Shown here: piece by piece, positions 1 through 64,000 of the stretch
How positions within the stretch are numbered: the first letter of the stretch is position 1
Layout of the letters: the number at the start of each line of letters is the position of its first letter
DNA from: a virus
Taxonomy: Duplodnaviria > Heunggongvirae > Uroviricota > Caudoviricetes
Virus record (IMG/VR): IMGVR_UViG_3300013102_000003
Location: 6,644-70,643 of that record
Length of the DNA stretch: 64,000 bases
Strand: one strand, 5' to 3'
The notes under the pieces: generated by a model
What the model was told of the DNA's origin: nothing
The model's input: the letters and a program-made list of their open reading frames with translations, nothing else
The model's database searches: none
Made by a program: the position numbers and the translations under genes

Positions 1-522
1 GAGTTTGAGTGGTATTTTGAAGTACCGATCTTTGTCTCCCGGCAGATCGTCAAGCACCGCTTGTCCTCCATCAACGAGGAATCTGGCCGCTACCGCGAGA
101 TGCAGGGTGTGTTCTATGTTGTACCTGAAGAGGGCCGTGACATCGTTCAGATCGGCAAGACGGGGAACTATGAGTTCGCTGCTGGCCGACCTGACCAGAT
201 GGAGGCTCTTCGCTGGGTCCAGAAGTCTCAGGCGGAATCCGCATGGGAGAACTACCAGAAGCTGATCGGCTTCGGGATCTCCAAGGAAGTTGCGCGTATG
301 CACCTTCCGGTAAGCCTGTACTCTTCAATGTACTTCAAGGCGAACCTCAGGTCAATGCTCAACTTCGTATCCCTCCGTAAGGACTGGGGTCCGGATGCAG
401 TACATGCCTCCAAGGCACAATACGAGATTGCTTTGCTCACTGAGCAGATCGTTCCCGTCATTCAGGAGAAGCTTCCCAACGTCTGGGATCTCTTCGTGGA
501 GAGCGGCTATCAGGCCGTTTGA
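1..522 (+). CDS. thyX: Flavin-dependent thymidylate synthase ThyX (5' partial; continues upstream of the window)
   Basis: Frame 1 is open from nt 1. The RHRxxSxNEESGRY ThyX signature (…VKHRLSSINEESGRY…) is seen in the translation, and a conserved ThyX-like C-terminal part follows. Confidence 0.8.
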   Translation, partial: EFEWYFEVPIFVSRQIVKHRLSSINEESGRYREMQGVFYVVPEEGRDIVQIGKTGNYEFAAGRPDQMEALRWVQKSQAESAWENYQKLIGFGISKEVARMHLPVSLYSSMYFKANLRSMLNFVSLRKDWGPDAVHASKAQYEIALLTEQIVPVIQEKLPNVWDLFVESGYQAV

Positions 523-545
523 CATTCAAACAAAGTTAGGCTAGA

Positions 546-1517
546 ATGGGATACAACACAGAGCCTTACTTGGGGAGGAATCCGGAGTCGGTGTCCATCA
601 CCAACTCCGAGATTCAGACCTTCAAGGATTGCAAGCGCAAGTGGTGGCTTGGTACTTACCGAGCACTGAAGCCCAAGAGCAAGACCTACGTCGGACCCCT
701 TACACTGGGCATCCGAATCCACAACGCCCTAGAAGCCTTCTACACTACTGGAGAAAATCCGGTAGACGAGTACGAGCGTCTTCAAAGAATCGACAACAAG
801 CTCTTCGCGGAGAGCAACGATTTCAACTTTGAGGACAAGGTCAAGAAGTTCAACTCTGAAGCTGAACTTGGCCGCATCATGCTTGAAGGCTACATGGAGT
901 GGATGGCAGAAGAGAATCCTGACGCGGACCTCGAAGTGATCGGTGCTGAGAAGAAACTATCAACCCGGCTGGAGATGGACCCGCGTGTGGAGCTAATGGG
1001 TAAGACCGACCTCAAGGTAAAGCGTGCCTCCAACGGGAAGCACGCCCTCCTTGACCACAAGACGGCCCAATCATTCAACATGTACTACGAAACTTCCCAC
1101 ATGTCCGAACAGCTTATGCTGTACGTGCTGCTGGAGAAGATGGACACCGTCAACGGTGATCCTTTGGTAGACGGCGGAATCTACAACCTTATCAAGAAGG
1201 TCAAGCGATCCGGAACAGCCAAGCCCCCGTTTTACGAGCGCTTGGACGTGCGGTTCAATGACAAGACTCTCCAGTCTTTCTGGATTAGGACAATGGGTAC
1301 TGTTCGTGATATAATGGAACTACGAGACCGGCTGGACGCTGGCGAGGACCACAAGTTCTACGCTTATCCCAGCCCTACCAAAGATTGCACTTGGAAATGT
1401 CCATTCTTCCAAGTATGTCCAATGTTTGATGATGGTTCGTCTGCGGAAGCAATGCTTGAAGAACTCTACGAGCAGGTTGATCCGAATGCGCGATATGAAG
1501 ATGAAAACGAAACATAA
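546..1517 (+). CDS. PD-(D/E)XK exonuclease, Cas4/RecB-like, with C-terminal Cys cluster
   Basis: 323 aa. A D..E.K-type nuclease core (TDLKVKRAS…DHKT) and a C-terminal CTWKCPFFQVC 4-Cys cluster typical of Cas4/RecB-family phage exonucleases. It is followed by an ATPase and an SSB-like gene, as in phage recombination modules. Confidence 0.6.
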   Translation: MGYNTEPYLGRNPESVSITNSEIQTFKDCKRKWWLGTYRALKPKSKTYVGPLTLGIRIHNALEAFYTTGENPVDEYERLQRIDNKLFAESNDFNFEDKVKKFNSEAELGRIMLEGYMEWMAEENPDADLEVIGAEKKLSTRLEMDPRVELMGKTDLKVKRASNGKHALLDHKTAQSFNMYYETSHMSEQLMLYVLLEKMDTVNGDPLVDGGIYNLIKKVKRSGTAKPPFYERLDVRFNDKTLQSFWIRTMGTVRDIMELRDRLDAGEDHKFYAYPSPTKDCTWKCPFFQVCPMFDDGSSAEAMLEELYEQVDPNARYEDENET

Positions 1518-1532
1518 GAAAGCAGGACTACA

Positions 1533-2339
1533 TTGTCCGATAGAGCACTAACAATCCTAATGCACGGTCTGTCTGGTGCGGGTAAAACTACCCTCGCAAC
1601 CACGGCACCAAAGCCCTTGCTTCTACTTGACGTAGAGATGGCAAGCAGGTTTGTCCGTGGACGTAAGATCAAGTGGAACCCTCTCACTGAGGCCCCGCCT
1701 GTTGCTGATGGAAGTTGGGATATCTGTGTGGTATCCGTCAACGAGTTCCAGAAGGCACAGGTTGCGTACGAGTACCTGAAGAGCGGTAACCACCCGTTCA
1801 AGTCCGTTGTTGTTGACTCCATCTCTGAACTTCAGTCTAAGGCTGTAGAGAAGATCAAGGGTCGCCAGCAGTTCCAGACTCAGGACTGGGGAAAGCTTCT
1901 GTCCGTTATGAGCTTCTTCTGCAAGGATCTTCGTGACCTCGCGGAAGCTGATGACAAGATCGAAGCGATCATCATCACGGCCACGTCGAAAGACTATGAC
2001 GGAATTATCAAGCCGTACCTTCAGGGCCAGATTGCATCTCAGGCTCCGTACTGGTTTGACATCACCGGCTACCTGTACGTCCAGCAGATTGCTGACGCTC
2101 AGGGAACTCTTACTGACCAGCGAAACCTCCTGATCGGCAACCACCCGAACTACGAGGCAAAGTCTCGTGTTCCGGGACTGCCAACCGTGATCGACAACCC
2201 TGACGTAACGGTCATGCTGAACAACATCTTCGGTCCTGAAGACGTTGTACAGGTTCCGGTCGCAGAAATCCAGTCTGCTCCGGTTCAGGAAGCTCAGGTT
2301 GCCGCACCATCGGGCCAGCCAGAACCTCCTAGCCTCTAA
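1533..2339 (+). CDS. RecA-like / AAA_24-type ATPase
   Basis: Walker A MHGLSGAGKTT near the N-terminus and a DSISEL Walker-B-like motif. Sits between the Cas4-like exonuclease and the DUF669-like gene. Confidence 0.55.
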   Translation: MSDRALTILMHGLSGAGKTTLATTAPKPLLLLDVEMASRFVRGRKIKWNPLTEAPPVADGSWDICVVSVNEFQKAQVAYEYLKSGNHPFKSVVVDSISELQSKAVEKIKGRQQFQTQDWGKLLSVMSFFCKDLRDLAEADDKIEAIIITATSKDYDGIIKPYLQGQIASQAPYWFDITGYLYVQQIADAQGTLTDQRNLLIGNHPNYEAKSRVPGLPTVIDNPDVTVMLNNIFGPEDVVQVPVAEIQSAPVQEAQVAAPSGQPEPPSL

Positions 2340-2401
2340 ATCTCCCTCCAATATAACTGAATAGCTAATCAAAAACAATAACCTGATAGGAAAAATACAG
2401 A

Positions 2402-2998
2402 ATGCCAGCTAAGTCTTGGAAAGAACTGATGAACGACGCCGAAGAGGGCGCAAAGGAATTTACTATCCTCGATGAGGGTATGTACTCCTTCGTTGTCAAG
2501 GACGCAGCAAAGGTCGGTACGACCTCAAAGGACAACCCCAAGTTCACGATCAACCCGTCCGTTGAGTCCGGCCCGCGTGCAAACGCCCGCGTTTACCACG
2601 ACTTCATTGTCTCGGACAGCGCTTTCGCCATGAAGAACTTCTTCTTCGGTGACCTTGCTGTTCTGGGTCTTGGTGCTTCGTTCTTCGACACCAACCCGAC
2701 TGACCAGCAGATTGCACAGGCTCTTCAGGGCCGTCGCTTCGTTGCTGAAGTATTCCACGAGCCGGGTCACAGCGATCCGACCAAGAAGTTCGCACGTCTG
2801 CGCAACTTCGCGGCTCCGACCAATGCGGCTCCGTCCGCAGGCGTTCCGGGCGGTCTTCCGTCCGCTGCTCCTGCTCCGGTTGCAGCGGCTGCTCCTGTAG
2901 CTGCTCCGGTCGATGCAGGCTCGCCGTGGGCAACTCCTGCCGCAGCACCGGCACCGGCTTTCAACAACTCGGTTCCGCTCCCGCCGTCCTTCGGCTAA
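2402..2998 (+). CDS. DUF669-like putative ssDNA-binding protein (Ala/Pro-rich C-terminal tail)
   Basis: Its position after the exonuclease+ATPase pair matches the common phage module. The C-terminus is low-complexity Ala/Pro-rich and ends in PPSFG. A rho-independent terminator follows. Confidence 0.4.
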   Translation: MPAKSWKELMNDAEEGAKEFTILDEGMYSFVVKDAAKVGTTSKDNPKFTINPSVESGPRANARVYHDFIVSDSAFAMKNFFFGDLAVLGLGASFFDTNPTDQQIAQALQGRRFVAEVFHEPGHSDPTKKFARLRNFAAPTNAAPSAGVPGGLPSAAPAPVAAAAPVAAPVDAGSPWATPAAAPAPAFNNSVPLPPSFG

Positions 2999-3014
2999 TC
3001 ACCACCCTCTAGAG

Positions 3015-3050
3015 TGTGGCCCTGTGACTTCGGTTGCAGGGCCACACTTT
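3015..3050 (+). terminator. Rho-independent terminator
   Basis: gtgtggccctg…cagggccacac perfect 11-bp stem followed by tttt. Confidence 0.7.
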
Positions 3051-3078
3051 TCCCTATACACTAAGAAAAGGAACAATT

Positions 3079-3660
3079 TTGTCAATCGAACAGGTCCGCG
3101 AATTCAACACTACTTTCGGCGTCCGCATGTCCGAAACCCCCAACGTCCGACTCCCTGAAGCCCCGCTCCGTGTGGAACTGATCCGCGAAGAGCTTGAAGA
3201 GCTTCAGGAAGCCGTAGACAACCTTGATATTGTAGAGATCGCTGACGCTCTCGGTGATATCCAGTATGTCGCCCACGGTGCTGTTCTCGTCTTCGGACTA
3301 GAGAAGCTGGTCTCTGAGACCTCCCACTCCGCTGGCCTGCAAATCGGAAATTCCCAAGAAGATCGGAGTACCATTCAGGATCTCCGCTGGGGTATCCTGT
3401 ATAACAGCCAGTTGATGGTTGCCCGCACACTGAAGGATGTTCTGACGGGGGTAGATCGTCTGGCAGATATGTACAATATCGATCTTGTAGCCGTGGTCGA
3501 TGCAATCCACAAGTCGAACATGTCCAAGCTTGGCGAAGACGGATTGCCGATTTACCGCGCAACTGACCGCAAGGTTCTCAAGGGTCCGAACTACGTGACG
3601 CCGACCAAGGACATCTGGACCATCGTGTTCGGTGACGACATTGCTTACGCTGGCGAATGA
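3079..3660 (+). CDS. MazG-like all-alpha NTP pyrophosphohydrolase
   Basis: EELEELQEAV…EIADALGDIQYV helix pair typical of MazG/HisE-type NTP-PPases. The start is reassigned to TTG 3079 with an aaggaac RBS, because the track start at 3034 lies inside the upstream terminator hairpin. Confidence 0.5.
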   Translation: MSIEQVREFNTTFGVRMSETPNVRLPEAPLRVELIREELEELQEAVDNLDIVEIADALGDIQYVAHGAVLVFGLEKLVSETSHSAGLQIGNSQEDRSTIQDLRWGILYNSQLMVARTLKDVLTGVDRLADMYNIDLVAVVDAIHKSNMSKLGEDGLPIYRATDRKVLKGPNYVTPTKDIWTIVFGDDIAYAGE

Positions 3661-4111
3661 CTTTGAGGGTATCCGGGAAGACCTTGTAGCTCTCGGATAC
3701 ACCGGAGAGCACAGAGACGATGAGAGCGTCATACAGGGCCTCGTAGCAGTGCACCTGACCTTGGAGACCTTGGAGCTATCTAAGGCCGCTAGAGAGGCCA
3801 TTCTGGACCTCCTGAGTGCCACTGGGCGGGAAGACCTCAACAACCTCCCGGACCTTTCGGAAGAGTCGTGGCAGGACTTCGATTACGGCAACGTCCGCCT
3901 CTTCAATCTTGTCCGCATCAAGCATGATGCGTACGATTCAGACACCGGAGTCAAGCACAACGGTTTGGTGGGCGTGCTCACCGACATGCGAGGCGGTCAA
4001 TGTACCGTCAAGTACATTGGATTGGCCTCCAGAAGCAGCCAGCGGCACCCGATGGAGAAACTTGACTCTCTCAAATACGGGTACAATAGAAGACCCTCAC
4101 AAAATAACTAG
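3632..4111 (+). CDS. Hypothetical protein (start uncertain)
   Basis: Long ORF with a GTG start and no clear RBS. It contains the nrdH promoter in its 3' end. Confidence 0.3.
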   Translation: MTTLLTLANDFEGIREDLVALGYTGEHRDDESVIQGLVAVHLTLETLELSKAAREAILDLLSATGREDLNNLPDLSEESWQDFDYGNVRLFNLVRIKHDAYDSDTGVKHNGLVGVLTDMRGGQCTVKYIGLASRSSQRHPMEKLDSLKYGYNRRPSQNN

Positions 4112-4121
4112 GAGTACATAA

Positions 4122-4364
4122 ATGGTGACAGTATACACCAAACCAGCTTGCGTTCAGTGCAACGCGACCTACCGCGCCCTCGACAGGGAGGGAATCGCAT
4201 ACAACACGGTCGATATCTCCACCGATGAGAACGCCCTTGACGAACTCAAGGCCCTCGGATACCAGCAGGCACCTGTTGTATCCGCCCCGATTGGTGACTG
4301 GTCCGGGTTCAATCCGGGCAAGATCAAAGAACTTGCAGAGTTCTACGCCCAGCCTGTAGGATAG
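4122..4364 (+). CDS. nrdH: NrdH glutaredoxin-like redoxin
   Basis: 80 aa with a CVQC redox motif. It immediately precedes nrdI-nrdE-nrdF. A tacaat -10 element lies upstream (~4082-4087). Confidence 0.8.
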   Translation: MVTVYTKPACVQCNATYRALDREGIAYNTVDISTDENALDELKALGYQQAPVVSAPIGDWSGFNPGKIKELAEFYAQPVG

Positions 4365-4366
4365 TC

Positions 4367-4750
4367 GTGCTGGTGTTCTTTAGCTCAACTACCGAGAACA
4401 CCGCCAGATTTGTAGAAAAACTTGACGTACCTGCCGTGCGTATCCCTCTCAAGACCGCCGAAGCTGCTGAGTTCACCGTGGATGAAGATTTTGTCCTCGT
4501 GACCCCAACCTACGCGGATGGACGGGTACCGCCGCAGGTCGTCAAGTTTTTGAATTTGGAGCAAAATAGGGTAAGATGTAAGGGAGTCATCAGTTCCGGC
4601 AACCGGAATTTCTTTGAGGACTTCGCCAAGGCCGGGGATATCATCTCAGCCAAGCTACAGGTGCCACTGCTCTACCAGTTTGAGCTAGCAGGCACCGCAG
4701 AAGACATAACTAAAACACAAGAAGGACTGAATAATTTTTGGCAAAAGTAA
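4367..4750 (+). CDS. nrdI: NrdI flavodoxin-like protein
   Basis: 127 aa with a GTG start, located between nrdH and nrdE. Canonical class Ib RNR operon order. Confidence 0.75.
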
Positions 4751-4753
4751 CAG

Positions 4754-6876
4754 ATGAGTCACCCGTTGAACTCAACGCAGAACTGAACCTCTACGGCCCG
4801 GACGGCAAGATCCAGTTCGGCAAAGACAAGGAAGCTGCCAAGCAGCTATTCCTTCAGGACATCAACCCTACCACCCAGCACTTCTATACACTAGAAGAGA
4901 AGCTAAACTTCCTCTTCGACAACGAGTACTACGAGCGCGAGGTCTTTGAGCAGTACGATTTCGAGGATCTGAAGGCCCTCTACCAGCTTGTCTACAGCTA
5001 CAAGCCGCGCTTTGAGTCCTACTTCTCCGCGTTCAAGTACGACAAGCAGTACGGCATGAAGTCCTTCGACGGTAAGACCCGTCTGGAGCGCTTTGAGGAC
5101 CGCGTTGTCGCCAACGCTGCTCTGCTGGGACGCGGCAACATCGAGCATGCCCGGAAGATTGCCGTGGAGATCGTCACTGGCCGTCTCCAGCCTGCCACGC
5201 CTACGTTCTCCAACGCTGGCAAGGCTCAGCGTGGCGAGTTCGTCTCCTGCTTCCTGCTCCGCATCGAAGACAACATGGAGTCGATTGGCCGGTCCATTAA
5301 CTCTGCCCTCCAGCTTTCCAAGCGCGGTGGAGGTGTGGCGCTGCTCCTGTCCAACATCCGTGAAACAGGCGCGGTTATCAAGCACATTGAGAACGCTTCA
5401 TCCGGTATCATCCCGGTCATGAAGATGCTTGAGGATGCCTTCAGCTACGCGAACCAGCTTGGCACCCGTCAGGGCGCTGGAGCGGTCTACCTGAACGCCC
5501 ACCACCCGGATATCTCCAAGTTCCTTGACACCAAGCGCGAGAACGCGGACGAGAAGATCCGCATCAAGACCCTCTCCCTCGGTGTTGTCGTCCCTGACAT
5601 CACCTACGAGCTTGCCAAAAACAACGAAGATATGTACCTCTTCTCACCGTACGACGTTGAGCGCGTCTATGGCAAGCCTTTCGCGGATATTTCTGTGACG
5701 GAAAAGTACCGAGAGATGGTTGCTGACGCCCGAATCAAGAAGTACAAGTTCGAGGGCGGCGCACGTGGCTTCCTCCAGACAACGGCAGAACTCTTGTTCG
5801 AATCCGGCTACCCGTACATCCTCTTTGAGGACAACGCAAACCGGGCACATGCCAACGGTGAACTTGGACGCATCAACATGTCCAACCTCTGCACGGAAAT
5901 CCTTCAGGCGAACACTCCGTCCGTCTTCAACGCTGACCTGTCCTACGACACCATGGGCCGGGACATCTCCTGTAACCTTGCGTCACTGAACATTGCCAAG
6001 ACGATGGAAGGTGGTAAGCTGGGTGAGACGGTTGCTACAGCCATCCGCGCCCTGTCGGCTGTCTCTGATCTGTCGTCCATCGACTCGGTTCCGTCTGTCC
6101 GTGAGGGCAACGACAAGAGCCGCGCCATCGGTCTGGGCCAGATGAACCTCCACGGATTCTTCATCAAGCACGGATGGAAGTACGGTAGCCCAGAGTCGCT
6201 GGACTTCACCAACGCCTACTTCATGACTGTCGCGTACCACGCGTATCACGCATCCATGGAACTTGCCAAGGAGACCGGAAGTCCGTTTGACGGATTCGAG
6301 AAGTCCAAGTACGCTGATTCTGACTATCTGACAAGAAAGTACAGCGCAGCAGATATGATTGAGTTCACTGATGCAACACATGACCTCTTTGCAGGGTATG
6401 GCATTAAGATCCCAACTGCTTCTGATTGGCTCTACCTCGCGGAAGATATTGCTGAGCACGGCCTCTACAACGCCTACCTTCAGGCGATCCCGCCGACCGG
6501 TTCAATCTCCTACATCAACTACTCCACCAGCAGCATTCACCCGGTGGCACAGGCGATTGAGACCCGCAAGGAAGGCCTCACAGGCCGCGTCTACTTCCCG
6601 CAGCCGTACGTCACCAACGAGAACTTCGCTGACGTGGAGGACGCGTATCAGGTTGGCCCGGAACGCACCATCGATGTTTACGCTGAGGCAACAAAGCACG
6701 TCGATCAGGGTCTGTCGCTGACGCTGTTCTTCCCGGACACCGCCACGACTCGTGATATCAACAAGGCACAGATCTACGCATGGCGCAAGGGCATCAAAAC
6801 TCTTTATTATTCGAGAGTTCGTCAAGGGGATATCGCTGGTACTGAGCTAGAGGGTTGCGTAAGCTGCGCCCTCTAG
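4754..6876 (+). CDS. nrdE: Ribonucleotide reductase class Ib alpha subunit NrdE
   Basis: About 707 aa with conserved RNR large-subunit features (…NLCTEI…, C-terminal CxxC-like GCVSCAL). ATG 4754 is preferred over the track start 4738, to avoid overlap with nrdI. Confidence 0.85.
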
Positions 6877-6948
6877 TGTAGGCTAGAGAGTGGTGGGGTA
6901 CCTGTAGTTGCGGGGTACTTAAATATAGGTAGTAATGCTTTGGACTAG

Positions 6949-7983
<1,035 letters not shown>

Positions 7984-7988
7984 GACTA

Positions 7989-8024
7989 GTCCAGCTATCC
8001 ACTCGGGTAGCTGGACTTTTCTTT
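7989..8024 (+). terminator. Rho-independent terminator after nrdF
   Basis: gtccagcta-tccactcgg-tagctggac followed by ttttctttt. Confidence 0.7.
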
Positions 8025-8046
8025 TGCCCTATGGTAAGCTGTAAGC

Positions 8047-8397
8047 ATGAGTAAAGAACCAGAATTTGAGAAGTGCCCTGACTGTCAGGTGGCTCCGGGT
8101 GAGCGGCATGAGGACGGATGTGACGTAACGCGTTGCCGATTCACCGGCAAACAGCAACTCATGTGTGGATTCGCTTTCAGCTTCGACGCAGCAGGGGCTA
8201 TCGATGTCATCGAGACCAACGACCACGAATGTGAGCCGTGCGTCTGGACCGGTGATTGGCCCGGAGTCAAGGTCTGCCACGACAACGGATGGTATACTAC
8301 AATGGTTGGGTTCGACGGACCCACCGAAGACCTGAACAGTGTGTCTCAGCGAGCCGTCTGGAACACCGAACTTGAAGATTGGGAGGCCCGTAAGTGA
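8047..8397 (+). CDS. Cys-rich hypothetical protein
   Basis: 116 aa with multiple CxxC-like pairs (CPDC, CEPC). Confidence 0.4.
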   Translation: MSKEPEFEKCPDCQVAPGERHEDGCDVTRCRFTGKQQLMCGFAFSFDAAGAIDVIETNDHECEPCVWTGDWPGVKVCHDNGWYTTMVGFDGPTEDLNSVSQRAVWNTELEDWEARK

Positions 8398-8825
8398 AGA
8401 TTGGAATCGACATTGGACGTGTCATCATCGGCGGCGAGGGTGAGGATACCATCTTCAACGAGGAGAACTACCTGCTCTCTCCGGAAGTTCCGGGAGCCTA
8501 CAGAGCGGTGAGCAAGCTCGCCAAGCAGCGGCATGAACTCCACATCATCTCCAAGTGTGGGGAAGTTGTGGAGGAACGGTCCATGGACTGGCTGGATGCT
8601 GAGGGATTCTTCTATCACATCCTCCCGCACCGAGTCCATTTCGTGCGGAAGCGCCATCTGAAGTCTCCGATGGCTCTGGCTCTTGAGCTTGACATCTTCA
8701 TTGATGACCGTCTGGACATCATCGACTCCATGGAGCAGACTGTCAAGAACCGCATCCTGTTCATCGACTGGGAGCACGCCAACAGGGAACTGGAGAAGAT
8801 CTTTGACAAAGCTCCTGAAGGGTGA
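8394..8825 (+). CDS. Hypothetical protein
   Basis: 143 aa, start overlaps the stop of the previous gene (ATGA-type). No confident family assignment. Confidence 0.4.
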   Translation: MKIGIDIGRVIIGGEGEDTIFNEENYLLSPEVPGAYRAVSKLAKQRHELHIISKCGEVVEERSMDWLDAEGFFYHILPHRVHFVRKRHLKSPMALALELDIFIDDRLDIIDSMEQTVKNRILFIDWEHANRELEKIFDKAPEG

Positions 8826-8868
8826 TATAGTTAAGATCGTTGGAGCGCATAAACGACTGACAACCGGA

Positions 8869-9012
8869 GAGATGATCGACAAGCTCGGTTTGATTTCTGA
8901 AGTCGTAGATGATACAATGATACGGGTAGGAAAGAATTGGTACCTTACCGAAGAGTTCGAAATCGAACTGCTTCACAGAGAAGTTGACACAGCCTCTCAG
9001 AGTATGGTATAA
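8869..9012 (+). CDS. Small hypothetical protein (47 aa) whose stop codon lies inside a promoter -10
   Basis: ggagag RBS then ATG 8869. It ends …ASQSMV* with the stop inside tggTATAATag. The C-terminus resembles that of the small ORF ending at 11527. Confidence 0.3.
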   Translation, partial: EMIDKLGLISEVVDDTMIRVGKNWYLTEEFEIELLHREVDTASQSMV

Positions 9013-9013
9013 T
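8984..9013 (+). promoter_or_regulatory. Sigma-70-like promoter (TTGACA-18-TGgTATAAT)
   Basis: ttgaca 8984-8989, 18-nt spacer ending tgg, tataat 9008-9013. Member of a motif repeated across the window. Confidence 0.6.
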
Positions 9014-9089
9014 AGAAGTACACGAAGCGCTGGAGAAGGTTACTTCTTTGGGTGAAAACACACTTTCTCTGTTTTTTCTCGTGTCACTT

Positions 9090-9160
9090 AGGTCTTTGGT
9101 GTAGTGGTAACATGTCGGTCTCCAAAACCGTTGTCAGCAGTTCGAACCTGCTAGGACCTG
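9090..9160 (+). tRNA. tRNA-Trp (CCA)
   Basis: Anticodon loop cuCCAaa, T-arm agcag-ttcgaac-ctgct, and a 7-bp acceptor aggtctt/aggacct. Folded by eye. Confidence 0.7.
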
Positions 9161-9209
9161 CAAGTTTGCACAAACTATAAATGTGTGATAGAATGTAGTA
9201 ACACAGCTT

Positions 9210-9283
9210 CGGGCTGTAGCTCAGCTTGGTAGAGCGCCTGTTTTGGGAACAGGAAGTCGCAGGTTCAAATCCTGTCTGCCCGA
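9210..9283 (+). tRNA. tRNA-Pro (TGG)
   Basis: D-arm tagctcagcttggtagagc, anticodon stem cctgt/acagg with loop ttTGGga, T-arm gcagg-ttcaaat-cctgt. Confidence 0.7.
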
Positions 9284-9469
9284 CGAATGACCGATGCGAT
9301 TGAAAAAGATACTTCATCGAATAGATAATATAGGTATCGGCCAAGAGGAAACTCTTGTCCCTAGCACTGGAACCTTCCAGTTTGTTTTTCAGTTTCACAT
9401 GTAGTACAATAGCTTTACCCGCAGTACAAACCTCTTTTTCTGGTTTTTCTCGGTCATACAATTTTGAAA

Positions 9470-9575
9470 GAAGCGCTAGGACTCTGTTACTTCTCGGATG
9501 AAACCGACCGTAACTGGTTGGTGAGGGTTCAAACCCCTCATTACACAGATTCCGCTTTTACTCTTTCATACAATG
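9470..9575 (+). ncRNA. tRNA-like element (GAAGCG…GTTACTTC motif + anticodon-arm-like + T-arm-like hairpins, no acceptor); candidate Y-RNA-like / tRNA-mimic RNA
   Basis: gaagcg 9470-9475 and gttacttc 9486-9493. Hairpin cgacc-gtaactg-ggttg, then gaggg-ttcaaac-ccctc. No complementary acceptor strands. Confidence 0.35.
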
Positions 9576-9647
9576 CGAAAGTAGCTCAGTTGGTAGAGCG
9601 CCTTCCTTCCAAGTAGGATGTCGCGGGTTCGAGTCCCGTCTTTCGCT
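9575..9647 (+). tRNA. tRNA-Gly (TCC)
   Basis: Acceptor gcgaaag/ctttcgc, D-arm tagctcagttggtagagc, anticodon loop cuTCCaa, T-arm gcggg-ttcgagt-cccgt. Confidence 0.7.
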
Positions 9648-9781
9648 CTAGTACAGATGTGATTAGTCAGGTTACTTCCAACTGTTAATTGAAATCAACA
9701 CTTGACTTACCGTGTTCTCTGTATTAAGCTTTAACTGTTATCAGGAATTCCTGAATTGAAAATGACGAAAGGTAAATAAAC

Positions 9782-11407
9782 ATGTCCAAGTTCAACAACA
9801 CTTCTGCCCGCGCTCGCGCTGGTGCAGGTCCAATCAACTCAACCACTGAAACGACCACCTTCAACGGTGCCAAGGGTTTCAACCGTGACGCCAAGTCCGA
9901 ACTCTTCCTCGCTGCTGTCTCCGACTTCGGTGGAGAGGGTTCGTTCTACGAGTCCGCGTCCAACCGCTCTGACCGTATCACCCGACTGACCCATGAGGTC
10001 GCCGTGGCTGACCCGGAGTGGCTGACCCAGTTCACCAACTGGCTTCGTGAAGAGGCCAACATGCGTACGATCTCCCTGACGATTGCTCTGGAAGGTGCCA
10101 AGGCACTCAACACGGCAAACATTCCGGGCGGACGCAAGGTTGTCTCCGGTGCGATCCGTCGTGCCGATGAGGCCGGTGAGGCTCTGGCCTACTGGTTCGC
10201 TGCCCACGGTCGCAAGATCCCTTCTGCCATCAAGCGTGGTATCGCTGACGGGGCTGTCAAGTCCTTCAACGAGTACTCCCTTGCCAAGTACGACACCTCC
10301 TCGCACGGCTTCCGCTTCGGTGACGTGATCGAACTGACCCACCCTTCCCCGAAGGATGACCGCCAGTCCGACCTCTTCAAGTTTGCGCTTGACCGTCGTC
10401 GTGACGCTTCTGCTGAGCCTGCCGAGTCCCTTGTCATGCTCCAGAAGCGCAAGGAATTCCTCGCTCTGTCCTCGGACAAGCAGAAGGCTCTTGTCAACTC
10501 CGGTGAGGCCATTCAGGTTCTCAAGGACGCTGGCCTGACGTGGGAGGTTCTGTCCTCTGCGTACGGTAAGGGTGGCCTCGACGCCAAGGCGTGGGAAGCT
10601 GTAATCCCGTCCATGGGTTACATGGCTCTGCTCCGCAACCTCCGCAGCTTCGAAGAGAAGGGCGTCTCTGAGGCCGTTCTCGCTCAGGTAGCGGCCCGTA
10701 TCGCTGATCCGGAAGAGGTTGCCAAGAGCCGCCAGCTTCCGTTCCGCTTCCTTGCGGCCTACAAGGCGAACTCCGGTTCGCTGCGTTGGGGCTTCCCGCT
10801 GGAGCAGGCTCTCAAGGCCTCTCTGGAGAACGTCCCGGCCCTGAAGGGTAATACCCTGATCCTTGTGGACCGTTCCGGCTCCATGTTCCAGTCGTTCTCC
10901 AAGAACACTGACCTCACCTTTGCGGACTCCGCTGCGATCTTTGGATCTGCTCTGGCTCTGCGTGCTGAAAATGCCACGCTTGTCCAGTTCGGTTCAAGCT
11001 CCGTTGCGGTACCGTTCAAGAAGAGCGACAGCGTTCTGAAGACCATCGAGAAGTTCTCATCCCTCGGTGGAACGGCAACGTACGACGCCATCAAGAACCA
11101 CTTCGATCCGAAGAAGCACACCCGTGTGGTTCTGATCACGGACGAGCAGGCGAACGGGTTCTACCACCGTCTCAACGGCAACAACGCGAACTACTGGAGC
11201 GGCTATGACCGTGTTCAGGGCAACGTCCTCGATGCGGTCCCGGCCAACGTTCCGACGTTCACGTGGAACCTTGAGGGGTACGCGGCAGGCCACGGCGAGT
11301 CCAAGCCCAACCGCACGTACCTCGGTGGACTGTCCGATCAGGCTTTCAAGCTGATCCCGATCCTCGAATCCGGGCGTGATGCCGGATGGCCTTGGGAAAC
11401 TAAGTGA
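9782..11407 (+). CDS. rsr: Ro60-like (TROVE domain) protein with C-terminal vWA domain (Rsr ortholog)
   Basis: 541 aa. Good RBS gaaagg. The C-terminal LILVDRSGSM MIDAS motif marks a vWA domain, and the N-terminal ~350 aa are helical and TROVE-like. TROVE+vWA is the Ro60/Rsr architecture. Confidence 0.6.
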   Translation: MSKFNNTSARARAGAGPINSTTETTTFNGAKGFNRDAKSELFLAAVSDFGGEGSFYESASNRSDRITRLTHEVAVADPEWLTQFTNWLREEANMRTISLTIALEGAKALNTANIPGGRKVVSGAIRRADEAGEALAYWFAAHGRKIPSAIKRGIADGAVKSFNEYSLAKYDTSSHGFRFGDVIELTHPSPKDDRQSDLFKFALDRRRDASAEPAESLVMLQKRKEFLALSSDKQKALVNSGEAIQVLKDAGLTWEVLSSAYGKGGLDAKAWEAVIPSMGYMALLRNLRSFEEKGVSEAVLAQVAARIADPEEVAKSRQLPFRFLAAYKANSGSLRWGFPLEQALKASLENVPALKGNTLILVDRSGSMFQSFSKNTDLTFADSAAIFGSALALRAENATLVQFGSSSVAVPFKKSDSVLKTIEKFSSLGGTATYDAIKNHFDPKKHTRVVLITDEQANGFYHRLNGNNANYWSGYDRVQGNVLDAVPANVPTFTWNLEGYAAGHGESKPNRTYLGGLSDQAFKLIPILESGRDAGWPWETK

Positions 11408-11497
11408 GTCTCTGGCTCCTGTTTCCTCTTGGTATCGCTCTCCTTGCATTTGCGGGAGAGCGGTACAAGGCCCAGCATGGGTCACCGTACGAAGAAG

Positions 11498-11527
11498 TTG
11501 ACAAGGCTTCTGAAGACGTGGTATAAT
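11498..11527 (+). promoter_or_regulatory. Sigma-70-like promoter (TTGACA-18-TGgTATAAT), embedded in the 3' end of a 41-codon ORF
   Basis: gaagttgacaaggcttctgaagacgtggtataatag is near-identical to the 8984 and 14380 copies. Confidence 0.6.
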
Positions 11528-11547
11528 AGATTTACTGATGCGATAGA

Positions 11548-11610
11548 GAAGCGTTACTTCCTTTCATGAAAAAGTTCTGGGTTCGAGTCCCAGTCACCTC
11601 CGGGTGGTAG
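11548..11610 (+). ncRNA. tRNA-like element: GAAGCGTTACTTC motif + T-arm-like hairpin + closed acceptor-like hairpin
   Basis: gaagcg 11548-11553 overlaps gttacttc 11553-11560. T-arm-like ctggg-ttcgagt-cccag is followed by a cacc-tccg-ggtg hairpin. No 5' acceptor or D-arm. Confidence 0.35.
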
Positions 11611-11657
11611 ATTAATTGGCAAATCAAACACGTTTCTCACCTCTTTCTCAGTATAAT

Positions 11658-11732
11658 GCTTCCTTAGCTCAGCACGGCCAGAGCGGCGCTCTTGTAAAGC
11701 GTAGGTCATCGGTTCGAATCCGATAGGAAGCT
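11658..11732 (+). tRNA. tRNA-Thr (TGT)
   Basis: Acceptor gcttcct/aggaagc perfect. Anticodon stem gcgct/agcgt with loop cuTGTaa. T-arm atcgg-ttcgaat-ccgat. Confidence 0.8.
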
Positions 11733-11741
11733 CGATGTTCA

Positions 11742-11835
11742 GAAGCGATTGAAAGCTGTTACTTCATATTGCACATGACCAGTGCCGGTTCGATTCCGGC
11801 TCACGCCCGTATGGGTGTGATAGTGTAAGGGTTCG
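11742..11835 (+). ncRNA. tRNA-like element: motif + T-arm-like hairpin + 7-bp acceptor-like stem closed by a short loop (permuted-tRNA-like order)
   Basis: gaagcg 11742-11747, gttacttc 11758-11765. T-arm gccgg-ttcgatt-ccggc 11784-11800. tcacgcc (11801-11807) pairs 7/7 with the downstream ggtgtga (11814-11820). Confidence 0.35.
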
Positions 11836-11886
11836 CACGGAAAACACACAGAGTTCGCCTTTTTCTCTGGACACTAAATTTATACC

Positions 11887-12029
11887 GAAGCGACGTGTCA
11901 AGTTACTTCATAGGAAACAGTGGGTCGCAGGTTCAAATCCTGCTCTCCCGACTTCATCGGGAGGTAGCTCAGTCCGGATAGAGCAACCGTATAGCAAATC
12001 ACTTGACCAGCCTTTTCTCGGTATATTAT
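11887..12029 (+). ncRNA. tRNA-like element: motif + T-arm + acceptor 3' strand followed (not preceded) by complementary acceptor 5' strand and D-arm; no anticodon arm
   Basis: gaagcg 11887-11892, gttacttc 11903-11910. T-arm gcagg-ttcaaat-cctgc. tctcccg, then a 7-nt loop acttcat, then cgggagg + tagctcagtccggatagagc (D-arm-like). The sequence then degenerates. Confidence 0.35.
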
Positions 12030-12103
12030 GGCACTGTAGCTCAGTTGGACAGAGTACTGGATTGAAAACCCAGAGGCCACGGGTTCGAATCCCGTTGGTG
12101 CCA
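12030..12103 (+). tRNA. tRNA-Phe (GAA)
   Basis: D-arm tagctcagttggacagagt, loop auuGAAaa, T-arm acggg-ttcgaat-cccgt, acceptor ggcactg/tggtgcc with G-U pairs. Confidence 0.7.
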
Positions 12104-12113
12104 CGTAAGACCT

Positions 12114-12184
12114 TCCCCTGTAGTGTAACGGCAGCACGAGAGCCTTTGGATCTCTTAGCCTAGGTTCGAATCCCAGTGGGGGAT
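12114..12184 (+). tRNA. tRNA, probably Gln (TTG); non-standard D-arm
   Basis: Loop cuTTGga, T-arm ctagg-ttcgaat-cccag (1 mismatch), acceptor tcccctg/tggggga. Isotype assignment is uncertain. Confidence 0.45.
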
Positions 12185-12229
12185 CTATGGTATAATGATA
12201 GAGTTACGTAACACACACTAGGAGTTCAA

Positions 12230-12427
12230 ATGGCTATTCCAGCTAACAGTTCAAAGATGTCGGAAAACCTCCGTCACGTCAATCAGGGTGCTCGCCCTGC
12301 CGAAATTACCGAGAACCAGCGCATTGCGCTGCGCGACGACTCCCCTGCCGGTGACTCCACTGGCGAGTCACACGCGACCGAGAACTCGGAAAACAAGCGT
12401 ATCGGGACCGTAGTCTACCCGGCTTAA
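12230..12427 (+). CDS. Small hypothetical protein (65 aa)
   Basis: Strong RBS aggag. It is preceded by a tggtataat promoter and followed by a terminator. Confidence 0.45.
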   Translation: MAIPANSSKMSENLRHVNQGARPAEITENQRIALRDDSPAGDSTGESHATENSENKRIGTVVYPA

Positions 12428-12440
12428 TCATTACCTGATT

Positions 12441-12480
12441 AAGGGGCTGACTACTACCAAGTAGTCGGCCCCTTTTTCTT
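12441..12480 (+). terminator. Rho-independent terminator
   Basis: aaggggctgactact-acca-agtagtcggcccctt followed by tttctt. Confidence 0.7.
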
Positions 12481-12551
12481 ACCCACATCGTATAACGGCA
12501 ATACAACGGTTTCTGGTACCGTTAATTGAGGTTCGAATCCTTGTGTGGGTG
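12481..12551 (+). tRNA. tRNA-Gln (CTG)
   Basis: Acceptor acccaca/tgtgggt perfect. Anticodon stem acggt/accgt with loop uuCTGgu. Confidence 0.65.
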
Positions 12552-12564
12552 CGCAGCACAATAA

Positions 12565-12637
12565 GGTCGCTTAGCTCAGCAGGTAGAGCGCCACTCTGAT
12601 AAGGTGGATGTCGTGGGTTCAAGTCCCACAGTGGCCA
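12565..12637 (+). tRNA. tRNA-Ile (GAT)
   Basis: D-arm tagctcagcaggtagagcg, stem ccact/ggtgg with loop cuGATaa, T-arm gtggg-ttcaagt-cccac. Confidence 0.7.
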
Positions 12638-12655
12638 CGTAATATAACTGAATAA

Positions 12656-12727
12656 GCCCCCATAGTCTATGGGTTAAGATTCTGGATTTTCACTCCGGGG
12701 TATCGAGTTCGAGTCTCGGTGGGGGTA
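12656..12727 (+). tRNA. tRNA-Glu (TTC)
   Basis: Acceptor gccccca/tgggggt. Stem ctgga/tccgg with loop uuTTCac. T-arm tcgag-ttcgagt-ctcgg. Confidence 0.65.
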
Positions 12728-12728
12728 C

Positions 12729-12864
12729 GGGAAAGTAGCTCAAGGTAGAGTGCTTGGCGTCGTGACGGTTGCAAACGGAACGTGCCCATGTTGGGGTTGA
12801 TCACCTAGCGTGTCGGTTTGTAGCCGAAGCGGATGAGGGTATCGCAGTCCGTCCTTTCCTGTCT
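12729..12864 (+). pseudogene. tRNA fragment/pseudogene (acceptor+D-arm only) plus another GAAGCG motif copy
   Basis: gggaaagtagctcaaggtagagt (tRNA 5' third) with no anticodon or T-arm. ccgaagcgg lies at ~12823. Confidence 0.3.
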
Positions 12865-12938
12865 GGTCCATTAGGCGAATTGGCCAAGCCGTCACCCTCT
12901 CACGGTGAAGATTAGGGGTTCGAGTCCCCTATGGACTA
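12865..12938 (+). tRNA. tRNA-Glu (CTC)
   Basis: Every element checks to the nucleotide. Acceptor ggtccat/atggact, D ggc-gaattggccaa-gcc, perfect stem tcacc/ggtga with loop cuCTCac, T-arm agggg-ttcgagt-cccct. Confidence 0.65.
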
Positions 12939-13141
12939 CGCGGAGCAGTAGAGCAGAATGACTCGCTCTCCGAGAGTTAGCAGGTAGCTTTTAAACTGCC
13001 TGCCAAATTATCGGATAAACGTTGGATTGGTCTCCAGCCTGCAATGCCAATGGAGTCTCCAGCCGATAGATGGCGGCGGCAGCAGTCTTGAAAACTGCCT
13101 GAGGTAAAACTCGTGTGGGTTCGACCCCCACAGGCTCCGCT
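12939..13141 (+). ncRNA. ~200-nt RNA with tRNA-like termini (perfect 7-bp acceptor gcggagc/gctccgc + T-arm) enclosing structured internal region; tmRNA-like or Y-RNA-like candidate
   Basis: 5' gcggagc 12940-12946 is the exact reverse complement of gctccgc 13134-13140, which directly follows the T-arm gtggg-ttcgacc-cccac. An internal perfect hairpin gcagt-cttgaaa-actgc lies at 13082-13098. Confidence 0.35.
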
Positions 13142-13248
13142 GACTCGACACTTGTAGCAAACAGGTGGTCATCAAAATGCTGGTAATGCTTGCGAGTAGC
13201 TAAGGCCAGACTGGTGCCAGTCCAACCGCCAGATGATTGTTGGACATT

Positions 13249-13333
13249 GGAAGAGAACCGAATGGCTAGGGACCGTCTTGGAAAGACGGTGCGGGTGTGA
13301 AAGCCCATGCGGGTTCGAACCCCGCCTCTTCCG
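13249..13333 (+). tRNA. tRNA-Ser (GGA), type II with long variable arm
   Basis: Acceptor ggaagag/ctcttcc perfect. Anticodon stem ccgtc/gacgg perfect with loop uuGGAaa. Variable arm ggg-tgtgaaag-ccc. T-arm gcggg-ttcgaac-cccgc. Confidence 0.7.
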
Positions 13334-13401
13334 CGAGTTGCACACTGGCATAGTCTTCGATAGACTATGACTACGCATCCAATACAAGGAAAAGGATTAC
13401 T

Positions 13402-14379
13402 ATGTTTATTGAACCCATGCTGGCCTCCAGCACTCCCGAGAAGAAGCGTGCTACGCTCTCCGACACAACTGGCTACGTGCTGGAACCCAAGCACGACGGC
13501 ATGCGGGCGGTCATCTCCAAGCGCGACGGAGAGGTCAAGATCTACAGCCGAGTCGGTCTGGAGTATCAGGAACACCTCCCGGCCCTTGTCTCGCAGCTTT
13601 CCCATCTCCCTGACGGAACCACCCTTGACGGTGAACTCATGATCGTCAGACACCGTACCGTCATTGACGGACACACGATTGCTGTGGCTGACTTCAACGC
13701 CACGATGCGTATCATGGGTTCCGGCCCGGAAAAGGCGATCAAGCGTCAGGAAGAGAGCACGATTGAGTTCTGTGTGTTCGACATGCCAAAGCTTGACGGA
13801 GTAAACCTCATGGGTTCATCCTACGACTCTCGGATGTTCGCCCTGAACGACTACCTCACCGGCAAGGAATGGATGATGCCTCACGTCTTCCAGAACGCAC
13901 GACTTACGGAGTGGGACAACGACTTCATCGACAAGCTGATGGCAGCAGGCATTGAGGGCGCGATCCTCAAGAACGTAGACTCGGTCTACATTCCGGGCAA
14001 GCGACGTGCCAACACGTGGTACAAGGTCAAGGCCGAACTCACCGCTGACGTGGTCGTAATGGGCTACACGGACGCCAAGGAAGGCAAGACAGGCAAATGG
14101 CTGGGAAAGGTAGGGGCACTAATTTTCGGTGCCTACAATGACCAGCAGGAGCTTGTGGAGGTCGGCCAGTGTTCCGGCATGACCGATGCAGAGCGTGACC
14201 GCTGGACATCGATCCGTGATTACGATACGGAGAATGCTCTCCGAGTCATCGAAGTGAAGTACAATGATCTGGTCGGTTCCGGCGAGTTCGGAACCCCGCG
14301 CCACCCGCAGTTCAAGATTGAGCGCATCGACAAGAACCCTGATGACTGCCTGATGGAGCAGTTCCGACTCGACAAGTAG
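13402..14379 (+). CDS. ATP-dependent DNA ligase
   Basis: Adenylation motif I LEPKHDGMRAV (KxDG). 325 aa, of minimal phage-ligase size, with downstream OB-like region motifs. Confidence 0.75.
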   Translation: MFIEPMLASSTPEKKRATLSDTTGYVLEPKHDGMRAVISKRDGEVKIYSRVGLEYQEHLPALVSQLSHLPDGTTLDGELMIVRHRTVIDGHTIAVADFNATMRIMGSGPEKAIKRQEESTIEFCVFDMPKLDGVNLMGSSYDSRMFALNDYLTGKEWMMPHVFQNARLTEWDNDFIDKLMAAGIEGAILKNVDSVYIPGKRRANTWYKVKAELTADVVVMGYTDAKEGKTGKWLGKVGALIFGAYNDQQELVEVGQCSGMTDAERDRWTSIRDYDTENALRVIEVKYNDLVGSGEFGTPRHPQFKIERIDKNPDDCLMEQFRLDK

Positions 14380-14409
14380 TTGACACCGCCTCTAAAAGGG
14401 TGGTATAAT
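14380..14409 (+). promoter_or_regulatory. Sigma-70-like promoter (TTGACA-18-TGgTATAAT) driving the next tRNA cluster
   Basis: ttgacaccgcctctaaaagggtggtataatagag lies directly after the ligase stop codon. Confidence 0.65.
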
Positions 14410-14442
14410 AGAGTAACAGTTCGGGATCTGTAAAATCCCAAT

Positions 14443-14515
14443 GGTTCTTTAGCTCAGTTGGTAGAGCGCGACTTTTACACAGTTGATGTCATGGGTTCGA
14501 GTCCCTTAGGAACCA
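14443..14515 (+). tRNA. tRNA-Val (TAC)
   Basis: D-arm tagctcagttggtagagc, stem cgact/agttg with loop uuTACac, acceptor ggttctt/aggaacc. Confidence 0.65.
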
Positions 14516-14588
14516 CGGAGAGCAGTTAACGGCTCTCAAGCAGATTGTGTGGGTTCGATTCCCTGCTGGTTGCAACACATCTGCGCTT
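14516..14588 (+). pseudogene. tRNA-like fragment (D-arm-like + T-arm-like hairpins, no acceptor pairing or anticodon arm)
   Basis: gagc-agttaacg-gctc then tgggttcgattccc. No complement for the ggagagc 5' end. Confidence 0.3.
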
Positions 14589-14669
14589 GCTCTCGTGGCG
14601 GAATGGCAGACGCGCTGGCTTCAAAACCCGGTATCGCAAGGTGTGTGGGTTCGAGTCCCACGGGGAGCA
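14589..14669 (+). tRNA. tRNA-Leu (CAA), type II
   Basis: Leu-type D-arm ggcggaatggcagacgcgc, loop cuuCAAaa, extended variable region, T-arm gtggg-ttcgagt-cccac. The acceptor has one mismatch. Confidence 0.55.
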
Positions 14670-14675
14670 CTGTAC

Positions 14676-14749
14676 GGCCCGGTAACTCAGACGGTAAGAG
14701 TGCCACTCTTATAAGGTGGAAGTCGAGGGATCAATACCCTCTCGGGCTA
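14676..14749 (+). tRNA. tRNA-Ile (TAT) with atypical T-loop
   Basis: Acceptor ggcccgg/tcgggct, D-stem actc/gagt, stem ccact/ggtgg with loop cuTATaa, T-arm gaggg-atcaata-ccctc (non-canonical loop). Confidence 0.5.
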
Positions 14750-14761
14750 CGCAACAAATAT

Positions 14762-14834
14762 GCCTCCATAGCTCAGTGGATAGAGCGCTTCGCTACGGAC
14801 GAAGAGGTCGGGAGTTCGAATCTCTCTGGGGGCA
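14762..14834 (+). tRNA. tRNA-Arg (ACG)
   Basis: D-arm tagctcagtggatagagc, stem cttcg/cgaag with loop cuACGga, T-arm gggag-ttcgaat-ctctc. Confidence 0.75.
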
Positions 14835-15049
14835 CTGATGTGTGAAAGATCGGCATGTTGTCGGAGTCTAAGGTCATAACTTGGATTGGTGGGTTCATCA
14901 CCCATACCGGTTGAATTCCGGATAGCACGTCACTAGGGAGTGTAAAGCAGTCAGGTGACTGTCTCTGTTTGCTAAACAGATGGTGGGTAAAACCATGGGA
15001 CTCGGTCTCTCTGCACTCCGCGTGAATACTCTAAAGAAATACTAGAAGG

Positions 15050-15274
15050 ATGGGTAATATGGATAGCGTAGAATCAATCCTAGTAGAAGAAGTTGAACTT
15101 CTCAAGAAAATCCTCGCATCGGTGGAGAATATCACAGGTATGCGCGAGATCCATGTACGCCTACCAGACGGTTCGGTAGAAATCTTGAAGCTGGAAGCAC
15201 GGGCAGAGGAACACGAGGAACTTCTTAGAAAGGCTGAACAACGGCTTGACACGTACCGCGAAAGTCTGGTATAA
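15050..15274 (+). CDS. Hypothetical protein (74 aa, coiled-coil-like) inside the tRNA array
   Basis: RBS aaggatgg. The ORF's last codons and stop form a tggtataatagag promoter -10. Confidence 0.45.
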   Translation: MGNMDSVESILVEEVELLKKILASVENITGMREIHVRLPDGSVEILKLEARAEEHEELLRKAEQRLDTYRESLV

Positions 15275-15275
15275 T
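15246..15275 (+). promoter_or_regulatory. Sigma-70-like promoter (TTGACA-18-TGgTATAAT)
   Basis: ttgacacgtaccgcgaaagtctggtataat. Drives tRNA-Leu(GAG) onward. Confidence 0.6.
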
Positions 15276-15286
15276 AGAGTAACAAT

Positions 15287-15369
15287 GTGAGTGTGGCGGA
15301 ATGGCAGACGCGCTAGCTTGAGGTGCTAGTGTCCTTATGGACGTGTGGGTTCGACTCCCATCATTCACA
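15287..15369 (+). tRNA. tRNA-Leu (GAG), type II
   Basis: Acceptor gtgagtg/cattcac. Leu D-arm gcggaatggcagacgcgc. Perfect stem ctagc/gctag with loop uuGAGgu. Variable arm gtcc-ttat-ggac. Confidence 0.7.
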
Positions 15370-15374
15370 CTGAG

Positions 15375-15403
15375 TTGACAGGTTCTTCGGAAGCTGGTAG
15401 ACT
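15375..15403 (+). promoter_or_regulatory. Sigma-70-like promoter (TTGACA-17-TAGACT)
   Basis: ttgacaggttcttcggaagctggtagact. Confidence 0.45.
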
Positions 15404-15536
15404 TGAATTATTCAGGAGGGGCGCGGTTCCTCTTTCTGACTAGGTAAGCGAAGCAGGCATGCAGATACCCTAGCTTGACCGTTGTACAGCGATCCACATT
15501 CTGTGATGGACCTCACTGCAACGGAAACCGCAGCAA

Positions 15537-15619
15537 GCCCAATTGGCGGAATGGCAGACGCGCTAGGTTTAGGCCCTAGTGGGGGTAACCCCGTGCGAGT
15601 TCGACTCTCGTGTTGGGCA
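15537..15619 (+). tRNA. tRNA-Leu (TAG), type II
   Basis: Acceptor gcccaat/gttgggc. Leu D-arm. Perfect stem ctagg/cctag with loop uuTAGgc. Variable arm gggg-taa-cccc. Confidence 0.7.
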
Positions 15620-15635
15620 CGAGTTTTTTGGTCTT
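15607..15635 (+). terminator. Terminator hairpin formed by tRNA-Leu(TAG) 3' end + downstream complement, followed by T6
   Basis: ctcgtg-ttggg-cacgag then tttttt. Confidence 0.5.
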
Positions 15636-15736
15636 TCTACTCAATAGAATAGACTAGGTTGACAACCTTCTAGATCATGAGCTAGAGTACAGTTTGGAAC
15701 GTTCGATCCAGAGGGTATACACTCGAAAGCGAACTT

Positions 15737-15809
15737 GCCTCTGTAGCTCAGTGGACAGAGCAGGACCCTTCTAAAGTCTTGGTCGCAGGTTCGAATCCTG
15801 CTAGGGGCG
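15737..15809 (+). tRNA. tRNA-Arg (TCT)
   Basis: D-arm tagctcagtggacagagc, loop cuTCTaa, T-arm gcagg-ttcgaat-cctgc, acceptor gcctctg/taggggc. Confidence 0.6.
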
Positions 15810-15919
15810 CGTTGTATGGACAAGGAGTCGGTAAGACTTTGTGTTCCACAGTTTCACCTATAGACTCTTTGCAGGGTGATATCGTCGTCGCAAAGGACAC
15901 AAGGCACCATCAACAATAT

Positions 15920-15991
15920 GTCTCTGTAGCTCAGCGGTAGAGCAGCGCACTCTTAATGCGCGGGTCGTGGGTTCGAACCCCACCGGGGACA
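15920..15991 (+). tRNA. tRNA-Lys (CTT)
   Basis: Perfect stem gcgca/tgcgc with loop cuCTTaa, T-arm gtggg-ttcgaac-cccac. Confidence 0.7.
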
Positions 15992-16012
15992 CGCAACAAC
16001 TGAATAAACAAT

Positions 16013-16095
16013 GGCAGTGTATCCAAGAGGACAAAGGGTGCTGACTGTAAATCAGATGTCGTAAGACTTCGTGAGTTCGAATCTCACCGCTGCCG
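16013..16095 (+). tRNA. tRNA-Tyr (GTA), type II
   Basis: Acceptor ggcagtg/cgctgcc perfect. Loop cuGTAaa. Long variable arm. T-arm gtgag-ttcgaat-ctcac. Confidence 0.6.
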
Positions 16096-16099
16096 CCAA

Positions 16100-16170
16100 G
16101 GGTCTATCGTTCAAAGGCAGGACCGCTGGCTTTTACCCAGCAGATGCGGTTTCGAGATCCGCTGGACCCA
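16100..16170 (+). tRNA. tRNA-Lys (TTT)
   Basis: Stem gctgg/ccagc with loop cuTTTac, T-arm gcggt-ttcgaga-tccgc, acceptor gggtcta/tggaccc. Confidence 0.65.
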
Positions 16171-16213
16171 CCACTATAGAGTATAATGGAACTACCAACA
16201 AGTAGGAGTTCCA

Positions 16214-16519
16214 GTGCTCGACAACCTCAAGACAAAATTCTACCTCTTCTGGGACAAATTCCAGAATGACCCCGTATTCTCTCGCAAGCTCAACGGATGG
16301 CTGGCGGTCATCTGGCTCGCAGCGTCCCTCCCGATCTGCATCTTCCTCTCAACATCTGTACCGTTCCTAGTGTTCGTCTCCGTGTACGCCATTGTCGCAA
16401 GCCACTGGAGCACGTGGCAGGCCTCACGAGTTGAGGTCAGGCAGGCGGAAGATTCCGTTGCCGAAGACATCCTCAAAGAACTCGATGAGAAGACCGATGT
16501 TGTGGTCACCAGAAAATAA
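16214..16519 (+). CDS. Membrane protein (2 TM helices)
   Basis: 101 aa with hydrophobic segments WLAVIWLAASLPICIFL and VPFLVFVSVYAIVASHW. A tataat promoter precedes it. Confidence 0.45.
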   Translation: MLDNLKTKFYLFWDKFQNDPVFSRKLNGWLAVIWLAASLPICIFLSTSVPFLVFVSVYAIVASHWSTWQASRVEVRQAEDSVAEDILKELDEKTDVVVTRK

Positions 16520-16599
16520 TGGTACAATAGTACTCTAGCGGACCGGCACCGCCTACAATCGAGTAGGCCGTGTCGGTCCCGTCAATTTAGGGGAGATCA

Positions 16600-16770
16600 T
16601 GAACCGCGAAGAGAAGATTTACATGGCCTACAAGGTTGCTCTGGCTGCTGCCAAGAAGGACAACGAAGCCACCGCCTCAATCCTAGCCATGATCCACACC
16701 GCCAAGGCTTTCAAGATCTCCGTGTTCACGATGCTTGACATTGCGAAAAGGCGCGGGAAAAAGAAGTAGC
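16600..16770 (+). CDS. Small basic protein (56 aa), not in ORF track
   Basis: RBS ggggag then ATG 16600. Lys-rich C-terminus. A structured 5' leader lies at 16536-16585. Confidence 0.35.
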
Positions 16771-16820
16771 AGGCTGGGGAGCCGCTTCGGCATCAACCAC
16801 CCACTAAAGATAGATATACT

Positions 16821-17228
16821 ATGTTCGATGAAATACCGTACACCCTTGTTGTCCCTGACTACACATACTACGCCTACGTAAATGATTGGACTGACGGTGA
16901 TACCGTCGATCTCCAGATCGTTGTCAAGCTGGACTTTGGGTTCCACAACTACAGCGCCCACCTCTTCAAGCTCAAGATGCGCCTGAACGGCCTTGACACT
17001 CCCGAGAACGGGCAGGTCAATCACGATGAGGCTACCGCATTCTCAGAGGCTCAGGCACCCGCTGGAACGCTTCTCAGGGCCAAGATCTTCAAGATGCCTA
17101 AGAACTACGCCAACACAGAGAAGTACGGACGCTATTTGGTGGAACTCTTCGAAAATGGTGAGAGCATCAATGAAGCCCTGCTTGCCTCTGGACTGGCGAA
17201 GAAGTACGATGGCGGAAAGAAATCTTGA
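16821..17228 (+). CDS. Staphylococcal-nuclease-like (SNase/thermonuclease) endonuclease
   Basis: DGDT…RLNGLDTPE…KYGRYL recapitulates the SNase catalytic signature. Confidence 0.65.
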   Translation: MFDEIPYTLVVPDYTYYAYVNDWTDGDTVDLQIVVKLDFGFHNYSAHLFKLKMRLNGLDTPENGQVNHDEATAFSEAQAPAGTLLRAKIFKMPKNYANTEKYGRYLVELFENGESINEALLASGLAKKYDGGKKS

Positions 17229-17299
17229 CAAACTGCCGCGCAGTGTGATAGTCGGCTGATGGTACAATAGAGTATAACAAACACTCTAAGGAGCCTTGA

Positions 17300-18082
17300 G
17301 TGACTACCATCAACGAATCCCACACAGCCAAGGGCTACACGCCTGCTGCTTACGTGAAGTCTGTCTTTGGGCAGGCCCGTACAATCGAGTCCATCACAAT
17401 CCACCACTGGGGCGTCTTCGGACAGAAGCACGACGACGTTGTGCGCTTTTTCGAGTCCGGACCCGGAACCACGTCGGCTCACTTTGTCGTCTCTGCTGGC
17501 CGCATTGACTGTCTGGTCAGCCCAGTAGATGCCGCGTGGCATGCAGGGTCGGCCAAGGGCAACGCTACCAGCATCGGAATTGAATGCCATCCAGAGGCAA
17601 CTCCGGAAGACTATGAGACTGTAGCAGAACTGATCCGTTTCCTGAGAACCGCCTACGGAAATTTGCCGCTCATTCCCCACCGCCAATGGCACGCAACAGC
17701 CTGCCCCGGAATCTGGGACCTTGCCAAGCTCGACAAGCTCGCAAAGGTTCAAGCGGCTGTCTCACCCGAATCTTCAACCGTCACACCTAACACACCAACG
17801 CCAACGAAAGAAGGCAAAATGCTCGTCATTACACAGTCCAAGGGAGACCCCGCAATCTGGATCGGTGACGGTGTTAGCCGCCGCCACATCCCAGACCCGA
17901 AGACCCTTGCAGATTACCAGAAGCTCGCCGCTTGGGGCGTCCTAAGCATCTACAAGAACGGCGAGATCCAGAACTTCCCACCGGAAACACTCGGTGCTGA
18001 CGTATCTAGCCAGAAGATTGAAGCCGTACAGGCTGAGGCTATCGCTGCTCGCGCAGCGGCCCTTGTGAAGGCCACTAAGTAA
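17300..18082 (+). CDS. N-acetylmuramoyl-L-alanine amidase (Amidase_2/PGRP-type lysin)
   Basis: HHWG…AHFVVS…AWHAG…IGIECH zinc-amidase motifs, plus a C-terminal putative wall-binding region. Confidence 0.7.
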   Translation: MTTINESHTAKGYTPAAYVKSVFGQARTIESITIHHWGVFGQKHDDVVRFFESGPGTTSAHFVVSAGRIDCLVSPVDAAWHAGSAKGNATSIGIECHPEATPEDYETVAELIRFLRTAYGNLPLIPHRQWHATACPGIWDLAKLDKLAKVQAAVSPESSTVTPNTPTPTKEGKMLVITQSKGDPAIWIGDGVSRRHIPDPKTLADYQKLAAWGVLSIYKNGEIQNFPPETLGADVSSQKIEAVQAEAIAARAAALVKATK

Positions 18083-18101
18083 GACCCACCGCGCTACATT
18101 G

Positions 18102-18140
18102 AAGGGCAGGAGAGGAATTTGACTCTCCTGCCCTTTGTTG
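18102..18140 (+). terminator. Terminator-like hairpin after amidase
   Basis: aagggcaggagag-N9-ctctcctgccctt (13-bp stem) followed by tgttgtt. Confidence 0.55.
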
Positions 18141-18220
18141 TTATACTATTGAGACCTGTCCATGCCGACCCCCCAACAAGAAAGAATAAGGCAGCCTAGC
18201 AACAACGACCCATAGGAATT

Positions 18221-18877
18221 ATGAAAAATCACACGAAGTACCCCGCCCTTGTCTCTACTATCCTGCTGTCCGTAGCCCTCTTCGCTACACCGGCCCACGC
18301 CGACACGGACACCACAATCCAGCGTGAGTCCGCTTCGGCAGACATCCCCGTTGCTGCTCCAGCCACTGCAAAGCTCAGCTATGCACGTACTGAGGTCACC
18401 ACCACAGCAGCTATCGAAGTCGTCCCTGTCTCTGAGCCTGTGTATCAGGACGCCGCACCGGAGAAAGTCGCCAACACACCAACCCAAACGCTTACACCTA
18501 AGGCTACAGCTACGCCCAAGGCCAAGGAAGCTCCAGCAGTTTCTGCCTCCGGTAAGGGAGCGGCCATAGCGTCCGCTGCTTACGCCCAGCTTGGAGTTCC
18601 ACAGGACTGCACGGCCCTTGTGACGAATTCCCTAGCCGCAGTCGGAATCCACTTCCACGACTGGCCCGCTGGCTACCTGACCCTTGGAACGGTCATCCCT
18701 GCTTCACAGGCACAGGCTGGAGACCTTGCCTACTACGCTAACGGTGGCACCGGAATGGCCCACATTGCAGTCTACGTCGGCAACGGCATGGCTGTACATG
18801 GCGGCTGGAACGGTGGAACCACAGCACTCTTCTCTGTGAACGTCGGCTCCGGCCCTGTTTTCATTAGAGTTGCGTAG
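18221..18877 (+). CDS. Secreted NlpC/P60-family peptidase (signal peptide)
   Basis: Signal peptide ending ATPAHA. Catalytic Cys in QDCTALV and His in MAHIAVYVGNGMAVHG. Adjacent to the amidase, so a possible second lysin activity. Confidence 0.6.
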   Translation: MKNHTKYPALVSTILLSVALFATPAHADTDTTIQRESASADIPVAAPATAKLSYARTEVTTTAAIEVVPVSEPVYQDAAPEKVANTPTQTLTPKATATPKAKEAPAVSASGKGAAIASAAYAQLGVPQDCTALVTNSLAAVGIHFHDWPAGYLTLGTVIPASQAQAGDLAYYANGGTGMAHIAVYVGNGMAVHGGWNGGTTALFSVNVGSGPVFIRVA

Positions 18878-19006
18878 CAGATCTAAATCTGGTACAATGG
18901 TATTGCCAGCGCTTCTCGGCAGAGGGATGAAGCTCATATCTTCGTCTGAGCGGGATCGACACCCGCCGTTGGTACTGTAAGATCAAGCAAACGACGAAAG
19001 AGAAAT

Positions 19007-19588
19007 ATGACAAACCCAGATTACACCGCACTTCTGTTCATCATCGACCGTTCCGGCTCCATGCGGACGATCAAGGAAGACATGGAGGGCGGAATCAACG
19101 CCGTTCTGGACGAGCAGAAGAAGATTCCGGGAACAGTTACCGTGGATGTCGCCTACTTTGACGACGAAATCATCTACGACGAGCGCTTCCTGTCCCTCGA
19201 TTCGGCATCCATCAAGATCGAACCTCGCGGCATGACGGCCCTGCACGACGCCATCGTGTCCAGCACCCGCAAGTTCGGTGAATCCCTGTCTCAGCTTGCA
19301 GAAGAGGACCGTCCCGGCACCGTCATGGTTATCATCGTTACTGACGGCCACGAAAACGTCTCCAAAGAGGCAAACATCTCGGATGTCAAGGACATCATCA
19401 CCCTCCAGCAGGACACCTACAACTGGGACTTCCTGTTCCTCGGTGCCAATCAGGACGCCATTCAGACCGGCGCTGACTTCGGCCTCCGTAAGGGCGCATC
19501 CATGACCTACGCAGCAACTCGCGGCGGCACCATGGACGCCTCCAACTTCATCTCCGCGTCAGTCACCAGCGCCCGTACCCGCGTTTAA
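19007..19588 (+). CDS. von Willebrand factor A domain protein
   Basis: MIDAS motif LFIIDRSGSM and a downstream …TDG… motif. 193 aa. Confidence 0.6.
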   Translation: MTNPDYTALLFIIDRSGSMRTIKEDMEGGINAVLDEQKKIPGTVTVDVAYFDDEIIYDERFLSLDSASIKIEPRGMTALHDAIVSSTRKFGESLSQLAEEDRPGTVMVIIVTDGHENVSKEANISDVKDIITLQQDTYNWDFLFLGANQDAIQTGADFGLRKGASMTYAATRGGTMDASNFISASVTSARTRV

Positions 19589-19610
19589 TCGCTGACAAGT
19601 TAGGTATACG

Positions 19611-19850
19611 ATGAAACAAAGAGATTTTGAGAAGATTTCGATCAGCAATGGAAACTTTCAAGGACTGAAGGTAGGGTTCGTATGCCCTCACCGACTATCT
19701 TATGAGGCTACAGAGAAAATCCTCGTACTTCTGCATAAGGTAAACGCACTGGCGTCGGATAAGAGCAACTTCATCACAGATGAGGAAGCCTCCGAACTGG
19801 ATGCCAGTGGTAAGATCCCCACGATAGACGCAGACGATTTCGATGACTGA
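19611..19850 (+). CDS. Hypothetical protein (79 aa)
   Basis: ORF with overlap into the next gene. No family recognised. Confidence 0.35.
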   Translation: MKQRDFEKISISNGNFQGLKVGFVCPHRLSYEATEKILVLLHKVNALASDKSNFITDEEASELDASGKIPTIDADDFDD

Positions 19851-20577
19851 CTACTTTGACGGCCCCCTCTTAGGATTCGACATCGAGAGCACTGGTGTTG
19901 ACCAGTGGGAGGATCGTGTGGTAACGTTCTCTATGGTGTACTCAGCCTACAGGGGAGCCAATCCGGAGATTCTGGAATGGCTCATTGACCCCGGAGTTGA
20001 GATTGCGGAAGGTGCCACAGCAGTACACGGGATCTCAACGGAGTACGCGGCAGAGTTCGGCAAGCAGGCGCACAACGCCATGCCGTACATTGCCCGTCGT
20101 ATGGAGAAGATCGTTGACCATGGAATCCCTTTCGTGATCTACAATGCGCCCTTCGACACGACGATGATCTACAACGAGTTCGAACGCTACAACGTTCCGC
20201 TCCGGTACACTAGGGAACAGATGTTCGCCAAAGTCATCGACCCTCTGGTCATCGACAAGGCGTGCGACAAGTACCGCAAGGGTTCCCGCAAACTGACGGA
20301 CACAGCCAAGCTCTACGGCTTCGACCTGACGAACGCCCACAACTCCACTGCGGACGTTTCGGCAACCCTCTATATCGCCCGCCAGCTTGGGAAGTTCTTC
20401 AAGCCGGAGATGACAATCGAGATGTTGCAGGAATTCCAGAAGGATGCTAAGATGGAGCAAAGCACTTCGTTCCAGCGCTACCTTCGGAAGAAGACGGACG
20501 AAGAGGGCAACCTCGTAGAACCAAACGCGGTCATCTCCACAGAGTGGCCGTTCCAAACGACGAAAGAGACACATTGA
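19843..20577 (+). CDS. DnaQ-like 3'-5' exonuclease (DEDDh)
   Basis: Exo I GFDIESTG, Exo II VIYNAPFD, Exo III HNSTADVSAT. Confidence 0.7.
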   Translation: MTDYFDGPLLGFDIESTGVDQWEDRVVTFSMVYSAYRGANPEILEWLIDPGVEIAEGATAVHGISTEYAAEFGKQAHNAMPYIARRMEKIVDHGIPFVIYNAPFDTTMIYNEFERYNVPLRYTREQMFAKVIDPLVIDKACDKYRKGSRKLTDTAKLYGFDLTNAHNSTADVSATLYIARQLGKFFKPEMTIEMLQEFQKDAKMEQSTSFQRYLRKKTDEEGNLVEPNAVISTEWPFQTTKETH

Positions 20578-20849
20578 CACAGACGACAACGCCTGATAAG
20601 CTAGTATCAGAAGTAATCGATGCATTCCTCAAGGGCTTCAACGCCCCTGAAAAACCTTCACAGGAAGCAGAGCCTAAGGACCCCGGAGAGCCGGTAGCCC
20701 CGAAGGACTTCTCGAATGTAGAGCCGTACACCGAAGCGCTCCGGATTCTCGGGGATCTTGAGGCCAATGCCGGAGATTTTGAAGACGACCTCCGTCTTCA
20801 GATTGCCGACCGGTACATCGAAATCGGACGCCAGCTTCTCAACGGTTGA
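20574..20849 (+). CDS. Acidic hypothetical protein
   Basis: TTG start at 20574 overlapping the upstream stop (ATTGA). The track's longer start at 20544 overlaps the exonuclease. Confidence 0.35.
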   Translation: MTQTTTPDKLVSEVIDAFLKGFNAPEKPSQEAEPKDPGEPVAPKDFSNVEPYTEALRILGDLEANAGDFEDDLRLQIADRYIEIGRQLLNG

Positions 20850-20875
20850 CAAGTAAGTAAATGGTATGGTATAAT
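20846..20875 (+). promoter_or_regulatory. Sigma-70-like promoter (TTGACA-18-TGgTATAAT) for tRNA cluster
   Basis: ttgacaagtaagtaaatggtatggtataat. Confidence 0.6.
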
Positions 20876-20888
20876 TAATGTTATACCT

Positions 20889-20965
20889 TGCGGAGTAGGG
20901 GAGTTCGGTTGTCCCCCGCTGGCCTCATAAGCCAGAGATCAAGAGTTCAAATCTCTTCTCCGCAA
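20889..20965 (+). tRNA. tRNA-Met/fMet/Ile2 (CAT)
   Basis: Perfect stem ctggc/gccag with loop cuCATaa, T-arm aagag-ttcaaat-ctctt, acceptor tgcggag/ctccgca perfect. Unusual 5-bp D-stem gggg…cccc. Confidence 0.6.
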
Positions 20966-20975
20966 CGAGGGCGTA

Positions 20976-21027
20976 TCGATTAGTTACCTTACCGAGAGGA
21001 AGGTATGCGGCAGGAAAGACTAATCAG
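20976..21027 (+). other. Nested stem-loop element between tRNAs
   Basis: Outer stem gattagt/actaatc encloses an inner stem tacctt/aaggta. Confidence 0.3.
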
Positions 21028-21099
21028 ACCCGTATAGCTCAACGGCAGAGCGACGAACTGTTAATTCGTAGGTTCTAGGTTCGAATCCTAGTATGGGTG
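21028..21099 (+). tRNA. tRNA-Asn (GTT)
   Basis: Stem acgaa/ttcgt with loop cuGTTaa, T-arm ctagg-ttcgaat-cctag, acceptor acccgta/tatgggt. Confidence 0.7.
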
Positions 21100-21182
21100 C
21101 GCAATTTAATGCCGCGAGGCCGTTAAACATCCCAAAAGGCGACTGGACCCAAACAGAGGTATGATCTACCACACAGATCAAT

Positions 21183-21255
21183 GGGGGCTTAGCTCAGTTG
21201 GTAGAGCACTTGCTTTGCAAGCAAGATGTCAAGGGTTCGAATCCCTTAGCCTCCA
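21183..21255 (+). tRNA. tRNA-Ala (TGC)
   Basis: gggggct acceptor. Stem cttgc/gcaag with loop uuTGCaa. T-arm aaggg-ttcgaat-ccctt. Confidence 0.8.
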
Positions 21256-21287
21256 CGCACCACCCTACGAGTAACGAAGGAGTTTCT

Positions 21288-21407
21288 ATGGAAGAAACAG
21301 TCGCACAAGAAATTGTGGCAAAAGCCCTTTATGAGCTTCAGATGATGAAGACTCGTGACTGTTTTGATTATGGTAAACTAAAGGCTGTACTTGAAGGTAA
21401 AGCTTGA
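21288..21407 (+). CDS. Small hypothetical protein (39 aa), not in ORF track
   Basis: Strong RBS aaggag 8 nt before ATG 21288. The track ORF 21198..21407 starts inside tRNA-Ala and is rejected. Confidence 0.3.
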   Translation: MEETVAQEIVAKALYELQMMKTRDCFDYGKLKAVLEGKA

Positions 21408-21478
21408 GCGGTTAGGTTTGCGGCTGCAACCTAATCCCCTTGTGCGAGTGCCGGAACGCACGCTCGATTTCCGGCTTT

Positions 21479-21552
21479 GGTATTGTGGAGCAGTTGGAGT
21501 GCTCGCCGTCCTGTCAAGACGGAGGTCGCGGGTTCAAGTCCCGTCAGTACCG
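21479..21552 (+). tRNA. tRNA-Asp (GTC)
   Basis: D-arm tggagcagttggagtgctc, perfect stem ccgtc/gacgg with loop cuGTCaa, T-arm gcggg-ttcaagt-cccgt. Confidence 0.75.
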
Positions 21553-21553
21553 C

Positions 21554-21627
21554 GTTGGCTGTAGCTCAGTTGGTAGAGCGTCTGGTTGTGGTCCAGAATG
21601 TCGCGGGTTCAAGCCCCGTCAGTCACC
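21554..21627 (+). tRNA. tRNA-His (GTG) with 5' G-1
   Basis: Stem tctgg/ccaga with loop uuGTGgu. An extra 5' G pairs with discriminator C, which is a His hallmark. T-arm gcggg-ttcaagc-cccgt. Confidence 0.65.
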
Positions 21628-21672
21628 CCACTTCAGTTAGAAGTACCCGGTAATAATAGAAACTAGGATGAT

Positions 21673-22044
21673 ATGAGAATAATAGCAGGAGCACATGGCT
21701 CGGGAAAGACGTACGAGACCATCCACGCAGCAGCAGCAGATCCCGATGGCTACTACGTATGTGAGGACTATCGGCAGTTGAAATTCCAATCTGAAGAGTA
21801 TGCGGATGTCATCCCGAAGGACAGGATGCTCACATACAAGCAGGTTCCCGATGAGACAAAGGCCCCGCTGAACCTCTACGTTGACGGTATGCGACACGGC
21901 CAAGAGATTCCGTCTCTCTGGTACACCCACCATAACCTTGTAACACTGGCCGTATCATCCAAGTACGCTGAAGAGAATCTACACCTTAGTGATAAATACA
22001 TTCAAACGGTACGTGATCACTTTGCTATGAAACGCAATACGTAA
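21673..22044 (+). CDS. Small P-loop protein
   Basis: Walker A GAHGSGKT at residues 6-13. 123 aa. Confidence 0.4.
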   Translation: MRIIAGAHGSGKTYETIHAAAADPDGYYVCEDYRQLKFQSEEYADVIPKDRMLTYKQVPDETKAPLNLYVDGMRHGQEIPSLWYTHHNLVTLAVSSKYAEENLHLSDKYIQTVRDHFAMKRNT

Positions 22045-22085
22045 CACAAAACAAAACAAAGAAAAGTAAAGTAGAAGGAGTATTT

Positions 22086-23054
22086 TTGCGTCAGCTTGTC
22101 ACGCTCGAAACCATTTCCGAAATCAATCCCATCCCAGATGCTGACCAAATTGAGGTAGCTAAAGTTAAGGGATGGAACGTTGTTGTTAAAAAAGGTGAGT
22201 TCTCCGTTGGTGAAGAAATTCTGTATTTCGAGATCGACTCATTTTTGCCCATCTCAGATCCGCGCTTTGCATTTCTGGAGCCACGTGGCGTCCGTGTACA
22301 GGATGGAGTCACGGGGCATGTCCTCAAGACCGTCCGTCTTCGTGGGCAGTACTCTCAAGGACTTCTCAAACCCGTCTCGGAATTCCCAGAAGGTATCCCT
22401 GATATCGCCAAGTTCGATCCGCCCCTGCCAGCAGGCCTCGACGGCTCGGTGGAGGGTCAATTCCTTTACCAGTTCGCACCAAAAACTGATGCTGAACGCA
22501 TCCAGAATCTCGGTCGAGTCCTCCCTGAAATTCTCTCGCACGAGTGGATTGCAACCGAGAAGATCGACGGCACTTCAACGACAATTGTCAATGACGACGG
22601 AACCATCCGGATCTGCTCCCGAAACTGGGAAATTAGTCGCCCCTCAGCACGTTTCGACCTTGCGGACAAACTCAATCTCGCTGAAATCCTTCCAGTAGAT
22701 CATACACTTCAGGGTGAATACTTCGGTGAGAACATCCAGAGCAACCCTCTCGGCATCAAGGGAACCGACTTCAAGGCCTTCAATCTCTACAAGAAGACCG
22801 AAGACGGCCCCGAAGCCATCCCGTTCAACGAGTGGCCCGACGCATTGCGCTCTCTACAGGTCCCTGTACTGCCTCTAAGGCTCCCGCAGACCATCGATGA
22901 CATCGTGGAGCAGGCTGACGGTTTGAAGTCTCAGATCGCCCCACAGCGCCTCGCAGAGGGTATCGTCTGGCAGGGTCCGAAGGGCTTCCCGTTCCTCGGT
23001 AACCGTCCGGGCTTCAAGGCCATCTCCAACAAGTACCTCGCCAAGCAAAAGTAA
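22086..23054 (+). CDS. ATP-dependent RNA ligase (nucleotidyltransferase superfamily, N-terminal OB-like domain + KxDG NTase domain)
   Basis: Motif I ATEKIDGTS (KxDG), TTG start. The N-terminal about 150 aa OB-like domain precedes the NTase domain, as in Rnl5/DraRnl-type ligases. A dedicated ATP-dependent DNA ligase is already present at 13402. Confidence 0.5.
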   Translation: MRQLVTLETISEINPIPDADQIEVAKVKGWNVVVKKGEFSVGEEILYFEIDSFLPISDPRFAFLEPRGVRVQDGVTGHVLKTVRLRGQYSQGLLKPVSEFPEGIPDIAKFDPPLPAGLDGSVEGQFLYQFAPKTDAERIQNLGRVLPEILSHEWIATEKIDGTSTTIVNDDGTIRICSRNWEISRPSARFDLADKLNLAEILPVDHTLQGEYFGENIQSNPLGIKGTDFKAFNLYKKTEDGPEAIPFNEWPDALRSLQVPVLPLRLPQTIDDIVEQADGLKSQIAPQRLAEGIVWQGPKGFPFLGNRPGFKAISNKYLAKQK

Positions 23055-23063
23055 AGGAGAAAC

Positions 23064-23843
23064 ATGACTGAAGTATTGGTTGGCTCCAAAGCCATGTACC
23101 ACTGGTTCTCGGACGCCCGAGAGCAGAAGGATGTAGACTACTTCTCCGAAAAGCTGGTCTTCGTTGTAGACGGTGCAAGGGTCAGGGTGGAGAACTTCTG
23201 GCACCCGGATCTCGCAAAGTGGAACTGGGGAGAAGTTGCAACTCCGGACGAGCTATACACTATCAAGGTCTCCCACGCTTTCTGGGAACTGAAGAACGGC
23301 TCTTGGGCCAAGCACATGATGGACGTGTTGTTTCTCCAGTCCAAGGGTGCTAAGCTCATCCCGGAGCTTTACAAGATCCTCTACAAGGTCTGGGAAGACA
23401 CCCACGGCAAGAAGAAGGTCAATCTTGAGGCTGACCCGGAGGAATTCTTCAATGACAAGATCGTCAAGCGCATCTATGACCACGACTCCATCCACGAGTC
23501 CGTAGCTTACTACGACCGTCCGCTCTTTGAGCGCATCCTGAGGGATGATTCGGATGTCGCCGTGGACAAGTCAAAGTGGGACGCCATGGATCACGAGGAC
23601 AAGCTGAAGATGGTCCGTGAGGAAATCTACGCCACCGCTCTTGAGCGCAAGCTGATTCCCTCCGACTACACCTCAAGCCCCGGAGCAGCCTACAACTGGA
23701 CGCTCCGTAAGACTATCACGTCCCTCACCAAGGGCTGGTTCGCATTGTTCGTTGTCGAAAACTTCAAAGACCTTACAAAGGCCGATGTCGATTACGTCAA
23801 GCGCCACAAGGACAACGCCCACATGCTAAGACCCTATAAGTAA
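23064..23843 (+). CDS. Hypothetical protein (259 aa)
   Basis: RBS aaggag then ATG. No family recognised. Confidence 0.45.
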   Translation: MTEVLVGSKAMYHWFSDAREQKDVDYFSEKLVFVVDGARVRVENFWHPDLAKWNWGEVATPDELYTIKVSHAFWELKNGSWAKHMMDVLFLQSKGAKLIPELYKILYKVWEDTHGKKKVNLEADPEEFFNDKIVKRIYDHDSIHESVAYYDRPLFERILRDDSDVAVDKSKWDAMDHEDKLKMVREEIYATALERKLIPSDYTSSPGAAYNWTLRKTITSLTKGWFALFVVENFKDLTKADVDYVKRHKDNAHMLRPYK

Positions 23844-23859
23844 AACGAAAGGCAACACA

Positions 23860-24213
23860 ATGTCAATCACACAGGAAATCATTGACTGGCTCAACACAGG
23901 AAATGATTACGATAATCTAGATAGCTACGGCACCTCTGAGTGGATGGAATTCTACGAGGAAATGCCCAACGACCGCTACAACTGGACCTCCAAACGGAAA
24001 CCCGTTATTCTGGCTTCGGGAGAGGCCCGCATCGTGCAGGACTTCGGCGGCGAAGGTCAGGGAGACCAGCGCTACGTCGTGTTCTCCGTAGGTGACAAGT
24101 TCTACCGGGTGGATGGCTACTACGCCTCTTGGGACGGCTCCAACTGGGATGACCCGACCCCGTATGAGGTTACACCCAAGGAAGTCACCGTTATCGAATA
24201 CGAGGCCGTCTAA
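23860..24213 (+). CDS. Paralog family B member 1 (about 115 aa, VVFSVxDxxFxVxGYYxSWxGxxWD motif)
   Basis: N-terminal IIDWLN, central YVVFSVGDKFYRVDGYYASWDGSNWD. Confidence 0.5.
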   Translation: MSITQEIIDWLNTGNDYDNLDSYGTSEWMEFYEEMPNDRYNWTSKRKPVILASGEARIVQDFGGEGQGDQRYVVFSVGDKFYRVDGYYASWDGSNWDDPTPYEVTPKEVTVIEYEAV

Positions 24214-24575
24214 TGTCAGCACTTACAGAGAAGATCGAACAAGAGATCATCGACTGGTACAATGAGGAAAACAAGGAGTACCTAGTCGAGGACGAGCAGG
24301 CTGAGCACCTTGACTCTGCCATTGACGAGTTCACTGACTCCTTGGACCGAAAGACGGGAATCCCTCTCCCGTCAGGACCGGCCAAACTGCTGGACCAGCA
24401 CGGCGGCGAAGATGAGGGTTCCGACTACTGGGTTGTCTTCAGTGTCAACGATGACATCTTCAAGGTCGAGGGCTACTACTCTTCTTGGGAAGGCGTAAAC
24501 TGGGACTCCGTCAAGCTCACCGAAGTTGAGGCAGTTCAGGTTCTCGTGACCAAGTACAAGAAGAAGGGTGTCTAA
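24213..24575 (+). CDS. Paralog family B member 2
   Basis: EIIDWYN…YWVVFSVNDDIFKVEGYYSSWEGVNWD. Start overlaps the previous stop (ATGA-type). Confidence 0.5.
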   Translation: MSALTEKIEQEIIDWYNEENKEYLVEDEQAEHLDSAIDEFTDSLDRKTGIPLPSGPAKLLDQHGGEDEGSDYWVVFSVNDDIFKVEGYYSSWEGVNWDSVKLTEVEAVQVLVTKYKKKGV

Positions 24576-24916
24576 TGGCATTCACCTTCAAGACCATCGG
24601 TCAGGAGATCGCCGTCTGGCACCTCCTGTCTTCCCGGTCCTACGAGGCCAACACGAACAAGGCATTCTATGACGCTGTAACCAGCGGAAAGGTTGTCGAA
24701 CTCAACGACGGCTATGTCCAACTGGTCAAGCACCATTCGGGCGGTTACGAGAACTACGATGACATCTCGTACGTCATCTTCGACTATGACGGCTCCACCT
24801 ACCGCATGGACGTTGACGAGTATGACTCGTGGGACGAAGAGAGCAGTGTCACTGAACCCTACCTTGTCATCCCGGTACCCGTCAATGAAGTACAATACGT
24901 AAGACGAAAGGTCTAA
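24575..24916 (+). CDS. Paralog family B member 3 (divergent)
   Basis: …SYVIFDYDGSTYRMDVDEYDSWDEES. Start overlaps the previous stop. Confidence 0.45.
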   Translation: MAFTFKTIGQEIAVWHLLSSRSYEANTNKAFYDAVTSGKVVELNDGYVQLVKHHSGGYENYDDISYVIFDYDGSTYRMDVDEYDSWDEESSVTEPYLVIPVPVNEVQYVRRKV

Positions 24917-25240
24917 ATGAGCAGCATCGATAAGATCAAGCAGGAAATCCTTGAGTGGGACGCATCCAACAAGGACCAGTACGACAAGTGGAAGGAACCC
25001 AACGCCAACTTCGTTGATCGGTCAGAGAGCCACGGAGACGTAGTCCTCCCGTCAGGCAGGGTCGAGTTCGTTGACATCGAGCGAGACGGAGACACTGCCC
25101 TAGCTGTATTCACCGTCAACGACGAACTGTTCGCTCTCGCGGGCTATTACAGTTCGTGGGGCAGCGAGTGGGACAACGGCCTTTTCCGTGTGGAGAAGCG
25201 CACCGTCACCCTTGAGCGCTACGAACGGGTGGACAGTTGA
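24917..25240 (+). CDS. Paralog family B member 4
   Basis: EILEWDA…LAVFTVNDELFALAGYYSSWGSEWD. Confidence 0.5.
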   Translation: MSSIDKIKQEILEWDASNKDQYDKWKEPNANFVDRSESHGDVVLPSGRVEFVDIERDGDTALAVFTVNDELFALAGYYSSWGSEWDNGLFRVEKRTVTLERYERVDS

Positions 25241-25423
25241 TCTGGCTGGGTGCACTAGGCACCCTAGTCCTGTTCATCCTCCAGATGACCGGCCTGATCG
25301 CCATCTCCGGATGGCTGATCCTTACCCCGCTGCTGATCGGCGTCAGCCTGACCGTCATCTTCTGGGTAATTATCCTGATTATCGGGGTCTTGACCAGCTA
25401 ACAATAATGTAGTAAAATAGAAG

Positions 25424-25452
25424 TACCGCCTCCACGTGGGGCGGTATTTTTA
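25424..25452 (+). terminator. Rho-independent terminator
   Basis: taccgcc-tccacgtgg-ggcggta followed by ttttt. Confidence 0.65.
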
Positions 25453-25453
25453 T

Positions 25454-25527
25454 ACCCCTGTAGCTCAGTTGGATAGAGCGTCCGCCTCCTAAGCGGAAGG
25501 TCACCAGTTCGAATCTGGTCAGGGGTA
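25454..25527 (+). tRNA. tRNA-Arg (CCT)
   Basis: Acceptor acccctg/caggggt perfect. Stem tccgc/gcgga with loop cuCCTaa. T-arm accag-ttcgaat-ctggt. Confidence 0.8.
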
Positions 25528-25547
25528 CTCACAGAAAGGAAAGACAA

Positions 25548-26060
25548 ATGAAAACAATCGTATATTTCGATGTTGACGGCGTCATCAACAGCTTCCACCG
25601 GACCAAGCAGGCCGGATGGAAGGGCGAGTGGGAGCTTGCACAGGTCATCGGCTACAAGATCCACTGGTACACTGACCTCGTTGAGGAAATCAACAAGCTC
25701 TCCAAGATGGAGAACGTCGAGGTCAAGTGGCTCACCACGTGGCAGGACAAGGCCGTAACGGATCTGTGCCCCGCTCTGGGGATCGAGGGCACCTCTTGGG
25801 ACGTTCTCTACGCTGCGGATCAGGAAGACCTGTTCGACCTGTCCAACGGCTGGTGGAAGCTCCGTGCGATCATCAAAGACTACAACATCAGCAAGCCTGA
25901 TAAGATGGTCTGGATTGACGATGACTTCAAGTACGAAGGCAACGCCATGGAGTGGGCCAACTTCCTTGGACCCGAGATTATCCACCCTGTCTCCCCGTTC
26001 ACTGACTGGGGGATGACAAAGGAAGATTTTAATGGTATAATAGAGTTTATCAACAACTAG
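25548..26060 (+). CDS. HAD-superfamily phosphatase
   Basis: Motif I VYFDVDGVIN near the N-terminus and motif IV WIDDD. 170 aa. Confidence 0.55.
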   Translation: MKTIVYFDVDGVINSFHRTKQAGWKGEWELAQVIGYKIHWYTDLVEEINKLSKMENVEVKWLTTWQDKAVTDLCPALGIEGTSWDVLYAADQEDLFDLSNGWWKLRAIIKDYNISKPDKMVWIDDDFKYEGNAMEWANFLGPEIIHPVSPFTDWGMTKEDFNGIIEFINN

Positions 26061-26070
26061 TTGATGAACT

Positions 26071-26142
26071 GCTTCCGTAGCTCAGTGGTAGAGCGCGTTC
26101 TTGGTAAGAACGAGGTCACGGGTTCAATCCCCGTCTGAAGCT
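26071..26142 (+). tRNA. tRNA-Thr (GGT)
   Basis: Perfect stem cgttc/gaacg with loop uuGGTaa, T-arm acggg-ttcaatc-cccgt. The acceptor has one mismatch. Confidence 0.65.
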
Positions 26143-26147
26143 CGGTG

Positions 26148-26251
26148 CTTTCCGTTCCCCATAGTTGGCCTATTGGGTACGTTGATAGGCCTAACCCTAT
26201 AGTGTCAACGCACTGGGGAGGGTCCGTGGGTTCGAATCCCACACGGAAGGC
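26148..26251 (+). ncRNA. Atypical 104-nt tRNA-like RNA with 8-bp acceptor stem, 6-bp internal stem and no canonical 7-nt anticodon loop
   Basis: ctttccgt (26148-26155) pairs 8/8 with acggaagg (26243-26250), which follows the T-arm gtggg-ttcgaat-cccac. D-like stem tcccca/tgggta. Internal 6-bp stem cgttga/tcaacg encloses 19 nt. Confidence 0.35.
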
Positions 26252-26260
26252 ATTCCACTT

Positions 26261-26331
26261 GCGGGTATGGATGAAAGGCAAGTCGTTTGGTTGCAACCCA
26301 AAAGATCTCGGTTCGATTCCGGGTTCCCGCT
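26261..26331 (+). tRNA. tRNA-Cys (GCA)
   Basis: Perfect stem tttgg/ccaaa with loop uuGCAac, T-arm ctcgg-ttcgatt-ccggg. The acceptor has one mismatch. Confidence 0.55.
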
Positions 26332-26878
26332 CCACTTAATCGCACGACCCTACGAAAGGACTGTCATGACAATCGCCACGCTACCAGTAAGAGTGTTCAA
26401 CGCCTCCTACGAAGACCTAGGACCCACCACACTGGATCGCGCCATTGCGCTTGTCGAAGTTCAGGGACGTGCGGAAATCATCATGGTTGATGAGAACACC
26501 ACCATCCGAACAATGGGTGGCCGTGAGTTCTTCCTGCCGAAGATCATTCGCCTGCTCACGATGCGCAAGGTATCCTTCCACTTCGCTCCGGAGACGTGGT
26601 CCAAGCACGGTGTCATCAAGCGTGACAACGCCACCTGTGCGTACTGTGGGAAGCATGGAGACACGGTGGACCACATCCTCGCCAAGGACTTGGGAGGAAG
26701 GGACGAGTGGATGAACACCGTAGCAGCCTGTGTCAAGTGTAACGGCCAGAAGTCCAACCTGACAATGGAGGAATGGGGTAAGCCTGTCCTCTTCGACATG
26801 TCTGAGGACCGTATGATCCCTCGCAAGATGTACTTCAGAGGCGAAAACCCTAGGCGCAAGCGCAAGAAGGACCGATAG
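26267..26878 (+). CDS. HNH endonuclease
   Basis: CAYCGKHGDTVDHILAKDLGGRDEWMNTVAACVKCNGQK HNH/zinc motif. The annotated start overlaps tRNA-Cys, so the true start is probably a downstream ATG (for example the M in …RTVMTIATLP). Confidence 0.6.
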   Translation: MDERQVVWLQPKRSRFDSGFPLHLIARPYERTVMTIATLPVRVFNASYEDLGPTTLDRAIALVEVQGRAEIIMVDENTTIRTMGGREFFLPKIIRLLTMRKVSFHFAPETWSKHGVIKRDNATCAYCGKHGDTVDHILAKDLGGRDEWMNTVAACVKCNGQKSNLTMEEWGKPVLFDMSEDRMIPRKMYFRGENPRRKRKKDR

Positions 26879-26882
26879 AAGC

Positions 26883-26910
26883 AGCCCTCATCTCCGGATG
26901 GGGGCTATTT
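26883..26910 (+). terminator. Terminator hairpin
   Basis: agccctcatc-tccg-gatgggggct followed by attt. Confidence 0.5.
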
Positions 26911-26971
26911 CTATGCCTAAACAGCAACAAGAGATACACTATTGCTGTTTGACCTGTAAAAGAGCAATAAG

Positions 26972-26995
26972 AAAGGCCCTCCGAAGAGGGCCTTT
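26972..26995. terminator. Bidirectional terminator between convergent genes
   Basis: aaaggccctc-cgaa-gagggccttt, symmetric, flanked by A-runs and T-runs. Confidence 0.6.
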
Positions 26996-27005
26996 CGTAT
27001 ATACT

Positions 27006-28403
27006 CTATAGAACTGTGAAGCTTTGGAGATCGAAGCCGATCTCGCTGTCAATGACGAATGCCATCAAGCCGGGATCAGAGTCCGAACCGGACTTGTTGG
27101 CCCACCAGTCGGAGCCGTTGTCGAGCGTCGGAGTGGCGATCCAGTACTTCTGCTTGCCGGTCTTGCGGGAACGGCCTGAAGGCTTGAGTCCCAGCGTGTG
27201 GTAGTGGGCAGTGATGAGAATGTCAGCGTCAGCAATCGGGCTGTTTCCGTGAACCTGCTTGGCCCACCAGTTCTCCATCTGCGCGAGAGACGAGTCCTCA
27301 CCATGTACAAGGCCGATGTCGAGGCCCTGAACGGGGATTGAGAGGCTTTTCTCCCAGTCTCCGGGATAGACGAACTCCACGTGGCCGAAAGCCTGTGGAG
27401 CGAGCTTGTACGCCTTCTGGATCTGCTTCAAGAGGAACAGGCCCCAGTCATCTGACGGACGGCCCAGAATGTCCTTGCCCTTGCGCCATGCAGCGTGATT
27501 GGACGGGACGCCACCGACAATAACCCTGTCGTGGGTCTCAGCCAGAAGCGTGATGAACTCCTGCTCCAGCGTACCGGCTAGGTCAAGCTGCTGCATGATG
27601 GACAGATCGTTGGTGAATCCCTGCTGGGCCACGTTCTCAAAGCTCTCGACAACGTCCCCACCGTCAAGGAATACGGCCTCAGAGCAGTTCTGATCTGCAA
27701 TGTAGTAGGCCAGCTTCTCTTTCTTCTCCATGACACGCTCCATGAGGTCATTGGAGTCTCCACGGGAACCTACTTTGCCTGCCTGAAGGTCAGAAAACGG
27801 GACGACGAGCGTCCGATTTGACTTCTTCTCGGGGATGGCGCTAAAGTAGTAATTGTTCGCGGCCCGGAGATTGGCCGATGCCTTTACCTCAGCGAAGAGG
27901 GTAGGGAGGTCTACGGTCTCGCCGGAGGTCTTCTTCTGGATTTCGAACTTGTAGGAAGTGAGCCATTCTCCGGACATGGACTGCCACTTGGAGATTTTGA
28001 CAGAGCCAACGACTTCAAATTCGTCTGGATCTACGTTGAACTCTTCGAGGATTGCGGAGAAGTCTGAGAGCTTGCCGTCAGTCTGTGGAGTGGAGGTTAC
28101 CGATCCGGTGTCCCCATCGAGTTCAAGCTTTGCTTCCCAGCCCTTGGGCGGTGTAGCAGGAGGCTTGACAACACCGACGAGCGGCTGTACAGTAGTATCA
28201 GGACCGGGAACGGTGATGAGAGCGTGCTTTCGAAGGTGGTTTGAGACGGCATCGGCAGAGATCGGGAATGCGGGGTACACGCTGCTAGCGATATACTCGT
28301 AGGTATCTCCCGCGTTGAACATGTCGAGAATCCGCTGTTGGATCTCGGGGTCCGCGTTGCACGTGCGGCACTGTTGGGAATATCCTGTGGGGTTAGTTGT
28401 CAT
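27006..28403 (-). CDS. Calcineurin-like metallophosphoesterase with N-terminal Cys/HTH-like domain
   Basis: 465 aa on the - strand. The GD(VVE), SNHA, VHGED and AHYHT motifs are arranged as in metallophosphatases. The N-terminal about 60 aa carry CRTC. Confidence 0.55.
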   Translation of the reverse strand: MTTNPTGYSQQCRTCNADPEIQQRILDMFNAGDTYEYIASSVYPAFPISADAVSNHLRKHALITVPGPDTTVQPLVGVVKPPATPPKGWEAKLELDGDTGSVTSTPQTDGKLSDFSAILEEFNVDPDEFEVVGSVKISKWQSMSGEWLTSYKFEIQKKTSGETVDLPTLFAEVKASANLRAANNYYFSAIPEKKSNRTLVVPFSDLQAGKVGSRGDSNDLMERVMEKKEKLAYYIADQNCSEAVFLDGGDVVESFENVAQQGFTNDLSIMQQLDLAGTLEQEFITLLAETHDRVIVGGVPSNHAAWRKGKDILGRPSDDWGLFLLKQIQKAYKLAPQAFGHVEFVYPGDWEKSLSIPVQGLDIGLVHGEDSSLAQMENWWAKQVHGNSPIADADILITAHYHTLGLKPSGRSRKTGKQKYWIATPTLDNGSDWWANKSGSDSDPGLMAFVIDSEIGFDLQSFTVL

Positions 28404-28466
28404 GTACCTATTTTACCACACCGCGCCCATTTTGCGAAAAGCCACGAAAAATGGTATACTAGTTGG

Positions 28467-28844
28467 ATGACAAACACAACCCCTGAAACAGAAGTTTCTA
28501 ACGACCCCGTCAACCACCCGAAGCACTACACGGAACATCCTTCCGGCATCGAAGCGATTCAAATCACTGAGCACATGGGCTTCAACCTCGGGAACGCCAC
28601 CAAGTACATTTGGCGCTGCGACCTGAAGAAGGACGCCATCGAAGACCTGAAAAAGGCCCGCTGGTACATCGACCGCGAAATCGCCAAGCGCGAAGCAGAA
28701 GCCAAGAAGGCATCTGAAGCAAAGTTCACTGCCGGTCTGTGGGCACGAGACATCAAGTCGGGAACCATCACAGGCGCAAAGCTGGATGAGGATGCCATCC
28801 GCAAGGCTGCGATTGATGCTGTTCGGTTCGAGGTACAGCGCTAA
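28467..28844 (+). CDS. DUF3310-family phage protein
   Basis: NHPKHYTEHPSGIEAIQI…GNATKYIWR signature. The start is reassigned to ATG 28467, downstream of the tggtatact promoter. Confidence 0.5.
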   Translation: MTNTTPETEVSNDPVNHPKHYTEHPSGIEAIQITEHMGFNLGNATKYIWRCDLKKDAIEDLKKARWYIDREIAKREAEAKKASEAKFTAGLWARDIKSGTITGAKLDEDAIRKAAIDAVRFEVQR

Positions 28845-29035
28845 TGCTTGGAGCGTACCAGAAATACGAAGTATCTGTCAAGTTCACCTACGAGTCCGAA
28901 GTCTTCCCTGAAGATCCGGATGACGTATTCGAGCTTGCCGCGCTGGAAAAGCTTGCGGTTCTTACTGATCTAAACGTAGCATTCCCCGAACTAGATGTCA
29001 AGGAACTCGAAATCGTTCCTGTTATTGGAGACTAA
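28844..29035 (+). CDS. Hypothetical protein (63 aa, acidic)
   Basis: ATGA-type start overlap on both sides. Confidence 0.4.
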   Translation: MLGAYQKYEVSVKFTYESEVFPEDPDDVFELAALEKLAVLTDLNVAFPELDVKELEIVPVIGD

Positions 29036-30093
29036 TGAAAGTACTAGCCCTCGCGGCTGACTCTGGCGGGTGCGGATTCTACAGAGTCCGCGCTCCCGCT
29101 GAAGAGTTGACACGGCTGGGTGTCGATGTTACCGTTTCTGACGGAATCGACGCTCAAGCCTATAAAGATTCAGACGGAATTGTCACGGTGGCCGAGGTCA
29201 ACACAGACGCAGACCTGATTGTATTCCAGCGTCCGCTGGACAACGCCATGACAGCCGTCATCAAGCAGGCGCAGCGTCAGGGGATCGCCACCGTTGTTGA
29301 ACTCGATGACGATTTCTCCAGTGTCCACCAGAAAAACATTGCCCATGACATCATCAAGGGCGACAAAGCCACCGGAAACCACTGGCTCACTGAAGCGGCC
29401 AACATTGCTGACCTTGTTACAGTATCTACGCCACAGCTATCCAAGTATGCACGTCACGGACGGTTCGAAATCCTGAGGAACTGTGTCCCGAACTCCATCT
29501 TCACCACTCCGGTCCACAAGTCGGAGCAGCAATGGCCTAGGGTTGGATGGACTGGTACGGTACAGACCCACCCCAATGACCTACAGGAGACGAAGAAGGC
29601 GCTGGGCACCGTCCTGAAGGACAATGACCTGCCCTTCAACGTCATTGGTGACGGCAAATACGTGGCCGCACACCTAGGACTGCACAAAGACACGGAAGTC
29701 TACGCCACCGGCTGGGTTGATCTGAGCCTCTACTACCAGTTCATTGCACGGTATCTGGACATTGGCATCGTTCCGTTGGAACTGTCCCCGTTCAATCAGG
29801 CGAAGTCTGCCCTGAAGGGTCTGGAATATGCAGCACTGGGCATCCCGTTCGTGGCTTCCCCGACAAGGGAATATGAGCGTCTGGAAGCCTACGGCATCGG
29901 AAAGACGGCCAAGACTCCCGGAGAATGGCGCAAGCACCTCCAGCGAATGATCGACCGTCCGGAAGAAACCGAACGTATCGCCCGTGAGGCCCGTGATAGA
30001 ATTGAAGCAGAGTTTACGTATCGTGTAAACGCCCCCAAGTGGATCGACGCTTGGGAGAAAGCTATAGACTATCGAAAGACCCACCATGAATAA
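29035..30093 (+). CDS. Glycosyltransferase (GT-B fold, GT4-like)
   Basis: 352 aa with a C-terminal EYAALGIPFVASP…E motif typical of GT-B retaining glycosyltransferases. Confidence 0.55.
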   Translation: MKVLALAADSGGCGFYRVRAPAEELTRLGVDVTVSDGIDAQAYKDSDGIVTVAEVNTDADLIVFQRPLDNAMTAVIKQAQRQGIATVVELDDDFSSVHQKNIAHDIIKGDKATGNHWLTEAANIADLVTVSTPQLSKYARHGRFEILRNCVPNSIFTTPVHKSEQQWPRVGWTGTVQTHPNDLQETKKALGTVLKDNDLPFNVIGDGKYVAAHLGLHKDTEVYATGWVDLSLYYQFIARYLDIGIVPLELSPFNQAKSALKGLEYAALGIPFVASPTREYERLEAYGIGKTAKTPGEWRKHLQRMIDRPEETERIAREARDRIEAEFTYRVNAPKWIDAWEKAIDYRKTHHE

Positions 30094-30328
30094 ATCGCAA
30101 CTGATCGAAGAGATCAATAAGCTGCCTGACAACATCGAGTTCCTGTCCTCCAAGGACGACGAAGGGAACGGGTACCGATGGATATCCGGAATCTCAGTGG
30201 ATTACATCCGTAAAGAAGAGTCCGAATCGTGGGAGATTGAAAGTCTACTCTCAGAAGATGACGTTCAGGAAGATTACTCACCGGAGGAAATCGAGCGGGA
30301 TCTCACGAAGGTTGCGGTCATCTGGTAG
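30086..30328 (+). CDS. Acidic hypothetical protein (80 aa)
   Basis: Translationally coupled to the GT gene. Confidence 0.4.
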   Translation: MNKSQLIEEINKLPDNIEFLSSKDDEGNGYRWISGISVDYIRKEESESWEIESLLSEDDVQEDYSPEEIERDLTKVAVIW

Positions 30329-30333
30329 ACAGC

Positions 30334-30402
30334 TTGACACTATGAAGGCTCTCCTGTAGAGTATCGTCCATAAGCAAGACGGTGCACTACAGGAGAGCTT
30401 TT
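30334..30402 (+). promoter_or_regulatory. Promoter (TTGACA-17-TAGAGT) overlapped by a 12-bp inverted repeat separated by 27 nt; candidate operator/terminator
   Basis: ttgaca 30334-30339 and tagagt 30357-30362. The inverted repeat gctctcctgtag (30347-30359) … ctacaggagagc (30387-30398) is followed by tttt. Confidence 0.45.
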
Positions 30403-30515
30403 CAGGTTCAAATGCCGGGCATCGGAATCCACCAATCATAGTGTTGACAAGCTAGCCTCTCTAGACTATAGTTGAGACATAAGCAGTCAACCACTCAAAG
30501 AAAAGGATTAAGATC

Positions 30516-31487
30516 ATGGCACATGAAATTGAGATGAAAAACGGCAAGGGTCAGATGTTCTCCGGAGAGGGAATCACCCCGTGGCACAACCTCGGGACCG
30601 TCATCCCCGGACTGGCCACCTCTGAGGAAGCCCTGAAGCTCGCCGGTCTCGACTGGGAAGTTGAGATGATTCAGGCCACGAAGCTGTGGAACGGTGAGGT
30701 TGTTCCGATCAAGGACCGCTTCTCCACTACCCGCATGACGGACGGCAAGGATCTTGGCATCGTCTCCAAGGACTACCACGTGTACAACAACCTTGAGGCC
30801 TTCCAGTTCCTCAACAAGCTCACGGATACGGCCTCCGGTGACGCGGTATTCACCTCGGCTGGCTCTCTCTTCGGCGGCTCCCGGACCTTCATGGTCCTGA
30901 AGCTCACCAACGGCTTCACCGTAGGCGACAACGACGCCCATGACCTCTACCTCATGGCCACCAACAGCCACGACGGTTCTCAGGCCTTCAGTGTCACGGT
31001 CACCCCGATCCGCGCCGTCTGCAACAACACGGTCACCATGGGTCTCGCGGCAGCAAAGGCCAAGTGGAGCATCCGTCACAAGATCTCCCTTGAGCAGCAG
31101 ACCCAGAAGGCCCGTGACATCCTCGAACTCGGATTCAGCTACGAGGATGCCTTCCAGAAGGAAGTCGAGAAGCTGATGGCCATTCCGGTCTCCAAGGACC
31201 AGATGTACGCAGTGGCCGACAAGATCGTCCCGGCCTCCACTGTCCAGCACGCCCTCACGGTCGATGAGATCATGAACATCTGGGAGTTCGAAGACACCTG
31301 CAAGATGGGCGGCGGCGAAGACAACGCATGGGGCGCATTCAACGCCATGACGTTCTTCATCGATCACAAGGAATACAAGACTCCCGAATCCAAGTTCAAC
31401 TCCGTCATCGGAACCGGAACGGGTCAGGGTTTCGGGGAAGCACTTCGCCCCAAGGCCCACAAAGCACTTCTCGCACTTGCAAAGTAA
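30516..31487 (+). CDS. DUF932-family protein
   Basis: N-terminus MAHEIEMKNG…GITPWHNLG is typical of the DUF932 (phage/plasmid) family. RBS aaaaggattaag. Confidence 0.55.
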   Translation: MAHEIEMKNGKGQMFSGEGITPWHNLGTVIPGLATSEEALKLAGLDWEVEMIQATKLWNGEVVPIKDRFSTTRMTDGKDLGIVSKDYHVYNNLEAFQFLNKLTDTASGDAVFTSAGSLFGGSRTFMVLKLTNGFTVGDNDAHDLYLMATNSHDGSQAFSVTVTPIRAVCNNTVTMGLAAAKAKWSIRHKISLEQQTQKARDILELGFSYEDAFQKEVEKLMAIPVSKDQMYAVADKIVPASTVQHALTVDEIMNIWEFEDTCKMGGGEDNAWGAFNAMTFFIDHKEYKTPESKFNSVIGTGTGQGFGEALRPKAHKALLALAK

Positions 31488-31577
31488 GTGAGAGGATGGT
31501 AGGCTAGTCTCAACGGAGGCTAGCCTACCGAAAGATTTACCAAGACAAATGACAGAACGACGAAGGGTATTTATTAC

Positions 31578-32480
31578 ATGGCATGGTTGATTATCGCGGC
31601 AATTGTTATCGCCGCAAGCTGGGTAGCAGCACGGATTACAACGCACCTGTTCATCGGTGTTATCGGAACGATTGTCGGCATTGGTTTGCTGTTCTTCTCG
31701 TCCGTATACACACAGGACGTCGGAGAGGCACTGGTCATCAAGAACTCCGATGGCACGGTAGCAAGCGTTGACATGGAAGCCGGATTGGGCTTCAAGGCCC
31801 CGTGGCAGGACACCATCTCTTGGGACATCACCGGTCAGCAGATCGTGTACAAGGGCAACGGACAGGCAACCCAGCAGAATGAAGTCGTAGACGGCCCGGA
31901 GATCACGGTCTCCGGCAGCGACAAGCTCTCGTCCAACGTTGACGCGGCAGTCCGGTACTCGCTGGACGCACGGAAGATCGAAGAGATCTACACGGCCTAC
32001 AAGACTCAGGAAAACTTTGAGAACCGGGTCATCAGCAAGGACAGCCAGACGGTCATCCGAGATTCAGCCAACAAGTTCCTCACCGAAGACCTTCCGGTCA
32101 AGCGTGCTGACTACTCCAAGGCCATCGAAGACAACCTCCGGGCACGCTGGGAACCGCTGGGCATCAAGGTAGACTCGATTGCTCTCCAGAACATCCGCAT
32201 CCCTGCATCTGTTCAGGACAAGTTCACCAAGACTCAGGAAGCCAACGCTCAGATCATTGCTGAACAGGCTCAGACGAAGGTCATTGAAGAACAGGCCAAG
32301 CAGAAGGTCATCGAGGCCAAGGGCGAAGCCGATGCCAACCGCATCAAGAGCGATTCCCTCACTGACAAGATCCTTCAGAACAACTACATCGACGCTCTGA
32401 AGAACTCGAAGTACCTGATCGCTGGCGGCGGAAACGGTTCGGGCACCATGCTCCAGCTTCCTGCCCCTGACGGCAAGTAA
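31578..32480 (+). CDS. SPFH/band-7 (prohibitin-like) membrane protein
   Basis: N-terminal TM helix, an SPFH core (…KAPWQDTISWDITGQ…), and an Ala/Gln-rich coiled-coil C-terminus. Confidence 0.6.
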   Translation: MAWLIIAAIVIAASWVAARITTHLFIGVIGTIVGIGLLFFSSVYTQDVGEALVIKNSDGTVASVDMEAGLGFKAPWQDTISWDITGQQIVYKGNGQATQQNEVVDGPEITVSGSDKLSSNVDAAVRYSLDARKIEEIYTAYKTQENFENRVISKDSQTVIRDSANKFLTEDLPVKRADYSKAIEDNLRARWEPLGIKVDSIALQNIRIPASVQDKFTKTQEANAQIIAEQAQTKVIEEQAKQKVIEAKGEADANRIKSDSLTDKILQNNYIDALKNSKYLIAGGGNGSGTMLQLPAPDGK

Positions 32481-32503
32481 CTTGCAAAACTAAGTGAATA
32501 ATG

Positions 32504-32543
32504 GTAGGATGGTTCTAGAAATAGAACCATCCTACTGTTGTTT
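32504..32543 (+). terminator. Rho-independent terminator (perfect 14-bp stem)
   Basis: gtaggatggttcta-gaaa-tagaaccatcctac followed by tgttgttt. Confidence 0.7.
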
Positions 32544-32556
32544 AAGGAACAAATAC

Positions 32557-33666
32557 ATGCCATGGAGCGCCGACGAAAACCGTGATTGGGTACTCTCCCA
32601 CGTTACCAAGGCCGACAGGGTGCTGGATGTAGGGGCAGGAGCCGGAATATGGTCAGACCTCCTACGATCCCGCGTTGAGACTATCTCCGCTGTGGAGATT
32701 TTCGAACCCTACATCGAGCGCTTCGGCCTCAAGGGCAAGTACGACAGCATCTATCTCGGTGACTTCAGGGAACTGGTGATCCCGTACGGACACTTCACCA
32801 CAGTGATCCTTGGGGACGTTCTGGAACACTTTGAGATGGAAGACGCGCTCAAGGTCTGGGTGAAGGCACGTCTGATTGCCGGTCCCACCGGACAAGTCCT
32901 GCTCTCCACCCCGATTGTGGACTGGCCACAGGGAGAGGAAGAAGGAAACATCCACGAGGCACACCTCTCCTTCTTCGACTACGAGGCCCTGTGTGCCCTC
33001 TCAGGCGTCGAGGAAGGCGTGGAGGGGCAACTTATCGGGTCGGTCCGTGCGAGGGGCGCAGCGGCCCCCACAGCGCCTGTCACAGTGGTTATTCCGACCA
33101 TTGCCACACGCCAAGAACAACTCAACCGGGCTGTGGCCAGTGTTTACACCCAGACACTCCGTCCTCAGGCCTTGATTATCTCCGAAGACACTGCTAGACT
33201 AGGCGCACCGGGCAACCGTGATGCAGGACTAGCAAGGGTTTCCACGGAGTGGGTCGCCATGCTGGACGATGACGACTACTTCTACCCTGACCACTTGGAA
33301 ACTCTCTACACGGCAGCGGTTGACACAGGCGCAGACATCGTGTATTCTTGGTTCGACGTTGAAGGCGGGGAAGATCCATTCCCCGAAAACTTCGGCAAGC
33401 CATGGAACCCGGACAAGCCTGTCCAGACGACCGTCACCATCCTTGCCAAGGCTGATGTCATCCGTCAGGCAGGAGGATATTCCGTCAAGGAAGGTATGAC
33501 TGAGGAAGATCTTAGCGAGTTCGCTCAAGGCAACACTGCCGGTGAAGACTTCCGGATGATCTACACTGCCAACAAGCAGGGAGCCAAGATCGTCCACGTG
33601 GCAAAGAAAACTTGGGCATACTGCCATTGGGTAGGGAACACGTCAGGTCGCCCGGACCGTTGGTAA
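32557..33666 (+). CDS. Fusion protein: class I SAM-methyltransferase + GT2 glycosyltransferase
   Basis: N-terminal VLDVGAGAGIW (MTase motif I). C-terminal VTVVIPTIATR…DDDD (GT-A DxD). The start is reassigned to ATG 32557 because the track start lies inside the terminator. Confidence 0.55.
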   Translation: MPWSADENRDWVLSHVTKADRVLDVGAGAGIWSDLLRSRVETISAVEIFEPYIERFGLKGKYDSIYLGDFRELVIPYGHFTTVILGDVLEHFEMEDALKVWVKARLIAGPTGQVLLSTPIVDWPQGEEEGNIHEAHLSFFDYEALCALSGVEEGVEGQLIGSVRARGAAAPTAPVTVVIPTIATRQEQLNRAVASVYTQTLRPQALIISEDTARLGAPGNRDAGLARVSTEWVAMLDDDDYFYPDHLETLYTAAVDTGADIVYSWFDVEGGEDPFPENFGKPWNPDKPVQTTVTILAKADVIRQAGGYSVKEGMTEEDLSEFAQGNTAGEDFRMIYTANKQGAKIVHVAKKTWAYCHWVGNTSGRPDRW

Positions 33667-33719
33667 GTTACTCTATGGTAAACTGGTAATGGAGGCCCCT
33701 GACTACAGGGGAATAATCA

Positions 33720-34000
33720 TGACTAAAAAGCCAGATTACGAACTAGAGTACGTCTACACCAAAAGCCGATTCAAGAAAACCCTGTGGTGGTGCCTAGGAA
33801 TTTACATTGTCCTAAGGATTCTTCGCGCCATTCTGTACCTGACCATTGGAATCGCATTCCTTAGCTCAATCCCTGCTGCATTCATTTTCTTCTTCACTGG
33901 ATTCATCTGGGGGATTGCTGCGCTAGCCATCTACCGCTACCGCAAGTCTGTCCGCGTTGTTGATATAGAGCGCGAGAAGGACAGACTACTCAACAAATAA
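33720..34000 (+). CDS. Small membrane protein (2 TM)
   Basis: RBS agggga then ATG 33720. Two long hydrophobic helices. Confidence 0.45.
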
Positions 34001-34020
34001 CATATCAAAAGAAAGACGAA

Positions 34021-35229
34021 ATGACAACACTTTTTGACTTGCTTGATCCTGAAGAACTCTCCCAGATGATTTCTGAGAAGAGGATCGCCAAGCAGGTCCA
34101 TCCTTCCCTGCCCATCTCCATCTACAACTACACAAACCGCGCCCAATTCATGAACAAATGGACCCAGTCGGAGCGTGTCTGCCGTGGTCTCATTGTCGAA
34201 GACGGCACCAACAAGGTCATTGCCCGTGGTCCGGAGAAGTTCTTCAACTACGGCCAGCCCGGAGCACCGGAGATCGATCTGGATTCTCCCGTGATGATTA
34301 CCCAGAAGGAGGACGGCTCTCTCGGTATCGGATGGTACTATGACGGATTCTCCGGTGTCGCCACTCGCGGAAGCTTCGCCTCAGATCAGGCCAAACACGC
34401 CTCGGCCATGCTTCCCGACTTCCGGAGAGAGTCTTTCAAGTGGCACATGGACCACGACAAGACGAGCATCTTTGAGATAGTCTATCCCGAAAACCGGATT
34501 GTGCTTGATTACGGCGACCGTGACGAGCTTATCGAACTCGGCACTGTGGATAACAAGTCCGGCCTGATTGTCAACAGGCGTCGTGACGCTATTAGGGGCC
34601 GGTGGTACATGCCCCTCTCAGAGGCGCTTGTCTTCCCTATCCCTGCCGACGAGGAAGGGTACGTTCTCGACATCTTCTCGAAAGATTTTGACGAGTGGGG
34701 TACCGGAACCGTGACGGGCCACATTAAGCTCAAGGGCGAAGAGTACAAGATTCTCCACGGCCTGCTGACGAACACCAACGCACGCCGGATCTGGGTCCAG
34801 CTTGCAGCACGTGCATGCCATCAGCTTGTCGAGCAGACCGCCGCCAACAACGGCAAGGAGGTCGAGAAGGTCTGGGCTACGTACGTCGGAGGTGATCCGG
34901 AGGACTTCAAGCGCGTCAAGATCGAAAAGGACATTGTCGATACCCTCTTGACAAATGTACCCGATGAGTTCTATGATTGGGTTACCAAGAAGATCGACGG
35001 CATCAACGACACTGTATCAGACCTGATTTCTCAGGCTATAGCGTTGAGCGGCCAAGCTGCTCTTGTCACTGACAAGCGTAAGCGCCACGAACTCGTGAAG
35101 GATCACCCTCTTTGCAAGGAGATCCTGAACTACGTTGACGACCGAGATCTGTCCCGAATCACACTCAAGGCATGGAAATTTGCAAAGCCGGAAGGTGATG
35201 ACACCCCATTTAGAACAGAAGAGGATTAA
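34021..35229 (+). CDS. Rnl1-family (T4 RnlA-like) RNA ligase
   Basis: Motif I ITQKEDGSLG (KEDG, the Rnl1 hallmark). 402 aa. A Pnkp gene follows two genes downstream, as in the T4 tRNA-repair pair. Confidence 0.6.
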   Translation: MTTLFDLLDPEELSQMISEKRIAKQVHPSLPISIYNYTNRAQFMNKWTQSERVCRGLIVEDGTNKVIARGPEKFFNYGQPGAPEIDLDSPVMITQKEDGSLGIGWYYDGFSGVATRGSFASDQAKHASAMLPDFRRESFKWHMDHDKTSIFEIVYPENRIVLDYGDRDELIELGTVDNKSGLIVNRRRDAIRGRWYMPLSEALVFPIPADEEGYVLDIFSKDFDEWGTGTVTGHIKLKGEEYKILHGLLTNTNARRIWVQLAARACHQLVEQTAANNGKEVEKVWATYVGGDPEDFKRVKIEKDIVDTLLTNVPDEFYDWVTKKIDGINDTVSDLISQAIALSGQAALVTDKRKRHELVKDHPLCKEILNYVDDRDLSRITLKAWKFAKPEGDDTPFRTEED

Positions 35230-35673
35230 TTGAAGAAGCTTGCAGTGGCCGGTATCGTACTGGCATCCGCCCTTACCCTGACAGCCTGTGGAAGTTCCGG
35301 ATACAACTCCGGTTTCGACGGGTTCAACGACGGATACTCCAACAATGGAGGTTGGAATTCCTCCGACTGGGACATGAACAACCCGTCAGTTTGGAACAAC
35401 AACTCCTACTGCCACGGCGGAACGTACCAGCCACTTGCAGGCAATCAGTACTCTTGCGTCAACAATGGAGTGACCTCGCGCCCATCGGCACGGCCCAAAG
35501 CCCCCATTGTCCCGCCGAAGACCCAGCAGGCACCGCCCAAGGAGATTCAGCAGAAGCGCCAGCAGGCTACACAGCAGCGCCAGCAGCAACAGCAAAAGCA
35601 GAACAGTGCCCCGAAGCAGAACAGCTACAAGGCACCGTCAGCACCACGTCCCGCAACGAAGTCGGGTAAATAG
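35230..35673 (+). CDS. Lipoprotein with Gln-rich C-terminus
   Basis: Lipobox LTLTAC. Low-complexity Q/P-rich tail. Confidence 0.5.
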   Translation: MKKLAVAGIVLASALTLTACGSSGYNSGFDGFNDGYSNNGGWNSSDWDMNNPSVWNNNSYCHGGTYQPLAGNQYSCVNNGVTSRPSARPKAPIVPPKTQQAPPKEIQQKRQQATQQRQQQQQKQNSAPKQNSYKAPSAPRPATKSGK

Positions 35674-35682
35674 AAAGGCAAC

Positions 35683-36624
35683 ATGCAGAACAAGAACCAA
35701 GAACTGGTAGTGCTTAGAGGCCTTCAGGGTTCAGGCAAGACCACGTTTGCCCACCAGTGGGTAGCAGAAAACCCGGACTGGCGTTTCCGCCTCAACCGTG
35801 ACGATACCCGCAAGGCAGCTTACAACAAGCTGCACGGACTCTCCCACCACATGGAAGAGAACGTCACACTCTCCGAAACGGCACAGGCAGAAGTCTTGCT
35901 CGCTGCCGGAATCTCCGTCATCGTTGACGCCACCAACCTGAGGGCCAAGGCCGTCAAGGACTGGTACGGTGTAGCGAACAAGGCCGGAGTCCCCGTTCGA
36001 GTCCACGACATTGACACTCCGCTGGAAGAGTGTATTGTTAATGATCAGAACCGAGAAAAGAAGGTAGGTGAGGACGTTATCAGACACTACAATGACCGCT
36101 TTTTCAACAAGGGCAAGCTCCCGCCTGTCCCTCCTAACGTTCTCGCTGAGCCTCTGGGCAGGGCGTGGACACCCAATCCTGACCTGCCTAAGGCTATCTG
36201 GGTTGACATCGACGGCACTCTAGCTGAGCGCGTCCACGATCTGGCTCCCCAGCCCGTCCGTGGCCCGTTTGACGAGGCACGAGTCTACGAGGACGCCGTG
36301 ATCGAGCACATTGCTGAACTGGTCCGACTGCTTCACGCTGCCGGGTACAAGATCATCATCATGTCCGGACGAACGGACTCCTGCCAGCCTGAGACTGAGC
36401 GCTGGCTTCGGGACAACAACATCCCGTACGACGAGATCTTCATGCGCCGTACGGAGCTTGACAAGGGCCGAAAGGACAACCTTGTCAAGCACGATCTCTT
36501 CTGGGATAACGTTGCCCCGAAGTACAACGTGGAGTTCTGCCTTGACGACCGCCAGCAGGTAGTGGACTTCACTCGTGATGTCCTGAAGATCCCGGTACTG
36601 CAAGTACAGCCGGGTAACTTCTGA
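35683..36624 (+). CDS. pnkP: Polynucleotide 5'-kinase/3'-phosphatase (T4 Pnkp-like)
   Basis: N-terminal P-loop kinase LRGLQGSGKTT. C-terminal HAD phosphatase WVDIDGTLAE plus IIMSGR. 313 aa, matching the T4 Pnkp layout. Confidence 0.7.
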   Translation: MQNKNQELVVLRGLQGSGKTTFAHQWVAENPDWRFRLNRDDTRKAAYNKLHGLSHHMEENVTLSETAQAEVLLAAGISVIVDATNLRAKAVKDWYGVANKAGVPVRVHDIDTPLEECIVNDQNREKKVGEDVIRHYNDRFFNKGKLPPVPPNVLAEPLGRAWTPNPDLPKAIWVDIDGTLAERVHDLAPQPVRGPFDEARVYEDAVIEHIAELVRLLHAAGYKIIIMSGRTDSCQPETERWLRDNNIPYDEIFMRRTELDKGRKDNLVKHDLFWDNVAPKYNVEFCLDDRQQVVDFTRDVLKIPVLQVQPGNF

Positions 36625-36809
36625 TGGGCCGGATACCACCAGACCCGCTCACCATCCTCACCTTTGAGGAAAGAAATTCATGGCTTGAGCGGGACGAGGA
36701 AGAGTATTACAACTGGGTACGACGGATTCAGAAGGTTGATTCCGAGCTTCTTGTGAACAACAAGAAGGTCCCGCGTCACCGCTACAATAAGAACCCGCTT
36801 ATCCCGTAG
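36624..36809 (+). CDS. Hypothetical protein (61 aa)
   Basis: Coupled start (ATGA-type). Confidence 0.35.
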   Translation: MGRIPPDPLTILTFEERNSWLERDEEEYYNWVRRIQKVDSELLVNNKKVPRHRYNKNPLIP

Positions 36810-36819
36810 CTTGACCAAG

Positions 36820-36861
36820 AGCAGGCTGTCGTGTAGACTCATACATGACAGCCTGCTTTTG
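36820..36861 (+). terminator. Rho-independent terminator (11-bp perfect stem)
   Basis: agcaggctgtc-N16-gacagcctgct followed by tttt. A tataat at 36865-36870 follows, for the next gene. Confidence 0.7.
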
Positions 36862-36896
36862 CAGTATAATTGAACTACAACAACGAAGGAGTCACC

Positions 36897-37238
36897 ATGT
36901 CTGCTACAACGAAGACCGCCGATCCGATTGTCGAGAGCATCGAGCCGGAGTGCGAGATCATCAAACTCCCGGAGGACAGCGAGGACTACGAGCTTGACGC
37001 CCGAATCCGTTGTGACCACAGTGCCACAGTCGGCAACGAATACACCGCTGGCGGGAAGACAGGCATCACCTGTGGCTCCCAGTCCTACGTCAAGGTGACG
37101 CTGAAGTCGGGCGGAAGCCTGTTCTTCTGCAAGCACCACGCCGACAAGGAGGAAGCGGCCCTCAAGCCCATCTCCAAGCAGTGGTACACCGAAGAAGCAC
37201 GACTCATCGAAAACCGAAAGACAGGATCAGAAAACTAG
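36897..37238 (+). CDS. Hypothetical Cys-containing protein
   Basis: Strong RBS aaggag then ATG 36897. CDH…CGSQ…CKHH motifs. Confidence 0.45.
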   Translation: MSATTKTADPIVESIEPECEIIKLPEDSEDYELDARIRCDHSATVGNEYTAGGKTGITCGSQSYVKVTLKSGGSLFFCKHHADKEEAALKPISKQWYTEEARLIENRKTGSEN

Positions 37239-37239
37239 A

Positions 37240-38067
37240 ATGACAACCATCATCCGAGGGCCGGAGTCAGGCCCTCCAAGCCCAAGCGAAATGACCTTCG
37301 AAGAAGAACTCATGGAAGCCCTGTCCAAGCCGGTCAGTGATCCACTGGACAATGTATCCATCTACCTCGTAGGTGGCGCTGTCCGTGAGATCGTTCGCGG
37401 GTTCCCGGAGAAGGTCAAGGACTGGGACTTCGCTGTAGCGGCACGTTCGTTTGATGAGATGCGTGACTACCTGATCGAGAACGGTTTCGAGATCTTCCTC
37501 GAAACCCCGCAGTACTTCACCATCCGTGCCCGTGCGCCCAAGGACACGTTCACGTTCGCTGGGCTGGACATGACGGGGAAGACGTTCGACTTCACGCTGT
37601 GCCGCTCTGAGGGCGATTACACCGATGGCCGTCACCCGGACTCGGTTGAGGTCGGCACCATCCGGGAGGATCTGGCGCGTCGTGACTTCACGATGAACGC
37701 AATCGCTCTGGACGCCGCTGGAGGCCTCATTGACCCCTTCGGTGGGGCTGAGGACATCAAGGTCGGTTTGATCCGCTGTGTGGGCGGTACAGAGCGTCTG
37801 AGGGAGGATTCCCTGAGGATGCTCCGGGCCATCAGGTTCGCGGTTCAACTTGACTTCAACCTGTCCAACGAAATCGTTGGATTCCTGTATGATGTCAACA
37901 ACGTACCGCTACTGGATAACGTCTCGTCGGAGCGCATCCGCGAAGAGTTGACCAAGGCGTTCAAGGCTGATACTCTGGAGACGTTGTATTACCTCCAGTC
38001 CTACCACGCTCTGACGGCTTCGATCTTCTCCGGAGACATGTGGCTGCTGCCTACGGTCAAAGGATAG
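37240..38067 (+). CDS. tRNA nucleotidyltransferase / poly(A) polymerase head-domain protein (CCA-adding-like, truncated form)
   Basis: YLVGGAVRE…DWDF (GG…D.D) head motif and RRDFTMNAIAL (RRD motif). 275 aa. Confidence 0.6.
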   Translation: MTTIIRGPESGPPSPSEMTFEEELMEALSKPVSDPLDNVSIYLVGGAVREIVRGFPEKVKDWDFAVAARSFDEMRDYLIENGFEIFLETPQYFTIRARAPKDTFTFAGLDMTGKTFDFTLCRSEGDYTDGRHPDSVEVGTIREDLARRDFTMNAIALDAAGGLIDPFGGAEDIKVGLIRCVGGTERLREDSLRMLRAIRFAVQLDFNLSNEIVGFLYDVNNVPLLDNVSSERIREELTKAFKADTLETLYYLQSYHALTASIFSGDMWLLPTVKG

Positions 38068-38096
38068 TTGTATGTCCTTGGAATTCGTGGTAGAAT
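38068..38096 (+). promoter_or_regulatory. Promoter (TTGTAT-17-TAGAAT)
   Basis: ttgtatgtccttggaattcgtggtagaatagag. Confidence 0.4.
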
Positions 38097-38146
38097 AGAG
38101 TGGTAAGTCCCCGTAATGGGGTAACTACCACCGTAAGTGAATACAA

Positions 38147-39442
38147 ATGGCTAATACCGTTGTTCTAGACACGTCCGTACTCCTATCCGCTGGAAGGACG
38201 GCGTTGTATTCCTTTGGTGAACAAAACGTAGTCCTCCCCCTTGTAGTTGTAAGTGAGCTTGAGACGAAACGCAATGACCCCGATCTTGGTCTTGCTGCTC
38301 GCTCCGTCCTACGAGCCTTGGATACCCTCATCTCTCAGGGTGACATCCGGGAAGGCGTCTCCCTTGGGGAGGGCTATGGCACCATCCGCATCGAAACCAA
38401 CCATGTGACCGACGTTCCGGCTGCTCTGAAGAGTAGCCAGTCCAACGACACGAAGATCATCACGGTTGCCCTCATGCTCAGCAATGAGCTAGATGGGGAT
38501 GTGTTCCTTGTTACTAAGGACATCCCTCTCAGGGTAAAGGCTTCCATCGTGAATGTCAAGACCCAGAATTTTACTCCGGCGAACATCTCCGGAGACTACA
38601 TCGACAACACGGAAATCCACTGGGTTACCGCTGATCAGATCGCTGAAGTCCACGCTGCCGGATTCATCCGCCTTGATCTGGACATCCCGCGTAACGTTGG
38701 TGTCATTCTCCGCAGTGAAGAGAATCCCAAGAACACCGCCATGGTGATCTCCGGAAAGCAGTACGAGTTTGACCTCATCGAACAGCACAACGTTGCTGGG
38801 CTGGCTTCCCGGTCTGCCGAGCAGGCTTTCGCGGTCAACTACCTCATGGATGACTCAATCAAGATTGTCTCCCTTGGCGGGCGTGCAGGTACCGGTAAGA
38901 CTACCCTAGCACTTGCTGCCGGTGTTGAACAGCTAAACATCAACAATGGCACGTACAAGAAGATCATCGTCTTCCGCTCCATGCAGTCCGTTGGCGGCGA
39001 AGAGCTTGGCTTCCTTCCGGGAACCGAGTCCGAGAAGATGGACCCTTGGACCGCAGCCGTCTATGATAGTCTAAACTCCTTCCTCACACCGAAGCAGATT
39101 GGTGATCTGAAGGTTCGTCAGGCTATCGAGGTTCTTCCGCTGACACACATCCGTGGACGTACGTTCAACAACGCATTCATCATCATTGATGAGTCCCAGA
39201 ACCTTGAGCGTGCAACCCTCCTGACCGCGCTCTCCCGCCTTGGAAAGAACTCTAAGGCTGTCATGACGTGGGACGTGTCCCAGCGTGACAACTTCCGCGT
39301 AGGCCGTCACGATGGCGTTTACGAGGTTGCCAGCAGGCTTCTTGGTGAGAAGCTGTTCGCCCACACTAGCCTCAAAAAGTCCGAACGTTCCGACGTTGCA
39401 GAGCTTGTTTCCCGTGTTCTAGATGACTTTGACATGAAGTAA
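38147..39442 (+). CDS. PhoH2-like protein (N-terminal PIN RNase domain + PhoH ATPase)
   Basis: The N-terminus MANTVVLDTSVLL is a PIN motif. Walker A GRAGTGKTT and IIIDESQNL Walker B mark the PhoH domain. Confidence 0.7.
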   Translation: MANTVVLDTSVLLSAGRTALYSFGEQNVVLPLVVVSELETKRNDPDLGLAARSVLRALDTLISQGDIREGVSLGEGYGTIRIETNHVTDVPAALKSSQSNDTKIITVALMLSNELDGDVFLVTKDIPLRVKASIVNVKTQNFTPANISGDYIDNTEIHWVTADQIAEVHAAGFIRLDLDIPRNVGVILRSEENPKNTAMVISGKQYEFDLIEQHNVAGLASRSAEQAFAVNYLMDDSIKIVSLGGRAGTGKTTLALAAGVEQLNINNGTYKKIIVFRSMQSVGGEELGFLPGTESEKMDPWTAAVYDSLNSFLTPKQIGDLKVRQAIEVLPLTHIRGRTFNNAFIIIDESQNLERATLLTALSRLGKNSKAVMTWDVSQRDNFRVGRHDGVYEVASRLLGEKLFAHTSLKKSERSDVAELVSRVLDDFDMK

Positions 39443-39459
39443 CCTCTACACTATAAGTT

Positions 39460-39495
39460 GAGACCCGTATCCCTGTGATGCGGGTCTCTTCTTTC
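39460..39495 (+). terminator. Rho-independent terminator
   Basis: gagacccg-N13-cgggtctc followed by ttctttc. Confidence 0.6.
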
Positions 39496-39536
39496 ATGGT
39501 ATCATAGAGTAATACCACTTCAATACGGGGGACATT

Positions 39537-39959
39537 ATGTCCATTGAACTTCCATGGGGCGACAGGAAAGTTGCCGAACTTCTAATTTCCGACAGTGAAA
39601 CTGCATCGGCACTTCGCACTGCATTGGAACCCATCATCCAAGCAGCCGGTGACGGCGGCACGGTAGGCCTCATCGGGCCAGCAGGACCGGCAGGACCTCA
39701 AGGACCCGCTGGACCGGCAGGGGCTGACGGTCAGGACGGAGCAGACGGCGCTACCGGACCGGCAGGAGCTACAGGGGCCACAGGCGCTACGGGACCAGCA
39801 GGGCCTACAGGTCCGGCAGGAGCTACAGGAGCTACAGGAGCTACAGGAGCTACAGGAGCTACAGGTCCAACGGGACCGGCAATGACTCTCGTGCTTGGAC
39901 CCAACGATCCGATCCCGCCGAACACTCCAGCAGGTACAGTTATTTATAGGACTGCGTAA
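39537..39959 (+). CDS. Collagen-like repeat protein (GXY x about 30)
   Basis: [37 protein letters not shown]… uninterrupted Gly-X-Y triplets. Confidence 0.65.
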
Positions 39960-41482
39960 TGGCTGTCGAACGTATAGGGTACACCACAGTAGTCAATACT
40001 GGTGGGTCACAGGACGTAACCATAGGCCCTACTGGAGGAACAATCCAAGAGGGCGACTGGATGGTTATGGTCGTTGCGGCGAATCAGTCGCAGGTGCTAA
40101 CTGTACCTACCGGTTGGACATCCATCAAGAACATGCAAGTGTCTGGTACACTGTCCACGGCCATCTTCACAAAAAAGCGCACCAGCACAGATAGCACCTA
40201 CGCACTCCATGTCACTGCTGGCACCCTTGTGACTGTCTCCCTGATGTGGTTCAGAGGCGTTGCAGACACCGGCTGGGTCATCGGAACCGGGATGAACCGC
40301 AGCGCCACTGGCAGCACGTTCAACAACATTGCCCCATCCATTGCTACGACTGGTAGCATGATGGCGCTCACCATCTCCACAGAGCGCACCAGCGCCACGG
40401 AAGTGTCATACACATCCATCTCTGGCGCTACCCCGTGGTTCTACTATGGGCAGACTGCGTCCTACATCGAGACCATCCTCATTGCCTACAAGGACATGCC
40501 TTCGGCTGGCACCACCGGTGACGTAACCGTAGTCTACCCCAACACACAGGCATCTAATGGCTACGGAATCCAGATCGGACTCCCGGCAGCAGCGGCTCCT
40601 GCTGCCCCTATGGGGCCTCTGCGTATCTACACAGGCGGTCAGGAGCATGCTGTCACGGCTACTCACTGGAACGGCACCTCGGAGATCCCTACACCCGTCG
40701 TGGAGCCGTACAACGGCAACTGGCACATTGCCGATCTTCTCTCCACCACTCCGTTCTACATTGCACACCGTGGCAGTGGAGGGAACTGGCCGGAACACAC
40801 CTACCGAAGCTACACCTCTGCGGCCAACTGGGGTATGAAGGCGATTGAAATCTCCTGCCATATAACCTCTGATGGGCTGATCGTCTGCCACCATGACGCC
40901 AGTACGCTCCGGATGACCGGTGTGGATATGAATATCGGTTCCTCCACGAAAGCCCAGCTTGATACGCTATCCAACACAGCGGCTTTCACGGACTATACCA
41001 GCCAACCTAGCCAGCCAATACCACTTCTCACCGACGTGCTTGACAAGTTGGGTAACTCTCACGTACTCTTTATAGAGCCGAAGGTTGGCGGATCATGGCA
41101 GCTAAACACTCTGATGCCTTTGATCCAGTCCAAGGTCTCTGACCCTACCCGTGTCGTCTGGAAGCAACCCATCAACTCCGGTCAATGGGGCAACGCCAAG
41201 GCTCGCGGCTGGACAACATGGGGCTATGTGCTGTCACAGGACACCAACCACACCAGCAGCCTCGACACGTTGATCCCTCAGGCCAACGTTGATATGATCG
41301 GCGTGGAGCGCATTGCCTCTGACGCGTTCGTATCAGACATCGTGGCCCGTGCCAATGCTGTCGGCAAGAAGGTCATTATGTGGGAGATTCGCTCTATTGC
41401 AGACCGTGACCGCGCTCTCGCACTTGGGTGCGTCGGACTGATGACATCCAACATCCGTGTGGTGCTCCCGAAGTTCGGGTAG
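39959..41482 (+). CDS. Beta-rich fibre-like protein with C-terminal glycerophosphodiester phosphodiesterase (GDPD) domain
   Basis: C-terminal FYIAHRGSGGNWPEHT…AIEISCHITSDG…HHD GDPD catalytic motifs. The N-terminal about 230 aa are Thr/Ser/Gly-rich and beta-like. Confidence 0.55.
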   Translation: MAVERIGYTTVVNTGGSQDVTIGPTGGTIQEGDWMVMVVAANQSQVLTVPTGWTSIKNMQVSGTLSTAIFTKKRTSTDSTYALHVTAGTLVTVSLMWFRGVADTGWVIGTGMNRSATGSTFNNIAPSIATTGSMMALTISTERTSATEVSYTSISGATPWFYYGQTASYIETILIAYKDMPSAGTTGDVTVVYPNTQASNGYGIQIGLPAAAAPAAPMGPLRIYTGGQEHAVTATHWNGTSEIPTPVVEPYNGNWHIADLLSTTPFYIAHRGSGGNWPEHTYRSYTSAANWGMKAIEISCHITSDGLIVCHHDASTLRMTGVDMNIGSSTKAQLDTLSNTAAFTDYTSQPSQPIPLLTDVLDKLGNSHVLFIEPKVGGSWQLNTLMPLIQSKVSDPTRVVWKQPINSGQWGNAKARGWTTWGYVLSQDTNHTSSLDTLIPQANVDMIGVERIASDAFVSDIVARANAVGKKVIMWEIRSIADRDRALALGCVGLMTSNIRVVLPKFG

Positions 41483-41518
41483 TTTACTTTTCGAGTAGCC
41501 TGTGGTAGACTCTAGTCA

Positions 41519-42166
41519 ATGGAAAACATTGTATTAGAGGCTATCACAGGCTCTCGCGCTTATGGCCTACATCACGAAAAATCAGACACCGACAAAATGG
41601 GCATCTTTGTTGCCCCGACCGTGGAAGTGGCCGGTCTCGACTGGAACTCCAGCAAGGAATCATGGTCCGATGCAGGACCCGAAGGTGACGACACCACTTA
41701 CCACGAGATTGGGAAGTTCCTCAAGCTCGCGCTGAAGTCCAACCCAACCCTCATCGAACTCTTCTTCATGAACGAGTACGAAATCCTGACACCGGAAGGT
41801 GCAGGTCTGGTTGACATCAGGGACGCCGTCCTGTACACTGATGGTATCAGAAACGCGTACTACGGTTACGCAGTCGCCCAGCACTCCAGAGTGCTTCGGG
41901 AATACCCTGACCACAAGATCAAAATGGCACGACACTGCCTGAGAATCACGGATCAGGCCATTGATCTCCTGACCACAGGAACATGCAGCCCGAAAGTGGC
42001 TGACCCTCAGAGGTATTTCGCCCTAGATGAGATGAATTTCACAGACCTTAGCCTAATGCTAGGACAATCCGTGGCACTTATCAACACTTCTGAGTCCGTT
42101 TTACCAGACAAGCCTGACCGTGATACAGTAAGAGATTTCCTTCGGGAGATTAGACGTAACAATTAG
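41519..42166 (+). CDS. Pol-beta-superfamily nucleotidyltransferase (GS…DxD)
   Basis: GSRAYGLHHEKSDTDKMG minimal NTase signature. 215 aa. Confidence 0.5.
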   Translation: MENIVLEAITGSRAYGLHHEKSDTDKMGIFVAPTVEVAGLDWNSSKESWSDAGPEGDDTTYHEIGKFLKLALKSNPTLIELFFMNEYEILTPEGAGLVDIRDAVLYTDGIRNAYYGYAVAQHSRVLREYPDHKIKMARHCLRITDQAIDLLTTGTCSPKVADPQRYFALDEMNFTDLSLMLGQSVALINTSESVLPDKPDRDTVRDFLREIRRNN

Positions 42167-42176
42167 AGAGAAGGAT

Positions 42177-43619
42177 ATGGAAAAGAACAATAAGCTAGAT
42201 CGTCTGAAGTCTTTCATTGCGGAAGACAAGGACGCAAAGGGTGAGGCAATTGACATCTCACGCGATATCCTTTATCTGGTCAACAATGCACTGGAAGGTT
42301 CGTCAAACCCACGGCTCTCCAAGGCCGTAGCCATCGGGTCCGCAGTCTACACCCTGTGTGTGGCCGGTAAGAAGCTCTGGGGGATCTACAAGAAGAGCAA
42401 CGTTGAAGACACCTACACCATCAAGATCACCGAAGATGATGCAATCTTCGACATCGTGGAAGACTGGCTCATGGAGGCCCTTCCCGAAGAGGACCAGCGC
42501 TCCATTTACGCCCACTCGACCATCGTCAAAGGTACGGATACCAAACGCAACCGCTACGATGACATGGACATCCTCTCCCGCATCGAGGAAGACCGGTTGG
42601 ACGATGAGAAGAGCCGGGTTGTCATCGAACATTCCTTCGACGGTACGGTGGTACAGACCATCAACATCGGAGGATACGATGTGGAGGTCTACTCAACCAT
42701 CCCTGAGCACCGCGTAGGGGCCGGTGAGGGCGGTCAGAAAGCCGGTTGGAACTCTCGGTCCATCAACATCGTTTGCAAGACCGTAGAGGCCCGTACAGCG
42801 GTCCTGACGGAGATCCAGAACCAGTCCCAGTTCCTCGTGGAATCCCAGCCGCGCATGTACGTGACCTCACGGTGGGGCGACTGGCGCAAGCGGGCTGAAA
42901 TCCAGCCCCGCTCCCGCGACTCGGTCATCCTGAAGGACGGCCAGATGGACCGTATCATGGACTACCTGAACAACTTCCTGTCCAACCGTGAGGCGTACCG
43001 CAAGGCGGACATCCCGTTCCGCACCGGCATCCTGCTTTACGGCGATCCGGGATCAGGCAAGTCGTCCACAGCGCTGGCCATTGCCAACGAACTGAAGATG
43101 AACGTCTACATCATTGCCCTGTCCTCATTGCTCAACGACGAATCCCTGAATGACTGCTTCAGCGCCATTCCGGCCAACTCAATTGTCATCCTTGAGGACA
43201 TCGACATTGCGTCTGCTGTGAAGGATCGTGACGGTGACGACGATAAGGGCGTGACCATGTCTGGTATGCTGAACGTGCTGGACGGCTTCCAGTCCCCTCC
43301 CGGAGTGATCACCATCATGACCACCAACCGCAAGGACGTACTCGACCCTGCAATCATCCGTCCGGGCCGTGTGGATCTTGAGGAAGAGCTTGACTGCCTT
43401 GACGATTCGCAGCTTCGCGGTCTATGCTCCTACTTCATGGGCCACGTTCCCGAGGATCTTCCGGTCATCACACCGGCAGACGGTATCACTTCCGCTGAGG
43501 TCATGGGTGTCGTCCGCAAGCACCTCCCGGACTTCGAAAACGCAGGTCCGGACATGGTTGCATTCATCCAGAAGAAGACGAAAAAGAGGGCCAAAAAGGC
43601 CTTGACAAAGGTCGCCTAG
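42177..43619 (+). CDS. AAA+ ATPase (BCS1-like N-terminal domain + classic AAA module)
   Basis: Walker A ILLYGDPGSGKSS, Walker B IVILEDID, sensor/arginine finger IIRPGRVD. Confidence 0.6.
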   Translation: MEKNNKLDRLKSFIAEDKDAKGEAIDISRDILYLVNNALEGSSNPRLSKAVAIGSAVYTLCVAGKKLWGIYKKSNVEDTYTIKITEDDAIFDIVEDWLMEALPEEDQRSIYAHSTIVKGTDTKRNRYDDMDILSRIEEDRLDDEKSRVVIEHSFDGTVVQTINIGGYDVEVYSTIPEHRVGAGEGGQKAGWNSRSINIVCKTVEARTAVLTEIQNQSQFLVESQPRMYVTSRWGDWRKRAEIQPRSRDSVILKDGQMDRIMDYLNNFLSNREAYRKADIPFRTGILLYGDPGSGKSSTALAIANELKMNVYIIALSSLLNDESLNDCFSAIPANSIVILEDIDIASAVKDRDGDDDKGVTMSGMLNVLDGFQSPPGVITIMTTNRKDVLDPAIIRPGRVDLEEELDCLDDSQLRGLCSYFMGHVPEDLPVITPADGITSAEVMGVVRKHLPDFENAGPDMVAFIQKKTKKRAKKALTKVA

Positions 43620-43629
43620 TAGGGTAAAC

Positions 43630-43658
43630 TTTACAAAAGTGCGTCTATAGTGTAGAAT
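43630..43658 (+). promoter_or_regulatory. Promoter (TTTACA-17-TAGAAT)
   Basis: tttacaaaagtgcgtctatagtgtagaatagaag. Confidence 0.45.
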
Positions 43659-43689
43659 AGAAGACATAAGTTTCTACCAAAGGACATCT

Positions 43690-43950
43690 ATGTCGCACAA
43701 TTTTCTAGTACACTACCAGTTTGCATTCCCCAAGAGTGATCTCCGACCGGAAGATCAGCGCTGGGGCAGCGGGTCCATCCCTATCAACACGGATAAGGAA
43801 CCGAAGACTGAAGAAGAGTTCTTGGAGATCGCAAGGACCATCGGCCATCAGGGAGGCTACGAGCGCGTAGCCATCACCAAGATCGACCCGACTGATCACT
43901 TCATTGAAGATACCGGAGAAATCCTCGAAGGTCTCATCGTCAATGACTAA
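43690..43950 (+). CDS. Hypothetical protein (86 aa)
   Basis: RBS aaaggacatctATG. Confidence 0.4.
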   Translation: MSHNFLVHYQFAFPKSDLRPEDQRWGSGSIPINTDKEPKTEEEFLEIARTIGHQGGYERVAITKIDPTDHFIEDTGEILEGLIVND

Positions 43951-44371
43951 TGCTAACTGGATAGCTGACGCGCCTTGCGCCCTGCCTCAGACGACGAATG
44001 ATGCTGAAGAACCTCGAATGCTCGACTTCTACAGCAACGATTCGGAAGAAAAGGTCAGGGCCAAGGCCGTCTGCGGTGAATGCCCCTTTAAACTACAATG
44101 CCTGCAACTGGCCCTCAACAACCACGAACGCTGGGGCATCCACGGAGGTGCCGACGAGACCGAGCTACGCCGCGTACAAGCCATCAACTCACTTGGTGAG
44201 GCTCACGTGTCCAAGCTGGGTCCGATCCGCTGCCCAAACTGTGGCCCCTACTCCACCAAAAATCTAGACATCATCGAACGTAAGCGAACCCGTACGCACA
44301 TCAAGTGCACCGTCTGCGGGATCGACTGGGTTGCCCGGAAATCGATCAACAACAAGCGTAGTAACTGGTAG
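43944..44371 (+). CDS. WhiB-family Fe-S transcription regulator with C-terminal zinc-ribbon extension
   Basis: Four Cys (APC…VCGEC…LQC) and a GIHGG turn (the WhiB G[VI]WGG equivalent). An extra CPNCGP…CTVCG ribbon is present. Start is ATG 43944 (ATGA overlap). Confidence 0.6.
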
Positions 44372-44376
44372 GACGT

Positions 44377-44404
44377 TGACTTAACTCATATCCTGCCGTA
44401 CAAT
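44377..44404 (+). promoter_or_regulatory. Promoter (TTGACT-16-TACAAT)
   Basis: ttgacttaactcatatcctgccgtacaat. Confidence 0.45.
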
Positions 44405-44434
44405 GTAACATACAAGTACAAGAAAAGGCAGCAT

Positions 44435-46531
44435 ATGAGCACAACTAAATGGAATGACATCTTCGCGCCAGTCATGGCGCTGGGGAGAGAGACGCGTGAA
44501 GGACAGACCCAGCTTGGGCAGGCCGTCATCAACGCCGTTGAAACCAAATCAAACCTCGTGGCTGAGGCGAGCACTGGCACGGGAAAATCATTCGCGTCAC
44601 TGATTCCTCTCATCCACCAGATCCAGACGGCCAAGAAACACAAGAAGCCCTACCGAGCCATCGTCTCCACTGAGACCCTGATCCTCCAGAAGCAGCTTAT
44701 CGAGAAGGATCTTCCCTTCCTCTCTACACTATACAAGGGATTCACTTACCGCAAGCTTATGGGCCGGAGCAATTACCTGTGCTTCGAAGTAGCCAAGAGC
44801 GCCGCCGTGGGTGACATTCAGATGAACCACATTGTGGAGAAGCTGAAGACACGCCAGTCCAGCATTGAGCACGGTGAAAAGGGAGAGATTGAGCGCATCA
44901 TTGGACGCGCCCTGACCCCCGACCAGTGGAGCAAGATTGCCTCATCGTCCAGCTTTTGCCCGGACAACCAGTGCAGCACCGAGAAGTGCTACAGCACTCT
45001 GGCCCGTGAGCGTGCCAAGGCCGCTGACCTTGTGGTAGTGAACCATGCCATCCTCGCCACCGACCTTGAAATGAAGGCCGGTGACCCGCTGGCAGATGGT
45101 ATGCTGGGGCAGTTCGAAGCCCTCGTGGTCGATGAAGGCCACCAGCTAGAGCCGGTACTGGTCAGCCAATGGACCAAGGAGTTCTCCGAGTGGGAACTGA
45201 CCACCAAGGCAGCTTCCGTACAGCAGGGCGTCGAGGACGCCAAGGGCATCGTTGCCAACCACGAAATCGGCAAGATCGCCAACGACTCCATGGAGGAACT
45301 TCGGGCCTTGCTGGCGAACGTCAAGAGCTTCTACATGCTTTTGGGCGAAAAGGCAAATCAGGAGTGGCAGAACTCGTCAACGTCCTTGTCCCTGAAGACC
45401 GTACGCGGCGCTGTAACGGGTCCGTTGCTCTACGCCATGAATGAGTTCGAGAACGAGAATCCGGGCCGTCTGGTACGTGCTGAGAAGTCTCTGGAGGCCA
45501 TCTCCGCGTACCTGTCCAAGGTGGTCATCAAGGCCATTGATGAGAAGATCAAGGGTGTCCGTAAAATCCGCAAGGGTTACACCGCCGCTAGGGAAATGCT
45601 GGAAATCGTCCAGATCATCTCTAAGGCTCTCGAAACCAATGACGGCATCATTCAGGCCTACGGCACCTACGGGGCGCTTGTGGACGGCTGGGAGAAGCGT
45701 GACGGTACCTCAGGCATGACAATCCGTCTGGTCCCGCTGGATGTCTCCACACGTGCCAAGGCGCTCTGGGGTAAAGAAGGCGGGCAGACCAACATCCTGC
45801 TCTCTGCCACCCTGACTGACCTGACTGACGGCTCTTTCCGCTACGCACGTGAGTGTGTCGGATTCCCCGCTGGCCCGGAACTTCGGGTAGGCTCAGCATT
45901 TGATATGGCCCAGCAGCAGCTTGTGTACATCACACCGGCCAACCGGAAGAGGGAGGAAGGGGCGCAGTACAGTTTCTCGGAACTGCTGGATCTGATCATG
46001 GCCGCACGCGGTCGCTCACTGGTCCTCTTCACGTCGCGTAAGGAACTTGATCATGCCACCGAGCAGCTTCAGTTCATGCGCAACATGGGAAGCTTCCCGT
46101 ACCAGCTTCTGGTACAGACCAAGGACGCTGACAAGCAGATGCTCATGGATCAGTTCAAGTCCGACACGGCGTCGGTACTTCTGGCAACCAAGTCATTCTT
46201 CGTGGGCATCGACGTTCCCGGCGAAGCCCTGTCCCATCTCGCCCTTGCCAAGTGGCCCAATGCCCGCTATGATGCTCTGTGCAAACAGCAGATCGTCCAC
46301 TGGCGTGCCCGTGGCTTCCCACGGTGGTACGAACGCGAGTCGCTGACCCTCTTCGGGCAGGCGTCTGGCCGTCTCATCCGTTCCTCAGGTTGCAAAGGCG
46401 TCGTTTCTCTGCTAGACTTTAGGGCAAACGACGCGGATAGCAACGTCTTCAAGACGGCAAAGCTGGGCGTCACGACGCTTGGCTCTCCGATCACACAGGA
46501 CATTGCCGCAGTCAAAGCATTTCTATCCTAA
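44435..46531 (+). CDS. DinG/Rad3-family ATP-dependent helicase
   Basis: Motif I EASTGTGKSFASLIP, DEGH box VVDEGHQL, C-terminal helicase motifs. 698 aa. Confidence 0.7.
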   Translation: MSTTKWNDIFAPVMALGRETREGQTQLGQAVINAVETKSNLVAEASTGTGKSFASLIPLIHQIQTAKKHKKPYRAIVSTETLILQKQLIEKDLPFLSTLYKGFTYRKLMGRSNYLCFEVAKSAAVGDIQMNHIVEKLKTRQSSIEHGEKGEIERIIGRALTPDQWSKIASSSSFCPDNQCSTEKCYSTLARERAKAADLVVVNHAILATDLEMKAGDPLADGMLGQFEALVVDEGHQLEPVLVSQWTKEFSEWELTTKAASVQQGVEDAKGIVANHEIGKIANDSMEELRALLANVKSFYMLLGEKANQEWQNSSTSLSLKTVRGAVTGPLLYAMNEFENENPGRLVRAEKSLEAISAYLSKVVIKAIDEKIKGVRKIRKGYTAAREMLEIVQIISKALETNDGIIQAYGTYGALVDGWEKRDGTSGMTIRLVPLDVSTRAKALWGKEGGQTNILLSATLTDLTDGSFRYARECVGFPAGPELRVGSAFDMAQQQLVYITPANRKREEGAQYSFSELLDLIMAARGRSLVLFTSRKELDHATEQLQFMRNMGSFPYQLLVQTKDADKQMLMDQFKSDTASVLLATKSFFVGIDVPGEALSHLALAKWPNARYDALCKQQIVHWRARGFPRWYERESLTLFGQASGRLIRSSGCKGVVSLLDFRANDADSNVFKTAKLGVTTLGSPITQDIAAVKAFLS

Positions 46532-46543
46532 GGACAAAATCAA

Positions 46544-47698
46544 TTGAAGCTATCAGATCTGACCGGACAGGTCAAGATCTCTGCTCACCACGCCAGAACA
46601 TTCGTCTCCACGTGGTTCGCACCTGAGGACAAATTTGTCATTGTCGGGCGTAGGACAGAGAAAACCGGCAAGCACGATACACTATCACAGTCGATGTTGG
46701 CAAAGGATTTTGCTGGCATGGACGACGAGACCCTTGAAAGCATGATCTTCGATGAGGACGGCGGCAAGTGGAACCTCTACTTCGGCGTCTGTCCAATTCT
46801 GGAGGACGTGGACTACAACAAGCGCGGCACCGAGGACAACATTGACTATGTCACGGGGGTCTGGGCCGATATTGACATCAAGCCCAAGGGATTCGAGACA
46901 CAGGAAGACATCATCCAATACCTGTTCGGACTGACCCTGCACCCTACGATGGTGGTAGGGTCAGGTTCGGGAGGTGTCCACGCCTACTGGAAGCTCTCAG
47001 AGGGCGAACGCGGAACCAAGGAACTGGTGGACCGCTGGTGGTGCTACCTTGATGAAGCTGCCGGTGAGCGCAAGATCGACAAGCTGGTGGACCTCACTCG
47101 TATCCTCCGTATGCCCGGATCGGTGTACTTCCCCAAGGCTGACACGGCTTCCAAGGTGGGCAAGGTGGAGATCCTGTACAAGATCGACAACACCTACACC
47201 ATTGAGGAAATCCATTCCATCTCCGCAGAGGCCTTCACGGTCAAACATAACCGGCGCAAGGCCGTCATCACCAAGGACGCCAACGCACGTCTGGAGATGG
47301 ACGGGTTCGCCCGCAACGCCCTCAAGGAACGCAGCGACAACTACTGGAGGCTGCTCCGTGCCATCTCCGAACTGGAGGACTACGTCAACAAGCAGATGTC
47401 GTGGGCCGAGATTCTGGAACCCTACGGGTGGACGTGGCAGCGGACTCTTCGGGATGGCTCCAACGAGTGGGCCAGACCGGGACGCAACGAACGCAGCGCC
47501 GTCGTGGATTACGAGGACTCCCCTGTGATGTCCCTGCTGTCTATGGCGGATGAGACAGGTCTGAGCGACCTGAAGGACGCGGGAATCCCGCTGACCAAGT
47601 TCCGAGTGCTCAGGCGACTGAGGTTCGATGACAACGACGACCCTATGCCCATGCTCAACTGGGTCATCCAGCGCATGGAAGCGGACGGATTTTTCTAA
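46544..47698 (+). CDS. Archaeo-eukaryotic-type primase-polymerase (Prim-Pol) domain protein
   Basis: VWADIDIK (DxD), GSGSGGVHAYW, LRMPGSVYFPK are the three Prim-Pol catalytic motifs in order. Confidence 0.6.
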   Translation: MKLSDLTGQVKISAHHARTFVSTWFAPEDKFVIVGRRTEKTGKHDTLSQSMLAKDFAGMDDETLESMIFDEDGGKWNLYFGVCPILEDVDYNKRGTEDNIDYVTGVWADIDIKPKGFETQEDIIQYLFGLTLHPTMVVGSGSGGVHAYWKLSEGERGTKELVDRWWCYLDEAAGERKIDKLVDLTRILRMPGSVYFPKADTASKVGKVEILYKIDNTYTIEEIHSISAEAFTVKHNRRKAVITKDANARLEMDGFARNALKERSDNYWRLLRAISELEDYVNKQMSWAEILEPYGWTWQRTLRDGSNEWARPGRNERSAVVDYEDSPVMSLLSMADETGLSDLKDAGIPLTKFRVLRRLRFDDNDDPMPMLNWVIQRMEADGFF

Positions 47699-47989
47699 GA
47701 GAGAGGAAACAACATCAGCAAACTGTACGACCTAGCCCTGTACGTCTACCTGTATACGTGGATCGTCATCGACCACAAAGTGGATGAGTACATGGACTAC
47801 CGACGTAACGTGAAGTTCTTCCGGGAACAGAAGCGCACCTTCCGATGACGAACGCCCTCCTGCCTTGTGCGGGAGGGTTTCGTCGTTTCAACCCAACTAT
47901 GATAGGCTATACCCATTTACAAAACAAGAGGCCACGGCGGACCAGATCTCCGTGGAAACAGCAAAGACCGCAAAGCCCGCAAGCTCTGG

Positions 47990-48229
47990 ATGCTGGAGCA
48001 CTTCGGGGACGGGGAAACAGTTCCCTGCTCCTTCGAGGACTGTGACGCAATTCTCACCTATGAGACCGTCACGGCAGACCGCTACCCGTTATCCGGCAAA
48101 GAGGGTGGACGGTACATTCGATCCAACATCCGGCCCGCTTGCAGCTTCTGCAACTCATCCGATGGTCAGCGAGTCAAGGATCTGGATCTTCCGCCGCTTG
48201 AGGCTGGGCCTACGGGACTCACATGGTAA
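47990..48229 (+). CDS. Small HNH-like endonuclease
   Basis: CSFEDC…GGRYIRSNIRPACSFCN Cys-pair/Asn architecture. 79 aa. Confidence 0.4.
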   Translation: MLEHFGDGETVPCSFEDCDAILTYETVTADRYPLSGKEGGRYIRSNIRPACSFCNSSDGQRVKDLDLPPLEAGPTGLTW

Positions 48230-48264
48230 GCCCCAGCTAGATTTCTCCTCAAAAGTATGGTATC

Positions 48265-48663
48265 ATGGAGAGTCACCAAAGACAAGAACTAACCAAAGAA
48301 ATTTTAGGAACTACAATGAACGACTTCAAACCCAAAGCAGATTACGCCCCCAACGAGAAGAAGGTGTGGCGACCGGAAGAGGTCGAGTTCGTCCCGACTC
48401 CCGTTGGTAAGCCTGAAGGTGTATACTTTATTGCCATCGAAGAGCTTCAGGGCGCTTGGATCGACAATGAGTGGGAAGAGGCTGACGGCGACGAGACGTG
48501 GACCGAGACCTACACCGACAAAGAAGGCAACTTCATCACCCGAGTCATCGAGAAGCGCATTCCCCGCTCCCGCAGATATGTCCTGAAGAAGTTCAACGAA
48601 AACGGAAAAGCAGAGAACGCATTCTCATCCGGTTACGCTGGACCTCGTCAGTACCAAAAGTAA
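48265..48663 (+). CDS. Hypothetical protein (132 aa)
   Basis: Preceded by a tggtatcat promoter-like element. Confidence 0.4.
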   Translation: MESHQRQELTKEILGTTMNDFKPKADYAPNEKKVWRPEEVEFVPTPVGKPEGVYFIAIEELQGAWIDNEWEEADGDETWTETYTDKEGNFITRVIEKRIPRSRRYVLKKFNENGKAENAFSSGYAGPRQYQK

Positions 48664-48710
48664 AACGTCGAACGACAGGTAAATATGAGTACAAATACAA
48701 AAGGTAGACT

Positions 48711-50378
48711 ATGGGAGAAAAAGAAATTCTGGACAAGCTCTATCAGGAGCTTCGCCTAGACCTGTGGTGGCAGGAACTCCTTGCCCAGAAGGACCCTCGA
48801 TTCGAGACGTTCGATCTGGACAAGGCCATCGATTCGCTTCCGCGAACGGAAGTGAAGGCAGCTAAGGCTGTCAGCAATAAATTCAGGCACATCCTCTCCT
48901 TCAATGAGGGGTCCAAGCAGTGGTACATCTGGAACGGAACCATCCACGTTCCGTGCACGGGTGACGGCATCTCCATCAAGATCGCAAAGTTCTACTTTGA
49001 GGCCATGGCGGACGCACTGGACTTCTGCAAGGAGTACCTTGAATCCGAAGCCAAGAAGGTGGAAGCGTCCAACGCAACCGGTGCCAAGGATGAAGCCAAG
49101 AAGATCCGTGCCCAGTACGACAAGGGAGAGCTAGCCAAGCACAAGCGTTTCCGTGACCGTGTGTCCGGTGAGGCCGGTCTGACTGCCCTCTCGCGCATCA
49201 TGCGTACGGAGTGCGACGTGGACCCGAAGTACTTTGACAATGACCAGCAGTGGTTTGTCATGCGCAACATGGTCCTTGACCTCTTCGCCCTCAAGGAAGG
49301 CCGCTGGGAGATCCATGAGCACGACCCTAACCGGCCCGTGACCAAGTTCTTCGACGCTGACTACAAGCACGAGCACGAGCGCCTGAACCTTGGGCACTGG
49401 GACAACTTCCTGTTGTACTCCATCCCGGATGAGGAAGCCCGTAACTACCTCCAGAAGGTGGTTGGGGCGGCGTTCATGGGTGAGTCCAAGCTGCGTGCCA
49501 TCATGAACCTGCACGGCCCTCCGGGGTCCGGCAAGTCCGTGTTCATCAACACCTTCTTCAAGCTTGGTAAGGAGGGAGCAGGATACGTCTGCATGCCTGA
49601 CTCCAAGTCCATTATCAAGGTGTCCGGACAGAACTTTGAGCAGGACTCATTCAAGGGCCGCAGATTCTACGGTATCTCGGAACCTCCGATGCATGACCCC
49701 ATCGACAACGAGTTCCTGAAGAAGCTGACCGGTGACGAATGGGTGGAGACCCGTACCCTGAACGTCCAGTCCGCTGGCTGGATTCCTCAGGGTGTGCCGT
49801 TCGTGGCGACCAACAAGCCCATGAAGATCAACACCCGTGATAAGGCCATTGTCGAACGCGTCCAGATGATTGAGTTCCCCGTGGAGTTCGAGTATGATCA
49901 TCCGGACCCTGCCCGACGCAAGATCAAGGGCCTTGAGGAACTGATTATGGCTGACAGTGAACGTGTGCTAGAGTGGGTAATTCAAGGCATGCGACGTTAC
50001 GTCACACTAGACAACCGTCAGCTAACACCGCCACAGTCCGTAGTGGATCTCCAGACAAGCGTCGTCATGGAGGCGTCAACAGCCCTTCGTTGGGTTGACG
50101 AGTTCCAAGAAGACGGACTTCTTATGGTAGACTTTGAGTCTCCCGAAGAGTACTTCCTTCCAGTGAAGGACGCCTACCAGCGTTACCAGAACTGGATCGT
50201 AATGTCCGGAGAGAAGCACCCGCTGACTATGAAGTTCTTCAAGCAGGATATTGAAAACCGCTTTGATGGATCTGTAAGAGTTGGTGGAGTGCACCGTTTC
50301 AAGGGTTTGACTGTCACACCCGAGTTCCGGAGAATCCACGGCGGAAATGGAATCAACGCCATCATCAGCGGATTCTAA
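48711..50378 (+). CDS. SF3-type helicase / primase C-terminal domain (D5/P4-alpha-like) protein
   Basis: Walker A NLHGPPGSGKSVF and Walker B-like motifs about 40 aa downstream. 555 aa with an N-terminal D5_N-like region. Confidence 0.55.
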   Translation: MGEKEILDKLYQELRLDLWWQELLAQKDPRFETFDLDKAIDSLPRTEVKAAKAVSNKFRHILSFNEGSKQWYIWNGTIHVPCTGDGISIKIAKFYFEAMADALDFCKEYLESEAKKVEASNATGAKDEAKKIRAQYDKGELAKHKRFRDRVSGEAGLTALSRIMRTECDVDPKYFDNDQQWFVMRNMVLDLFALKEGRWEIHEHDPNRPVTKFFDADYKHEHERLNLGHWDNFLLYSIPDEEARNYLQKVVGAAFMGESKLRAIMNLHGPPGSGKSVFINTFFKLGKEGAGYVCMPDSKSIIKVSGQNFEQDSFKGRRFYGISEPPMHDPIDNEFLKKLTGDEWVETRTLNVQSAGWIPQGVPFVATNKPMKINTRDKAIVERVQMIEFPVEFEYDHPDPARRKIKGLEELIMADSERVLEWVIQGMRRYVTLDNRQLTPPQSVVDLQTSVVMEASTALRWVDEFQEDGLLMVDFESPEEYFLPVKDAYQRYQNWIVMSGEKHPLTMKFFKQDIENRFDGSVRVGGVHRFKGLTVTPEFRRIHGGNGINAIISGF

Positions 50379-50462
50379 GGTAATGCCCTGCTTGTCGGGG
50401 CATTTCCTGTATGCAAAACAAAAACCCCTACTAAAGCACTAAACTGAAAGAGAGCACTATTA

Positions 50463-50750
50463 ATGTCTGAACTGTCTGGCGAAAAGATCGAGGAACTTCT
50501 GTGGGAAGCTGGCTGCGAAGTCGAGCACGACGGAGGGCTGGAAGAGATCAGTCCGATCAAGGTGACGGTAGGGGACACCGTTGTACTGATCTCTGAAGCA
50601 TGGTTCGAAGAGGGCGACTGGTTCGCTGACACCGAAACCCTTGTGCTGGAGAAACTGGAGTATGGCGAGAAGGTTGACGAAGACCTCGCAGTATGCAATA
50701 CTGAAGAGGAACTTGTAGAACACATTCTCAAACTCGGAGGCGAAGATTAA
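50463..50750 (+). CDS. Acidic hypothetical protein (95 aa)
   Basis: ORF with a plausible start. No family recognised. Confidence 0.35.
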   Translation: MSELSGEKIEELLWEAGCEVEHDGGLEEISPIKVTVGDTVVLISEAWFEEGDWFADTETLVLEKLEYGEKVDEDLAVCNTEEELVEHILKLGGED

Positions 50751-51012
50751 AGGAAACACAGTACGCATCAGTCCTAAGTTCCCACTGCCTAGCGGCTATG
50801 ACCGCATCGGCACGGTGCTGGCGGAAACTGAACTCGTCGTGGCCGTGAAGTTCGAAGGTCAGGATGTACCAGTCCTGATCCGCAAACCCTATGCCGCAAC
50901 GGTGGCAACACCGATAGCCGAAACCCGGCCTTAGACTAGGGTTGACACAGGAACCAACCTCCTGTAGTCTTTATACATCAAGACAAACCAACCACTTGAA
51001 AGGACAAAGACA

Positions 51013-51393
51013 ATGGCAGCAAAGACCAAGACCGAGAAGTCAGTCTCCCTCGCTGAAGAAGCGGCGGCAGTAAAGGCGGAACAGAAGCGGCCCACCGCAC
51101 CGATTTCGGCCTCCGGACTGAAGAAGGTCCAGCGGGTTCACCACCTCAAGGAGCAGATGGCACCGCTTCTGGCCGAGATCGAAATGATCAAGGGCGACAT
51201 CTACAGCGAGATGGACAAGCGCGGCGTCGATGTCCTGACCCGCAAGGGCGTGGAGATCGTCTCCCGTGACCGGGTGGAGGGCGAAGAGTGGAACAAGAAG
51301 GCCATCAAGGACATGTTCCCCGAAGTCGTCGTCCAGTTCGTGGTCGAGAAGATCTCGTACCGGATCAACTGGAAGAACCCCTTCAACCTCTAA
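51013..51393 (+). CDS. Hypothetical protein (126 aa)
   Basis: RBS aaaggacaaagacaATG. Confidence 0.4.
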   Translation: MAAKTKTEKSVSLAEEAAAVKAEQKRPTAPISASGLKKVQRVHHLKEQMAPLLAEIEMIKGDIYSEMDKRGVDVLTRKGVEIVSRDRVEGEEWNKKAIKDMFPEVVVQFVVEKISYRINWKNPFNL

Positions 51394-51450
51394 CCACGAG
51401 GGAGGTAGTCACCCGGCTACCTCCCTCAACCATGCAAAGAAAAGGACCAC

Positions 51451-51669
51451 GTGTACAAAGCACTAAAGGATCAGATTGACCTGACCCTCAGCAACATCGA
51501 CCACGGCACCATCGGGCGAGAGGACCGTGTCTTCCTGACCCATCTGCTGGAAGAGATTCACAGTTCCCTGTCCACCGTGGAGACAAACAAGCAGATCGAC
51601 GTGGCGGATGCCTACTTTGATGTGCTAGGCTCCACTCAGGAACTCATCGAAGACGGGTTGGGAGACTGA
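51451..51669 (+). CDS. Hypothetical protein (72 aa)
   Basis: RBS aaaggaccacgtgt. Confidence 0.35.
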   Translation: MYKALKDQIDLTLSNIDHGTIGREDRVFLTHLLEEIHSSLSTVETNKQIDVADAYFDVLGSTQELIEDGLGD

Positions 51670-51974
51670 TGACCGCACCAGTAGCCCCGCTACCACCACC
51701 GCCCGCCGCCTACATGACACATGTACCGGGCAGGGCCAAGATCTTCAAGCCCCACACCAACATCGGACACGTCAAGAACGCGATTCGGAGCAGCCTGAGT
51801 AGCCGATCTGATAAGATCATGTATGCCTACGAACTCAAAGACGGTGAATACGAAGTCATGTGGGTAGTCCCCATGAACAGCAGGCTTGAAGACCTCCCAT
51901 GGGACACCTACATCAGACCACCGTACGTACCTAACCCCAAGTGCTCGCATCCCGGATGTACCTGCAACAACTAG
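51669..51974 (+). CDS. Hypothetical protein (101 aa)
   Basis: ATGA-coupled. Confidence 0.35.
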   Translation: MTAPVAPLPPPPAAYMTHVPGRAKIFKPHTNIGHVKNAIRSSLSSRSDKIMYAYELKDGEYEVMWVVPMNSRLEDLPWDTYIRPPYVPNPKCSHPGCTCNN

Positions 51975-52078
51975 CTTGACACCAACACTCCCAGCGTGTT
52001 ATACTTAGTACGTTGGTAGCCGGTGAGGGAACTTCCTCCTAATCCTCATTGGCACAGATCCGGTTTGGTACCCGGATC

Positions 52079-52137
52079 GGGAGTCCCGCAGTCGAGCGAA
52101 AATGGGTTTCGACCCTAGCTCCTGCGGGACTCTTCTT
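52079..52137 (+). other. Large hairpin (11-bp stem, about 30-nt loop containing a T-arm-like gggtttcgaccc) followed by T-run
   Basis: gagtcccgcag…ctgcgggactc followed by ttcttttc. Confidence 0.4.
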
Positions 52138-52175
52138 TTCAGATCAATCACAATACACTATGCAAAGGAAATCAT

Positions 52176-52397
52176 TTGACCAAGCAGGACCTGACCCTTC
52201 ACCGCACCTCCGTCAAGCTGGTAGCAAACACCAGCAACTGGCGCAAAGTAGTCAAGGATCTCATCGGTGATGAGCCTGTCGGCTACGAGGAACGGTCCAA
52301 GAAGGACACACTCCGGAAGTTCCCCATCGTGGACATCTTCTCGGAGAGCAAAGATGCACTCGACCGCGTTTTGACCAAGGCAGCAGAAGTAGAGTAG
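52176..52397 (+). CDS. Hypothetical protein (73 aa)
   Basis: ORF directly upstream of the HslV-like gene. Confidence 0.35.
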   Translation: MTKQDLTLHRTSVKLVANTSNWRKVVKDLIGDEPVGYEERSKKDTLRKFPIVDIFSESKDALDRVLTKAAEVE

Positions 52398-52406
52398 GAT
52401 ACAGAC

Positions 52407-52940
52407 ATGACAACCATTATCGCTAAAGAGACCAACAAGGGTGTAGAGATCGCCTTTGACTCCCTGTGCACCGGATACGATTCCTTCGACCTCGACCAGA
52501 ACAAGGTCTTCGTCAACGCTGGCATGATCTTCGGTGTTGCCGGTCGCCTGCTGATCGCCACCGAACTCAAGCACGCTGACCTCCCCGCACCGCCCGCAGC
52601 CGGTATCGAGAAGTGGCTCACGTCACGGCTCATCCCGAAGATCCGCCAGATCCTCAACGAGATCGCACCGCGCCGCGACAGTGACGGCTTCGGCATGTCC
52701 ATTCTCGTGGTCATCCACGGCAAGGTCTACGAGATCTCCGGTGACACCGGCTGGCACCGCCGCAAGGACGGCCTGTACACTGTCGGCTCCGGAAGCCCCT
52801 ACGCCTTCGGCGTGATCGCAAACGGTGGCTCTGTCGGTGACGCGCTCCGTGTCGCGGCATCCGTCGATCCGGGAACCGGTGGACGGCTGACTGTCACCAC
52901 GGACAAGGAACTGCTTGACAACGCTGCACGAGTGCGCTAG
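52407..52940 (+). CDS. HslV/proteasome-beta-like Ntn-hydrolase peptidase
   Basis: N-terminus MTTIIAK (Thr right after Met, as in HslV TTIV). GSGSPYAFG matches HslV GSGGPYA. 177 aa. Confidence 0.55.
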   Translation: MTTIIAKETNKGVEIAFDSLCTGYDSFDLDQNKVFVNAGMIFGVAGRLLIATELKHADLPAPPAAGIEKWLTSRLIPKIRQILNEIAPRRDSDGFGMSILVVIHGKVYEISGDTGWHRRKDGLYTVGSGSPYAFGVIANGGSVGDALRVAASVDPGTGGRLTVTTDKELLDNAARVR

Positions 52941-52943
52941 GCT

Positions 52944-53159
52944 ATGAAGAAAGCAATCGCACTTGCGGGAGTAACCATCCTCTCGCTCCTTGCACTGACA
53001 GGGTGCCGGATTGACTCCGGGCAGACCTATGACGTGACACAGGGCGGAATGACAGAATTCAGGTACAAGTACGGCAGTGGAGAAATGCTGGACTGCTTGA
53101 AATTCTCAGACAAAATTACCTGCTGGATCTCCCCAGACCAAACTACGAGAGGCAAATAA
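52944..53159 (+). CDS. Small lipoprotein
   Basis: Signal peptide plus lipobox LALTGC. Confidence 0.45.
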   Translation: MKKAIALAGVTILSLLALTGCRIDSGQTYDVTQGGMTEFRYKYGSGEMLDCLKFSDKITCWISPDQTTRGK

Positions 53160-53162
53160 CAT

Positions 53163-53585
53163 ATGGGTTACAAGACAGACGCAGCAAAGGGCATCGGAGC
53201 AGGCTGGATTCTCCTGATCGTGCTGCTGGTGATCGGCGGACTCACGTCGGCTGGCATTTGGGGTTTCAATGTGCTAACCTCGAATGCGAAGGGTGCCGGT
53301 GACACGGTCATCAAGAACAACAGTGTGGCGAACCGCACCGAGAAGCAGGAAAAGTTCGAGAAGCTGTTCGCACAGGTCCAGACCAACAAGGATCTGGTTG
53401 CCCAGCACACCAAGACCGTTGAGGCCAACCCGACTGACAAGACCGCACAGCAGACCCTCTCCGGCGTCCAGAGCGCGTGTGCCGCCTCGGTCAACACGTA
53501 CAACGCTGAAGCCCGCAAGGTACTCTCGATGGACTGGAAGGCAGCAGACCTGCCCGACAGCCTCACCACTGCTGGCTGCAACTAA
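53163..53585 (+). CDS. Membrane protein (1 TM) with extracellular domain
   Basis: Hydrophobic GAGWILLIVLLVIGGLTSAGIWGF segment. Confidence 0.45.
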   Translation: MGYKTDAAKGIGAGWILLIVLLVIGGLTSAGIWGFNVLTSNAKGAGDTVIKNNSVANRTEKQEKFEKLFAQVQTNKDLVAQHTKTVEANPTDKTAQQTLSGVQSACAASVNTYNAEARKVLSMDWKAADLPDSLTTAGCN

Positions 53586-53615
53586 CACATAACAACTACA
53601 GGAAGAAGATAACTT

Positions 53616-54119
53616 TTGAAGAACTTTGGTAAGAAGATTGCATCGGTCGCCCTCCTTGGTGCGCTGACTGTCGGCGGACTCTCCGCTTGCTCGACCGTCA
53701 CGGACGAGTATCAGGACCGCAAGGCAGCACAGTCCACCAGCCAGATCACGAACTCGCTGGAGAAGCAGAACCTTGAGAAGAAGCGGGACAAGGAAGAAGA
53801 CTCCAACGCCATCCGCTACGTCTACCTGATGAACTACGGCAACATCACCGGTTTCTACGTCATCAAGGGAAAGGTCTCATCCAGCGGCTCGCAGATCGGC
53901 CCGGAGCAGGAAATCATCAAGCGCTGGAGCGACGGCTACGTGCTGGACTCCGCACAGGATGACGGAACCTACGGTGACGGCGATCCCGGTGTGTTCTTCT
54001 TCACCACGGACGGCATGATGGTTGAGACTTCCCTCGACTACGTGATCTCCGACCGGCCCATGACCCTCGACGTTCCGCGTCTCGGTGGGGCCGCACCGAC
54101 TGATAAAAAGAAGCCATGA
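53616..54119 (+). CDS. Lipoprotein
   Basis: Lipobox GGLSAC. TTG start. Confidence 0.45.
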   Translation: MKNFGKKIASVALLGALTVGGLSACSTVTDEYQDRKAAQSTSQITNSLEKQNLEKKRDKEEDSNAIRYVYLMNYGNITGFYVIKGKVSSSGSQIGPEQEIIKRWSDGYVLDSAQDDGTYGDGDPGVFFFTTDGMMVETSLDYVISDRPMTLDVPRLGGAAPTDKKKP

Positions 54120-54403
54120 AGCGCCTCGTAGCAGGACTTCTCCTGTTGGCTGTCATCTGCTCCATGGCGCTGCTTCTGACCTCATGCTCATCAGAGCCTG
54201 AAGGTAAGAAGTCAAATTACCAAGAGCCTGCACCGGCACCCAAACCTGCACCTGAGTTCTTCCAAGAGAAGTACCAGAAGCTCAAGGACGGGCGCACGGT
54301 TCTCTGCCTCTACCGTGAAGTAGACATCAACGGGTACTCCAATGGAGCCTCACCCACCATGTCATGCGACTGGGACGGCGCAATCATCCATCCCGCCAAA
54401 TAA
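54116..54403 (+). CDS. Lipoprotein/secreted protein
   Basis: Lipobox LLTSCS. ATGA-coupled to the previous gene. Confidence 0.45.
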   Translation: MKRLVAGLLLLAVICSMALLLTSCSSEPEGKKSNYQEPAPAPKPAPEFFQEKYQKLKDGRTVLCLYREVDINGYSNGASPTMSCDWDGAIIHPAK

Positions 54404-54405
54404 GA

Positions 54406-54446
54406 AAAGACCCGATACTCTATACCCAGAGTATCGGGTCTTTCTT
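54406..54446. terminator. Bidirectional terminator between convergent transcription units
   Basis: aagacccgatactct-atacc-cagagtatcgggtctt (15-bp stem), flanked by A-runs and T-runs. Confidence 0.65.
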
Positions 54447-54447
54447 G

Positions 54448-55893
54448 TTAGAAGCGCCTTTGTTGTCGGACAGGGCCGACGTTGCGCGTACGACCGCTTC
54501 CCAAGCCCGTAGGAAGCTTTCTGCCAGCCGCAGACTGTGCAGAGTACCTGCCAGCCCTCAGGCCCGGTGGAGGGCTTAGAATGGCCGCGTAGACGCCCCA
54601 GACCATGGCATCCATTCGGTCAGGTGAGAAGCGAGATGTCTCGGGATCGAAGTACAGACACTGCTCCATGAGTTCCGCCATCATTCCGTTGAACCTCACA
54701 CGCTCCTGCTGCATGGCCACGACGACCGGCTCAGCACGAGTCTGCTTGCCCTTGGTCGCCACGACGGGGAACGTCTTCAGGGACTCGTCAAGGGCTGTCA
54801 GGGCCATTGACACCAGAGCGCCGCCTTGGTTCTTCTCATAGACTACGAACTTGGTGTTCCAGCGTGCCGCTGCATCAACAACGACCTTGGACCACACGTC
54901 AGGACCGGCCTTGACAGAACAGTCCTCAAGGACGTAGACTGTTCTCTTAGTTAGATCACGCTCCTGCGTGACACCCATGACCATGATGCCGCATTCGTCA
55001 GTTGGAGTCTCCGACACGGACGGGTCAACGGCTACGAAACGGAGAGGCATGTATGGAGTTTCCCCGGATTCATCCAAAGCCTTGTCCAGCATCTCAGTGG
55101 TGAAGACAAGGCCTTCCTGATCTTCAAGCATCTGACCGTCAAGCTCCTGCTTGGCAAGATCGGAGTTACCGTACTGGCCCACAAGGTTGTCGATGTAGTT
55201 CTTGGAGAGGGAGGTGTTGTCGAACGTGGAACCGGTGATGATCTTGATACGTCGCTGGGGATCTTTCGCATCCTCCATCAGGTTCTTCATGACCTTCGTA
55301 CGCTTAGGCGTGGTCGCAAGAAGAAGCTGAGGGTTGTCACCCAGACGGGTGGCGGCTACGAGGTTGGAGAACAGGGTGGCTCCAGATGAGTCCACCGTGG
55401 TCTTCCACGCCGCAAACTCGTCACCTACACCATAATGGAACTGGGGTCCACGGGCACCGTCAGGGCTTTCGGAGGACAGCAGCAGGGCTGTTGACTGCTT
55501 GCCATCCACTTCAGGCCAAATGAGGGACGTGGTGGAGGGCTTGTATTCCGGCCTCTCGTGCGGGGCATGTACTGCCAGCACTCCGGACTCACCCATAATC
55601 ATGGTGTTACGAACGTCAGCCACGGTACGGGCGGCAATGGCGATACGACAGCCCGGATGTTCCAGCGCCTTGCGCCTGATCCACTGGGATGCTGTCAGAG
55701 TCTTACCAAAACCACGGCCAGCGACAAGGGCCGTGATGAACCAGTCGCCGTCCGGAATCTTCTGCTCAGGTCGAAGCCAGAAGTTGGCATCGTAGTTGAG
55801 CTTTTCGTAGTCTGCTGGGGTATAATCTTTGAAGATTTCGGCCTGCTCTTCAGGAGACAGGCTCGCAATTTCTTCAGCTAGGGATTTTGCCAT
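54448..55893 (-). CDS. terL: Terminase large subunit
   Basis: Walker A FITALVAGRGFGKT near the N-terminus, with a downstream nuclease-like acidic region. 481 aa on the - strand. Confidence 0.65.
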   Translation of the reverse strand: MAKSLAEEIASLSPEEQAEIFKDYTPADYEKLNYDANFWLRPEQKIPDGDWFITALVAGRGFGKTLTASQWIRRKALEHPGCRIAIAARTVADVRNTMIMGESGVLAVHAPHERPEYKPSTTSLIWPEVDGKQSTALLLSSESPDGARGPQFHYGVGDEFAAWKTTVDSSGATLFSNLVAATRLGDNPQLLLATTPKRTKVMKNLMEDAKDPQRRIKIITGSTFDNTSLSKNYIDNLVGQYGNSDLAKQELDGQMLEDQEGLVFTTEMLDKALDESGETPYMPLRFVAVDPSVSETPTDECGIMVMGVTQERDLTKRTVYVLEDCSVKAGPDVWSKVVVDAAARWNTKFVVYEKNQGGALVSMALTALDESLKTFPVVATKGKQTRAEPVVVAMQQERVRFNGMMAELMEQCLYFDPETSRFSPDRMDAMVWGVYAAILSPPPGLRAGRYSAQSAAGRKLPTGLGSGRTRNVGPVRQQRRF

Positions 55894-56161
55894 TCAGTGG
55901 CCTCTCGGGTAGTTTGCTTTCGGCCAACGCCCAAGGGTATACTGTCAGGACTTCGGTTTTCACACCGAGATCTCGTTGATGTGCGTCAGTCTGGTCCCGT
56001 AGATCCACGGGAATGTTGGTAGGAGTTGACTCAGTGACCGTAAAGTGGTATTCTGAATCAGGAAAGTAACCGGCAGCTACGCGTGCTGCGATTTCTTCAG
56101 CGCGTGTGGAGTCGGTCAGCACCAGTACGGCACCGGCAAAGTCATTTGTTAGAGTTGTCAT
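55874..56161 (-). CDS. Hypothetical protein upstream of terminase (possible small terminase subunit)
   Basis: 95 aa, translationally coupled to terL. No motif. Confidence 0.35.
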   Translation of the reverse strand: MTTLTNDFAGAVLVLTDSTRAEEIAARVAAGYFPDSEYHFTVTESTPTNIPVDLRDQTDAHQRDLGVKTEVLTVYPWALAESKLPERPLNGKIPS

Positions 56162-56166
56162 ACTCT

Positions 56167-56175
56167 ATTATACCA
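56167..56175 (-). promoter_or_regulatory. -10 element (TGgTATAAT on minus strand) for terminase operon
   Basis: Reverse complement of 56161-56186 reads …ttatggtataatagagta, the same consensus as the + strand promoters. Confidence 0.5.
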
Positions 56176-56211
56176 TAATTAGCACGTTTTACCAATCAAA
56201 AGGAGAAATAC

Positions 56212-56643
56212 TTGGAGAACAAAGAAGCACACCTCAGTAATGTCAAGCGAATCATCGAAAACGCACAGGGCTGGATGGGTGTCCAGCCTGCGCTTGCTGA
56301 CATCGACAGGAGCTACCTGTTGATCCCCAAGGCCATTCTCCCCGTCATTGGCACCAACGGCACCACCTCTCTGATCTACGTCAACGAAACTTCCGGCAAT
56401 GGCGACCCGGCTGTGATGCGGAAAATGGCCTATGAGTATCTTGCCTTGGCCGAACACGTGGACCGGAAGAAGGAAATCGAGGCAGCAGCCAAGCTCAAGG
56501 AACGGCAGTACGAAGCATTCAAGATGCTCTACCCGACCTCCGCGCTCTCGGTCCGTGACTTCACCTACGGAGCACTGATCGAGGCCGAGAAGCGAGCCAT
56601 TGACGTTATTTCGAACCTGCTGCACAAGATTGACAACCAGTAA
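56212..56643 (+). CDS. Hypothetical protein (143 aa)
   Basis: RBS aaaggagaaatacTTG. Divergent from the terminase unit. Confidence 0.4.
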   Translation: MENKEAHLSNVKRIIENAQGWMGVQPALADIDRSYLLIPKAILPVIGTNGTTSLIYVNETSGNGDPAVMRKMAYEYLALAEHVDRKKEIEAAAKLKERQYEAFKMLYPTSALSVRDFTYGALIEAEKRAIDVISNLLHKIDNQ

Positions 56644-56696
56644 CGGTTGACGTAAGCTTGTTCCAACAGCCAAACAAGATATACCAAAAGGAGAAT

Positions 56697-56903
56697 ATGA
56701 AGGTCATCACGAAGAGCGAAGCAATGGAAGCTCTTAAGAAGGTCAGTCGGGGTGACGAGCGGTACTCCATCGTTGGAGAGCCGGAGCACTTGGTAAATCA
56801 GGTCAGCGTTTTCTTTGTCCGCGTCTGGGACGGCGAGGAAGTCAACTGGGATTACGTCATGTTCAACAAGAAGGATGGAAAGGTAAACGTTTATGAAGGG
56901 TAA
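56697..56903 (+). CDS. Hypothetical protein (68 aa)
   Basis: Strong RBS aaaaggagaat then ATG 56697. The track start at 56658 is too long. Confidence 0.4.
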   Translation: MKVITKSEAMEALKKVSRGDERYSIVGEPEHLVNQVSVFFVRVWDGEEVNWDYVMFNKKDGKVNVYEG

Positions 56904-56974
56904 GCACCGCGAGACAGGGCTGGATGTGCTGGAAGAAATTTTGGATTTGTTTTTCGACAACGGAGAGGTAGACT

Positions 56975-57346
56975 GTGGCGCGTAGCTTTACAGATGAACT
57001 GACAATTGACCCGGAGACTGGGCTTCCTGCCCTGCCGGATGGTCTTGCTTGGAGGGTCCGGTCAATCGGATCAAGCACACTCACAGTCGAGTTGGTGGTA
57101 CGGCGTGAACACCAGACCTTCTGGAAGAAGCTCTTCGGGGTAGAGCCACGGGTTACATGGGAAGATGTCACGTGGGAAGAGACAAAGGGCGCGGACTCAT
57201 ACACCTACATCTACAGTGATGAACCTACCAAGCAGGACGTTCTCGACGCTGCCACCAAGATCTACGGGTTCGTCTACTCAAGGCATCAGAGCAATCAGGT
57301 CATGGAAGACCTCGTTGGCCTCTACCCGCCGAAATCAGTCCTGTGA
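56975..57346 (+). CDS. Paralog family A member (ETGLPxLPxGLxWRV … LYPPKSVL)
   Basis: N-terminal DPETGLPALPDGLAWRV and C-terminal LVGLYPPKSVL. Confidence 0.5.
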   Translation: MARSFTDELTIDPETGLPALPDGLAWRVRSIGSSTLTVELVVRREHQTFWKKLFGVEPRVTWEDVTWEETKGADSYTYIYSDEPTKQDVLDAATKIYGFVYSRHQSNQVMEDLVGLYPPKSVL

Positions 57347-57894
57347 GCGCGAGTGAAGAGATCGTCATCGATCCGGCTACGGGCCTGCCGGAACTCCCTG
57401 AAGGGTTGTTCTGGCGGGTAGGGGACTTCGCCCGTTCGTACGCGTCGGGCGGCTGGTCAAGGGGCAGCGGGGGTCTCCTTCCCGGAATCGGCATCATGAG
57501 GTGGGAGTATGTCAAGAAGGCAGTCACGACCCCCATCTATGGTACGCGCTGGTACAATAAGAAGACCGTCGTGGAGTACGATATTGACTACACGACCGAA
57601 AAGGAGGCCCAGACTGTCCGGGCCGCACTCTTCACCGGCCACACGGCCTACTCGAAGACGGAGATACCCTCCATCGGATACGAGACCGGCTCCATGAGCA
57701 TGCACGGCAAGACCACCGAGTGGAACTACGAGATTCCGGTGACCCGAGAGGGTACACTCTGGCTTGCAGAAAAACTCCTGAAGGCTTACACGGCAAGCGA
57801 ACTGTATTGGAAGAAGTACAACGAAGGCGAAGAGGCAAAGAAAAAGATGCGTGACGAAATCTACGGGGACTACCCGCCCAAGACGATTTTGTAA
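57343..57894 (+). CDS. Paralog family A member
   Basis: DPATGLPELPEGLFWRV … IYGDYPPKTIL. Overlapping start. Confidence 0.5.
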   Translation: MSASEEIVIDPATGLPELPEGLFWRVGDFARSYASGGWSRGSGGLLPGIGIMRWEYVKKAVTTPIYGTRWYNKKTVVEYDIDYTTEKEAQTVRAALFTGHTAYSKTEIPSIGYETGSMSMHGKTTEWNYEIPVTREGTLWLAEKLLKAYTASELYWKKYNEGEEAKKKMRDEIYGDYPPKTIL

Positions 57895-57942
57895 GCACCC
57901 TTACAGTATGGTACAATAGAGGTTCACCGATTGGAGAATCAT

Positions 57943-58107
57943 ATGACTACCACTGGCGCAATTATTGCACTAATTCTAGGCATCCTGATCCTGTCCTTCT
58001 GGGCTGTCCACATTCTTCTCACCATCCTCGGATGGGTTTTGATTGTGGTGGGCGCGGTATGGCTGGTTCGAATCCTACTAGGTAACCGTAAACGAAGCGA
58101 CCTATAA
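57943..58107 (+). CDS. Small hydrophobic membrane peptide (54 aa), not in track
   Basis: Promoter tatggtacaatagagg, RBS ggaga, two TM segments, own terminator at 58118-58159. Confidence 0.4.
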   Translation: MTTTGAIIALILGILILSFWAVHILLTILGWVLIVVGAVWLVRILLGNRKRSDL

Positions 58108-58117
58108 GTGAACGAAG

Positions 58118-58159
58118 GTGGCCCTGTCTCAGTATATGAGGCGGGGCCACTTGCTTTTG
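58118..58159 (+). terminator. Rho-independent terminator
   Basis: gtggccc-N19-gggccac followed by ttgcttttg. Confidence 0.5.
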
Positions 58160-58214
58160 TCGGTACGGAGTGCTATACTGTATCTGATAACCAACCAATA
58201 GAAAGACAACACAC

Positions 58215-58391
58215 TTGAACGCTACGACCGTTTTCTCCATCCTGCTCAACATCTCCGCAACCATCTGCATCCTCTTCGCCGTCCCCATCGTCATGCCCGT
58301 CGTATCACTTCTGGGAACCCTGCTGCTCATCTTTGGCATCCTGTTCGCCCTCGGAACACTGGCACAGATCTGGACCGCATACAGTACCTAA
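58215..58391 (+). CDS. Small hydrophobic membrane peptide (58 aa), not in track
   Basis: TTG start, two TM segments, followed by a terminator at 58395-58419. Confidence 0.35.
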   Translation: MNATTVFSILLNISATICILFAVPIVMPVVSLLGTLLLIFGILFALGTLAQIWTAYST

Positions 58392-58394
58392 GAA

Positions 58395-58419
58395 AAAGGC
58401 CTTCTCTGAGGGCCTTTTC
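58395..58419 (+). terminator. Rho-independent terminator
   Basis: aaaggcc-ttctctga-ggccttt followed by tcg. Confidence 0.5.
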
Positions 58420-58498
58420 GCGTTGACAGGGGGAACTACATTCGTGTAAGTTAGAGACATCAACCAAGCACCATCAACGGAAGGTCTCAAACAATTTC

Positions 58499-59185
58499 AT
58501 GCTTTCAGCAGTAAAAGGGTTCCTGAAGCGAATCTTCGGAGCCGACAAAACCACGACCATTGCAGTTCCACCACCGGAGAATACAGGATTCTCCATCGGC
58601 CATCCGTGGCCCTTTCCCTCACCTGAACCGCCCAACCCGGAGTACCTTGTAGGAGAACTGATCAAGGGAGTCGAGAAGGAGGGTGACCACGTTTTCTTCT
58701 TCTGGGGAGATCAGAAACGTCGCCACCTCCGCACCACTCGGGGCACCGAAACAGTGCTGGCCCGACACATCGTCTGGTGGATGGAAGGCCGGAAGGTCCC
58801 TGCCATGGCGAACGGCCTCACGACGAACTGCGGGGAGCAGAAATGCATCAAGCTCTCCCACCTGATCCTGAAGATGCCACAGACCGTCTACGGCCCGGAG
58901 AAGCCACTTCCCAAGGCAACCCACGTCGCCAAGAAGAAGCAGCCCCCGCTTCCGCCCAAGCTGGAGAAGTTCGCCAGTGAGAACCGGCAAAAATGTATTA
59001 CCCGCAAGGCATACTTTGAAACGGAGAGTCAGGCCGCAGCGTTTGCCCGACAGTTGAACAAGCCTGAGGTTCGAGGCAAGGGACGGCGGCAATACACTTA
59101 CCCTTGCACTCAGGGTTGTGGTGGTTTCCACCTGACCAAGCACAACCCGAAGAAGTTCAACGAGAAGAGAGTAGGCTCTTGGTGA
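58499..59185 (+). CDS. HNH endonuclease (HNH_3-like)
   Basis: …ARHIVWWMEGRKVPAMANGLTTNCGEQKCIKLSHL… matches the H-N-H beta-beta-alpha core. The C-terminal half is basic. Confidence 0.5.
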   Translation: MLSAVKGFLKRIFGADKTTTIAVPPPENTGFSIGHPWPFPSPEPPNPEYLVGELIKGVEKEGDHVFFFWGDQKRRHLRTTRGTETVLARHIVWWMEGRKVPAMANGLTTNCGEQKCIKLSHLILKMPQTVYGPEKPLPKATHVAKKKQPPLPPKLEKFASENRQKCITRKAYFETESQAAAFARQLNKPEVRGKGRRQYTYPCTQGCGGFHLTKHNPKKFNEKRVGSW

Positions 59186-59397
59186 GCAAGAAGAAAACCA
59201 TCATCCGTACCCTCAGATGGCACACGGATACCGGATCGTACCTCAATGGTGAATGGTACACGGCCATGGCAACCTGTGGCTGTGGCTGGGAGAAGGAATG
59301 TTCCGACAAGGACACAGCCTCCGAGTTGTATGCCAAGCATGTATACGCTATGATTAAGAAAGCGCTGAAGCAGCGAAAGCTTATTCGCAGCCTCTAA
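59182..59397 (+). CDS. Hypothetical Cys-containing protein (71 aa)
   Basis: GTG start overlapping the upstream stop. CGCGWEKEC. Confidence 0.3.
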   Translation: MSKKKTIIRTLRWHTDTGSYLNGEWYTAMATCGCGWEKECSDKDTASELYAKHVYAMIKKALKQRKLIRSL

Positions 59398-59434
59398 CGG
59401 CTGATTAGATAAAATCAAACGAAAAGGACTTAGT

Positions 59435-59707
59435 ATGGAAATCGACAAGACACAGCTTACGCACGACGTAGCCGCCAAGATCTGGGAGGCTGAGGACCCG
59501 TTCGGGTTCAAGGGTCCGCTGGAGGCTCAGGAAAAGATCGTGCAGTTCAACCTCAAGATGCGGGTCCTTCCGGTCCTTGTACAGGTTCTGCCTGTCGCGG
59601 AAACCCACGTCAAGGACAAGATCCGCTCAATCATCTCGCGGGGCCACAGCCTTGGGCTGAGCGCCGATATGATCCTGCTGGATCTGAGCACGGAGTTGGG
59701 AGAATGA
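59435..59707 (+). CDS. Hypothetical protein (90 aa)
   Basis: RBS aaaggacttagtATG. Confidence 0.4.
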   Translation: MEIDKTQLTHDVAAKIWEAEDPFGFKGPLEAQEKIVQFNLKMRVLPVLVQVLPVAETHVKDKIRSIISRGHSLGLSADMILLDLSTELGE

Positions 59708-59788
59708 TGACTCGGATTGCTTTCCTTCTTCTCGACTTTGTGGTAGCGTTGGGGCTATCAGCATAGAAAACTAACAGAAAGGTTCGTC

Positions 59789-60031
59789 ATGGCAAAGATG
59801 TACGGCAAGTTCGTTGCAGCCCACCAGAACTCCAAAGGCTGGACCAAGGCGGCAATGCGCCATGACGAAGAGCGTCAGATCGCCAAGGACGTAGAGGCTG
59901 AGGGAGAGTGGAAACAGGACTGCCCTCACGGACTGTCCACCGCTGACCAGATAGCTGGACGCAACGCCTGCCACGAGTGCTGGCACCTTGCACGCGGACT
60001 CGACCCCTACACGGAGGATTACGATGGCTAG
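59789..60031 (+). CDS. Cys/His-rich small protein
   Basis: CPHG…ACHECWH motifs. RBS aaaggttcgtcATG. Confidence 0.4.
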   Translation: MAKMYGKFVAAHQNSKGWTKAAMRHDEERQIAKDVEAEGEWKQDCPHGLSTADQIAGRNACHECWHLARGLDPYTEDYDG

Positions 60032-60317
60032 AATGATTGGGAAGTCCCAGTGGCACCCGCAGTGCCCGTATGGATGCTGTCGTGGATGGAAAGATAAGAC
60101 CACCACCAAGCAGCAGGAGAAAACCCAGTGGACTGCTGAGGCAGCAGATGAACTCTACGACGAGCGCGACGAGCGTCACGCCCGAGGTATCTGCTTCGAC
60201 CCGAAGACCAAGATGTACGGGTGTGACTACTGCTACGACAGCACAGACTACTTCGACGCCTCAGAGCTTGATGGCATCAAGGGAGTCTGGACGGACACGG
60301 CTAGGCTGATCTACTGA
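60024..60317 (+). CDS. Cys-rich small protein, MARMIG paralog 1
   Basis: MARMIGKSQWHPQCPYGCC…GICFDP…GCDYCYD. Start is taken from alignment with paralog 2. Confidence 0.45.
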   Translation: MARMIGKSQWHPQCPYGCCRGWKDKTTTKQQEKTQWTAEAADELYDERDERHARGICFDPKTKMYGCDYCYDSTDYFDASELDGIKGVWTDTARLIY

Positions 60318-60583
60318 TGGCTAGGATGATCGGAATGTCCGGTGGACGACGATTCACCTGTGGATGCTGTGACTGGTCCAAAGGAAAACGTGGTGTCAAG
60401 GCTGATGAAGACCGGATATGGCGTACCGAGGCCGACGAGGAAATCAACTTTACCGATGTAGAGCGACACATCGGTGCCGGTGGTTACTGCTGCATGGCAT
60501 GTCGGGACGAATACACTGGTGCCCTTGGCACACCTGAAGACCTAGAAGGGATCGAGGGAGTCACGTATGGCGGCAGCGCCTAA
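60317..60583 (+). CDS. Cys-rich small protein, MARMIG paralog 2
   Basis: MARMIGMSGGRRFTCGCCDW…GGYCCMACRDEY. Confidence 0.45.
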   Translation: MARMIGMSGGRRFTCGCCDWSKGKRGVKADEDRIWRTEADEEINFTDVERHIGAGGYCCMACRDEYTGALGTPEDLEGIEGVTYGGSA

Positions 60584-60806
60584 GATCGACCTCACAGCAC
60601 ACTCTGGCTGGTGCATGAAGTGGCCTCTAAGCGCCTATAATACGGCAGAACATGACGGGTGCCCCGAGCACTTCGCCACGCGCTCCTGTGCCTGCACATG
60701 CGGGCACAAGGGTAGCCGTACACTGGAGAGCCGTGATATAGTACGGTATGAAGTAGCAAAGCCCAAGACAAAGAAAGAGGAAAAGACAGATGACGAAGAA
60801 ACTTGA
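60567..60806 (+). CDS. Cys/His-rich small protein
   Basis: GCPEHFATRSCACTCGHKG. Confidence 0.4.
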   Translation: MAAAPKIDLTAHSGWCMKWPLSAYNTAEHDGCPEHFATRSCACTCGHKGSRTLESRDIVRYEVAKPKTKKEEKTDDEET

Positions 60807-61149
60807 TCCACACGGAAAAGCGCTGGACCTGCTGCTGGAAGAGCGGGACGATCTGGAGGATGCGCTCAAGGATGTCAAGCCCAAGATCAACGAACTGCAA
60901 CGGTGCTACCAGACAGGAGACATGCCCGGATACAACCTCAGGGTGGCACTCTGGGGCGGCAACATCTCCCAGTTGACCAAGATCCGCAACGACCTGCAAC
61001 AACAGTTCAGCAGCGTCGAGGCGACCCGCAGACTCCTGAAGGAGGACCGAGCCGAGCAGCTACAGGACGCGTGGGATGAAGAGCAGTACATCCTCGAAGC
61101 CACTTCCGGCCCGTGCAGCAAGACCGTCCTGCCGTGCGGGTGCTGGTAG
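60790..61149 (+). CDS. Hypothetical protein (119 aa)
   Basis: Coupled start. The C-terminus ends CSKTVLPCGCW. Confidence 0.4.
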   Translation: MTKKLDPHGKALDLLLEERDDLEDALKDVKPKINELQRCYQTGDMPGYNLRVALWGGNISQLTKIRNDLQQQFSSVEATRRLLKEDRAEQLQDAWDEEQYILEATSGPCSKTVLPCGCW

Positions 61150-61215
61150 CTTGACATCCCTAGTGGAGTGGGCTAGTCTTAGACTATCGGAACAACCACT
61201 TCATAAGGAGGAACC

Positions 61216-61635
61216 ATGGAAATCGCAATCGGAATCATCCTGCTCATCTCCAATCTGGTGATGGCGCACCGGCTGGGGCAACTCAAGCCGCCCAGACAAT
61301 ACAGGGATGCCTACGAACTGGAGGCCCCCAAGGCGCACCGGCTGGTCCGGACGTGGATCGAACCCGACCCGATAGACGGAGGCCTACCCGGCTGGCGCTT
61401 CCTTTGCACCTGCGGCACCCAAGGCATGGCGACCAACATCAAGGACAGGGTTCTCGGGAGTGAAGAGAACGTTGTCAAGCAGTTCAGCGGACACGCCGCG
61501 CTGTTCGCCTCAGTCAACGAGGACGGCTGGAAGCAGCGCTACGACAAGCTCAAGGCCATGTTTGATTGGTACGTCGAAACGTGCTACTGTAAGGACACAA
61601 ACAACGACCTCATCGAATGGAGGAACAAGCAATGA
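61216..61635 (+). CDS. Hypothetical protein (139 aa)
   Basis: Strong RBS aaggaggaaccATG. Confidence 0.45.
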   Translation: MEIAIGIILLISNLVMAHRLGQLKPPRQYRDAYELEAPKAHRLVRTWIEPDPIDGGLPGWRFLCTCGTQGMATNIKDRVLGSEENVVKQFSGHAALFASVNEDGWKQRYDKLKAMFDWYVETCYCKDTNNDLIEWRNKQ

Positions 61636-61751
61636 TCGGACTCTGGTTCATCATTATCGCGCAGTTCGCGGTGATCGTCTGGCTGGTCTACGACAAGCTC
61701 AAGAAAAGCCCGCCCAGCCGTGGACACGGAGTAAGCAGTGAGGGCGACTGA
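61632..61751 (+). CDS. Small membrane peptide (39 aa), not in track
   Basis: ATGA-coupled. Single TM segment LWFIIIAQFAVIVWLV. Confidence 0.3.
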   Translation: MIGLWFIIIAQFAVIVWLVYDKLKKSPPSRGHGVSSEGD

Positions 61752-61894
61752 TGCTGAAGAACGGGAAGAACGCGCCCAACAAACTCCACAACAACGGCTG
61801 CTCCTGCTGCAACACCAAACAGGAGCGCCGTGTCGTACGAAAGATTGCACGACTCAAGGAAAAACTACGATGGAAGAGAGACCAACAGCTTGAC

Positions 61895-62447
61895 AAAGAT
61901 TGACGAAACAACAGGCCTGCCAGCACTCCCGCATGACATGTTTTGGCGGGTCACCGAAGTGAAGCTCAGTACCCGATACGGCGAAGCGAAGAGTGTCGGG
62001 GCGGTGGAGATCTCGCTGATGCAGAAATACACCACGGTCACCAAGGCCTACGAAGACTACCGCTTCCGTAGAAACGGCTTCTGGAAGCGTATGTGGACCG
62101 GAGAGACAAATACGAAGGAAAACTACACTGTCCCGGAGAAGACCGAGGACAACGTGAGGCGGGTAAGCTACTACAACATGCTCTCGGACACGTCACAAGA
62201 GCCTAAAGACATGTCAGGATGGGCCGAGCACACTTACACCGGCTACAGCAGCGGCAACACCCACAAGCGCTACTACAAGGTGACCCCGGCAACCCCGGAA
62301 AATCTTCTGGAAGCTGCCATCGACACACTGAAGCACTACCTCGACCTCCAGCACGCAGAGGCCCTGAATGAGGACCGCCAGCGTGAGCTTGACCGGATTC
62401 TCGGAGACTACCCACCCAAGTCGCTCAAGGATCTGGTGGACGCGTGA
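61895..62447 (+). CDS. Paralog family A member
   Basis: TTG 61895 gives MTKIDETTGLPALPHDMFWRV…ILGDYPPKSL, aligned with the other family members. The track start at 61830 is too long. Confidence 0.45.
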
Positions 62448-62749
62448 GCATGGAAATTGACGAGCGCACCGGCCTTCCCAAGCTTCCCGATTGGCACTTC
62501 TGGCATGTAGGCCGACGTGACAGGGCTGGAGATTACCGGTTCTCCCTGAGAGTCGGCTGGACGCGGTGGTTCAGCAGTGAACTGAGCCATGCATGGATCT
62601 ACGACAGGCTGACCGAAGACAAGATCAGGTCAAAGGCCGAATCCCTTTACGTTGACTGGGAAAAGAAAACAGCCCATGCCAAGGAAGCCGCACGTCTCGT
62701 CGGCAGCTACCCTCCCAAGACACTCAACAAGAAGAAGGATACAGTATGA
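62444..62749 (+). CDS. Paralog family A member (short form)
   Basis: MSMEIDERTGLPKLPDWHFWHV…LVGSYPPKTL. Confidence 0.45.
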   Translation: MSMEIDERTGLPKLPDWHFWHVGRRDRAGDYRFSLRVGWTRWFSSELSHAWIYDRLTEDKIRSKAESLYVDWEKKTAHAKEAARLVGSYPPKTLNKKKDTV

Positions 62750-62970
62750 CAACAGAACAGCAAGACTGGGCCGACACCAACCGTCGCATCCAGTTGCAAT
62801 CCAAGCCCGAGTACTTCGAAGTCGTGAAGCGTGAAGTGGCGTACTCCGACCAGCGCGAAGGCACCACGTACAAGGAAACCCTGATTAGTGTACACACCTC
62901 GCGTGCCGCCGCCTTGGAGTCCGTGATGCCCAAGGGGATAATCATCCGACCTCTGACGGTGAAAAGCTGA
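62746..62970 (+). CDS. Hypothetical protein (74 aa)
   Basis: ATGA-coupled. Confidence 0.35.
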   Translation: MTTEQQDWADTNRRIQLQSKPEYFEVVKREVAYSDQREGTTYKETLISVHTSRAAALESVMPKGIIIRPLTVKS

Positions 62971-63146
62971 TGGCGGAACGCAAGAAGCGCACCAGCCACA
63001 CACTCGCGGCACTGGAGAAGCAGATCGCATCCGACAAGGCCCGAGATGAAGCCGAACCGCTGGAGGCTCTGATCGGAGTCATCCAGCCCCTGATTGCCAA
63101 GGAGGAAGCGAAGAATGACGAAGCCGACAAGCCAACAGAGGGATGA
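62970..63146 (+). CDS. Small hypothetical protein (58 aa), not in track
   Basis: ATG coupled to the upstream stop. Charged, helical. Confidence 0.3.
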   Translation: MAERKKRTSHTLAALEKQIASDKARDEAEPLEALIGVIQPLIAKEEAKNDEADKPTEG

Positions 63147-63288
63147 CGCTGGGAAGGCCCTGTACGACCGCTGGCGGTCCACTGACGCCGAACTGAAGAC
63201 CGAGTGGGCAGATGCCCCAGACACGCTGCGCGGGGTCTTCCTGAGGCACGTGGACACCGTTACGGCGGTGTTCTTCCCGGATGAATAA
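63115..63288 (+). CDS. Small hypothetical protein
   Basis: ATG 63115 (MTKPTSQQ…) in the frame of track ORF 63094..63288. Confidence 0.3.
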   Translation: MTKPTSQQRDDAGKALYDRWRSTDAELKTEWADAPDTLRGVFLRHVDTVTAVFFPDE

Positions 63289-63456
63289 GCACGGACTGGC
63301 CATCTCGGTACTGGAGAACAAGGCTGACTACTATCGGCGCATTGCCAACGACGGCGAGTACCGCTACGGCGACCCGAAGGATGAGATCGATACGTGGAGG
63401 TCCATGGCCGTCAAGTGCGACGAGGCCGCTGAAGCACTGAAGGCCTTGAGTTGACT
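63283..63456 (+). CDS. Small hypothetical protein (57 aa), not in track
   Basis: ATGA-coupled. MNKHGLAISVLENKADYYRRIAN…. Confidence 0.3.
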
Positions 63457-63478
63457 TGCGGGCCGGTCTAGTCTAGAC
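63450..63478 (+). promoter_or_regulatory. Promoter (TTGACT-17-TAGACT)
   Basis: ttgacttgcgggccggtctagtctagact. RBS aaggag follows. Confidence 0.5.
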
Positions 63479-63518
63479 TGATATCAACGAGTCAACCACA
63501 CTACTTAAGGAGAATACA

Positions 63519-64000
63519 TTGAGCATTACAGAAAGCACCCACGCTCTCGGGGATCGGGTCAAGATCACGAACGAGATGCACGAGTACCACAACCAGATCG
63601 GTGAGGTTGCATTTACAACGGCCACCCACGTCTGGGTGAGGTTCCCATCGTCCCCGCTGGCGGCATGCAGCTTCAAGAACGAGTCGGTGACCAAGCTGAA
63701 GAACCCCGAGAAGGGTGACCGCGTGCGGGTGCTCCAGCCCGGACGCTGGCAGGCCCATGAGGGAACCGTCTCGTCGGTCTACGACAAGGTGGTCAACGTC
63801 CTGCTGGACGAGGACCAGACCTCTCCGGCACGCCTTCACGTCAAGGAGGTCGAGGTCTTCGACGCTGCCCCCATTGAGCGCCGTGTCGAAGGTGAAGCCA
63901 TCCTCTTCGAGCACGTGAAGAAGGGCGACCTGATCGAGACGCTGAGCTTCCGGGAGAAGAGCGGCGTCAAGCAGAAGACCTACACCGAAGGTGTCGTGGA
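63519..64000 (+). CDS. Hypothetical protein, 3' partial (runs off window end), not in track
   Basis: Strong RBS ttaaggagaataca then TTG 63519. Open frame to nt 64000 with no stop. Confidence 0.45.
   Translation, partial: MSITESTHALGDRVKITNEMHEYHNQIGEVAFTTATHVWVRFPSSPLAACSFKNESVTKLKNPEKGDRVRVLQPGRWQAHEGTVSSVYDKVVNVLLDEDQTSPARLHVKEVEVFDAAPIERRVEGEAILFEHVKKGDLIETLSFREKSGVKQKTYTEGVV

What the first reader, a model, noticed from the sequence alone, without database searches (positions are those of the whole stretch)
8984..63478. One highly conserved promoter family (gaagTTGACA-N18-TGGTATAATAGAG) reused at 20 or more sites, several with the -10 overlapping the stop codon of a small upstream ORF
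Near-identical copies lie at 8984, 11498, 14380, 15246 and 20846. Variants with TACAAT, TAGAAT or TAGACT -10 elements lie near 16523, 17264, 18893, 26036, 28449, 38091, 41506, 43653, 44399, 48240, 57910 and 63473, and one - strand copy lies at 56167. In three cases (8869-9012, the unlisted 41-codon ORF ending 11527, and 15050-15274) the ORF terminates …V* using gTATAAtag, so translation termination and promoter share sequence. Their C-termini are similar (EVDTASQSMV and EEVDKASEDVV), which suggests the promoter cassette moved together with a short coding tail.
Basis: seen in the sequence. Interest (0 to 1): 0.6.

Follow-up and report, generated by a model that had tools for sequence, protein, structure and literature searches.

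The report
Host-type promoters in a phage tRNA island
The repeated motif is a real family of about 25-35 ordinary host-type (sigma-A, extended -10) promoters in an uncultured large actinobacterial phage; the best copies drive its tRNA and Y-RNA-like genes, and the overlaps with stop codons come from tight gene packing, not from a mobile cassette.

Summary
Five exact TTGACA-N18-TATAAT sites were found (0.01 expected by chance). A position-weight scan gave 24 sites at 14 bits or more (0.7 expected). Of these, 23 are on the + strand, all point the same way as the next gene, and 20 lie outside features although 87% of the window is CDS or tRNA.

The window is a metagenomic phage syntenic with the ~194-kb Arthrobacter phages Atuin and Racecar. 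Twelve sites recur in those phages at the same distance from the orthologous gene, with the -35, TGn and -10 kept and the spacers diverged.

The consensus is TTGaca-N17/18-TGG-TAnAAT-AGAg, an actinobacterial SigA extended -10 promoter. The six best copies all precede RNA genes (tRNAs and Y-RNA-like RNAs beside a Ro/TROVE gene). Several weaker copies sit 5-7 nt from an ATG, which suggests leaderless mRNAs.

The three stop-in-the--10 cases are real. They belong to a general pattern in which upstream stops fall in the -35, the spacer or the -10, or lie flush with the -35.

The similar C-termini arise from reading GTTGAC and GGTATAA in one frame. A third copy (14380) gives VDTASKRVV* outside any ORF. 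Sequence upstream of the promoters does not align, so the "cassette with a coding tail" idea is not supported, although a few copies share spacer similarity.

This is a new member of a known kind and of low interest.

The parts
8984..9017 (+). Full-consensus promoter, TTGACA-18-(TGG)TATAAT-AGAA. It drives a Y-RNA-like leader (9019-9085) and then tRNA-Trp at 9090. The stop of ORF 8803-9012 lies in the -10.
   Evidence: Atuin orthologue at L001 19735-19764
11498..11531 (+). Full-consensus promoter. It drives a YrlA-like RNA (about 11533-11653), tRNA-Thr, a second YrlA-like RNA (about 11880-12025), tRNA-Phe and tRNA-Gln. The stop of the 40-codon ORF 11404-11526 lies in the -10.
   Evidence: the Atuin orthologue TTGACA-18-TGATACAAT-AGATTTACTGAAGCG has a different spacer
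14380..14413 (+). Full-consensus promoter lying flush against the TAG stop of the DNA ligase gene (13402-14379). It drives the tRNA-Val, Leu, Ile and Arg cluster.
15246..15279 (+). Full-consensus promoter 12 nt upstream of tRNA-Leu(gag). The stop of the orphan ORF 15050-15274 lies in the -10.
   Evidence: the Atuin and Racecar orthologues keep TGGTACAAT / TGATACAAT at the same distance
15375..15403 (+). TTGACA-17-(TGG)TAGACT promoter just after tRNA-Leu(gag) and upstream of tRNA-Leu(tag).
20846..20875 (+). Full-consensus promoter 14 nt upstream of tRNA-Met. The TGA stop of the upstream gene (20574-20849) lies inside the -35 hexamer.
   Evidence: conserved in Atuin and Racecar (A3)
26013..26045 (+). 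ATGACA-17-(TGG)TATAAT-AGAG promoter inside the last 48 nt of CDS 25548-26060, 30 nt upstream of tRNA-Thr(ggt).
9165..9194 (+). Weaker promoter, TTTGCA-18-(TGA)TAGAAT, before tRNA-Pro.
   Evidence: Racecar has TGATAGAAT at the matching place
9382..9410 (+). Weaker promoter-like site (TACAAT-AGC) between tRNA-Pro and tRNA-Gly. A fourth copy of the Y-like 3' motif follows at 9427-9454.
   Evidence: family D15
12166..12196 (+). Extended -10 promoter (TGGTATAAT) whose upstream half overlaps the 3' end of tRNA-Gln. It drives the small CDS 12230-12427.
   Evidence: kept in Atuin and Racecar at the same distance
25390..25418 (+). TTGACC-17-TAAAAT-AGAA promoter before tRNA-Arg(cct). The upstream stop lies in the spacer.
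4060..4091 (+). -35-less site gGGTACAAT-AGAA inside the 3' end of CDS 3641-4111, 35 nt before the NrdH-like gene at 4122.
   Evidence: TACAAT/TAAAAT-AGAAGACC kept in Racecar and Atuin
16500..16528 (+). TTGTGG-17-(TGG)TACAAT promoter. The TAA stop of 16214-16519 lies in the spacer.
17241..17272 (+). -35-less TGGTACAAT-AGAG promoter 32 nt before the amidase (endolysin) gene at 17300.
18870..18898 (+). TTGCGT-17-(TGG)TACAAT promoter. The stop of 18221-18877 overlaps the 3' end of the -35 hexamer.
28432..28460 (+). TTGCGA-17-(TGG)TATACT promoter with the ATG 7 nt after the -10, so a leaderless mRNA is likely. It lies back to back with the - strand site at 28410-28438.
28410..28438 (-). TTCGCA-17-(TGG)TAAAAT on the - strand, 6 nt before the ATG (28403) of the Mre11-like gene. 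A leaderless mRNA is likely.
38068..38100 (+). TTGTAT-17-(TGG)TAGAAT-AGAG promoter lying flush against the upstream TAG stop. It drives the PhoH-like gene (annotated RecA-like in relatives) at 38147 through a conserved 51-nt leader.
   Evidence: A2; fourth genome, L029
39478..39509 (+). TGGTATCAT-AGAG site directly after a terminator hairpin (39460-39488), 31 nt before the collagen-like ORF at 39537.
41483..41511 (+). TTTACT-17-(TGG)TAGACT promoter lying flush against the upstream TAG stop, with the ATG 7 nt after the -10, so a leaderless mRNA is likely.
43630..43658 (+). TTTACA-17-(GTG)TAGAAT-AGAA promoter before the gene at 43690. A second site (43602-43630, TTGACA-17-TAAACT) lies just upstream.
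44376..44404 (+). TTGACT-17-TACAAT promoter without TGn, upstream of the helicase gene at 44435.
   Evidence: A4: -35 and -10 conserved in Atuin and Racecar
48258..48266 (+). TGGTATCAT extended -10 with no -35.
56167..56195 (-). TTGGTA-17-(TGG)TATAAT-AGAG on the - strand, 5 nt before the ATG of 55874-56161. That gene is followed by the terminase gene (54448-55893). A leaderless mRNA is likely.
57889..57921 (+). TTGTAA-17-(TGG)TACAAT-AGAG promoter. The TAA stop of 57496-57894 lies inside the -35 hexamer.
63451..63479 (+). TTGACT-17-TAGACT promoter. The TGA stop of 63281-63454 lies inside the -35 hexamer.
8803..9012 (+). Small gene (47-69 codons, depending on the start). It is real: 50% identical to Racecar gp114.
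11404..11526 (+). 40-codon ORF whose start overlaps the Ro gene stop (GTGA) and whose N-terminus is hydrophobic. Atuin has an unannotated hydrophobic 23-codon ORF at the same place that ends before the -35. Possibly real.
15050..15274 (+). 74-codon orphan ORF. Its only database match is itself, and its coding score is weak.

Best explanation
These sites are transcription promoters read by the host's housekeeping RNA polymerase holoenzyme (SigA, the actinobacterial sigma-70 homologue). The phage is a large, uncultured, probably lytic actinobacterial phage related to Arthrobacter phages Atuin and Racecar.

The family consensus is TTGaca, then 17-18 bp whose last three bases are TGG (extended -10), then TAnAAT, then AGAg (discriminator). 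Transcription would start about 6-8 nt after the -10.

The elements compensate for each other in the usual way:
- Copies with every element perfect sit in front of stable-RNA units, namely the tRNA clusters and the Y-RNA-like RNAs next to the Ro gene.
- Copies with a weak or missing -35 rely on TGG-TAnAAT and precede protein-coding operons.
- A third group has TTGACA but no TGn.
- Some copies start leaderless mRNAs.

The genome is tightly packed, so each promoter is built into or directly against the end of the preceding gene. The motif itself supplies stop codons: TGA in TTGACA, TAA in TATAAT or TTGTAA, and TAG just after the -10. Upstream reading frames therefore often end inside the promoter, and their last residues are promoter sequence read as protein.

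Shown here: the motif, its excess over chance, its orientation and placement, its conservation at orthologous places, and the stop-codon geometry. Inferred: polymerase binding, start sites, relative strengths and timing.
For: Excess over chance:
- 5 perfect sites against 0.01 expected.
- 16 against 2.46 for the -10 block.
- 24 against 0.7 at 14 bits or more.
- Generic sigma-70 scans gave 29 vs 11.5, 23 vs 9.2 and 12 vs 5.5 in three sections of the window.

Placement:
- 23 of 24 sites are on the + strand. The single - strand site precedes - strand genes.
- 20 of 24 have the -10 outside any feature although 87% of the window is covered by CDS or tRNA (binomial p about 1e-14).
- Of the 24 sites, 15 lie within about 50 nt of the next gene or tRNA start (range 5-556 nt).

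Conservation:
- Orthologous sites in Atuin and/or Racecar lie at the same distance from the same gene, with the hexamers kept and the spacers changed. These are 11522, 15270, 20870, 26036, 38091, 28455, 43653, 41506, 4082, 12191, 57912 and 56172(-) (alignments A2-A4).
- A fourth genome, L029, keeps TGGTAGAATAGAGTGGTAAGTCCC.

Motif details:
- Logo: T-15, G-14 and G-13 in 21-23 of 24 sites, TAnAAT, and A-6, G-5, A-4 in 17-19 of 24.
- AGA after TGNTANANT is enriched without using the PWM to select sites: 9 of 48 against a 1.8% background, p = 2e-7; in Atuin 11 of 95, p = 2e-6.
- The strongest in-vitro-selected mycobacterial promoter, A37, carries TGGTACACT 6 bp upstream of +1 (PMC1616969).

What the sites drive:
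- The six top-scoring sites all precede RNA genes. That is 10 RNA-preceding sites among 24, hypergeometric p about 0.002 by my own arithmetic. The Mann-Whitney test gives p = 0.03.
- In the complete Atuin genome, 11 of 21 sites at 16 bits or more lie in the tRNA island. Only two fall in the structural-gene region (18-76 kb). One copy sits at the inner edge of each terminal repeat, and none sits among the small-gene arrays there.
- ATG codons 5-7 nt after the -10 at 28455, 41506, 56172(-) and 28415(-) fit leaderless starts.

Context:
- No RNA polymerase or sigma gene is annotated anywhere in Atuin.
- Multiple strongly predicted SigA-like promoters, some leaderless, are already described in Cluster O mycobacteriophages (PMC4351075).
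Against: - There are no transcription data. Start sites, strengths and timing are all inferred.
- The host is unknown, because the window is a metagenomic contig. Its SigA preference could not be checked directly.
- The extra conserved positions (G-13 and AGA at -6 to -4) are not part of the textbook consensus. They could reflect a phage-specific requirement.
- Some tRNA groups, such as 12481-13140, sit behind a strong terminator with no detectable promoter. The map of transcription units is therefore incomplete.
- The PWM was trained on sites from this window, so its scores are partly circular. The exact-pattern counts, the generic scans and the relatives are independent of it.
Confidence: 0.85

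Rival explanations
1. The motif is a mobile promoter cassette that spreads through the genome and carries a short coding tail, which it grafts onto upstream genes.
For: - The five perfect copies form a 44-nt repeat family (D9).
- Their spacers are more alike than chance (best pair 10/15, p about 0.008; summed over pairs, p about 0.001). By my own count, they are also more alike than orthologous spacers (3-4/15).
- The copy at 14380 follows a DNA ligase gene that is absent at that place in Atuin.
- The 15246 spacer shares the 8-mer CGCGAAAG, in register, with Atuin's non-orthologous tRNA-Met promoter.
Against: - Nothing upstream of about -41 aligns among the copies (A1). No terminal repeats or target duplications were seen.
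- Twelve sites are syntenic with relatives.
- The "tail" residues V-D...V-stop are dictated by the hexamers. The same "tail" appears at 14380 outside any ORF.
- In Racecar a different gene ends in the equivalent -10.
- Across 43 promoters from three genomes, spacer sharing is barely above shuffles: 19 pairs with 8 or more matches of 14, against 9.2 expected and a maximum of 25.
Confidence: 0.07
2. The family is a phage-specific promoter class. Host polymerase recognises it only after modification or with a phage factor, for example the phage WhiB-like protein (43904-44371). G-13 and the AGAG discriminator would be the specificity determinants.
For: - G-13 and AGA are conserved beyond the canonical hexamers in the window and in Atuin.
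- The phage encodes a WhiB-family protein (also annotated in Atuin and Racecar).
- Many members lack a -35, as factor-dependent promoters often do.
- The family is almost absent from Atuin's terminal-repeat gene arrays and structural genes, so other promoter classes must exist.
Against: - TGG-TAnAnT is the extended -10 of the best host-type mycobacterial promoter (PMC1616969).
- A G two bases after the -10 is a known favourable contact of sigma region 1.2 (my own knowledge: Haugen et al. 2006).
- The strict 34-nt pattern, AGAG included, occurs singly in 50 unrelated bacterial genomes and 19 viral contigs. About 4 matches are expected by chance in the genome collection (my own arithmetic). It is therefore a generic good promoter.
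- Full TTGACA -35 boxes in the best copies point to ordinary sigma region 4 contact.
Confidence: 0.08
3. The repeats are binding sites for a phage regulator (operator or "stoperator"-like sites) rather than polymerase recognition sites.
For: - Oriented, mostly intergenic, multi-copy short repeats are also how the stoperators of Cluster A mycobacteriophages look (my own knowledge).
- A few spacers contain short palindromes: CTCTcAGAG at 8984, CTTCtGAAG at 11498, and an 8-bp stem in Atuin's Trp promoter.
Against: - The motif has two blocks that equal the sigma-70 hexamers, with variable 16-19 bp spacing and compensating block strengths.
- It keeps fixed short distances to ATG or tRNA starts.
- Dyad symmetry in the spacers is not enriched: mean stem 3.36 against 3.28 in random windows and 3.16 in spacer shuffles.
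Confidence: 0.02

Closest known systems
Actinobacterial SigA promoters of the extended -10 class (for example the selected mycobacterial promoter A37; Agarwal & Tyagi 2006, PMC1616969)
   Same: TGG-TAnAnT extended -10, a weak or dispensable -35, and a start about 6 nt downstream. The compensation between -35 and TGn is the same.
   Different: Here the motif is reused about 25 times in 64 kb of a phage. A conserved AGA(G) follows the -10, and in the best copies a perfect TTGACA lies at 18 bp.
The sets of strongly predicted SigA-like promoters in actinobacteriophages, for example the 8-9 per genome in Cluster O mycobacteriophages (PMC4351075)
   Same: Multiple near-consensus host-type promoters placed between genes. 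Some are predicted to give leaderless mRNAs.
   Different: The density is higher here, and the best copies are concentrated in a 29-tRNA island in front of RNA genes. The Cluster O phages are ~70-kb siphoviruses with a separate 17-bp palindromic repeat, and no equivalent repeat was seen here.
The tRNA-gene region of coliphage T5 (my own knowledge: tRNA genes interspersed with short ORFs, many strong early promoters and terminators)
   Same: A phage tRNA island broken up by small ORFs and punctuated by many strong host-type promoters.
   Different: The host phylum and the promoter fine structure differ. Few terminators are seen here.
Putative mobile promoters in prokaryotic genomes (my own knowledge: Matus-Garcia et al. 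2012, "Promoter propagation in prokaryotes")
   Same: Near-identical promoter sequences upstream of unrelated genes within one genome. A few copies share spacer sequence.
   Different: Most copies here are syntenic with relatives, and similarity stops at the promoter edges. No evidence of transposition was found.
YrlA-type Y RNAs encoded next to Ro60/Rsr in bacteria and mycobacteriophages (Chen et al. 2014, PMC4201824)
   Same: Modules containing a tRNA-like domain lie within 600 nt of a TROVE/Ro gene. These are what the promoter at 11498 drives.
   Different: The Rfam scores are below the gathering threshold (29.4 and 26.4 bits against 69). One module (9019-9085) lacks the tRNA-like domain. 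Each module is fused directly upstream of a true tRNA.

Membership tests
Sigma-70-family housekeeping (SigA) promoter, extended -10 class | A -10 hexamer matching TAnnnT | tested here: met
   24 of 24 sites have T-12, A-11 and T-7, and A-9 and A-8 occur in 19-22 of 24. T-12, A-11 and T-7 were invariant in the seed set used to select these sites.
Sigma-70-family housekeeping (SigA) promoter, extended -10 class | TGn immediately upstream of the -10 | tested here: met
T-15 in 22 of 24 and G-14 in 21 of 24.
Sigma-70-family housekeeping (SigA) promoter, extended -10 class | A -35 element related to TTGACA at 16-19 bp | tested here: met
   TTG in 19-20 of 24. Full TTGACA occurs in six sites of the TGG subtype and in further sites without TGn. 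It is absent in a minority, as this class allows.
Sigma-70-family housekeeping (SigA) promoter, extended -10 class | Located upstream of genes, in the same orientation, and outside coding sequence | tested here: met
   20 of 24 lie outside features although coverage is 87%. All are co-oriented with the next gene.
Sigma-70-family housekeeping (SigA) promoter, extended -10 class | Purifying selection on the elements but not on the spacer | tested here: met
   Twelve orthologous sites in Atuin and/or Racecar, plus L029.
Sigma-70-family housekeeping (SigA) promoter, extended -10 class | Holoenzyme binding and a primary 5' end 5-9 nt downstream | not testable with these tools
   No transcriptome or biochemistry exists for this metagenomic phage.
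Mobile promoter cassette or miniature mobile element | Similarity extends beyond the functional core into shared flanks, terminal repeats or target duplications | tested here: not met
   In A1 only the promoter columns are conserved. Family D9 is 44 nt long.
Mobile promoter cassette or miniature mobile element | Copies at non-syntenic positions in related genomes | tested here: not met
   Twelve sites are syntenic. Exceptions such as 14380 sit next to a lineage-specific gene insertion.
Repressor operator or stoperator repeats | A single conserved block or dyad that does not depend on the sigma-70 hexamers | tested here: not met
   The motif has two blocks with variable spacing. Spacer dyad symmetry is not enriched.
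Leaderless-mRNA promoters of Actinobacteria | A start codon 5-8 nt downstream of the -10 with no Shine-Dalgarno sequence | tested here: met
   Sites 28455, 41506, 56172(-) and 28415(-). The same geometry is seen in Atuin and Racecar. The start sites themselves were not measured.
YrlA (Rfam RF02553), as the product of the 11498 promoter | Reaches the Rfam gathering score | tested here: not met
   29.4 and 26.4 bits against 69.
YrlA (Rfam RF02553), as the product of the 11498 promoter | Encoded within 4 kb of a Ro60/TROVE gene and containing a tRNA-like T-arm/D-arm domain | tested here: met
   The TROVE gene is 9782-11407. The alignments show the T and D arms. The criterion comes from PMC4201824.

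The most novel reading that the evidence does not exclude
The positions conserved beyond the textbook elements (G-13 and AGAG at -6 to -3), together with the family's concentration in the tRNA and replication modules and its near absence from the terminal-repeat and structural modules of the relative Atuin, could mark a distinct temporal class. That class might depend on, or be tuned by, a phage factor such as the WhiB-like protein acting on host SigA. Alternatively it might be built to escape host control of stable-RNA promoters. In addition, the copies may be kept uniform within a genome by short-patch gene conversion.
Probability: 0.1. Interest if true: 0.5.

Novelty: new member of a known kind. 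Interest (0 to 1): 0.22.

Why it matters
The result gives a ready transcription map for an unstudied group of ~190-kb actinobacterial phages. About 25-35 predicted promoters are listed. The strongest are dedicated to the phage's own tRNAs and Y-RNA-like RNAs, and several predict leaderless mRNAs.

The full-consensus 34-bp sequence could be tried as a strong promoter part for Arthrobacter or related hosts.

The result also warns annotators that the last 5-10 codons of small genes in such compact genomes may simply be promoter sequence. Similar C-termini there need not mean homology.

It does not change what is known about promoters or phage regulation.

Tried and rejected
1. Hairpin or dyad symmetry in the spacer. 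Several copies looked palindromic, but over 42 promoters from three genomes the longest stem is no better than in random windows or spacer shuffles.

2. A mobile cassette. Flanks do not align, and global spacer sharing among 43 promoters is weak.

3. Homologues of ORF 15050-15274. None were found in phage records or against Racecar gp136 at the same position. The 5.8-billion-protein search found only the ORF itself.

4. Scans for the strict 34-nt pattern. IMG/VR gave 19 single, unrelated hits. GTDB genomes gave 50 single hits, mostly Clostridia and Patescibacteria and none in Actinobacteria, and only one lies directly before a tRNA. This showed the pattern is a generic perfect promoter. It did not identify the host or any close relatives.

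5. Rfam at gathering thresholds found only tRNAs. The Y-RNA-like hits appear only below threshold.

6. A single-protein search of IMG/VR for relatives found nothing. The alignment-based search found one close relative, L029, and distant ones.

7. Literature searches for Atuin, Racecar or their promoters found nothing specific.

Full report
**What the window is.** It carries 29 tRNA genes between 9090 and 26334, and nearly all genes are on the + strand. In gene order it matches the ~194-kb Arthrobacter globiformis phages Atuin, Racecar, Mimi and Talia1610. The match is distant: 74-82% nucleotide identity in patches covering about 10% of the query. A protein from the window occurs only on metagenomic contigs: ENA ERZ27252506 (114,667 bp), a Logan run, and a 168,556-bp JGI contig. 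The window is therefore an uncultured relative of that phage group, and its host is not known.

**Checking the observation.** All five have 18-bp spacing and TGG before the -10, against 0.01 expected. TGGTANAATAGAG with up to 2 mismatches occurs 16 times against 2.46 expected.

A two-block weight matrix with 16-19 bp spacing finds 24 sites at 14 bits or more against 0.7 in dinucleotide shuffles, and 29 at 12 bits or more against 2.6. The matrix was trained on window sites, so I also relied on the exact counts and on the tool's generic sigma-70 scan. That scan gave 29 vs 11.5, 23 vs 9.2, 12 vs 5.5 and 4 vs 3.4 in four sections.

The other three (44399, "48240" which is really 48261, and 63473) are plausible sigma-70-type sites of another flavour.

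**Evidence that these are promoters.**
- Twenty-three of the 24 sites are on the + strand. The single - strand site (56167-56195) lies 5 nt from the ATG of a - strand gene that is followed by the terminase gene.
- Twenty of the 24 have their -10 outside any CDS or tRNA, although 87% of the window is covered (binomial p about 1e-14).
- Fifteen of the 24 lie within about 50 nt of the next gene or tRNA start, with a range of 5-556 nt.
- At twelve sites the orthologous gene in Atuin and/or Racecar is preceded, at the same distance, by a site with the same -35/TGn/-10 but a different spacer. Three alignments show this pattern (A2, A3 and A4). An IMG/VR contig, L029, adds a fourth genome for the 38068 promoter.

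**The consensus.** The logo is TTGaca, 17-18 bp, T-15 G-14 G-13, TAnAAT, A-6 G-5 A-4 r T. TGG-TAnAnT is the extended -10 of the strongest in-vitro-selected mycobacterial promoter (A37, TGGTACACT, 6 bp from +1; PMC1616969). The AGA after the -10 is enriched even when sites are chosen only as TGNTANANT: 9 of 48 against a 1.8% background, p = 2e-7, and in Atuin 11 of 95, p = 2e-6. From my own knowledge, a G two bases after the -10 is a favourable contact of sigma region 1.2. I therefore read AGAG as a discriminator that favours stable open complexes. This is an inference.

**What the promoters drive.** The six best sites (30-36.5 bits) all precede RNA genes:
- 8984 precedes tRNA-Trp.
- 11498 precedes tRNA-Thr.
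- 14380 precedes tRNA-Val.
- 15246 precedes tRNA-Leu(gag).
- 15375 precedes tRNA-Leu(tag).
- 26013 precedes tRNA-Thr(ggt).

With 10 RNA-preceding sites among 24, that has a hypergeometric probability of about 0.002 (my own arithmetic). The Mann-Whitney test gives p = 0.03. Leaders are as short as about 5-7 nt at 15246 and 20846.

In the complete Atuin genome, 11 of 21 sites at 16 bits or more lie in the tRNA island (90-111 kb). Only two fall in the structural-gene region (18-76 kb). One copy sits at the inner edge of each 17-kb terminal repeat, and none sits among the small-gene arrays there. Other promoter classes must therefore exist in this phage group.

Weaker members precede the endolysin, PhoH-like, nucleotidyl-transferase, helicase and terminase-operon genes. 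At 28455, 41506, 56172(-) and 28415(-) the ATG lies 5-7 nt after the -10. This is the geometry of actinobacterial leaderless mRNAs, and Atuin and Racecar share it. No RNA polymerase or sigma gene is annotated in Atuin. A WhiB-family gene is present.

**The stop-codon overlaps.** The three cases are correct but are part of a wider pattern:
- Three upstream stops lie in the -10 (9008, 11522, 15270).
- Several lie in or overlapping the -35: 20870 as TGA in TTGACA, 57912 as TAA in TTGTAA, 63451 as TGA in TTGACT, and 18893.
- Two lie in the spacer (16523, 25413).
- Three lie exactly flush with the -35 (14404, 38091, 41506).
- Two lie downstream of the -10 (4082, 26036).

For an 18-bp-spaced consensus promoter, one reading frame meets TGA in the -35, one meets TAA-TAG at the -10, and one reads through.

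In Racecar, annotated genes show the same thing. gp115 ends ...GTG ATA TAA inside TGATATAAT before tRNA-Trp, and gp136 ends at the TAG after TACAAT before tRNA-Leu(gag).

**Are the small ORFs real?**
- ORF 8803-9012 is real. It is 50% identical to Racecar gp114, and tblastn gives E = 2e-7.
- ORF 11404-11526 starts with a GTGA overlap on the Ro gene stop and has a hydrophobic N-terminus. Atuin has a hydrophobic 23-codon ORF at the same place that ends before the -35. It is possibly real.
- ORF 15050-15274 has no homologue anywhere.

**The "coding tail".** In the frame where TAA is a stop, gTTGAC reads V-D and nTG-GTA-TAA reads (M/V)-V-stop. Only E, A and S remain as extra similarity between EVDTASQSMV and EEVDKASEDVV. 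The copy at 14380 gives ...VVDTASKRVV* in that same frame, but with stop codons about 20 codons upstream and no gene. The similarity therefore belongs to the promoter DNA.

Flanks upstream of the -35 do not align (A1). The repeat family found without prior assumptions is 44 nt long (D9). In Racecar it is a different gene (gp115, not the gp114 homologue) that ends in the -10.

Some evidence for copying does remain. The spacers of the five perfect copies are more alike than chance (best pair 10/15, p about 0.008; summed over pairs, p about 0.001). By my own count from the spacers, they are also more alike than the orthologous window-Atuin pairs (3-4/15). The 15246 spacer shares CGCGAAAG, in register, with Atuin's non-orthologous Met promoter. 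Over 43 promoters from three genomes the signal is weak: 19 pairs with 8 or more matches of 14, against 9.2 expected and a maximum of 25. I read this as occasional duplication or conversion of the ~44-bp core, not as a mobile element.

The similarity between 8984 and 11498 that extends downstream of the -10 comes from related Y-RNA-like leaders, not from the promoter.

**Rivals.**
- A phage-factor-dependent class cannot be excluded without biochemistry. It is disfavoured because every element has a host-type explanation. In addition, the strict 34-nt pattern, AGAG included, occurs singly in 50 unrelated bacterial genomes and 19 viral contigs. About 4 matches would be expected by chance in the genome collection (my own arithmetic).
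- Operator-like sites are disfavoured by the two-block, variable-spacing architecture and by the lack of enriched dyad symmetry.

**Comparison with known cases, and verdict.** Sets of near-consensus SigA-like promoters, including leaderless ones, are already described for actinobacteriophages, for example 8-9 per genome in Cluster O (PMC4351075). From my own knowledge, coliphage T5 has a similar promoter-rich tRNA region. The family here is a dense, well-conserved example with a clear preference for stable-RNA units. It is a new member of a known kind.

The promoter interpretation is supported with about 0.85 confidence. The mobile "coding tail" interpretation is not supported. Interest is low, at about 0.2.

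Noticed in passing
window 9019-9085, 11533-11653, 11880-12025 (and a 3' motif copy at 9427-9454); Ro/TROVE gene at 9782-11407: There are three to four Y-RNA-like modules. Each begins TAC..GA(A/T)GCG......AAG.GTTACTTC and ends CTTT(T)CTC.GT, and each sits directly upstream of a true tRNA (Trp, Thr, Phe). Two contain a tRNA-like T/D-arm domain and give sub-threshold YrlA hits (29.4 and 26.4 bits against a gathering score of 69). Atuin has orthologues, one of them without the tRNA-like domain. These RNAs are what the 8984 and 11498 promoters transcribe first.
   Followed up: partly
window 44390-44397 and 44426-44432; Atuin L022 about 17070-17106; Racecar L023 about 30180-30216: An inverted repeat links the spacer of the helicase promoter (TCCTGCC) to the ribosome-binding region (GGCAGGA). 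Racecar shows a compensatory double change (TCCTACC / GGTAGGA). Only transcripts that read through from upstream would contain both arms. The repeat could therefore hide the ribosome-binding site in read-through RNA but not in RNA started at this promoter.
   Followed up: partly
window 38099-38146: The 51-nt leader of the PhoH-like gene (annotated RecA-like in relatives) is almost invariant in four genomes. It forms a hairpin right at the predicted 5' end (GTGGTA-AGTCCC...GGG-TAACTACCAC).
   Followed up: partly
window 28404-28466: A 63-bp divergent region holds two overlapping back-to-back promoters. Both face genes whose ATG lies 6-7 nt from the -10, so both mRNAs are likely leaderless. The arrangement is conserved in Atuin and Racecar.
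   Followed up: partly
window 39537-39959: A collagen-like Gly-X-Y repeat ORF made of 9-nt tandem units. My codon-usage gene caller missed it. It is preceded by a terminator and the TGGTATCAT-AGAG site.
   Followed up: no
window 13402-14379: An ATP-dependent DNA ligase gene sits inside the tRNA array between tRNA-Ser and tRNA-Val, where Atuin has only tRNAs. A perfect promoter follows immediately after its stop codon.
   Followed up: no
window 13309-13338, 14544-14570, 26221-26247: T-arm-like fragments (GGGTTCGA.xCCC) lie between called tRNAs. Neither ARAGORN nor Rfam called them as tRNAs. They may be tRNA remnants or further tRNA-like RNAs.
   Followed up: no
window 18100-18147 and 12441-12474: At 18100-18147 a strong terminator hairpin carries TTGACT in its loop and 3' arm, and its T-run leads into TATACT, so terminator and promoter overlap. 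At 12441-12474 a strong terminator lies 7 nt before tRNA-Gln(ctg). No detectable promoter serves the following five tRNAs.
   Followed up: no
Atuin record OK040794.2, 1-17 kb and 177-194 kb (L024, L026): The relative has ~17-kb terminal repeats full of small genes with 60-140-nt gaps. Apart from one copy at the inner edge of each repeat, these arrays lack this promoter family, so they must use another signal.
   Followed up: no
Genome-contig loci L074, L078, L098 (MAG CSMAG_2049): One metagenome-assembled genome carries three exact copies of the strict 34-nt promoter pattern on two contigs. Every other genome with a hit has only one copy.
   Followed up: no

What the first reader, a model, noticed from the sequence alone, without database searches (positions are those of the whole stretch)
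9024..12029. Ro60 (TROVE+vWA) gene flanked by non-canonical tRNA-like RNAs: candidate phage Y-RNA / tRNA-mimic set
Seen in sequence: a 541-aa TROVE-like + vWA (MIDAS DRSGSM) protein at 9782-11407 sits between two tRNA clusters. On both sides are elements that carry a canonical T-arm (5-bp stem + TTCGAnT loop) and acceptor-type 7-bp helices, but no anticodon arm. In the 11742 and 11887 copies the 3' acceptor strand is followed, not preceded, by its perfect 7/7 complement; the 11887 copy also carries a D-arm-like segment after it. This order is the reverse of a tRNA gene. Established knowledge: bacterial Ro60 orthologs (Rsr) bind Y RNAs; one class (YrlA-type) contains a tRNA-like module and is encoded next to rsr, and phage-borne copies are known. 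Inference: these elements are Ro-bound Y-RNA-like or tRNA-mimic ncRNAs rather than decayed tRNAs.
Basis: partly seen in the sequence, partly recalled or inferred. Interest (0 to 1): 0.85.

Follow-up and report, generated by a model that had tools for sequence, protein, structure and literature searches.

The report
Phage Ro60 gene with seven Y RNAs
A phage tRNA island carries a Ro60-type RNA-binding protein gene flanked by seven unannotated small-RNA genes of the known bacterial Y RNA (YrlA) family, three with a full tRNA-like domain; the kind is known, but the set is unusually large.

Summary
ORF 9782-11407 is a Ro60 homolog: Pfam TROVE E=2.5e-17, vWA/MIDAS DRSGSM, nearest solved structure Thermus phage phiLo Ro60 (E=2.5e-31). 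There are seven same-strand elements, not four or five: 9018-9086, 9287-9457, 9464-9569, 9650-9725, 11531-11655, 11736-11873 and 11881-12025. All share one base module: a terminal helix, a 5' GA(A/U)G(C/U)G loop, a middle helix and a (G/A)UUACUUC junction. The apical modules differ:
- C, D and E carry T arm, closed acceptor hairpin and D arm, the YrlA architecture.
- B carries a hairpin plus T arm.
- A and B2 carry a short loop.
- A2 carries two hairpins.

Covariation is strong (91% of cells paired against 66% in shuffles). A covariance model built here recovers all seven at exact boundaries. It also finds homologs upstream of Ro genes in 30 of 31 viral and 80 of 80 actinobacterial loci. Three syntenic Ro-less Arthrobacter phages lack every element.

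Phage Ro60 with Y RNAs is already described (mycobacteriophages, phiLo), so this is a new member of a known kind. New points are the sevenfold expansion, the interleaving with tRNA genes at 1-7 nt spacing, and the missing or wrong annotation in related records. RNA expression, Ro binding and function remain untested.

The parts
8984..9013 (+). Consensus sigma-70-type promoter (TTGACA-18-TGgTATAAT). Its -10 ends 4 nt before Y RNA A.
   Evidence: 12/12 match with TG extension. A similar promoter lies upstream of the Atuin ortholog.
9018..9086 (+). Y RNA A, short-loop (YrlB-like) type. Lower helix 9018-9025 / 9079-9086; GAAGCG 9024-9029; middle helix 9031-9040 / 9062-9071; UACUUC 9041-9046; apical loop UUUGGGUGAAAACAC. 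Ends 3 nt before tRNA-Trp (9090).
   Evidence: Model R1 34.7 bits, E=1e-6, full length, not in the training set. Orthologs in Atuin, L129, L131 and L132. Coordinates.
9287..9457 (+). Y RNA A2. Y-type base module (9287-9315 with 9433-9457) and a distinct 120-nt apical module without T arm. Two conserved hairpins at 9342-9357 and 9366-9381; the second resembles a terminator. Starts 2 nt after tRNA-Pro.
   Evidence: R1 42.7 bits, E=6.6e-9. Conserved in L129-L132 with compensatory changes in both hairpins. Fold z=-3.96. Terminator-like site. Absent from Atuin.
9464..9569 (+). Y RNA B. Base module plus hairpin 9504-9521 plus T arm 9523-9539; no acceptor hairpin or D arm. Ends 5 nt before tRNA-Gly.
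   Evidence: R1 36.8 bits, E=2.7e-7. The MFE fold reproduces the model, z=-3.47. Orthologs show covarying hairpin and T stem.
9650..9725 (+). Y RNA B2, short-loop type. Lower helix 9650-9657 / 9718-9725; middle helix 9665-9672 / 9700-9707. Starts 1 nt after tRNA-Gly and lies 56 nt upstream of the Ro start codon.
   Evidence: R1 37.8 bits, E=1.4e-7. Orthologs with compensatory changes in the middle helix. Single-sequence fold is not significant, z=-0.06.
9782..11407 (+). Ro60 / Rsr homolog, 541 aa: TROVE ring domain plus vWA domain with MIDAS motif DRSGSM.
   Evidence: Pfam TROVE 2.5e-17 and VWA_2 1.3e-5. PDB 9KOP/9L5Y, Thermus phage phiLo Ro60, E=2.5e-31 over residues 21-459. 71% identical to Atuin gp111 'Ro-like RNA binding protein'.
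11498..11527 (+). Second consensus promoter (TTGACA-18-TGgTATAAT). Its -10 ends 3 nt before Y RNA C.
   Evidence: 12/12 match. A similar promoter lies in Atuin.
11531..11655 (+). Y RNA C, YrlA type. T arm 11577-11593; short acceptor hairpin 11594-11607 (5 bp, UCCG loop); D arm 11610-11625; middle helix 11546-11554 / 11630-11638. Ends 2 nt before tRNA-Thr.
   Evidence: R1 82.2 bits, E=1e-19, not in the training set. Rfam YrlA 26.4 bits. The MFE fold reproduces all helices. The apical module varies among orthologs and is absent in Atuin.
11736..11873 (+). Y RNA D, YrlA type. T arm 11784-11800; closed acceptor hairpin 11801-11820 (7-8 bp); D arm 11823-11838; middle helix 11751-11759 / 11848-11856. 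Starts 2 nt after tRNA-Thr.
   Evidence: R1 107.2 bits, in the training set. Covariation. Orthologs in Atuin, L130, L131 and GiJojo.
11881..12025 (+). Y RNA E, YrlA type. T arm 11927-11943; closed 7-bp acceptor hairpin 11944-11964 (C1:G72, A73-like); canonical D arm 11967-11984; middle helix 11897-11903 / 12001-12007. Ends 4 nt before tRNA-Phe.
   Evidence: Rfam YrlA 29.4 bits, E=0.0015, full length. R1 121.4 bits, in the training set. The tRNA-like part is closest to the phage's own tRNA-Pro.
9090..9648 (+). tRNA-Trp (9090-9161), tRNA-Pro (9210-9284) and tRNA-Gly (9575-9648), which punctuate the upstream Y RNAs.
   Evidence: ARAGORN and Rfam tRNA, 57-70 bits.
11658..12104 (+). tRNA-Thr (11658-11733) and tRNA-Phe (12030-12104), which bracket Y RNAs D and E.
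   Evidence: In Ro-less relatives these two tRNAs are only 4 nt apart.

Best explanation
The segment 8984-12029 is a phage Ro60 ribonucleoprotein locus.

Identity. It encodes a Ro60/Rsr ring protein and seven paralogous Y RNAs on the same strand, embedded in the phage's tRNA gene island.

RNA anatomy. Each RNA has a common base module:
- a terminal helix formed by its 5' and 3' ends;
- an asymmetric internal loop whose 5' strand is (C)GA(A/U)G(C/U)G, opposite a pyrimidine-rich YUUUUC. This 5' strand is the counterpart of the CGAA / GNCGAAN0-1G motif that Ro60 proteins contact;
- a covarying 8-10 bp middle helix;
- the conserved (G/A)UUACUUC junction, which corresponds to the YUAY of YrlA RNAs.

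On this base sits a variable apical module:
- C, D and E carry a full tRNA-like domain in permuted order (T arm, closed acceptor hairpin, D arm);
- B carries a hairpin plus T arm;
- A and B2 carry a short conserved loop;
- A2 carries a two-hairpin module.

Inferred steps.
- Two consensus promoters start transcription at the 5' ends of A and C.
- The Y RNAs and tRNAs are made as polycistronic precursors with 1-7 nt spacers.
- RNase P and the tRNA 3'-end nuclease, by cutting out the tRNAs, release the Y RNAs.
- The base module docks on the phage Ro ring.
- The apical modules tether Ro to partners or gate its cavity. By analogy with D. radiodurans, Salmonella and Thermus phage phiLo, the likeliest partner is host PNPase, retargeting structured-RNA decay or quality control during infection.
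- The 7-bp acceptor hairpins of D and E may be cut by RNase P and receive CCA, as shown for M. smegmatis YrlA.

Shown and not shown. Shown here: sequence homology, structure covariation, linkage to Ro, and packing with tRNAs. Not shown: expression, processing, Ro binding, partner identity and biological role.
For: Protein. Pfam TROVE and vWA. Closest solved structure is phage phiLo Ro60.

Shared motif. It is found seven times, only on this strand and only here.

Base-module helices, 26 elements from 5 phages.
- 87.3% of cells paired against 53.5% in shuffles and at most 52.9% in slid registers; covariation score 0.852 against 0.188; 0 of 500 shuffles reach it.
- Fair control with the same optimisation: 14.9 of 17 pairs for matched 5' and 3' arms against 11.65 +/- 1.4 for mismatched arms.

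Full five-helix YrlA-type structure on contiguous sequences.
- 91.2% paired against 66.1%; 26 of 34 pairs show compensatory change.
- On 53 homologs, 94.4% against 63.5% (alignment fitted to the model).
- RNAalifold independently finds the terminal helix, T arm and 8-bp acceptor hairpin.

Covariance model R1.
- Recovers all seven elements at the hand-derived boundaries. Five of them were not in the training set.
- Finds nothing else in the 64 kb apart from two weak partial hits on tandem tRNA junctions.
- Hits lie directly upstream of Ro, same strand, in 30 of 31 IMG/VR loci and 80 of 80 actinobacterial chromosomal loci.

Co-occurrence with Ro. Racecar, Mimi and Talia1610 keep the same tRNA order but have no Ro gene and no element. 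Their Thr-Phe spacing is 4 nt, against 296 nt in the window.

Other RNA evidence. Rfam YrlA is the only non-tRNA family with E<0.02 on the elements.

Transcription and packing. Two 12/12 promoters abut A and C. Spacers to flanking tRNAs are 1-5 nt.

Literature.
- YrlA features, and RNase P cleavage plus CCA addition of M. smegmatis YrlA: PMC4201824.
- phiLo Ro60 binds two phage Y-like RNAs and host PNPase: PMC12135203.
Against: - No RNA-seq, RIP or biochemical data exist for this phage.
- Rfam's curated YrlA threshold is not reached: 29.4 and 26.4 bits against 69.
- The strict GNCGAAN0-1G motif is matched only in part. CGAAG occurs in A and E; the others have AGAAG, CGAUG, AGAUG or UGAUG.
- The base-module alignment (A1) was engineered: the apical part was removed and the 3' arms were located partly by complementarity. 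A4 is fitted to the model. Both inflate pairing somewhat.
- B2 alone has no fold-energy signal, z=-0.06.
- A2 contains a terminator-like hairpin (9366-9381) that could stop transcription before its 3' arm. Its own base helices show no variation among orthologs.
- The PNPase-tether role rests purely on analogy.
Confidence: 0.85

Rival explanations
1. The RNAs are Y RNA homologs, but their main job in the phage is tRNA mimicry. The tRNA-like domains of C, D and E would act as decoys or competitive inhibitors for host tRNA-targeting nucleases, or as sponges for tRNA-processing enzymes, protecting the phage's 29 tRNAs. Ro would serve mainly to stabilise them.
For: - The locus sits inside the tRNA island.
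- An RNA ligase (PF09414) lies in the same island at 22086-23054. Streptomyces phage Kela has an RNA ligase next to its Ro gene.
- The tRNA-like part of E is closest to the phage's own tRNA-Pro, with C1:G72 and an A73 equivalent.
- Hughes et al. 2020 (PMC7790460) raise YrlA as a possible competitive inhibitor of an anticodon nuclease.
Against: - The tRNA-like domains lack an anticodon arm, the usual target of anticodon nucleases.
- Four of the seven RNAs (A, A2, B, B2) lack a complete tRNA-like domain, and three of them have no T arm, yet all keep the Ro-type base module.
- The same RNA family sits next to Ro in 80 of 80 bacterial chromosomes outside any phage-defence context.
Confidence: 0.2
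2. The elements are Ro-independent cis-acting parts of the tRNA operons. They would be spacer structures, promoters, attenuators or processing signals that happen to contain tRNA-like pieces.
For: - They are packed 1-7 nt from tRNA genes.
- Their 3' tails (ACAAU, AU, UUAU) directly precede RNase P sites.
- A2 contains a terminator-like hairpin.
Against: - Three relatives with the same tRNA genes in the same order lack every element together with the Ro gene.
- In Streptomyces and Gordonia phages and in bacterial chromosomes the same RNAs sit upstream of Ro, often with no tRNA nearby.
- Long-range terminal helices with compensatory changes are not expected of simple spacers.
Confidence: 0.04
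3. They are decaying tRNA pseudogenes or chance tRNA fragments left by rearrangement of a tRNA cluster.
For: - T arms and D arms are tRNA-like.
- The T arm of E shares 19 identical bases with tRNA-Pro.
- The covariance model gives weak partial hits on tandem tRNA junctions.
Against: - The non-tRNA base module is conserved.
- All five helices show compensatory substitutions across phages of three host genera and across bacteria.
- Orthologous classes are retained between Arthrobacter and Streptomyces phages.
- The elements are strictly linked to Ro.
Confidence: 0.02

Closest known systems
Actinobacterial YrlA / YrlB Y RNAs (Mycobacterium smegmatis; Chen et al. 2014, PMC4201824; Rfam RF02553)
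   Same: - Encoded next to the Ro60 ortholog on the same strand.
- 5' CGAA-type motif.
- YUAY junction (UUAC here).
- Permuted tRNA-like domain (V region, T arm, closed acceptor hairpin, D arm) in one RNA, and simpler hairpin or T-arm-only companions.
- 7-bp acceptor hairpin as in M. smegmatis YrlA.
- My model built from the phage RNAs hits one or two sites upstream of Ro in 80 of 80 actinobacterial loci.
   Different: - Seven genes instead of about two.
- They flank the Ro gene on both sides and alternate with tRNA genes.
- An extra class (A2) has a two-hairpin apical module.
- Scores stay below Rfam's gathering threshold.
- No experimental data.
Thermus phage phiLo Ro60 with Yrl1 and Yrl2 (NAR 2025, PMC12135203; PDB 9KOP, 9L5Y)
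   Same: - Phage-encoded Ro60 (TROVE plus vWA/MIDAS). It is the closest solved structure to this protein, E=2.5e-31.
- Y-like RNAs encoded beside the gene, with a 5'-3' stem and a bulge carrying CGAA.
   Different: - phiLo has two Y-like RNAs upstream; here there are seven, three of them with full tRNA-like domains.
- Different host phylum.
- Binding to host PNPase is shown for phiLo and only inferred here.
Mycobacteriophage (e.g. ET08) and other phage YrlA candidates listed by Chen et al. 2014
   Same: Actinophage genomes with a Ro60 gene and YrlA-like RNA within 4 kb. Twenty-two phages were reported.
   Different: - That survey reported only the best Infernal matches: 355 RNAs in 276 genomes, about 1.3 per genome.
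- It discarded hits overlapping tandem tRNAs.
- Arrays of 4-7, and the companions lacking a T arm, are not described in the text I could read. The supplementary tables were not available.
Deinococcus radiodurans Rsr-Yrn1-PNPase (RYPER) and vertebrate Ro60-Y RNA RNPs
   Same: A ring protein bound to a helix formed by the RNA's 5' and 3' ends. A second RNA module acts as a tether or gate. Several Y RNA paralogs exist per genome (four in humans).
   Different: - The order of the T and D arms differs from Yrn1.
- The 3' strand of the vertebrate Ro-binding helix is not conserved here.
- Transcription is from sigma-70-type promoters in tRNA operons rather than by Pol III.

Membership tests
YrlA-type bacterial Y RNA (Chen et al. 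2014) | Encoded within about 4 kb of a Ro60 ortholog, on the same strand | tested here: met
   All seven lie on the + strand, from 764 nt upstream of the start codon to 618 nt downstream of the stop codon.
YrlA-type bacterial Y RNA (Chen et al. 2014) | GNCGAAN0-1G motif near the 5' end (putative Ro-binding site) | tested here: inconclusive
   A and E have CGAAG. The others have AGAAG, CGAUG, AGAUG or UGAUG. The G two bases before the C is absent. All seven share GA(A/U)G(C/U)G. Related actinophages have CGAUGCG or CGG(U/A)GCG.
YrlA-type bacterial Y RNA (Chen et al. 2014) | Conserved YUAY at the start of the V region | tested here: met
   UUAC (six elements) or AUAC (A2) within (G/A)UUACUUC.
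YrlA-type bacterial Y RNA (Chen et al. 2014) | T-arm-like stem-loop, then a closed acceptor-like stem-loop, then a D-arm-like stem-loop | tested here: met
   Met for C, D and E. Helices 3-5 are 87.5-100% paired on alignment A3, and 14 of their 17 pairs show compensatory change. On A4 (53 homologs, model-fitted) they are 97-100% paired. B has only a T arm. A, A2 and B2 have none, so they are companions of YrlB type rather than YrlA.
YrlA-type bacterial Y RNA (Chen et al. 2014) | Helix formed by the 5' and 3' ends of the RNA | tested here: met
   Lower helix 89% paired, with 6 of 8 pairs showing both-sided change across 26 elements.
YrlA-type bacterial Y RNA (Chen et al. 2014) | [quoted passage not shown] | not testable with these tools
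   Needs RIP, EMSA, Northern blots or modification mapping.
Rfam RF02553 (YrlA) | Score at or above the gathering threshold of 69 bits | tested here: not met
   Best hits are 29.4 bits (11896-12011) and 26.4 bits (11574-25). Relatives reach at most 47 bits. The Rfam model does not capture this actinophage branch, so I do not file the elements as RF02553 members by Rfam's own criterion.
Ro60 / Rsr protein | TROVE (HEAT-repeat ring) domain | tested here: met
   PF05731, 63.6 bits against a cut-off of 23. Aligns to phiLo Ro60 over residues 21-459.
Ro60 / Rsr protein | C-terminal vWA domain with MIDAS DxSxS | tested here: met
   DRSGSM aligns with DVSGSM of 9KOP. Pfam VWA_2 scores 26.2 bits, just under its cut-off of 27.
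Ro60 / Rsr protein | Closed ring fold with a central cavity | not tested
   No structure prediction was run. The sequence match to a solved ring was judged sufficient.
tRNA (RF00005) | Cloverleaf with anticodon arm, in the order acceptor-D-anticodon-T-acceptor | tested here: not met
   No ARAGORN or Rfam tRNA hit on any of the seven, even at E<=10. The order is permuted and the anticodon arm is replaced by the Ro-type stem.

The most novel reading that the evidence does not exclude
One phage Ro60 ring is served by a seven-member adaptor set. At least three Y RNA classes appear conserved between Arthrobacter and Streptomyces phages: the E class with a canonical D arm and a tRNA-Pro-like acceptor, the D class with a GUGUAAU-GGCAGCAC D arm, and the short UUGG...GAAA loop class. 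Each would direct Ro to a different partner or substrate. The whole set would be matured by the tRNA-processing machinery as a tRNA-punctuated operon. D and E would be further cut by RNase P and given CCA, becoming two-piece tRNA-like RNPs. As far as I could find, this would be the largest Y RNA repertoire of any virus or prokaryote. It would give a compact genetic system for testing the idea that Y RNAs are modular adaptors.
Probability: 0.3. Interest if true: 0.6.

Novelty: new member of a known kind. Interest (0 to 1): 0.4.

Why it matters
- Gap in annotation tools. Rfam's curated threshold misses a whole actinophage and actinobacterial branch of Y RNAs. Public phage records leave them unannotated or mislabel them. 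Two annotated tRNA-Arg genes and several small ORFs in related phages overlap these elements.
- Reusable signature. The motif GA(A/U)G(C/U)G ... UUACUUC and the covariance model built here can be used to annotate them.
- Biology. The roles of Ro60 and Y RNAs in bacteria and phages are still poorly understood. This phage has seven paralogs with different apical modules, tightly linked to its tRNA genes and close to an RNA ligase. It also has natural Ro-less relatives with the same tRNA order. That makes it a convenient system for asking what each Y RNA module recruits and whether phage Ro RNPs act in tRNA or rRNA quality control or in hijacking host PNPase.

Tried and rejected
- Exact-pattern scan of IMG/VR with GAAGCG-N8-12-GTTACTTC. 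I replaced it with a protein-anchored search.
- Search for the experimentally validated M. smegmatis YrlA using the complement of the published 5' probe. No exact match in the genome collection, so a direct comparison with that RNA was not possible. The link to cellular YrlA rests on 80 other actinobacterial loci.
- Distant blastn of 11531-12029 against phage records. Apart from Atuin, only tRNA-Thr matched.
- Supplementary tables of Chen et al. 2014 and two reviews (PMC10870794, PMC6047535) were not available. I could not check how many Y RNAs per phage were listed before.
- Shuffling the 5' arm as a control for duplex energy had little power, because long targets always offer alternative pairings. 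I replaced it with matched-versus-mismatched arm comparisons.
- Idea that each tRNA-like Y RNA copies a particular phage tRNA. This holds only for E, which resembles tRNA-Pro. C and D show no specific match.
- Considered and rejected: tmRNA or permuted tmRNA (only T-loop-sized Rfam fragments), CRISPR repeats, and tRNA pseudogenes.

Full report
**What is in the sequence**

The window comes from an actinophage. Its closest public relative is Arthrobacter phage Atuin, about 81% DNA identity over the Ro gene and 71% protein identity. ORF 9782-11407 (+, 541 aa) has a Pfam TROVE domain (E=2.5e-17, 63.6 bits) and a vWA domain with DRSGSM. Its best match among solved structures is the Ro60 of Thermus phage phiLo (9KOP/9L5Y, E=2.5e-31, residues 21-459). 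ARAGORN and Rfam find 29 tRNA genes in the window. Trp, Pro and Gly lie just upstream of the ORF, and Thr, Phe and Gln just downstream.

**The elements**

Reading 8400-12900 shows a recurring 5' signature, GA(A/T)G(C/T)G-N9-10-(G/A)TTACTTC. A regular-expression scan finds it seven times on the + strand: at 9024, 9293, 9470, 9656, 11537, 11742 and 11887. No match outside this segment recurs as a covariance-model hit. Six of the seven GTTACTTC octamers in the 64 kb lie here on this strand, against about 2.8 expected in the whole window on both strands. The '11548' copy actually begins at 11531.

Duplex and MFE folding, together with comparison to Atuin, give one architecture for all seven:

- a terminal (lower) helix formed by the bases just before GA and the bases just after a YUUUUC run near the 3' end;
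- an internal loop, 5' (A/U)G(C/U)G;
- an 8-10 bp middle helix, formed by the variable N9-10 with a 3' strand that follows a conserved C;
- the UACUUC junction;
- an apical module.

The element boundaries are 9018-9086 (A), 9287-9457 (A2), 9464-9569 (B), 9650-9725 (B2), 11531-11655 (C), 11736-11873 (D) and 11881-12025 (E).

The apical modules differ:

| Element(s) | Apical module |
|---|---|
| C, D, E | T arm, closed acceptor hairpin (5, 7-8 and 7 bp), then D arm with GG in the loop |
| B | variable hairpin plus T arm |
| A, B2 | loop of about 21 nt (UUGG...GAAA type) |
| A2 | two conserved hairpins, no T arm |

**Is the structure real?**

- *Base module across paralogs and orthologs.* For 26 elements from five phages (window, Atuin, GiJojo, BRock, Rabbitrun) I built a 53-column alignment of the base module with the apical part removed.
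  - 87.3% of cells pair, against 53.5% in shuffles and at most 52.9% in slid registers.
  - 15 of 17 pairs show both-sided changes.
  - The covariation score is 0.852 against 0.188, reached by 0 of 500 shuffles.
- *Fair control.* The 3' arms were located partly by complementarity. I therefore repeated the same optimisation on mismatched 5' and 3' arms. Matched arms give 14.9 of 17 pairs; mismatched arms give 11.65 +/- 1.40.
- *Contiguous sequences.* On eight YrlA-type elements aligned by MAFFT, the five-helix structure is 91.2% paired against 66.1%, with 26 of 34 pairs compensatory. RNAalifold on its own finds the terminal helix, the T arm and the 8-bp acceptor hairpin.
- *Large set.* A model-fitted alignment of 53 homologs gives 94.4% against 63.5%. 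This figure leans towards the model.
- *Single-sequence energies.* Fold z-scores are modest, from -0.06 for B2 to -3.96 for A2. The case rests on covariation, not on energy.

**Family and distribution**

Rfam's YrlA model (RF02553) is the only non-tRNA family that hits the elements with E<0.02: 29.4 bits at 11896-12011 and 26.4 bits at 11574-11625. This is far below its 69-bit gathering score. The same holds in relatives, where the maximum is 47 bits.

A covariance model built here (R1) behaves as follows:

- It recovers all seven window elements full length at my boundaries. C, A2, B2, B and A were not in the training set. They score 82.2, 42.7, 37.8, 36.8 and 34.7 bits.
- It finds nothing else in the window, apart from two weak partial hits on tandem tRNA junctions. 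Chen et al. warned of this class of false positive.
- It finds full-length hits directly upstream of the Ro gene, on the same strand, in 30 of 31 IMG/VR loci encoding a Ro relative.
- It does the same in 80 of 80 actinobacterial chromosomal loci (Streptomyces, Kitasatospora, Nonomuraea and others). Their Ro is about 50% identical, and they carry one or two RNAs each: 137 hits, all on the + strand.

The phage RNAs therefore belong to the same lineage as cellular actinobacterial Y RNAs. The published features of that group are:

- a CGAA-type 5' motif;
- YUAY at the start of the V region;
- V, T, AS and D stem-loops;
- a location within 4 kb of Ro on the same strand;
- in M. smegmatis, a 7-bp acceptor stem that is cleaved by RNase P and receives CCA (PMC4201824).

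All are matched here except the strict GNCGAAN0-1G motif, which is only partly matched.

**Linkage to Ro**

Three Arthrobacter phages (Racecar, Mimi, Talia1610) keep the same gene order: ribonucleotide reductase, then tRNA-Trp, Pro, Gly, Thr, Phe and Gln. They have no Ro gene and none of the elements. Their Thr and Phe genes are 4 nt apart, whereas in the window 296 nt holding D and E separate them. Atuin and the four closest IMG/VR contigs have Ro and 4-7 elements in the same positions, two of the four being truncated loci. The RNAs and the protein are gained or lost together.

**Expression model (inferred)**

Two perfect extended -10 promoters (TTGACA-18-TGgTATAAT) end 4 nt before A and 3 nt before C. 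Similar promoters lie upstream of the Atuin orthologs. The remaining junctions are very tight:

| Junction | Spacer |
|---|---|
| A to tRNA-Trp | 3 nt |
| tRNA-Pro to A2 | 2 nt |
| A2 to B | 6 nt |
| B to tRNA-Gly | 5 nt |
| tRNA-Gly to B2 | 1 nt |
| C to tRNA-Thr | 2 nt |
| tRNA-Thr to D | 2 nt |
| D to E | 7 nt |
| E to tRNA-Phe | 4 nt |

The simplest reading is two polycistronic Y RNA-tRNA(-Ro) transcripts. RNase P and the tRNA 3' nuclease, by releasing the tRNAs, would also define most Y RNA ends. No terminator separates B2 from the Ro ORF. A terminator-like hairpin inside A2 (9366-9381) may attenuate read-through.

**Function (inferred)**

In D. radiodurans and Salmonella, Y RNA tethers Rsr to PNPase, and its tRNA-like domain is the effector side (bioRxiv 10.1101/312249; PMC4201824). 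For Thermus phage phiLo, the phage Ro60 binds two phage Y-like RNAs and forms ternary complexes with host PNPase (PMC12135203).

The most likely mechanism here is the same. The base module docks on the phage Ro ring, and the apical modules recruit host factors to retarget decay or quality control of structured RNA. I give this about 0.35-0.4.

A decoy role for the tRNA-like domains against tRNA-directed nucleases is a serious alternative, at about 0.2. It was suggested for Salmonella YrlA (PMC7790460). It fits the tRNA island and the nearby RNA ligase at 22086-23054.

**Evolutionary notes**

- Orthologous classes appear to be shared between Arthrobacter and Streptomyces phages: the E class, the D class, and the short UUGG...GAAA class.
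- The apical module at position C is plastic. It is a full tRNA-like domain in the window and in L130, T-arm-only in L131, and absent in Atuin.
- The tRNA-like part of E is closest to the phage's own tRNA-Pro. It shares 19 identical bases across the T arm, and has C1:G72 and an A at the discriminator position.

**Novelty and score**

Phage Ro60 genes with YrlA-like RNAs have been known since 2014, with 22 phages listed. A phage Ro60-Y RNA complex has been solved. This is therefore a new member of a known kind.

What is new:

- The set is expanded to seven. About two is typical in the bacterial loci and one to four in most of the phage loci I surveyed.
- The Y RNA genes alternate with tRNA genes.
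- The A2 class has no described counterpart that I could find.
- These RNAs are missed by Rfam's threshold and by the public annotation of related phages.

A specialist would find this useful rather than very surprising. I score interest at 0.4.

Noticed in passing
window 12729-12861: A tRNA-like element lies between tRNA-Glu(ttc) and tRNA-Glu(ctc). It has an acceptor stem (GGGAAAG/CUUUCC) and a D arm, but about 60 extra nt where the anticodon arm should be. Rfam tRNA scores 22.4 bits, below the cut-off of 29, and ARAGORN does not call it. A structured spacer of similar size with a closing stem is present in Atuin and in the Ro-less relatives, so it is unrelated to Ro. It could be an intron-containing or otherwise unusual tRNA, or another ncRNA.
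   Followed up: partly
L003 2769-2843 (GiJojo 'tRNA-Arg(cct)'); L006 2704-2775 (VanLee 'tRNA-Arg(tct)'); L005 2421-2778 (Rabbitrun gp93, gp94): Features annotated in public records overlap Y RNA elements. The two 'tRNA-Arg' genes score only 24.1 and 26.9 bits on Rfam tRNA, below the cut-off of 29. They coincide with full-length hits of my Y RNA model or with YrlA hits. The small Rabbitrun ORFs cover three Y elements. These are probably misannotations.
   Followed up: partly
window 11927-11964 compared with tRNA-Pro 9210-9284: The T arm of Y RNA E shares 19 consecutive identical bases (GTCGCAGGTTCAAATCCTG) with the phage's own tRNA-Pro. Its acceptor hairpin keeps C1:G72 and an A73 equivalent. 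This suggests derivation from tRNA-Pro or gene conversion with it.
   Followed up: partly
window 22086-23054, 13402-14379, 19843-20577: The tRNA island also encodes an RNA ligase (PF09414 plus the PHA02142 OB fold), an ATP-dependent DNA ligase and an RNase T / DnaQ-like exonuclease. In Streptomyces phage Kela an RNA ligase sits directly upstream of the Ro gene. This may point to an RNA repair or turnover context.
   Followed up: no
window 9366-9381: An intrinsic-terminator-like hairpin (ACTGGAACCTTCCAGT followed by TTGTTTTTCA) lies inside Y RNA A2. It is conserved with compensatory changes in four related contigs. It could attenuate transcription towards B, tRNA-Gly, B2 and Ro.
   Followed up: partly
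L002 3940-4024, L160 3916-4000, L161 3907-3966; window 21528-21584: The Y RNA model gives partial hits (T arm to D arm only) across tandem tRNA junctions spaced 1-4 nt apart. In the Ro-less relatives the hit falls on the Thr-Phe junction, the site where D and E sit in the window. This shows that a tRNA-tRNA junction is formally a permuted tRNA-like domain, which is a possible route by which YrlA-type modules arose.
   Followed up: no
L004 5079-5242 (Streptomyces phage BRock): A near-threshold match to the manA RNA motif (49.7 bits against 55.2, E=8.4e-10) lies between two tRNA-Lys genes downstream of the Ro gene. It overlaps an annotated 'collagen triple helix' CDS.
   Followed up: no
window 11404-11526: A 40-codon ORF with a hydrophobic N-terminus (MSLWLLFPLGIALLAFAG...) overlaps the Ro stop codon (GTGA) and ends at the second promoter. 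In Atuin the sequence after the Ro stop also looks leucine- and alanine-rich, but I did not translate or align it.
   Followed up: no
L162-L241 (genome contigs): At least 564 actinobacterial genome stretches encode a relative of this phage protein, and the 80 best kept are about 47-52% identical. Each of those 80 has one or two Y RNA model hits within about 500 nt upstream. The phage gene set looks like a capture, and then an expansion, of the host-lineage rsr-Y RNA cassette.
   Followed up: partly
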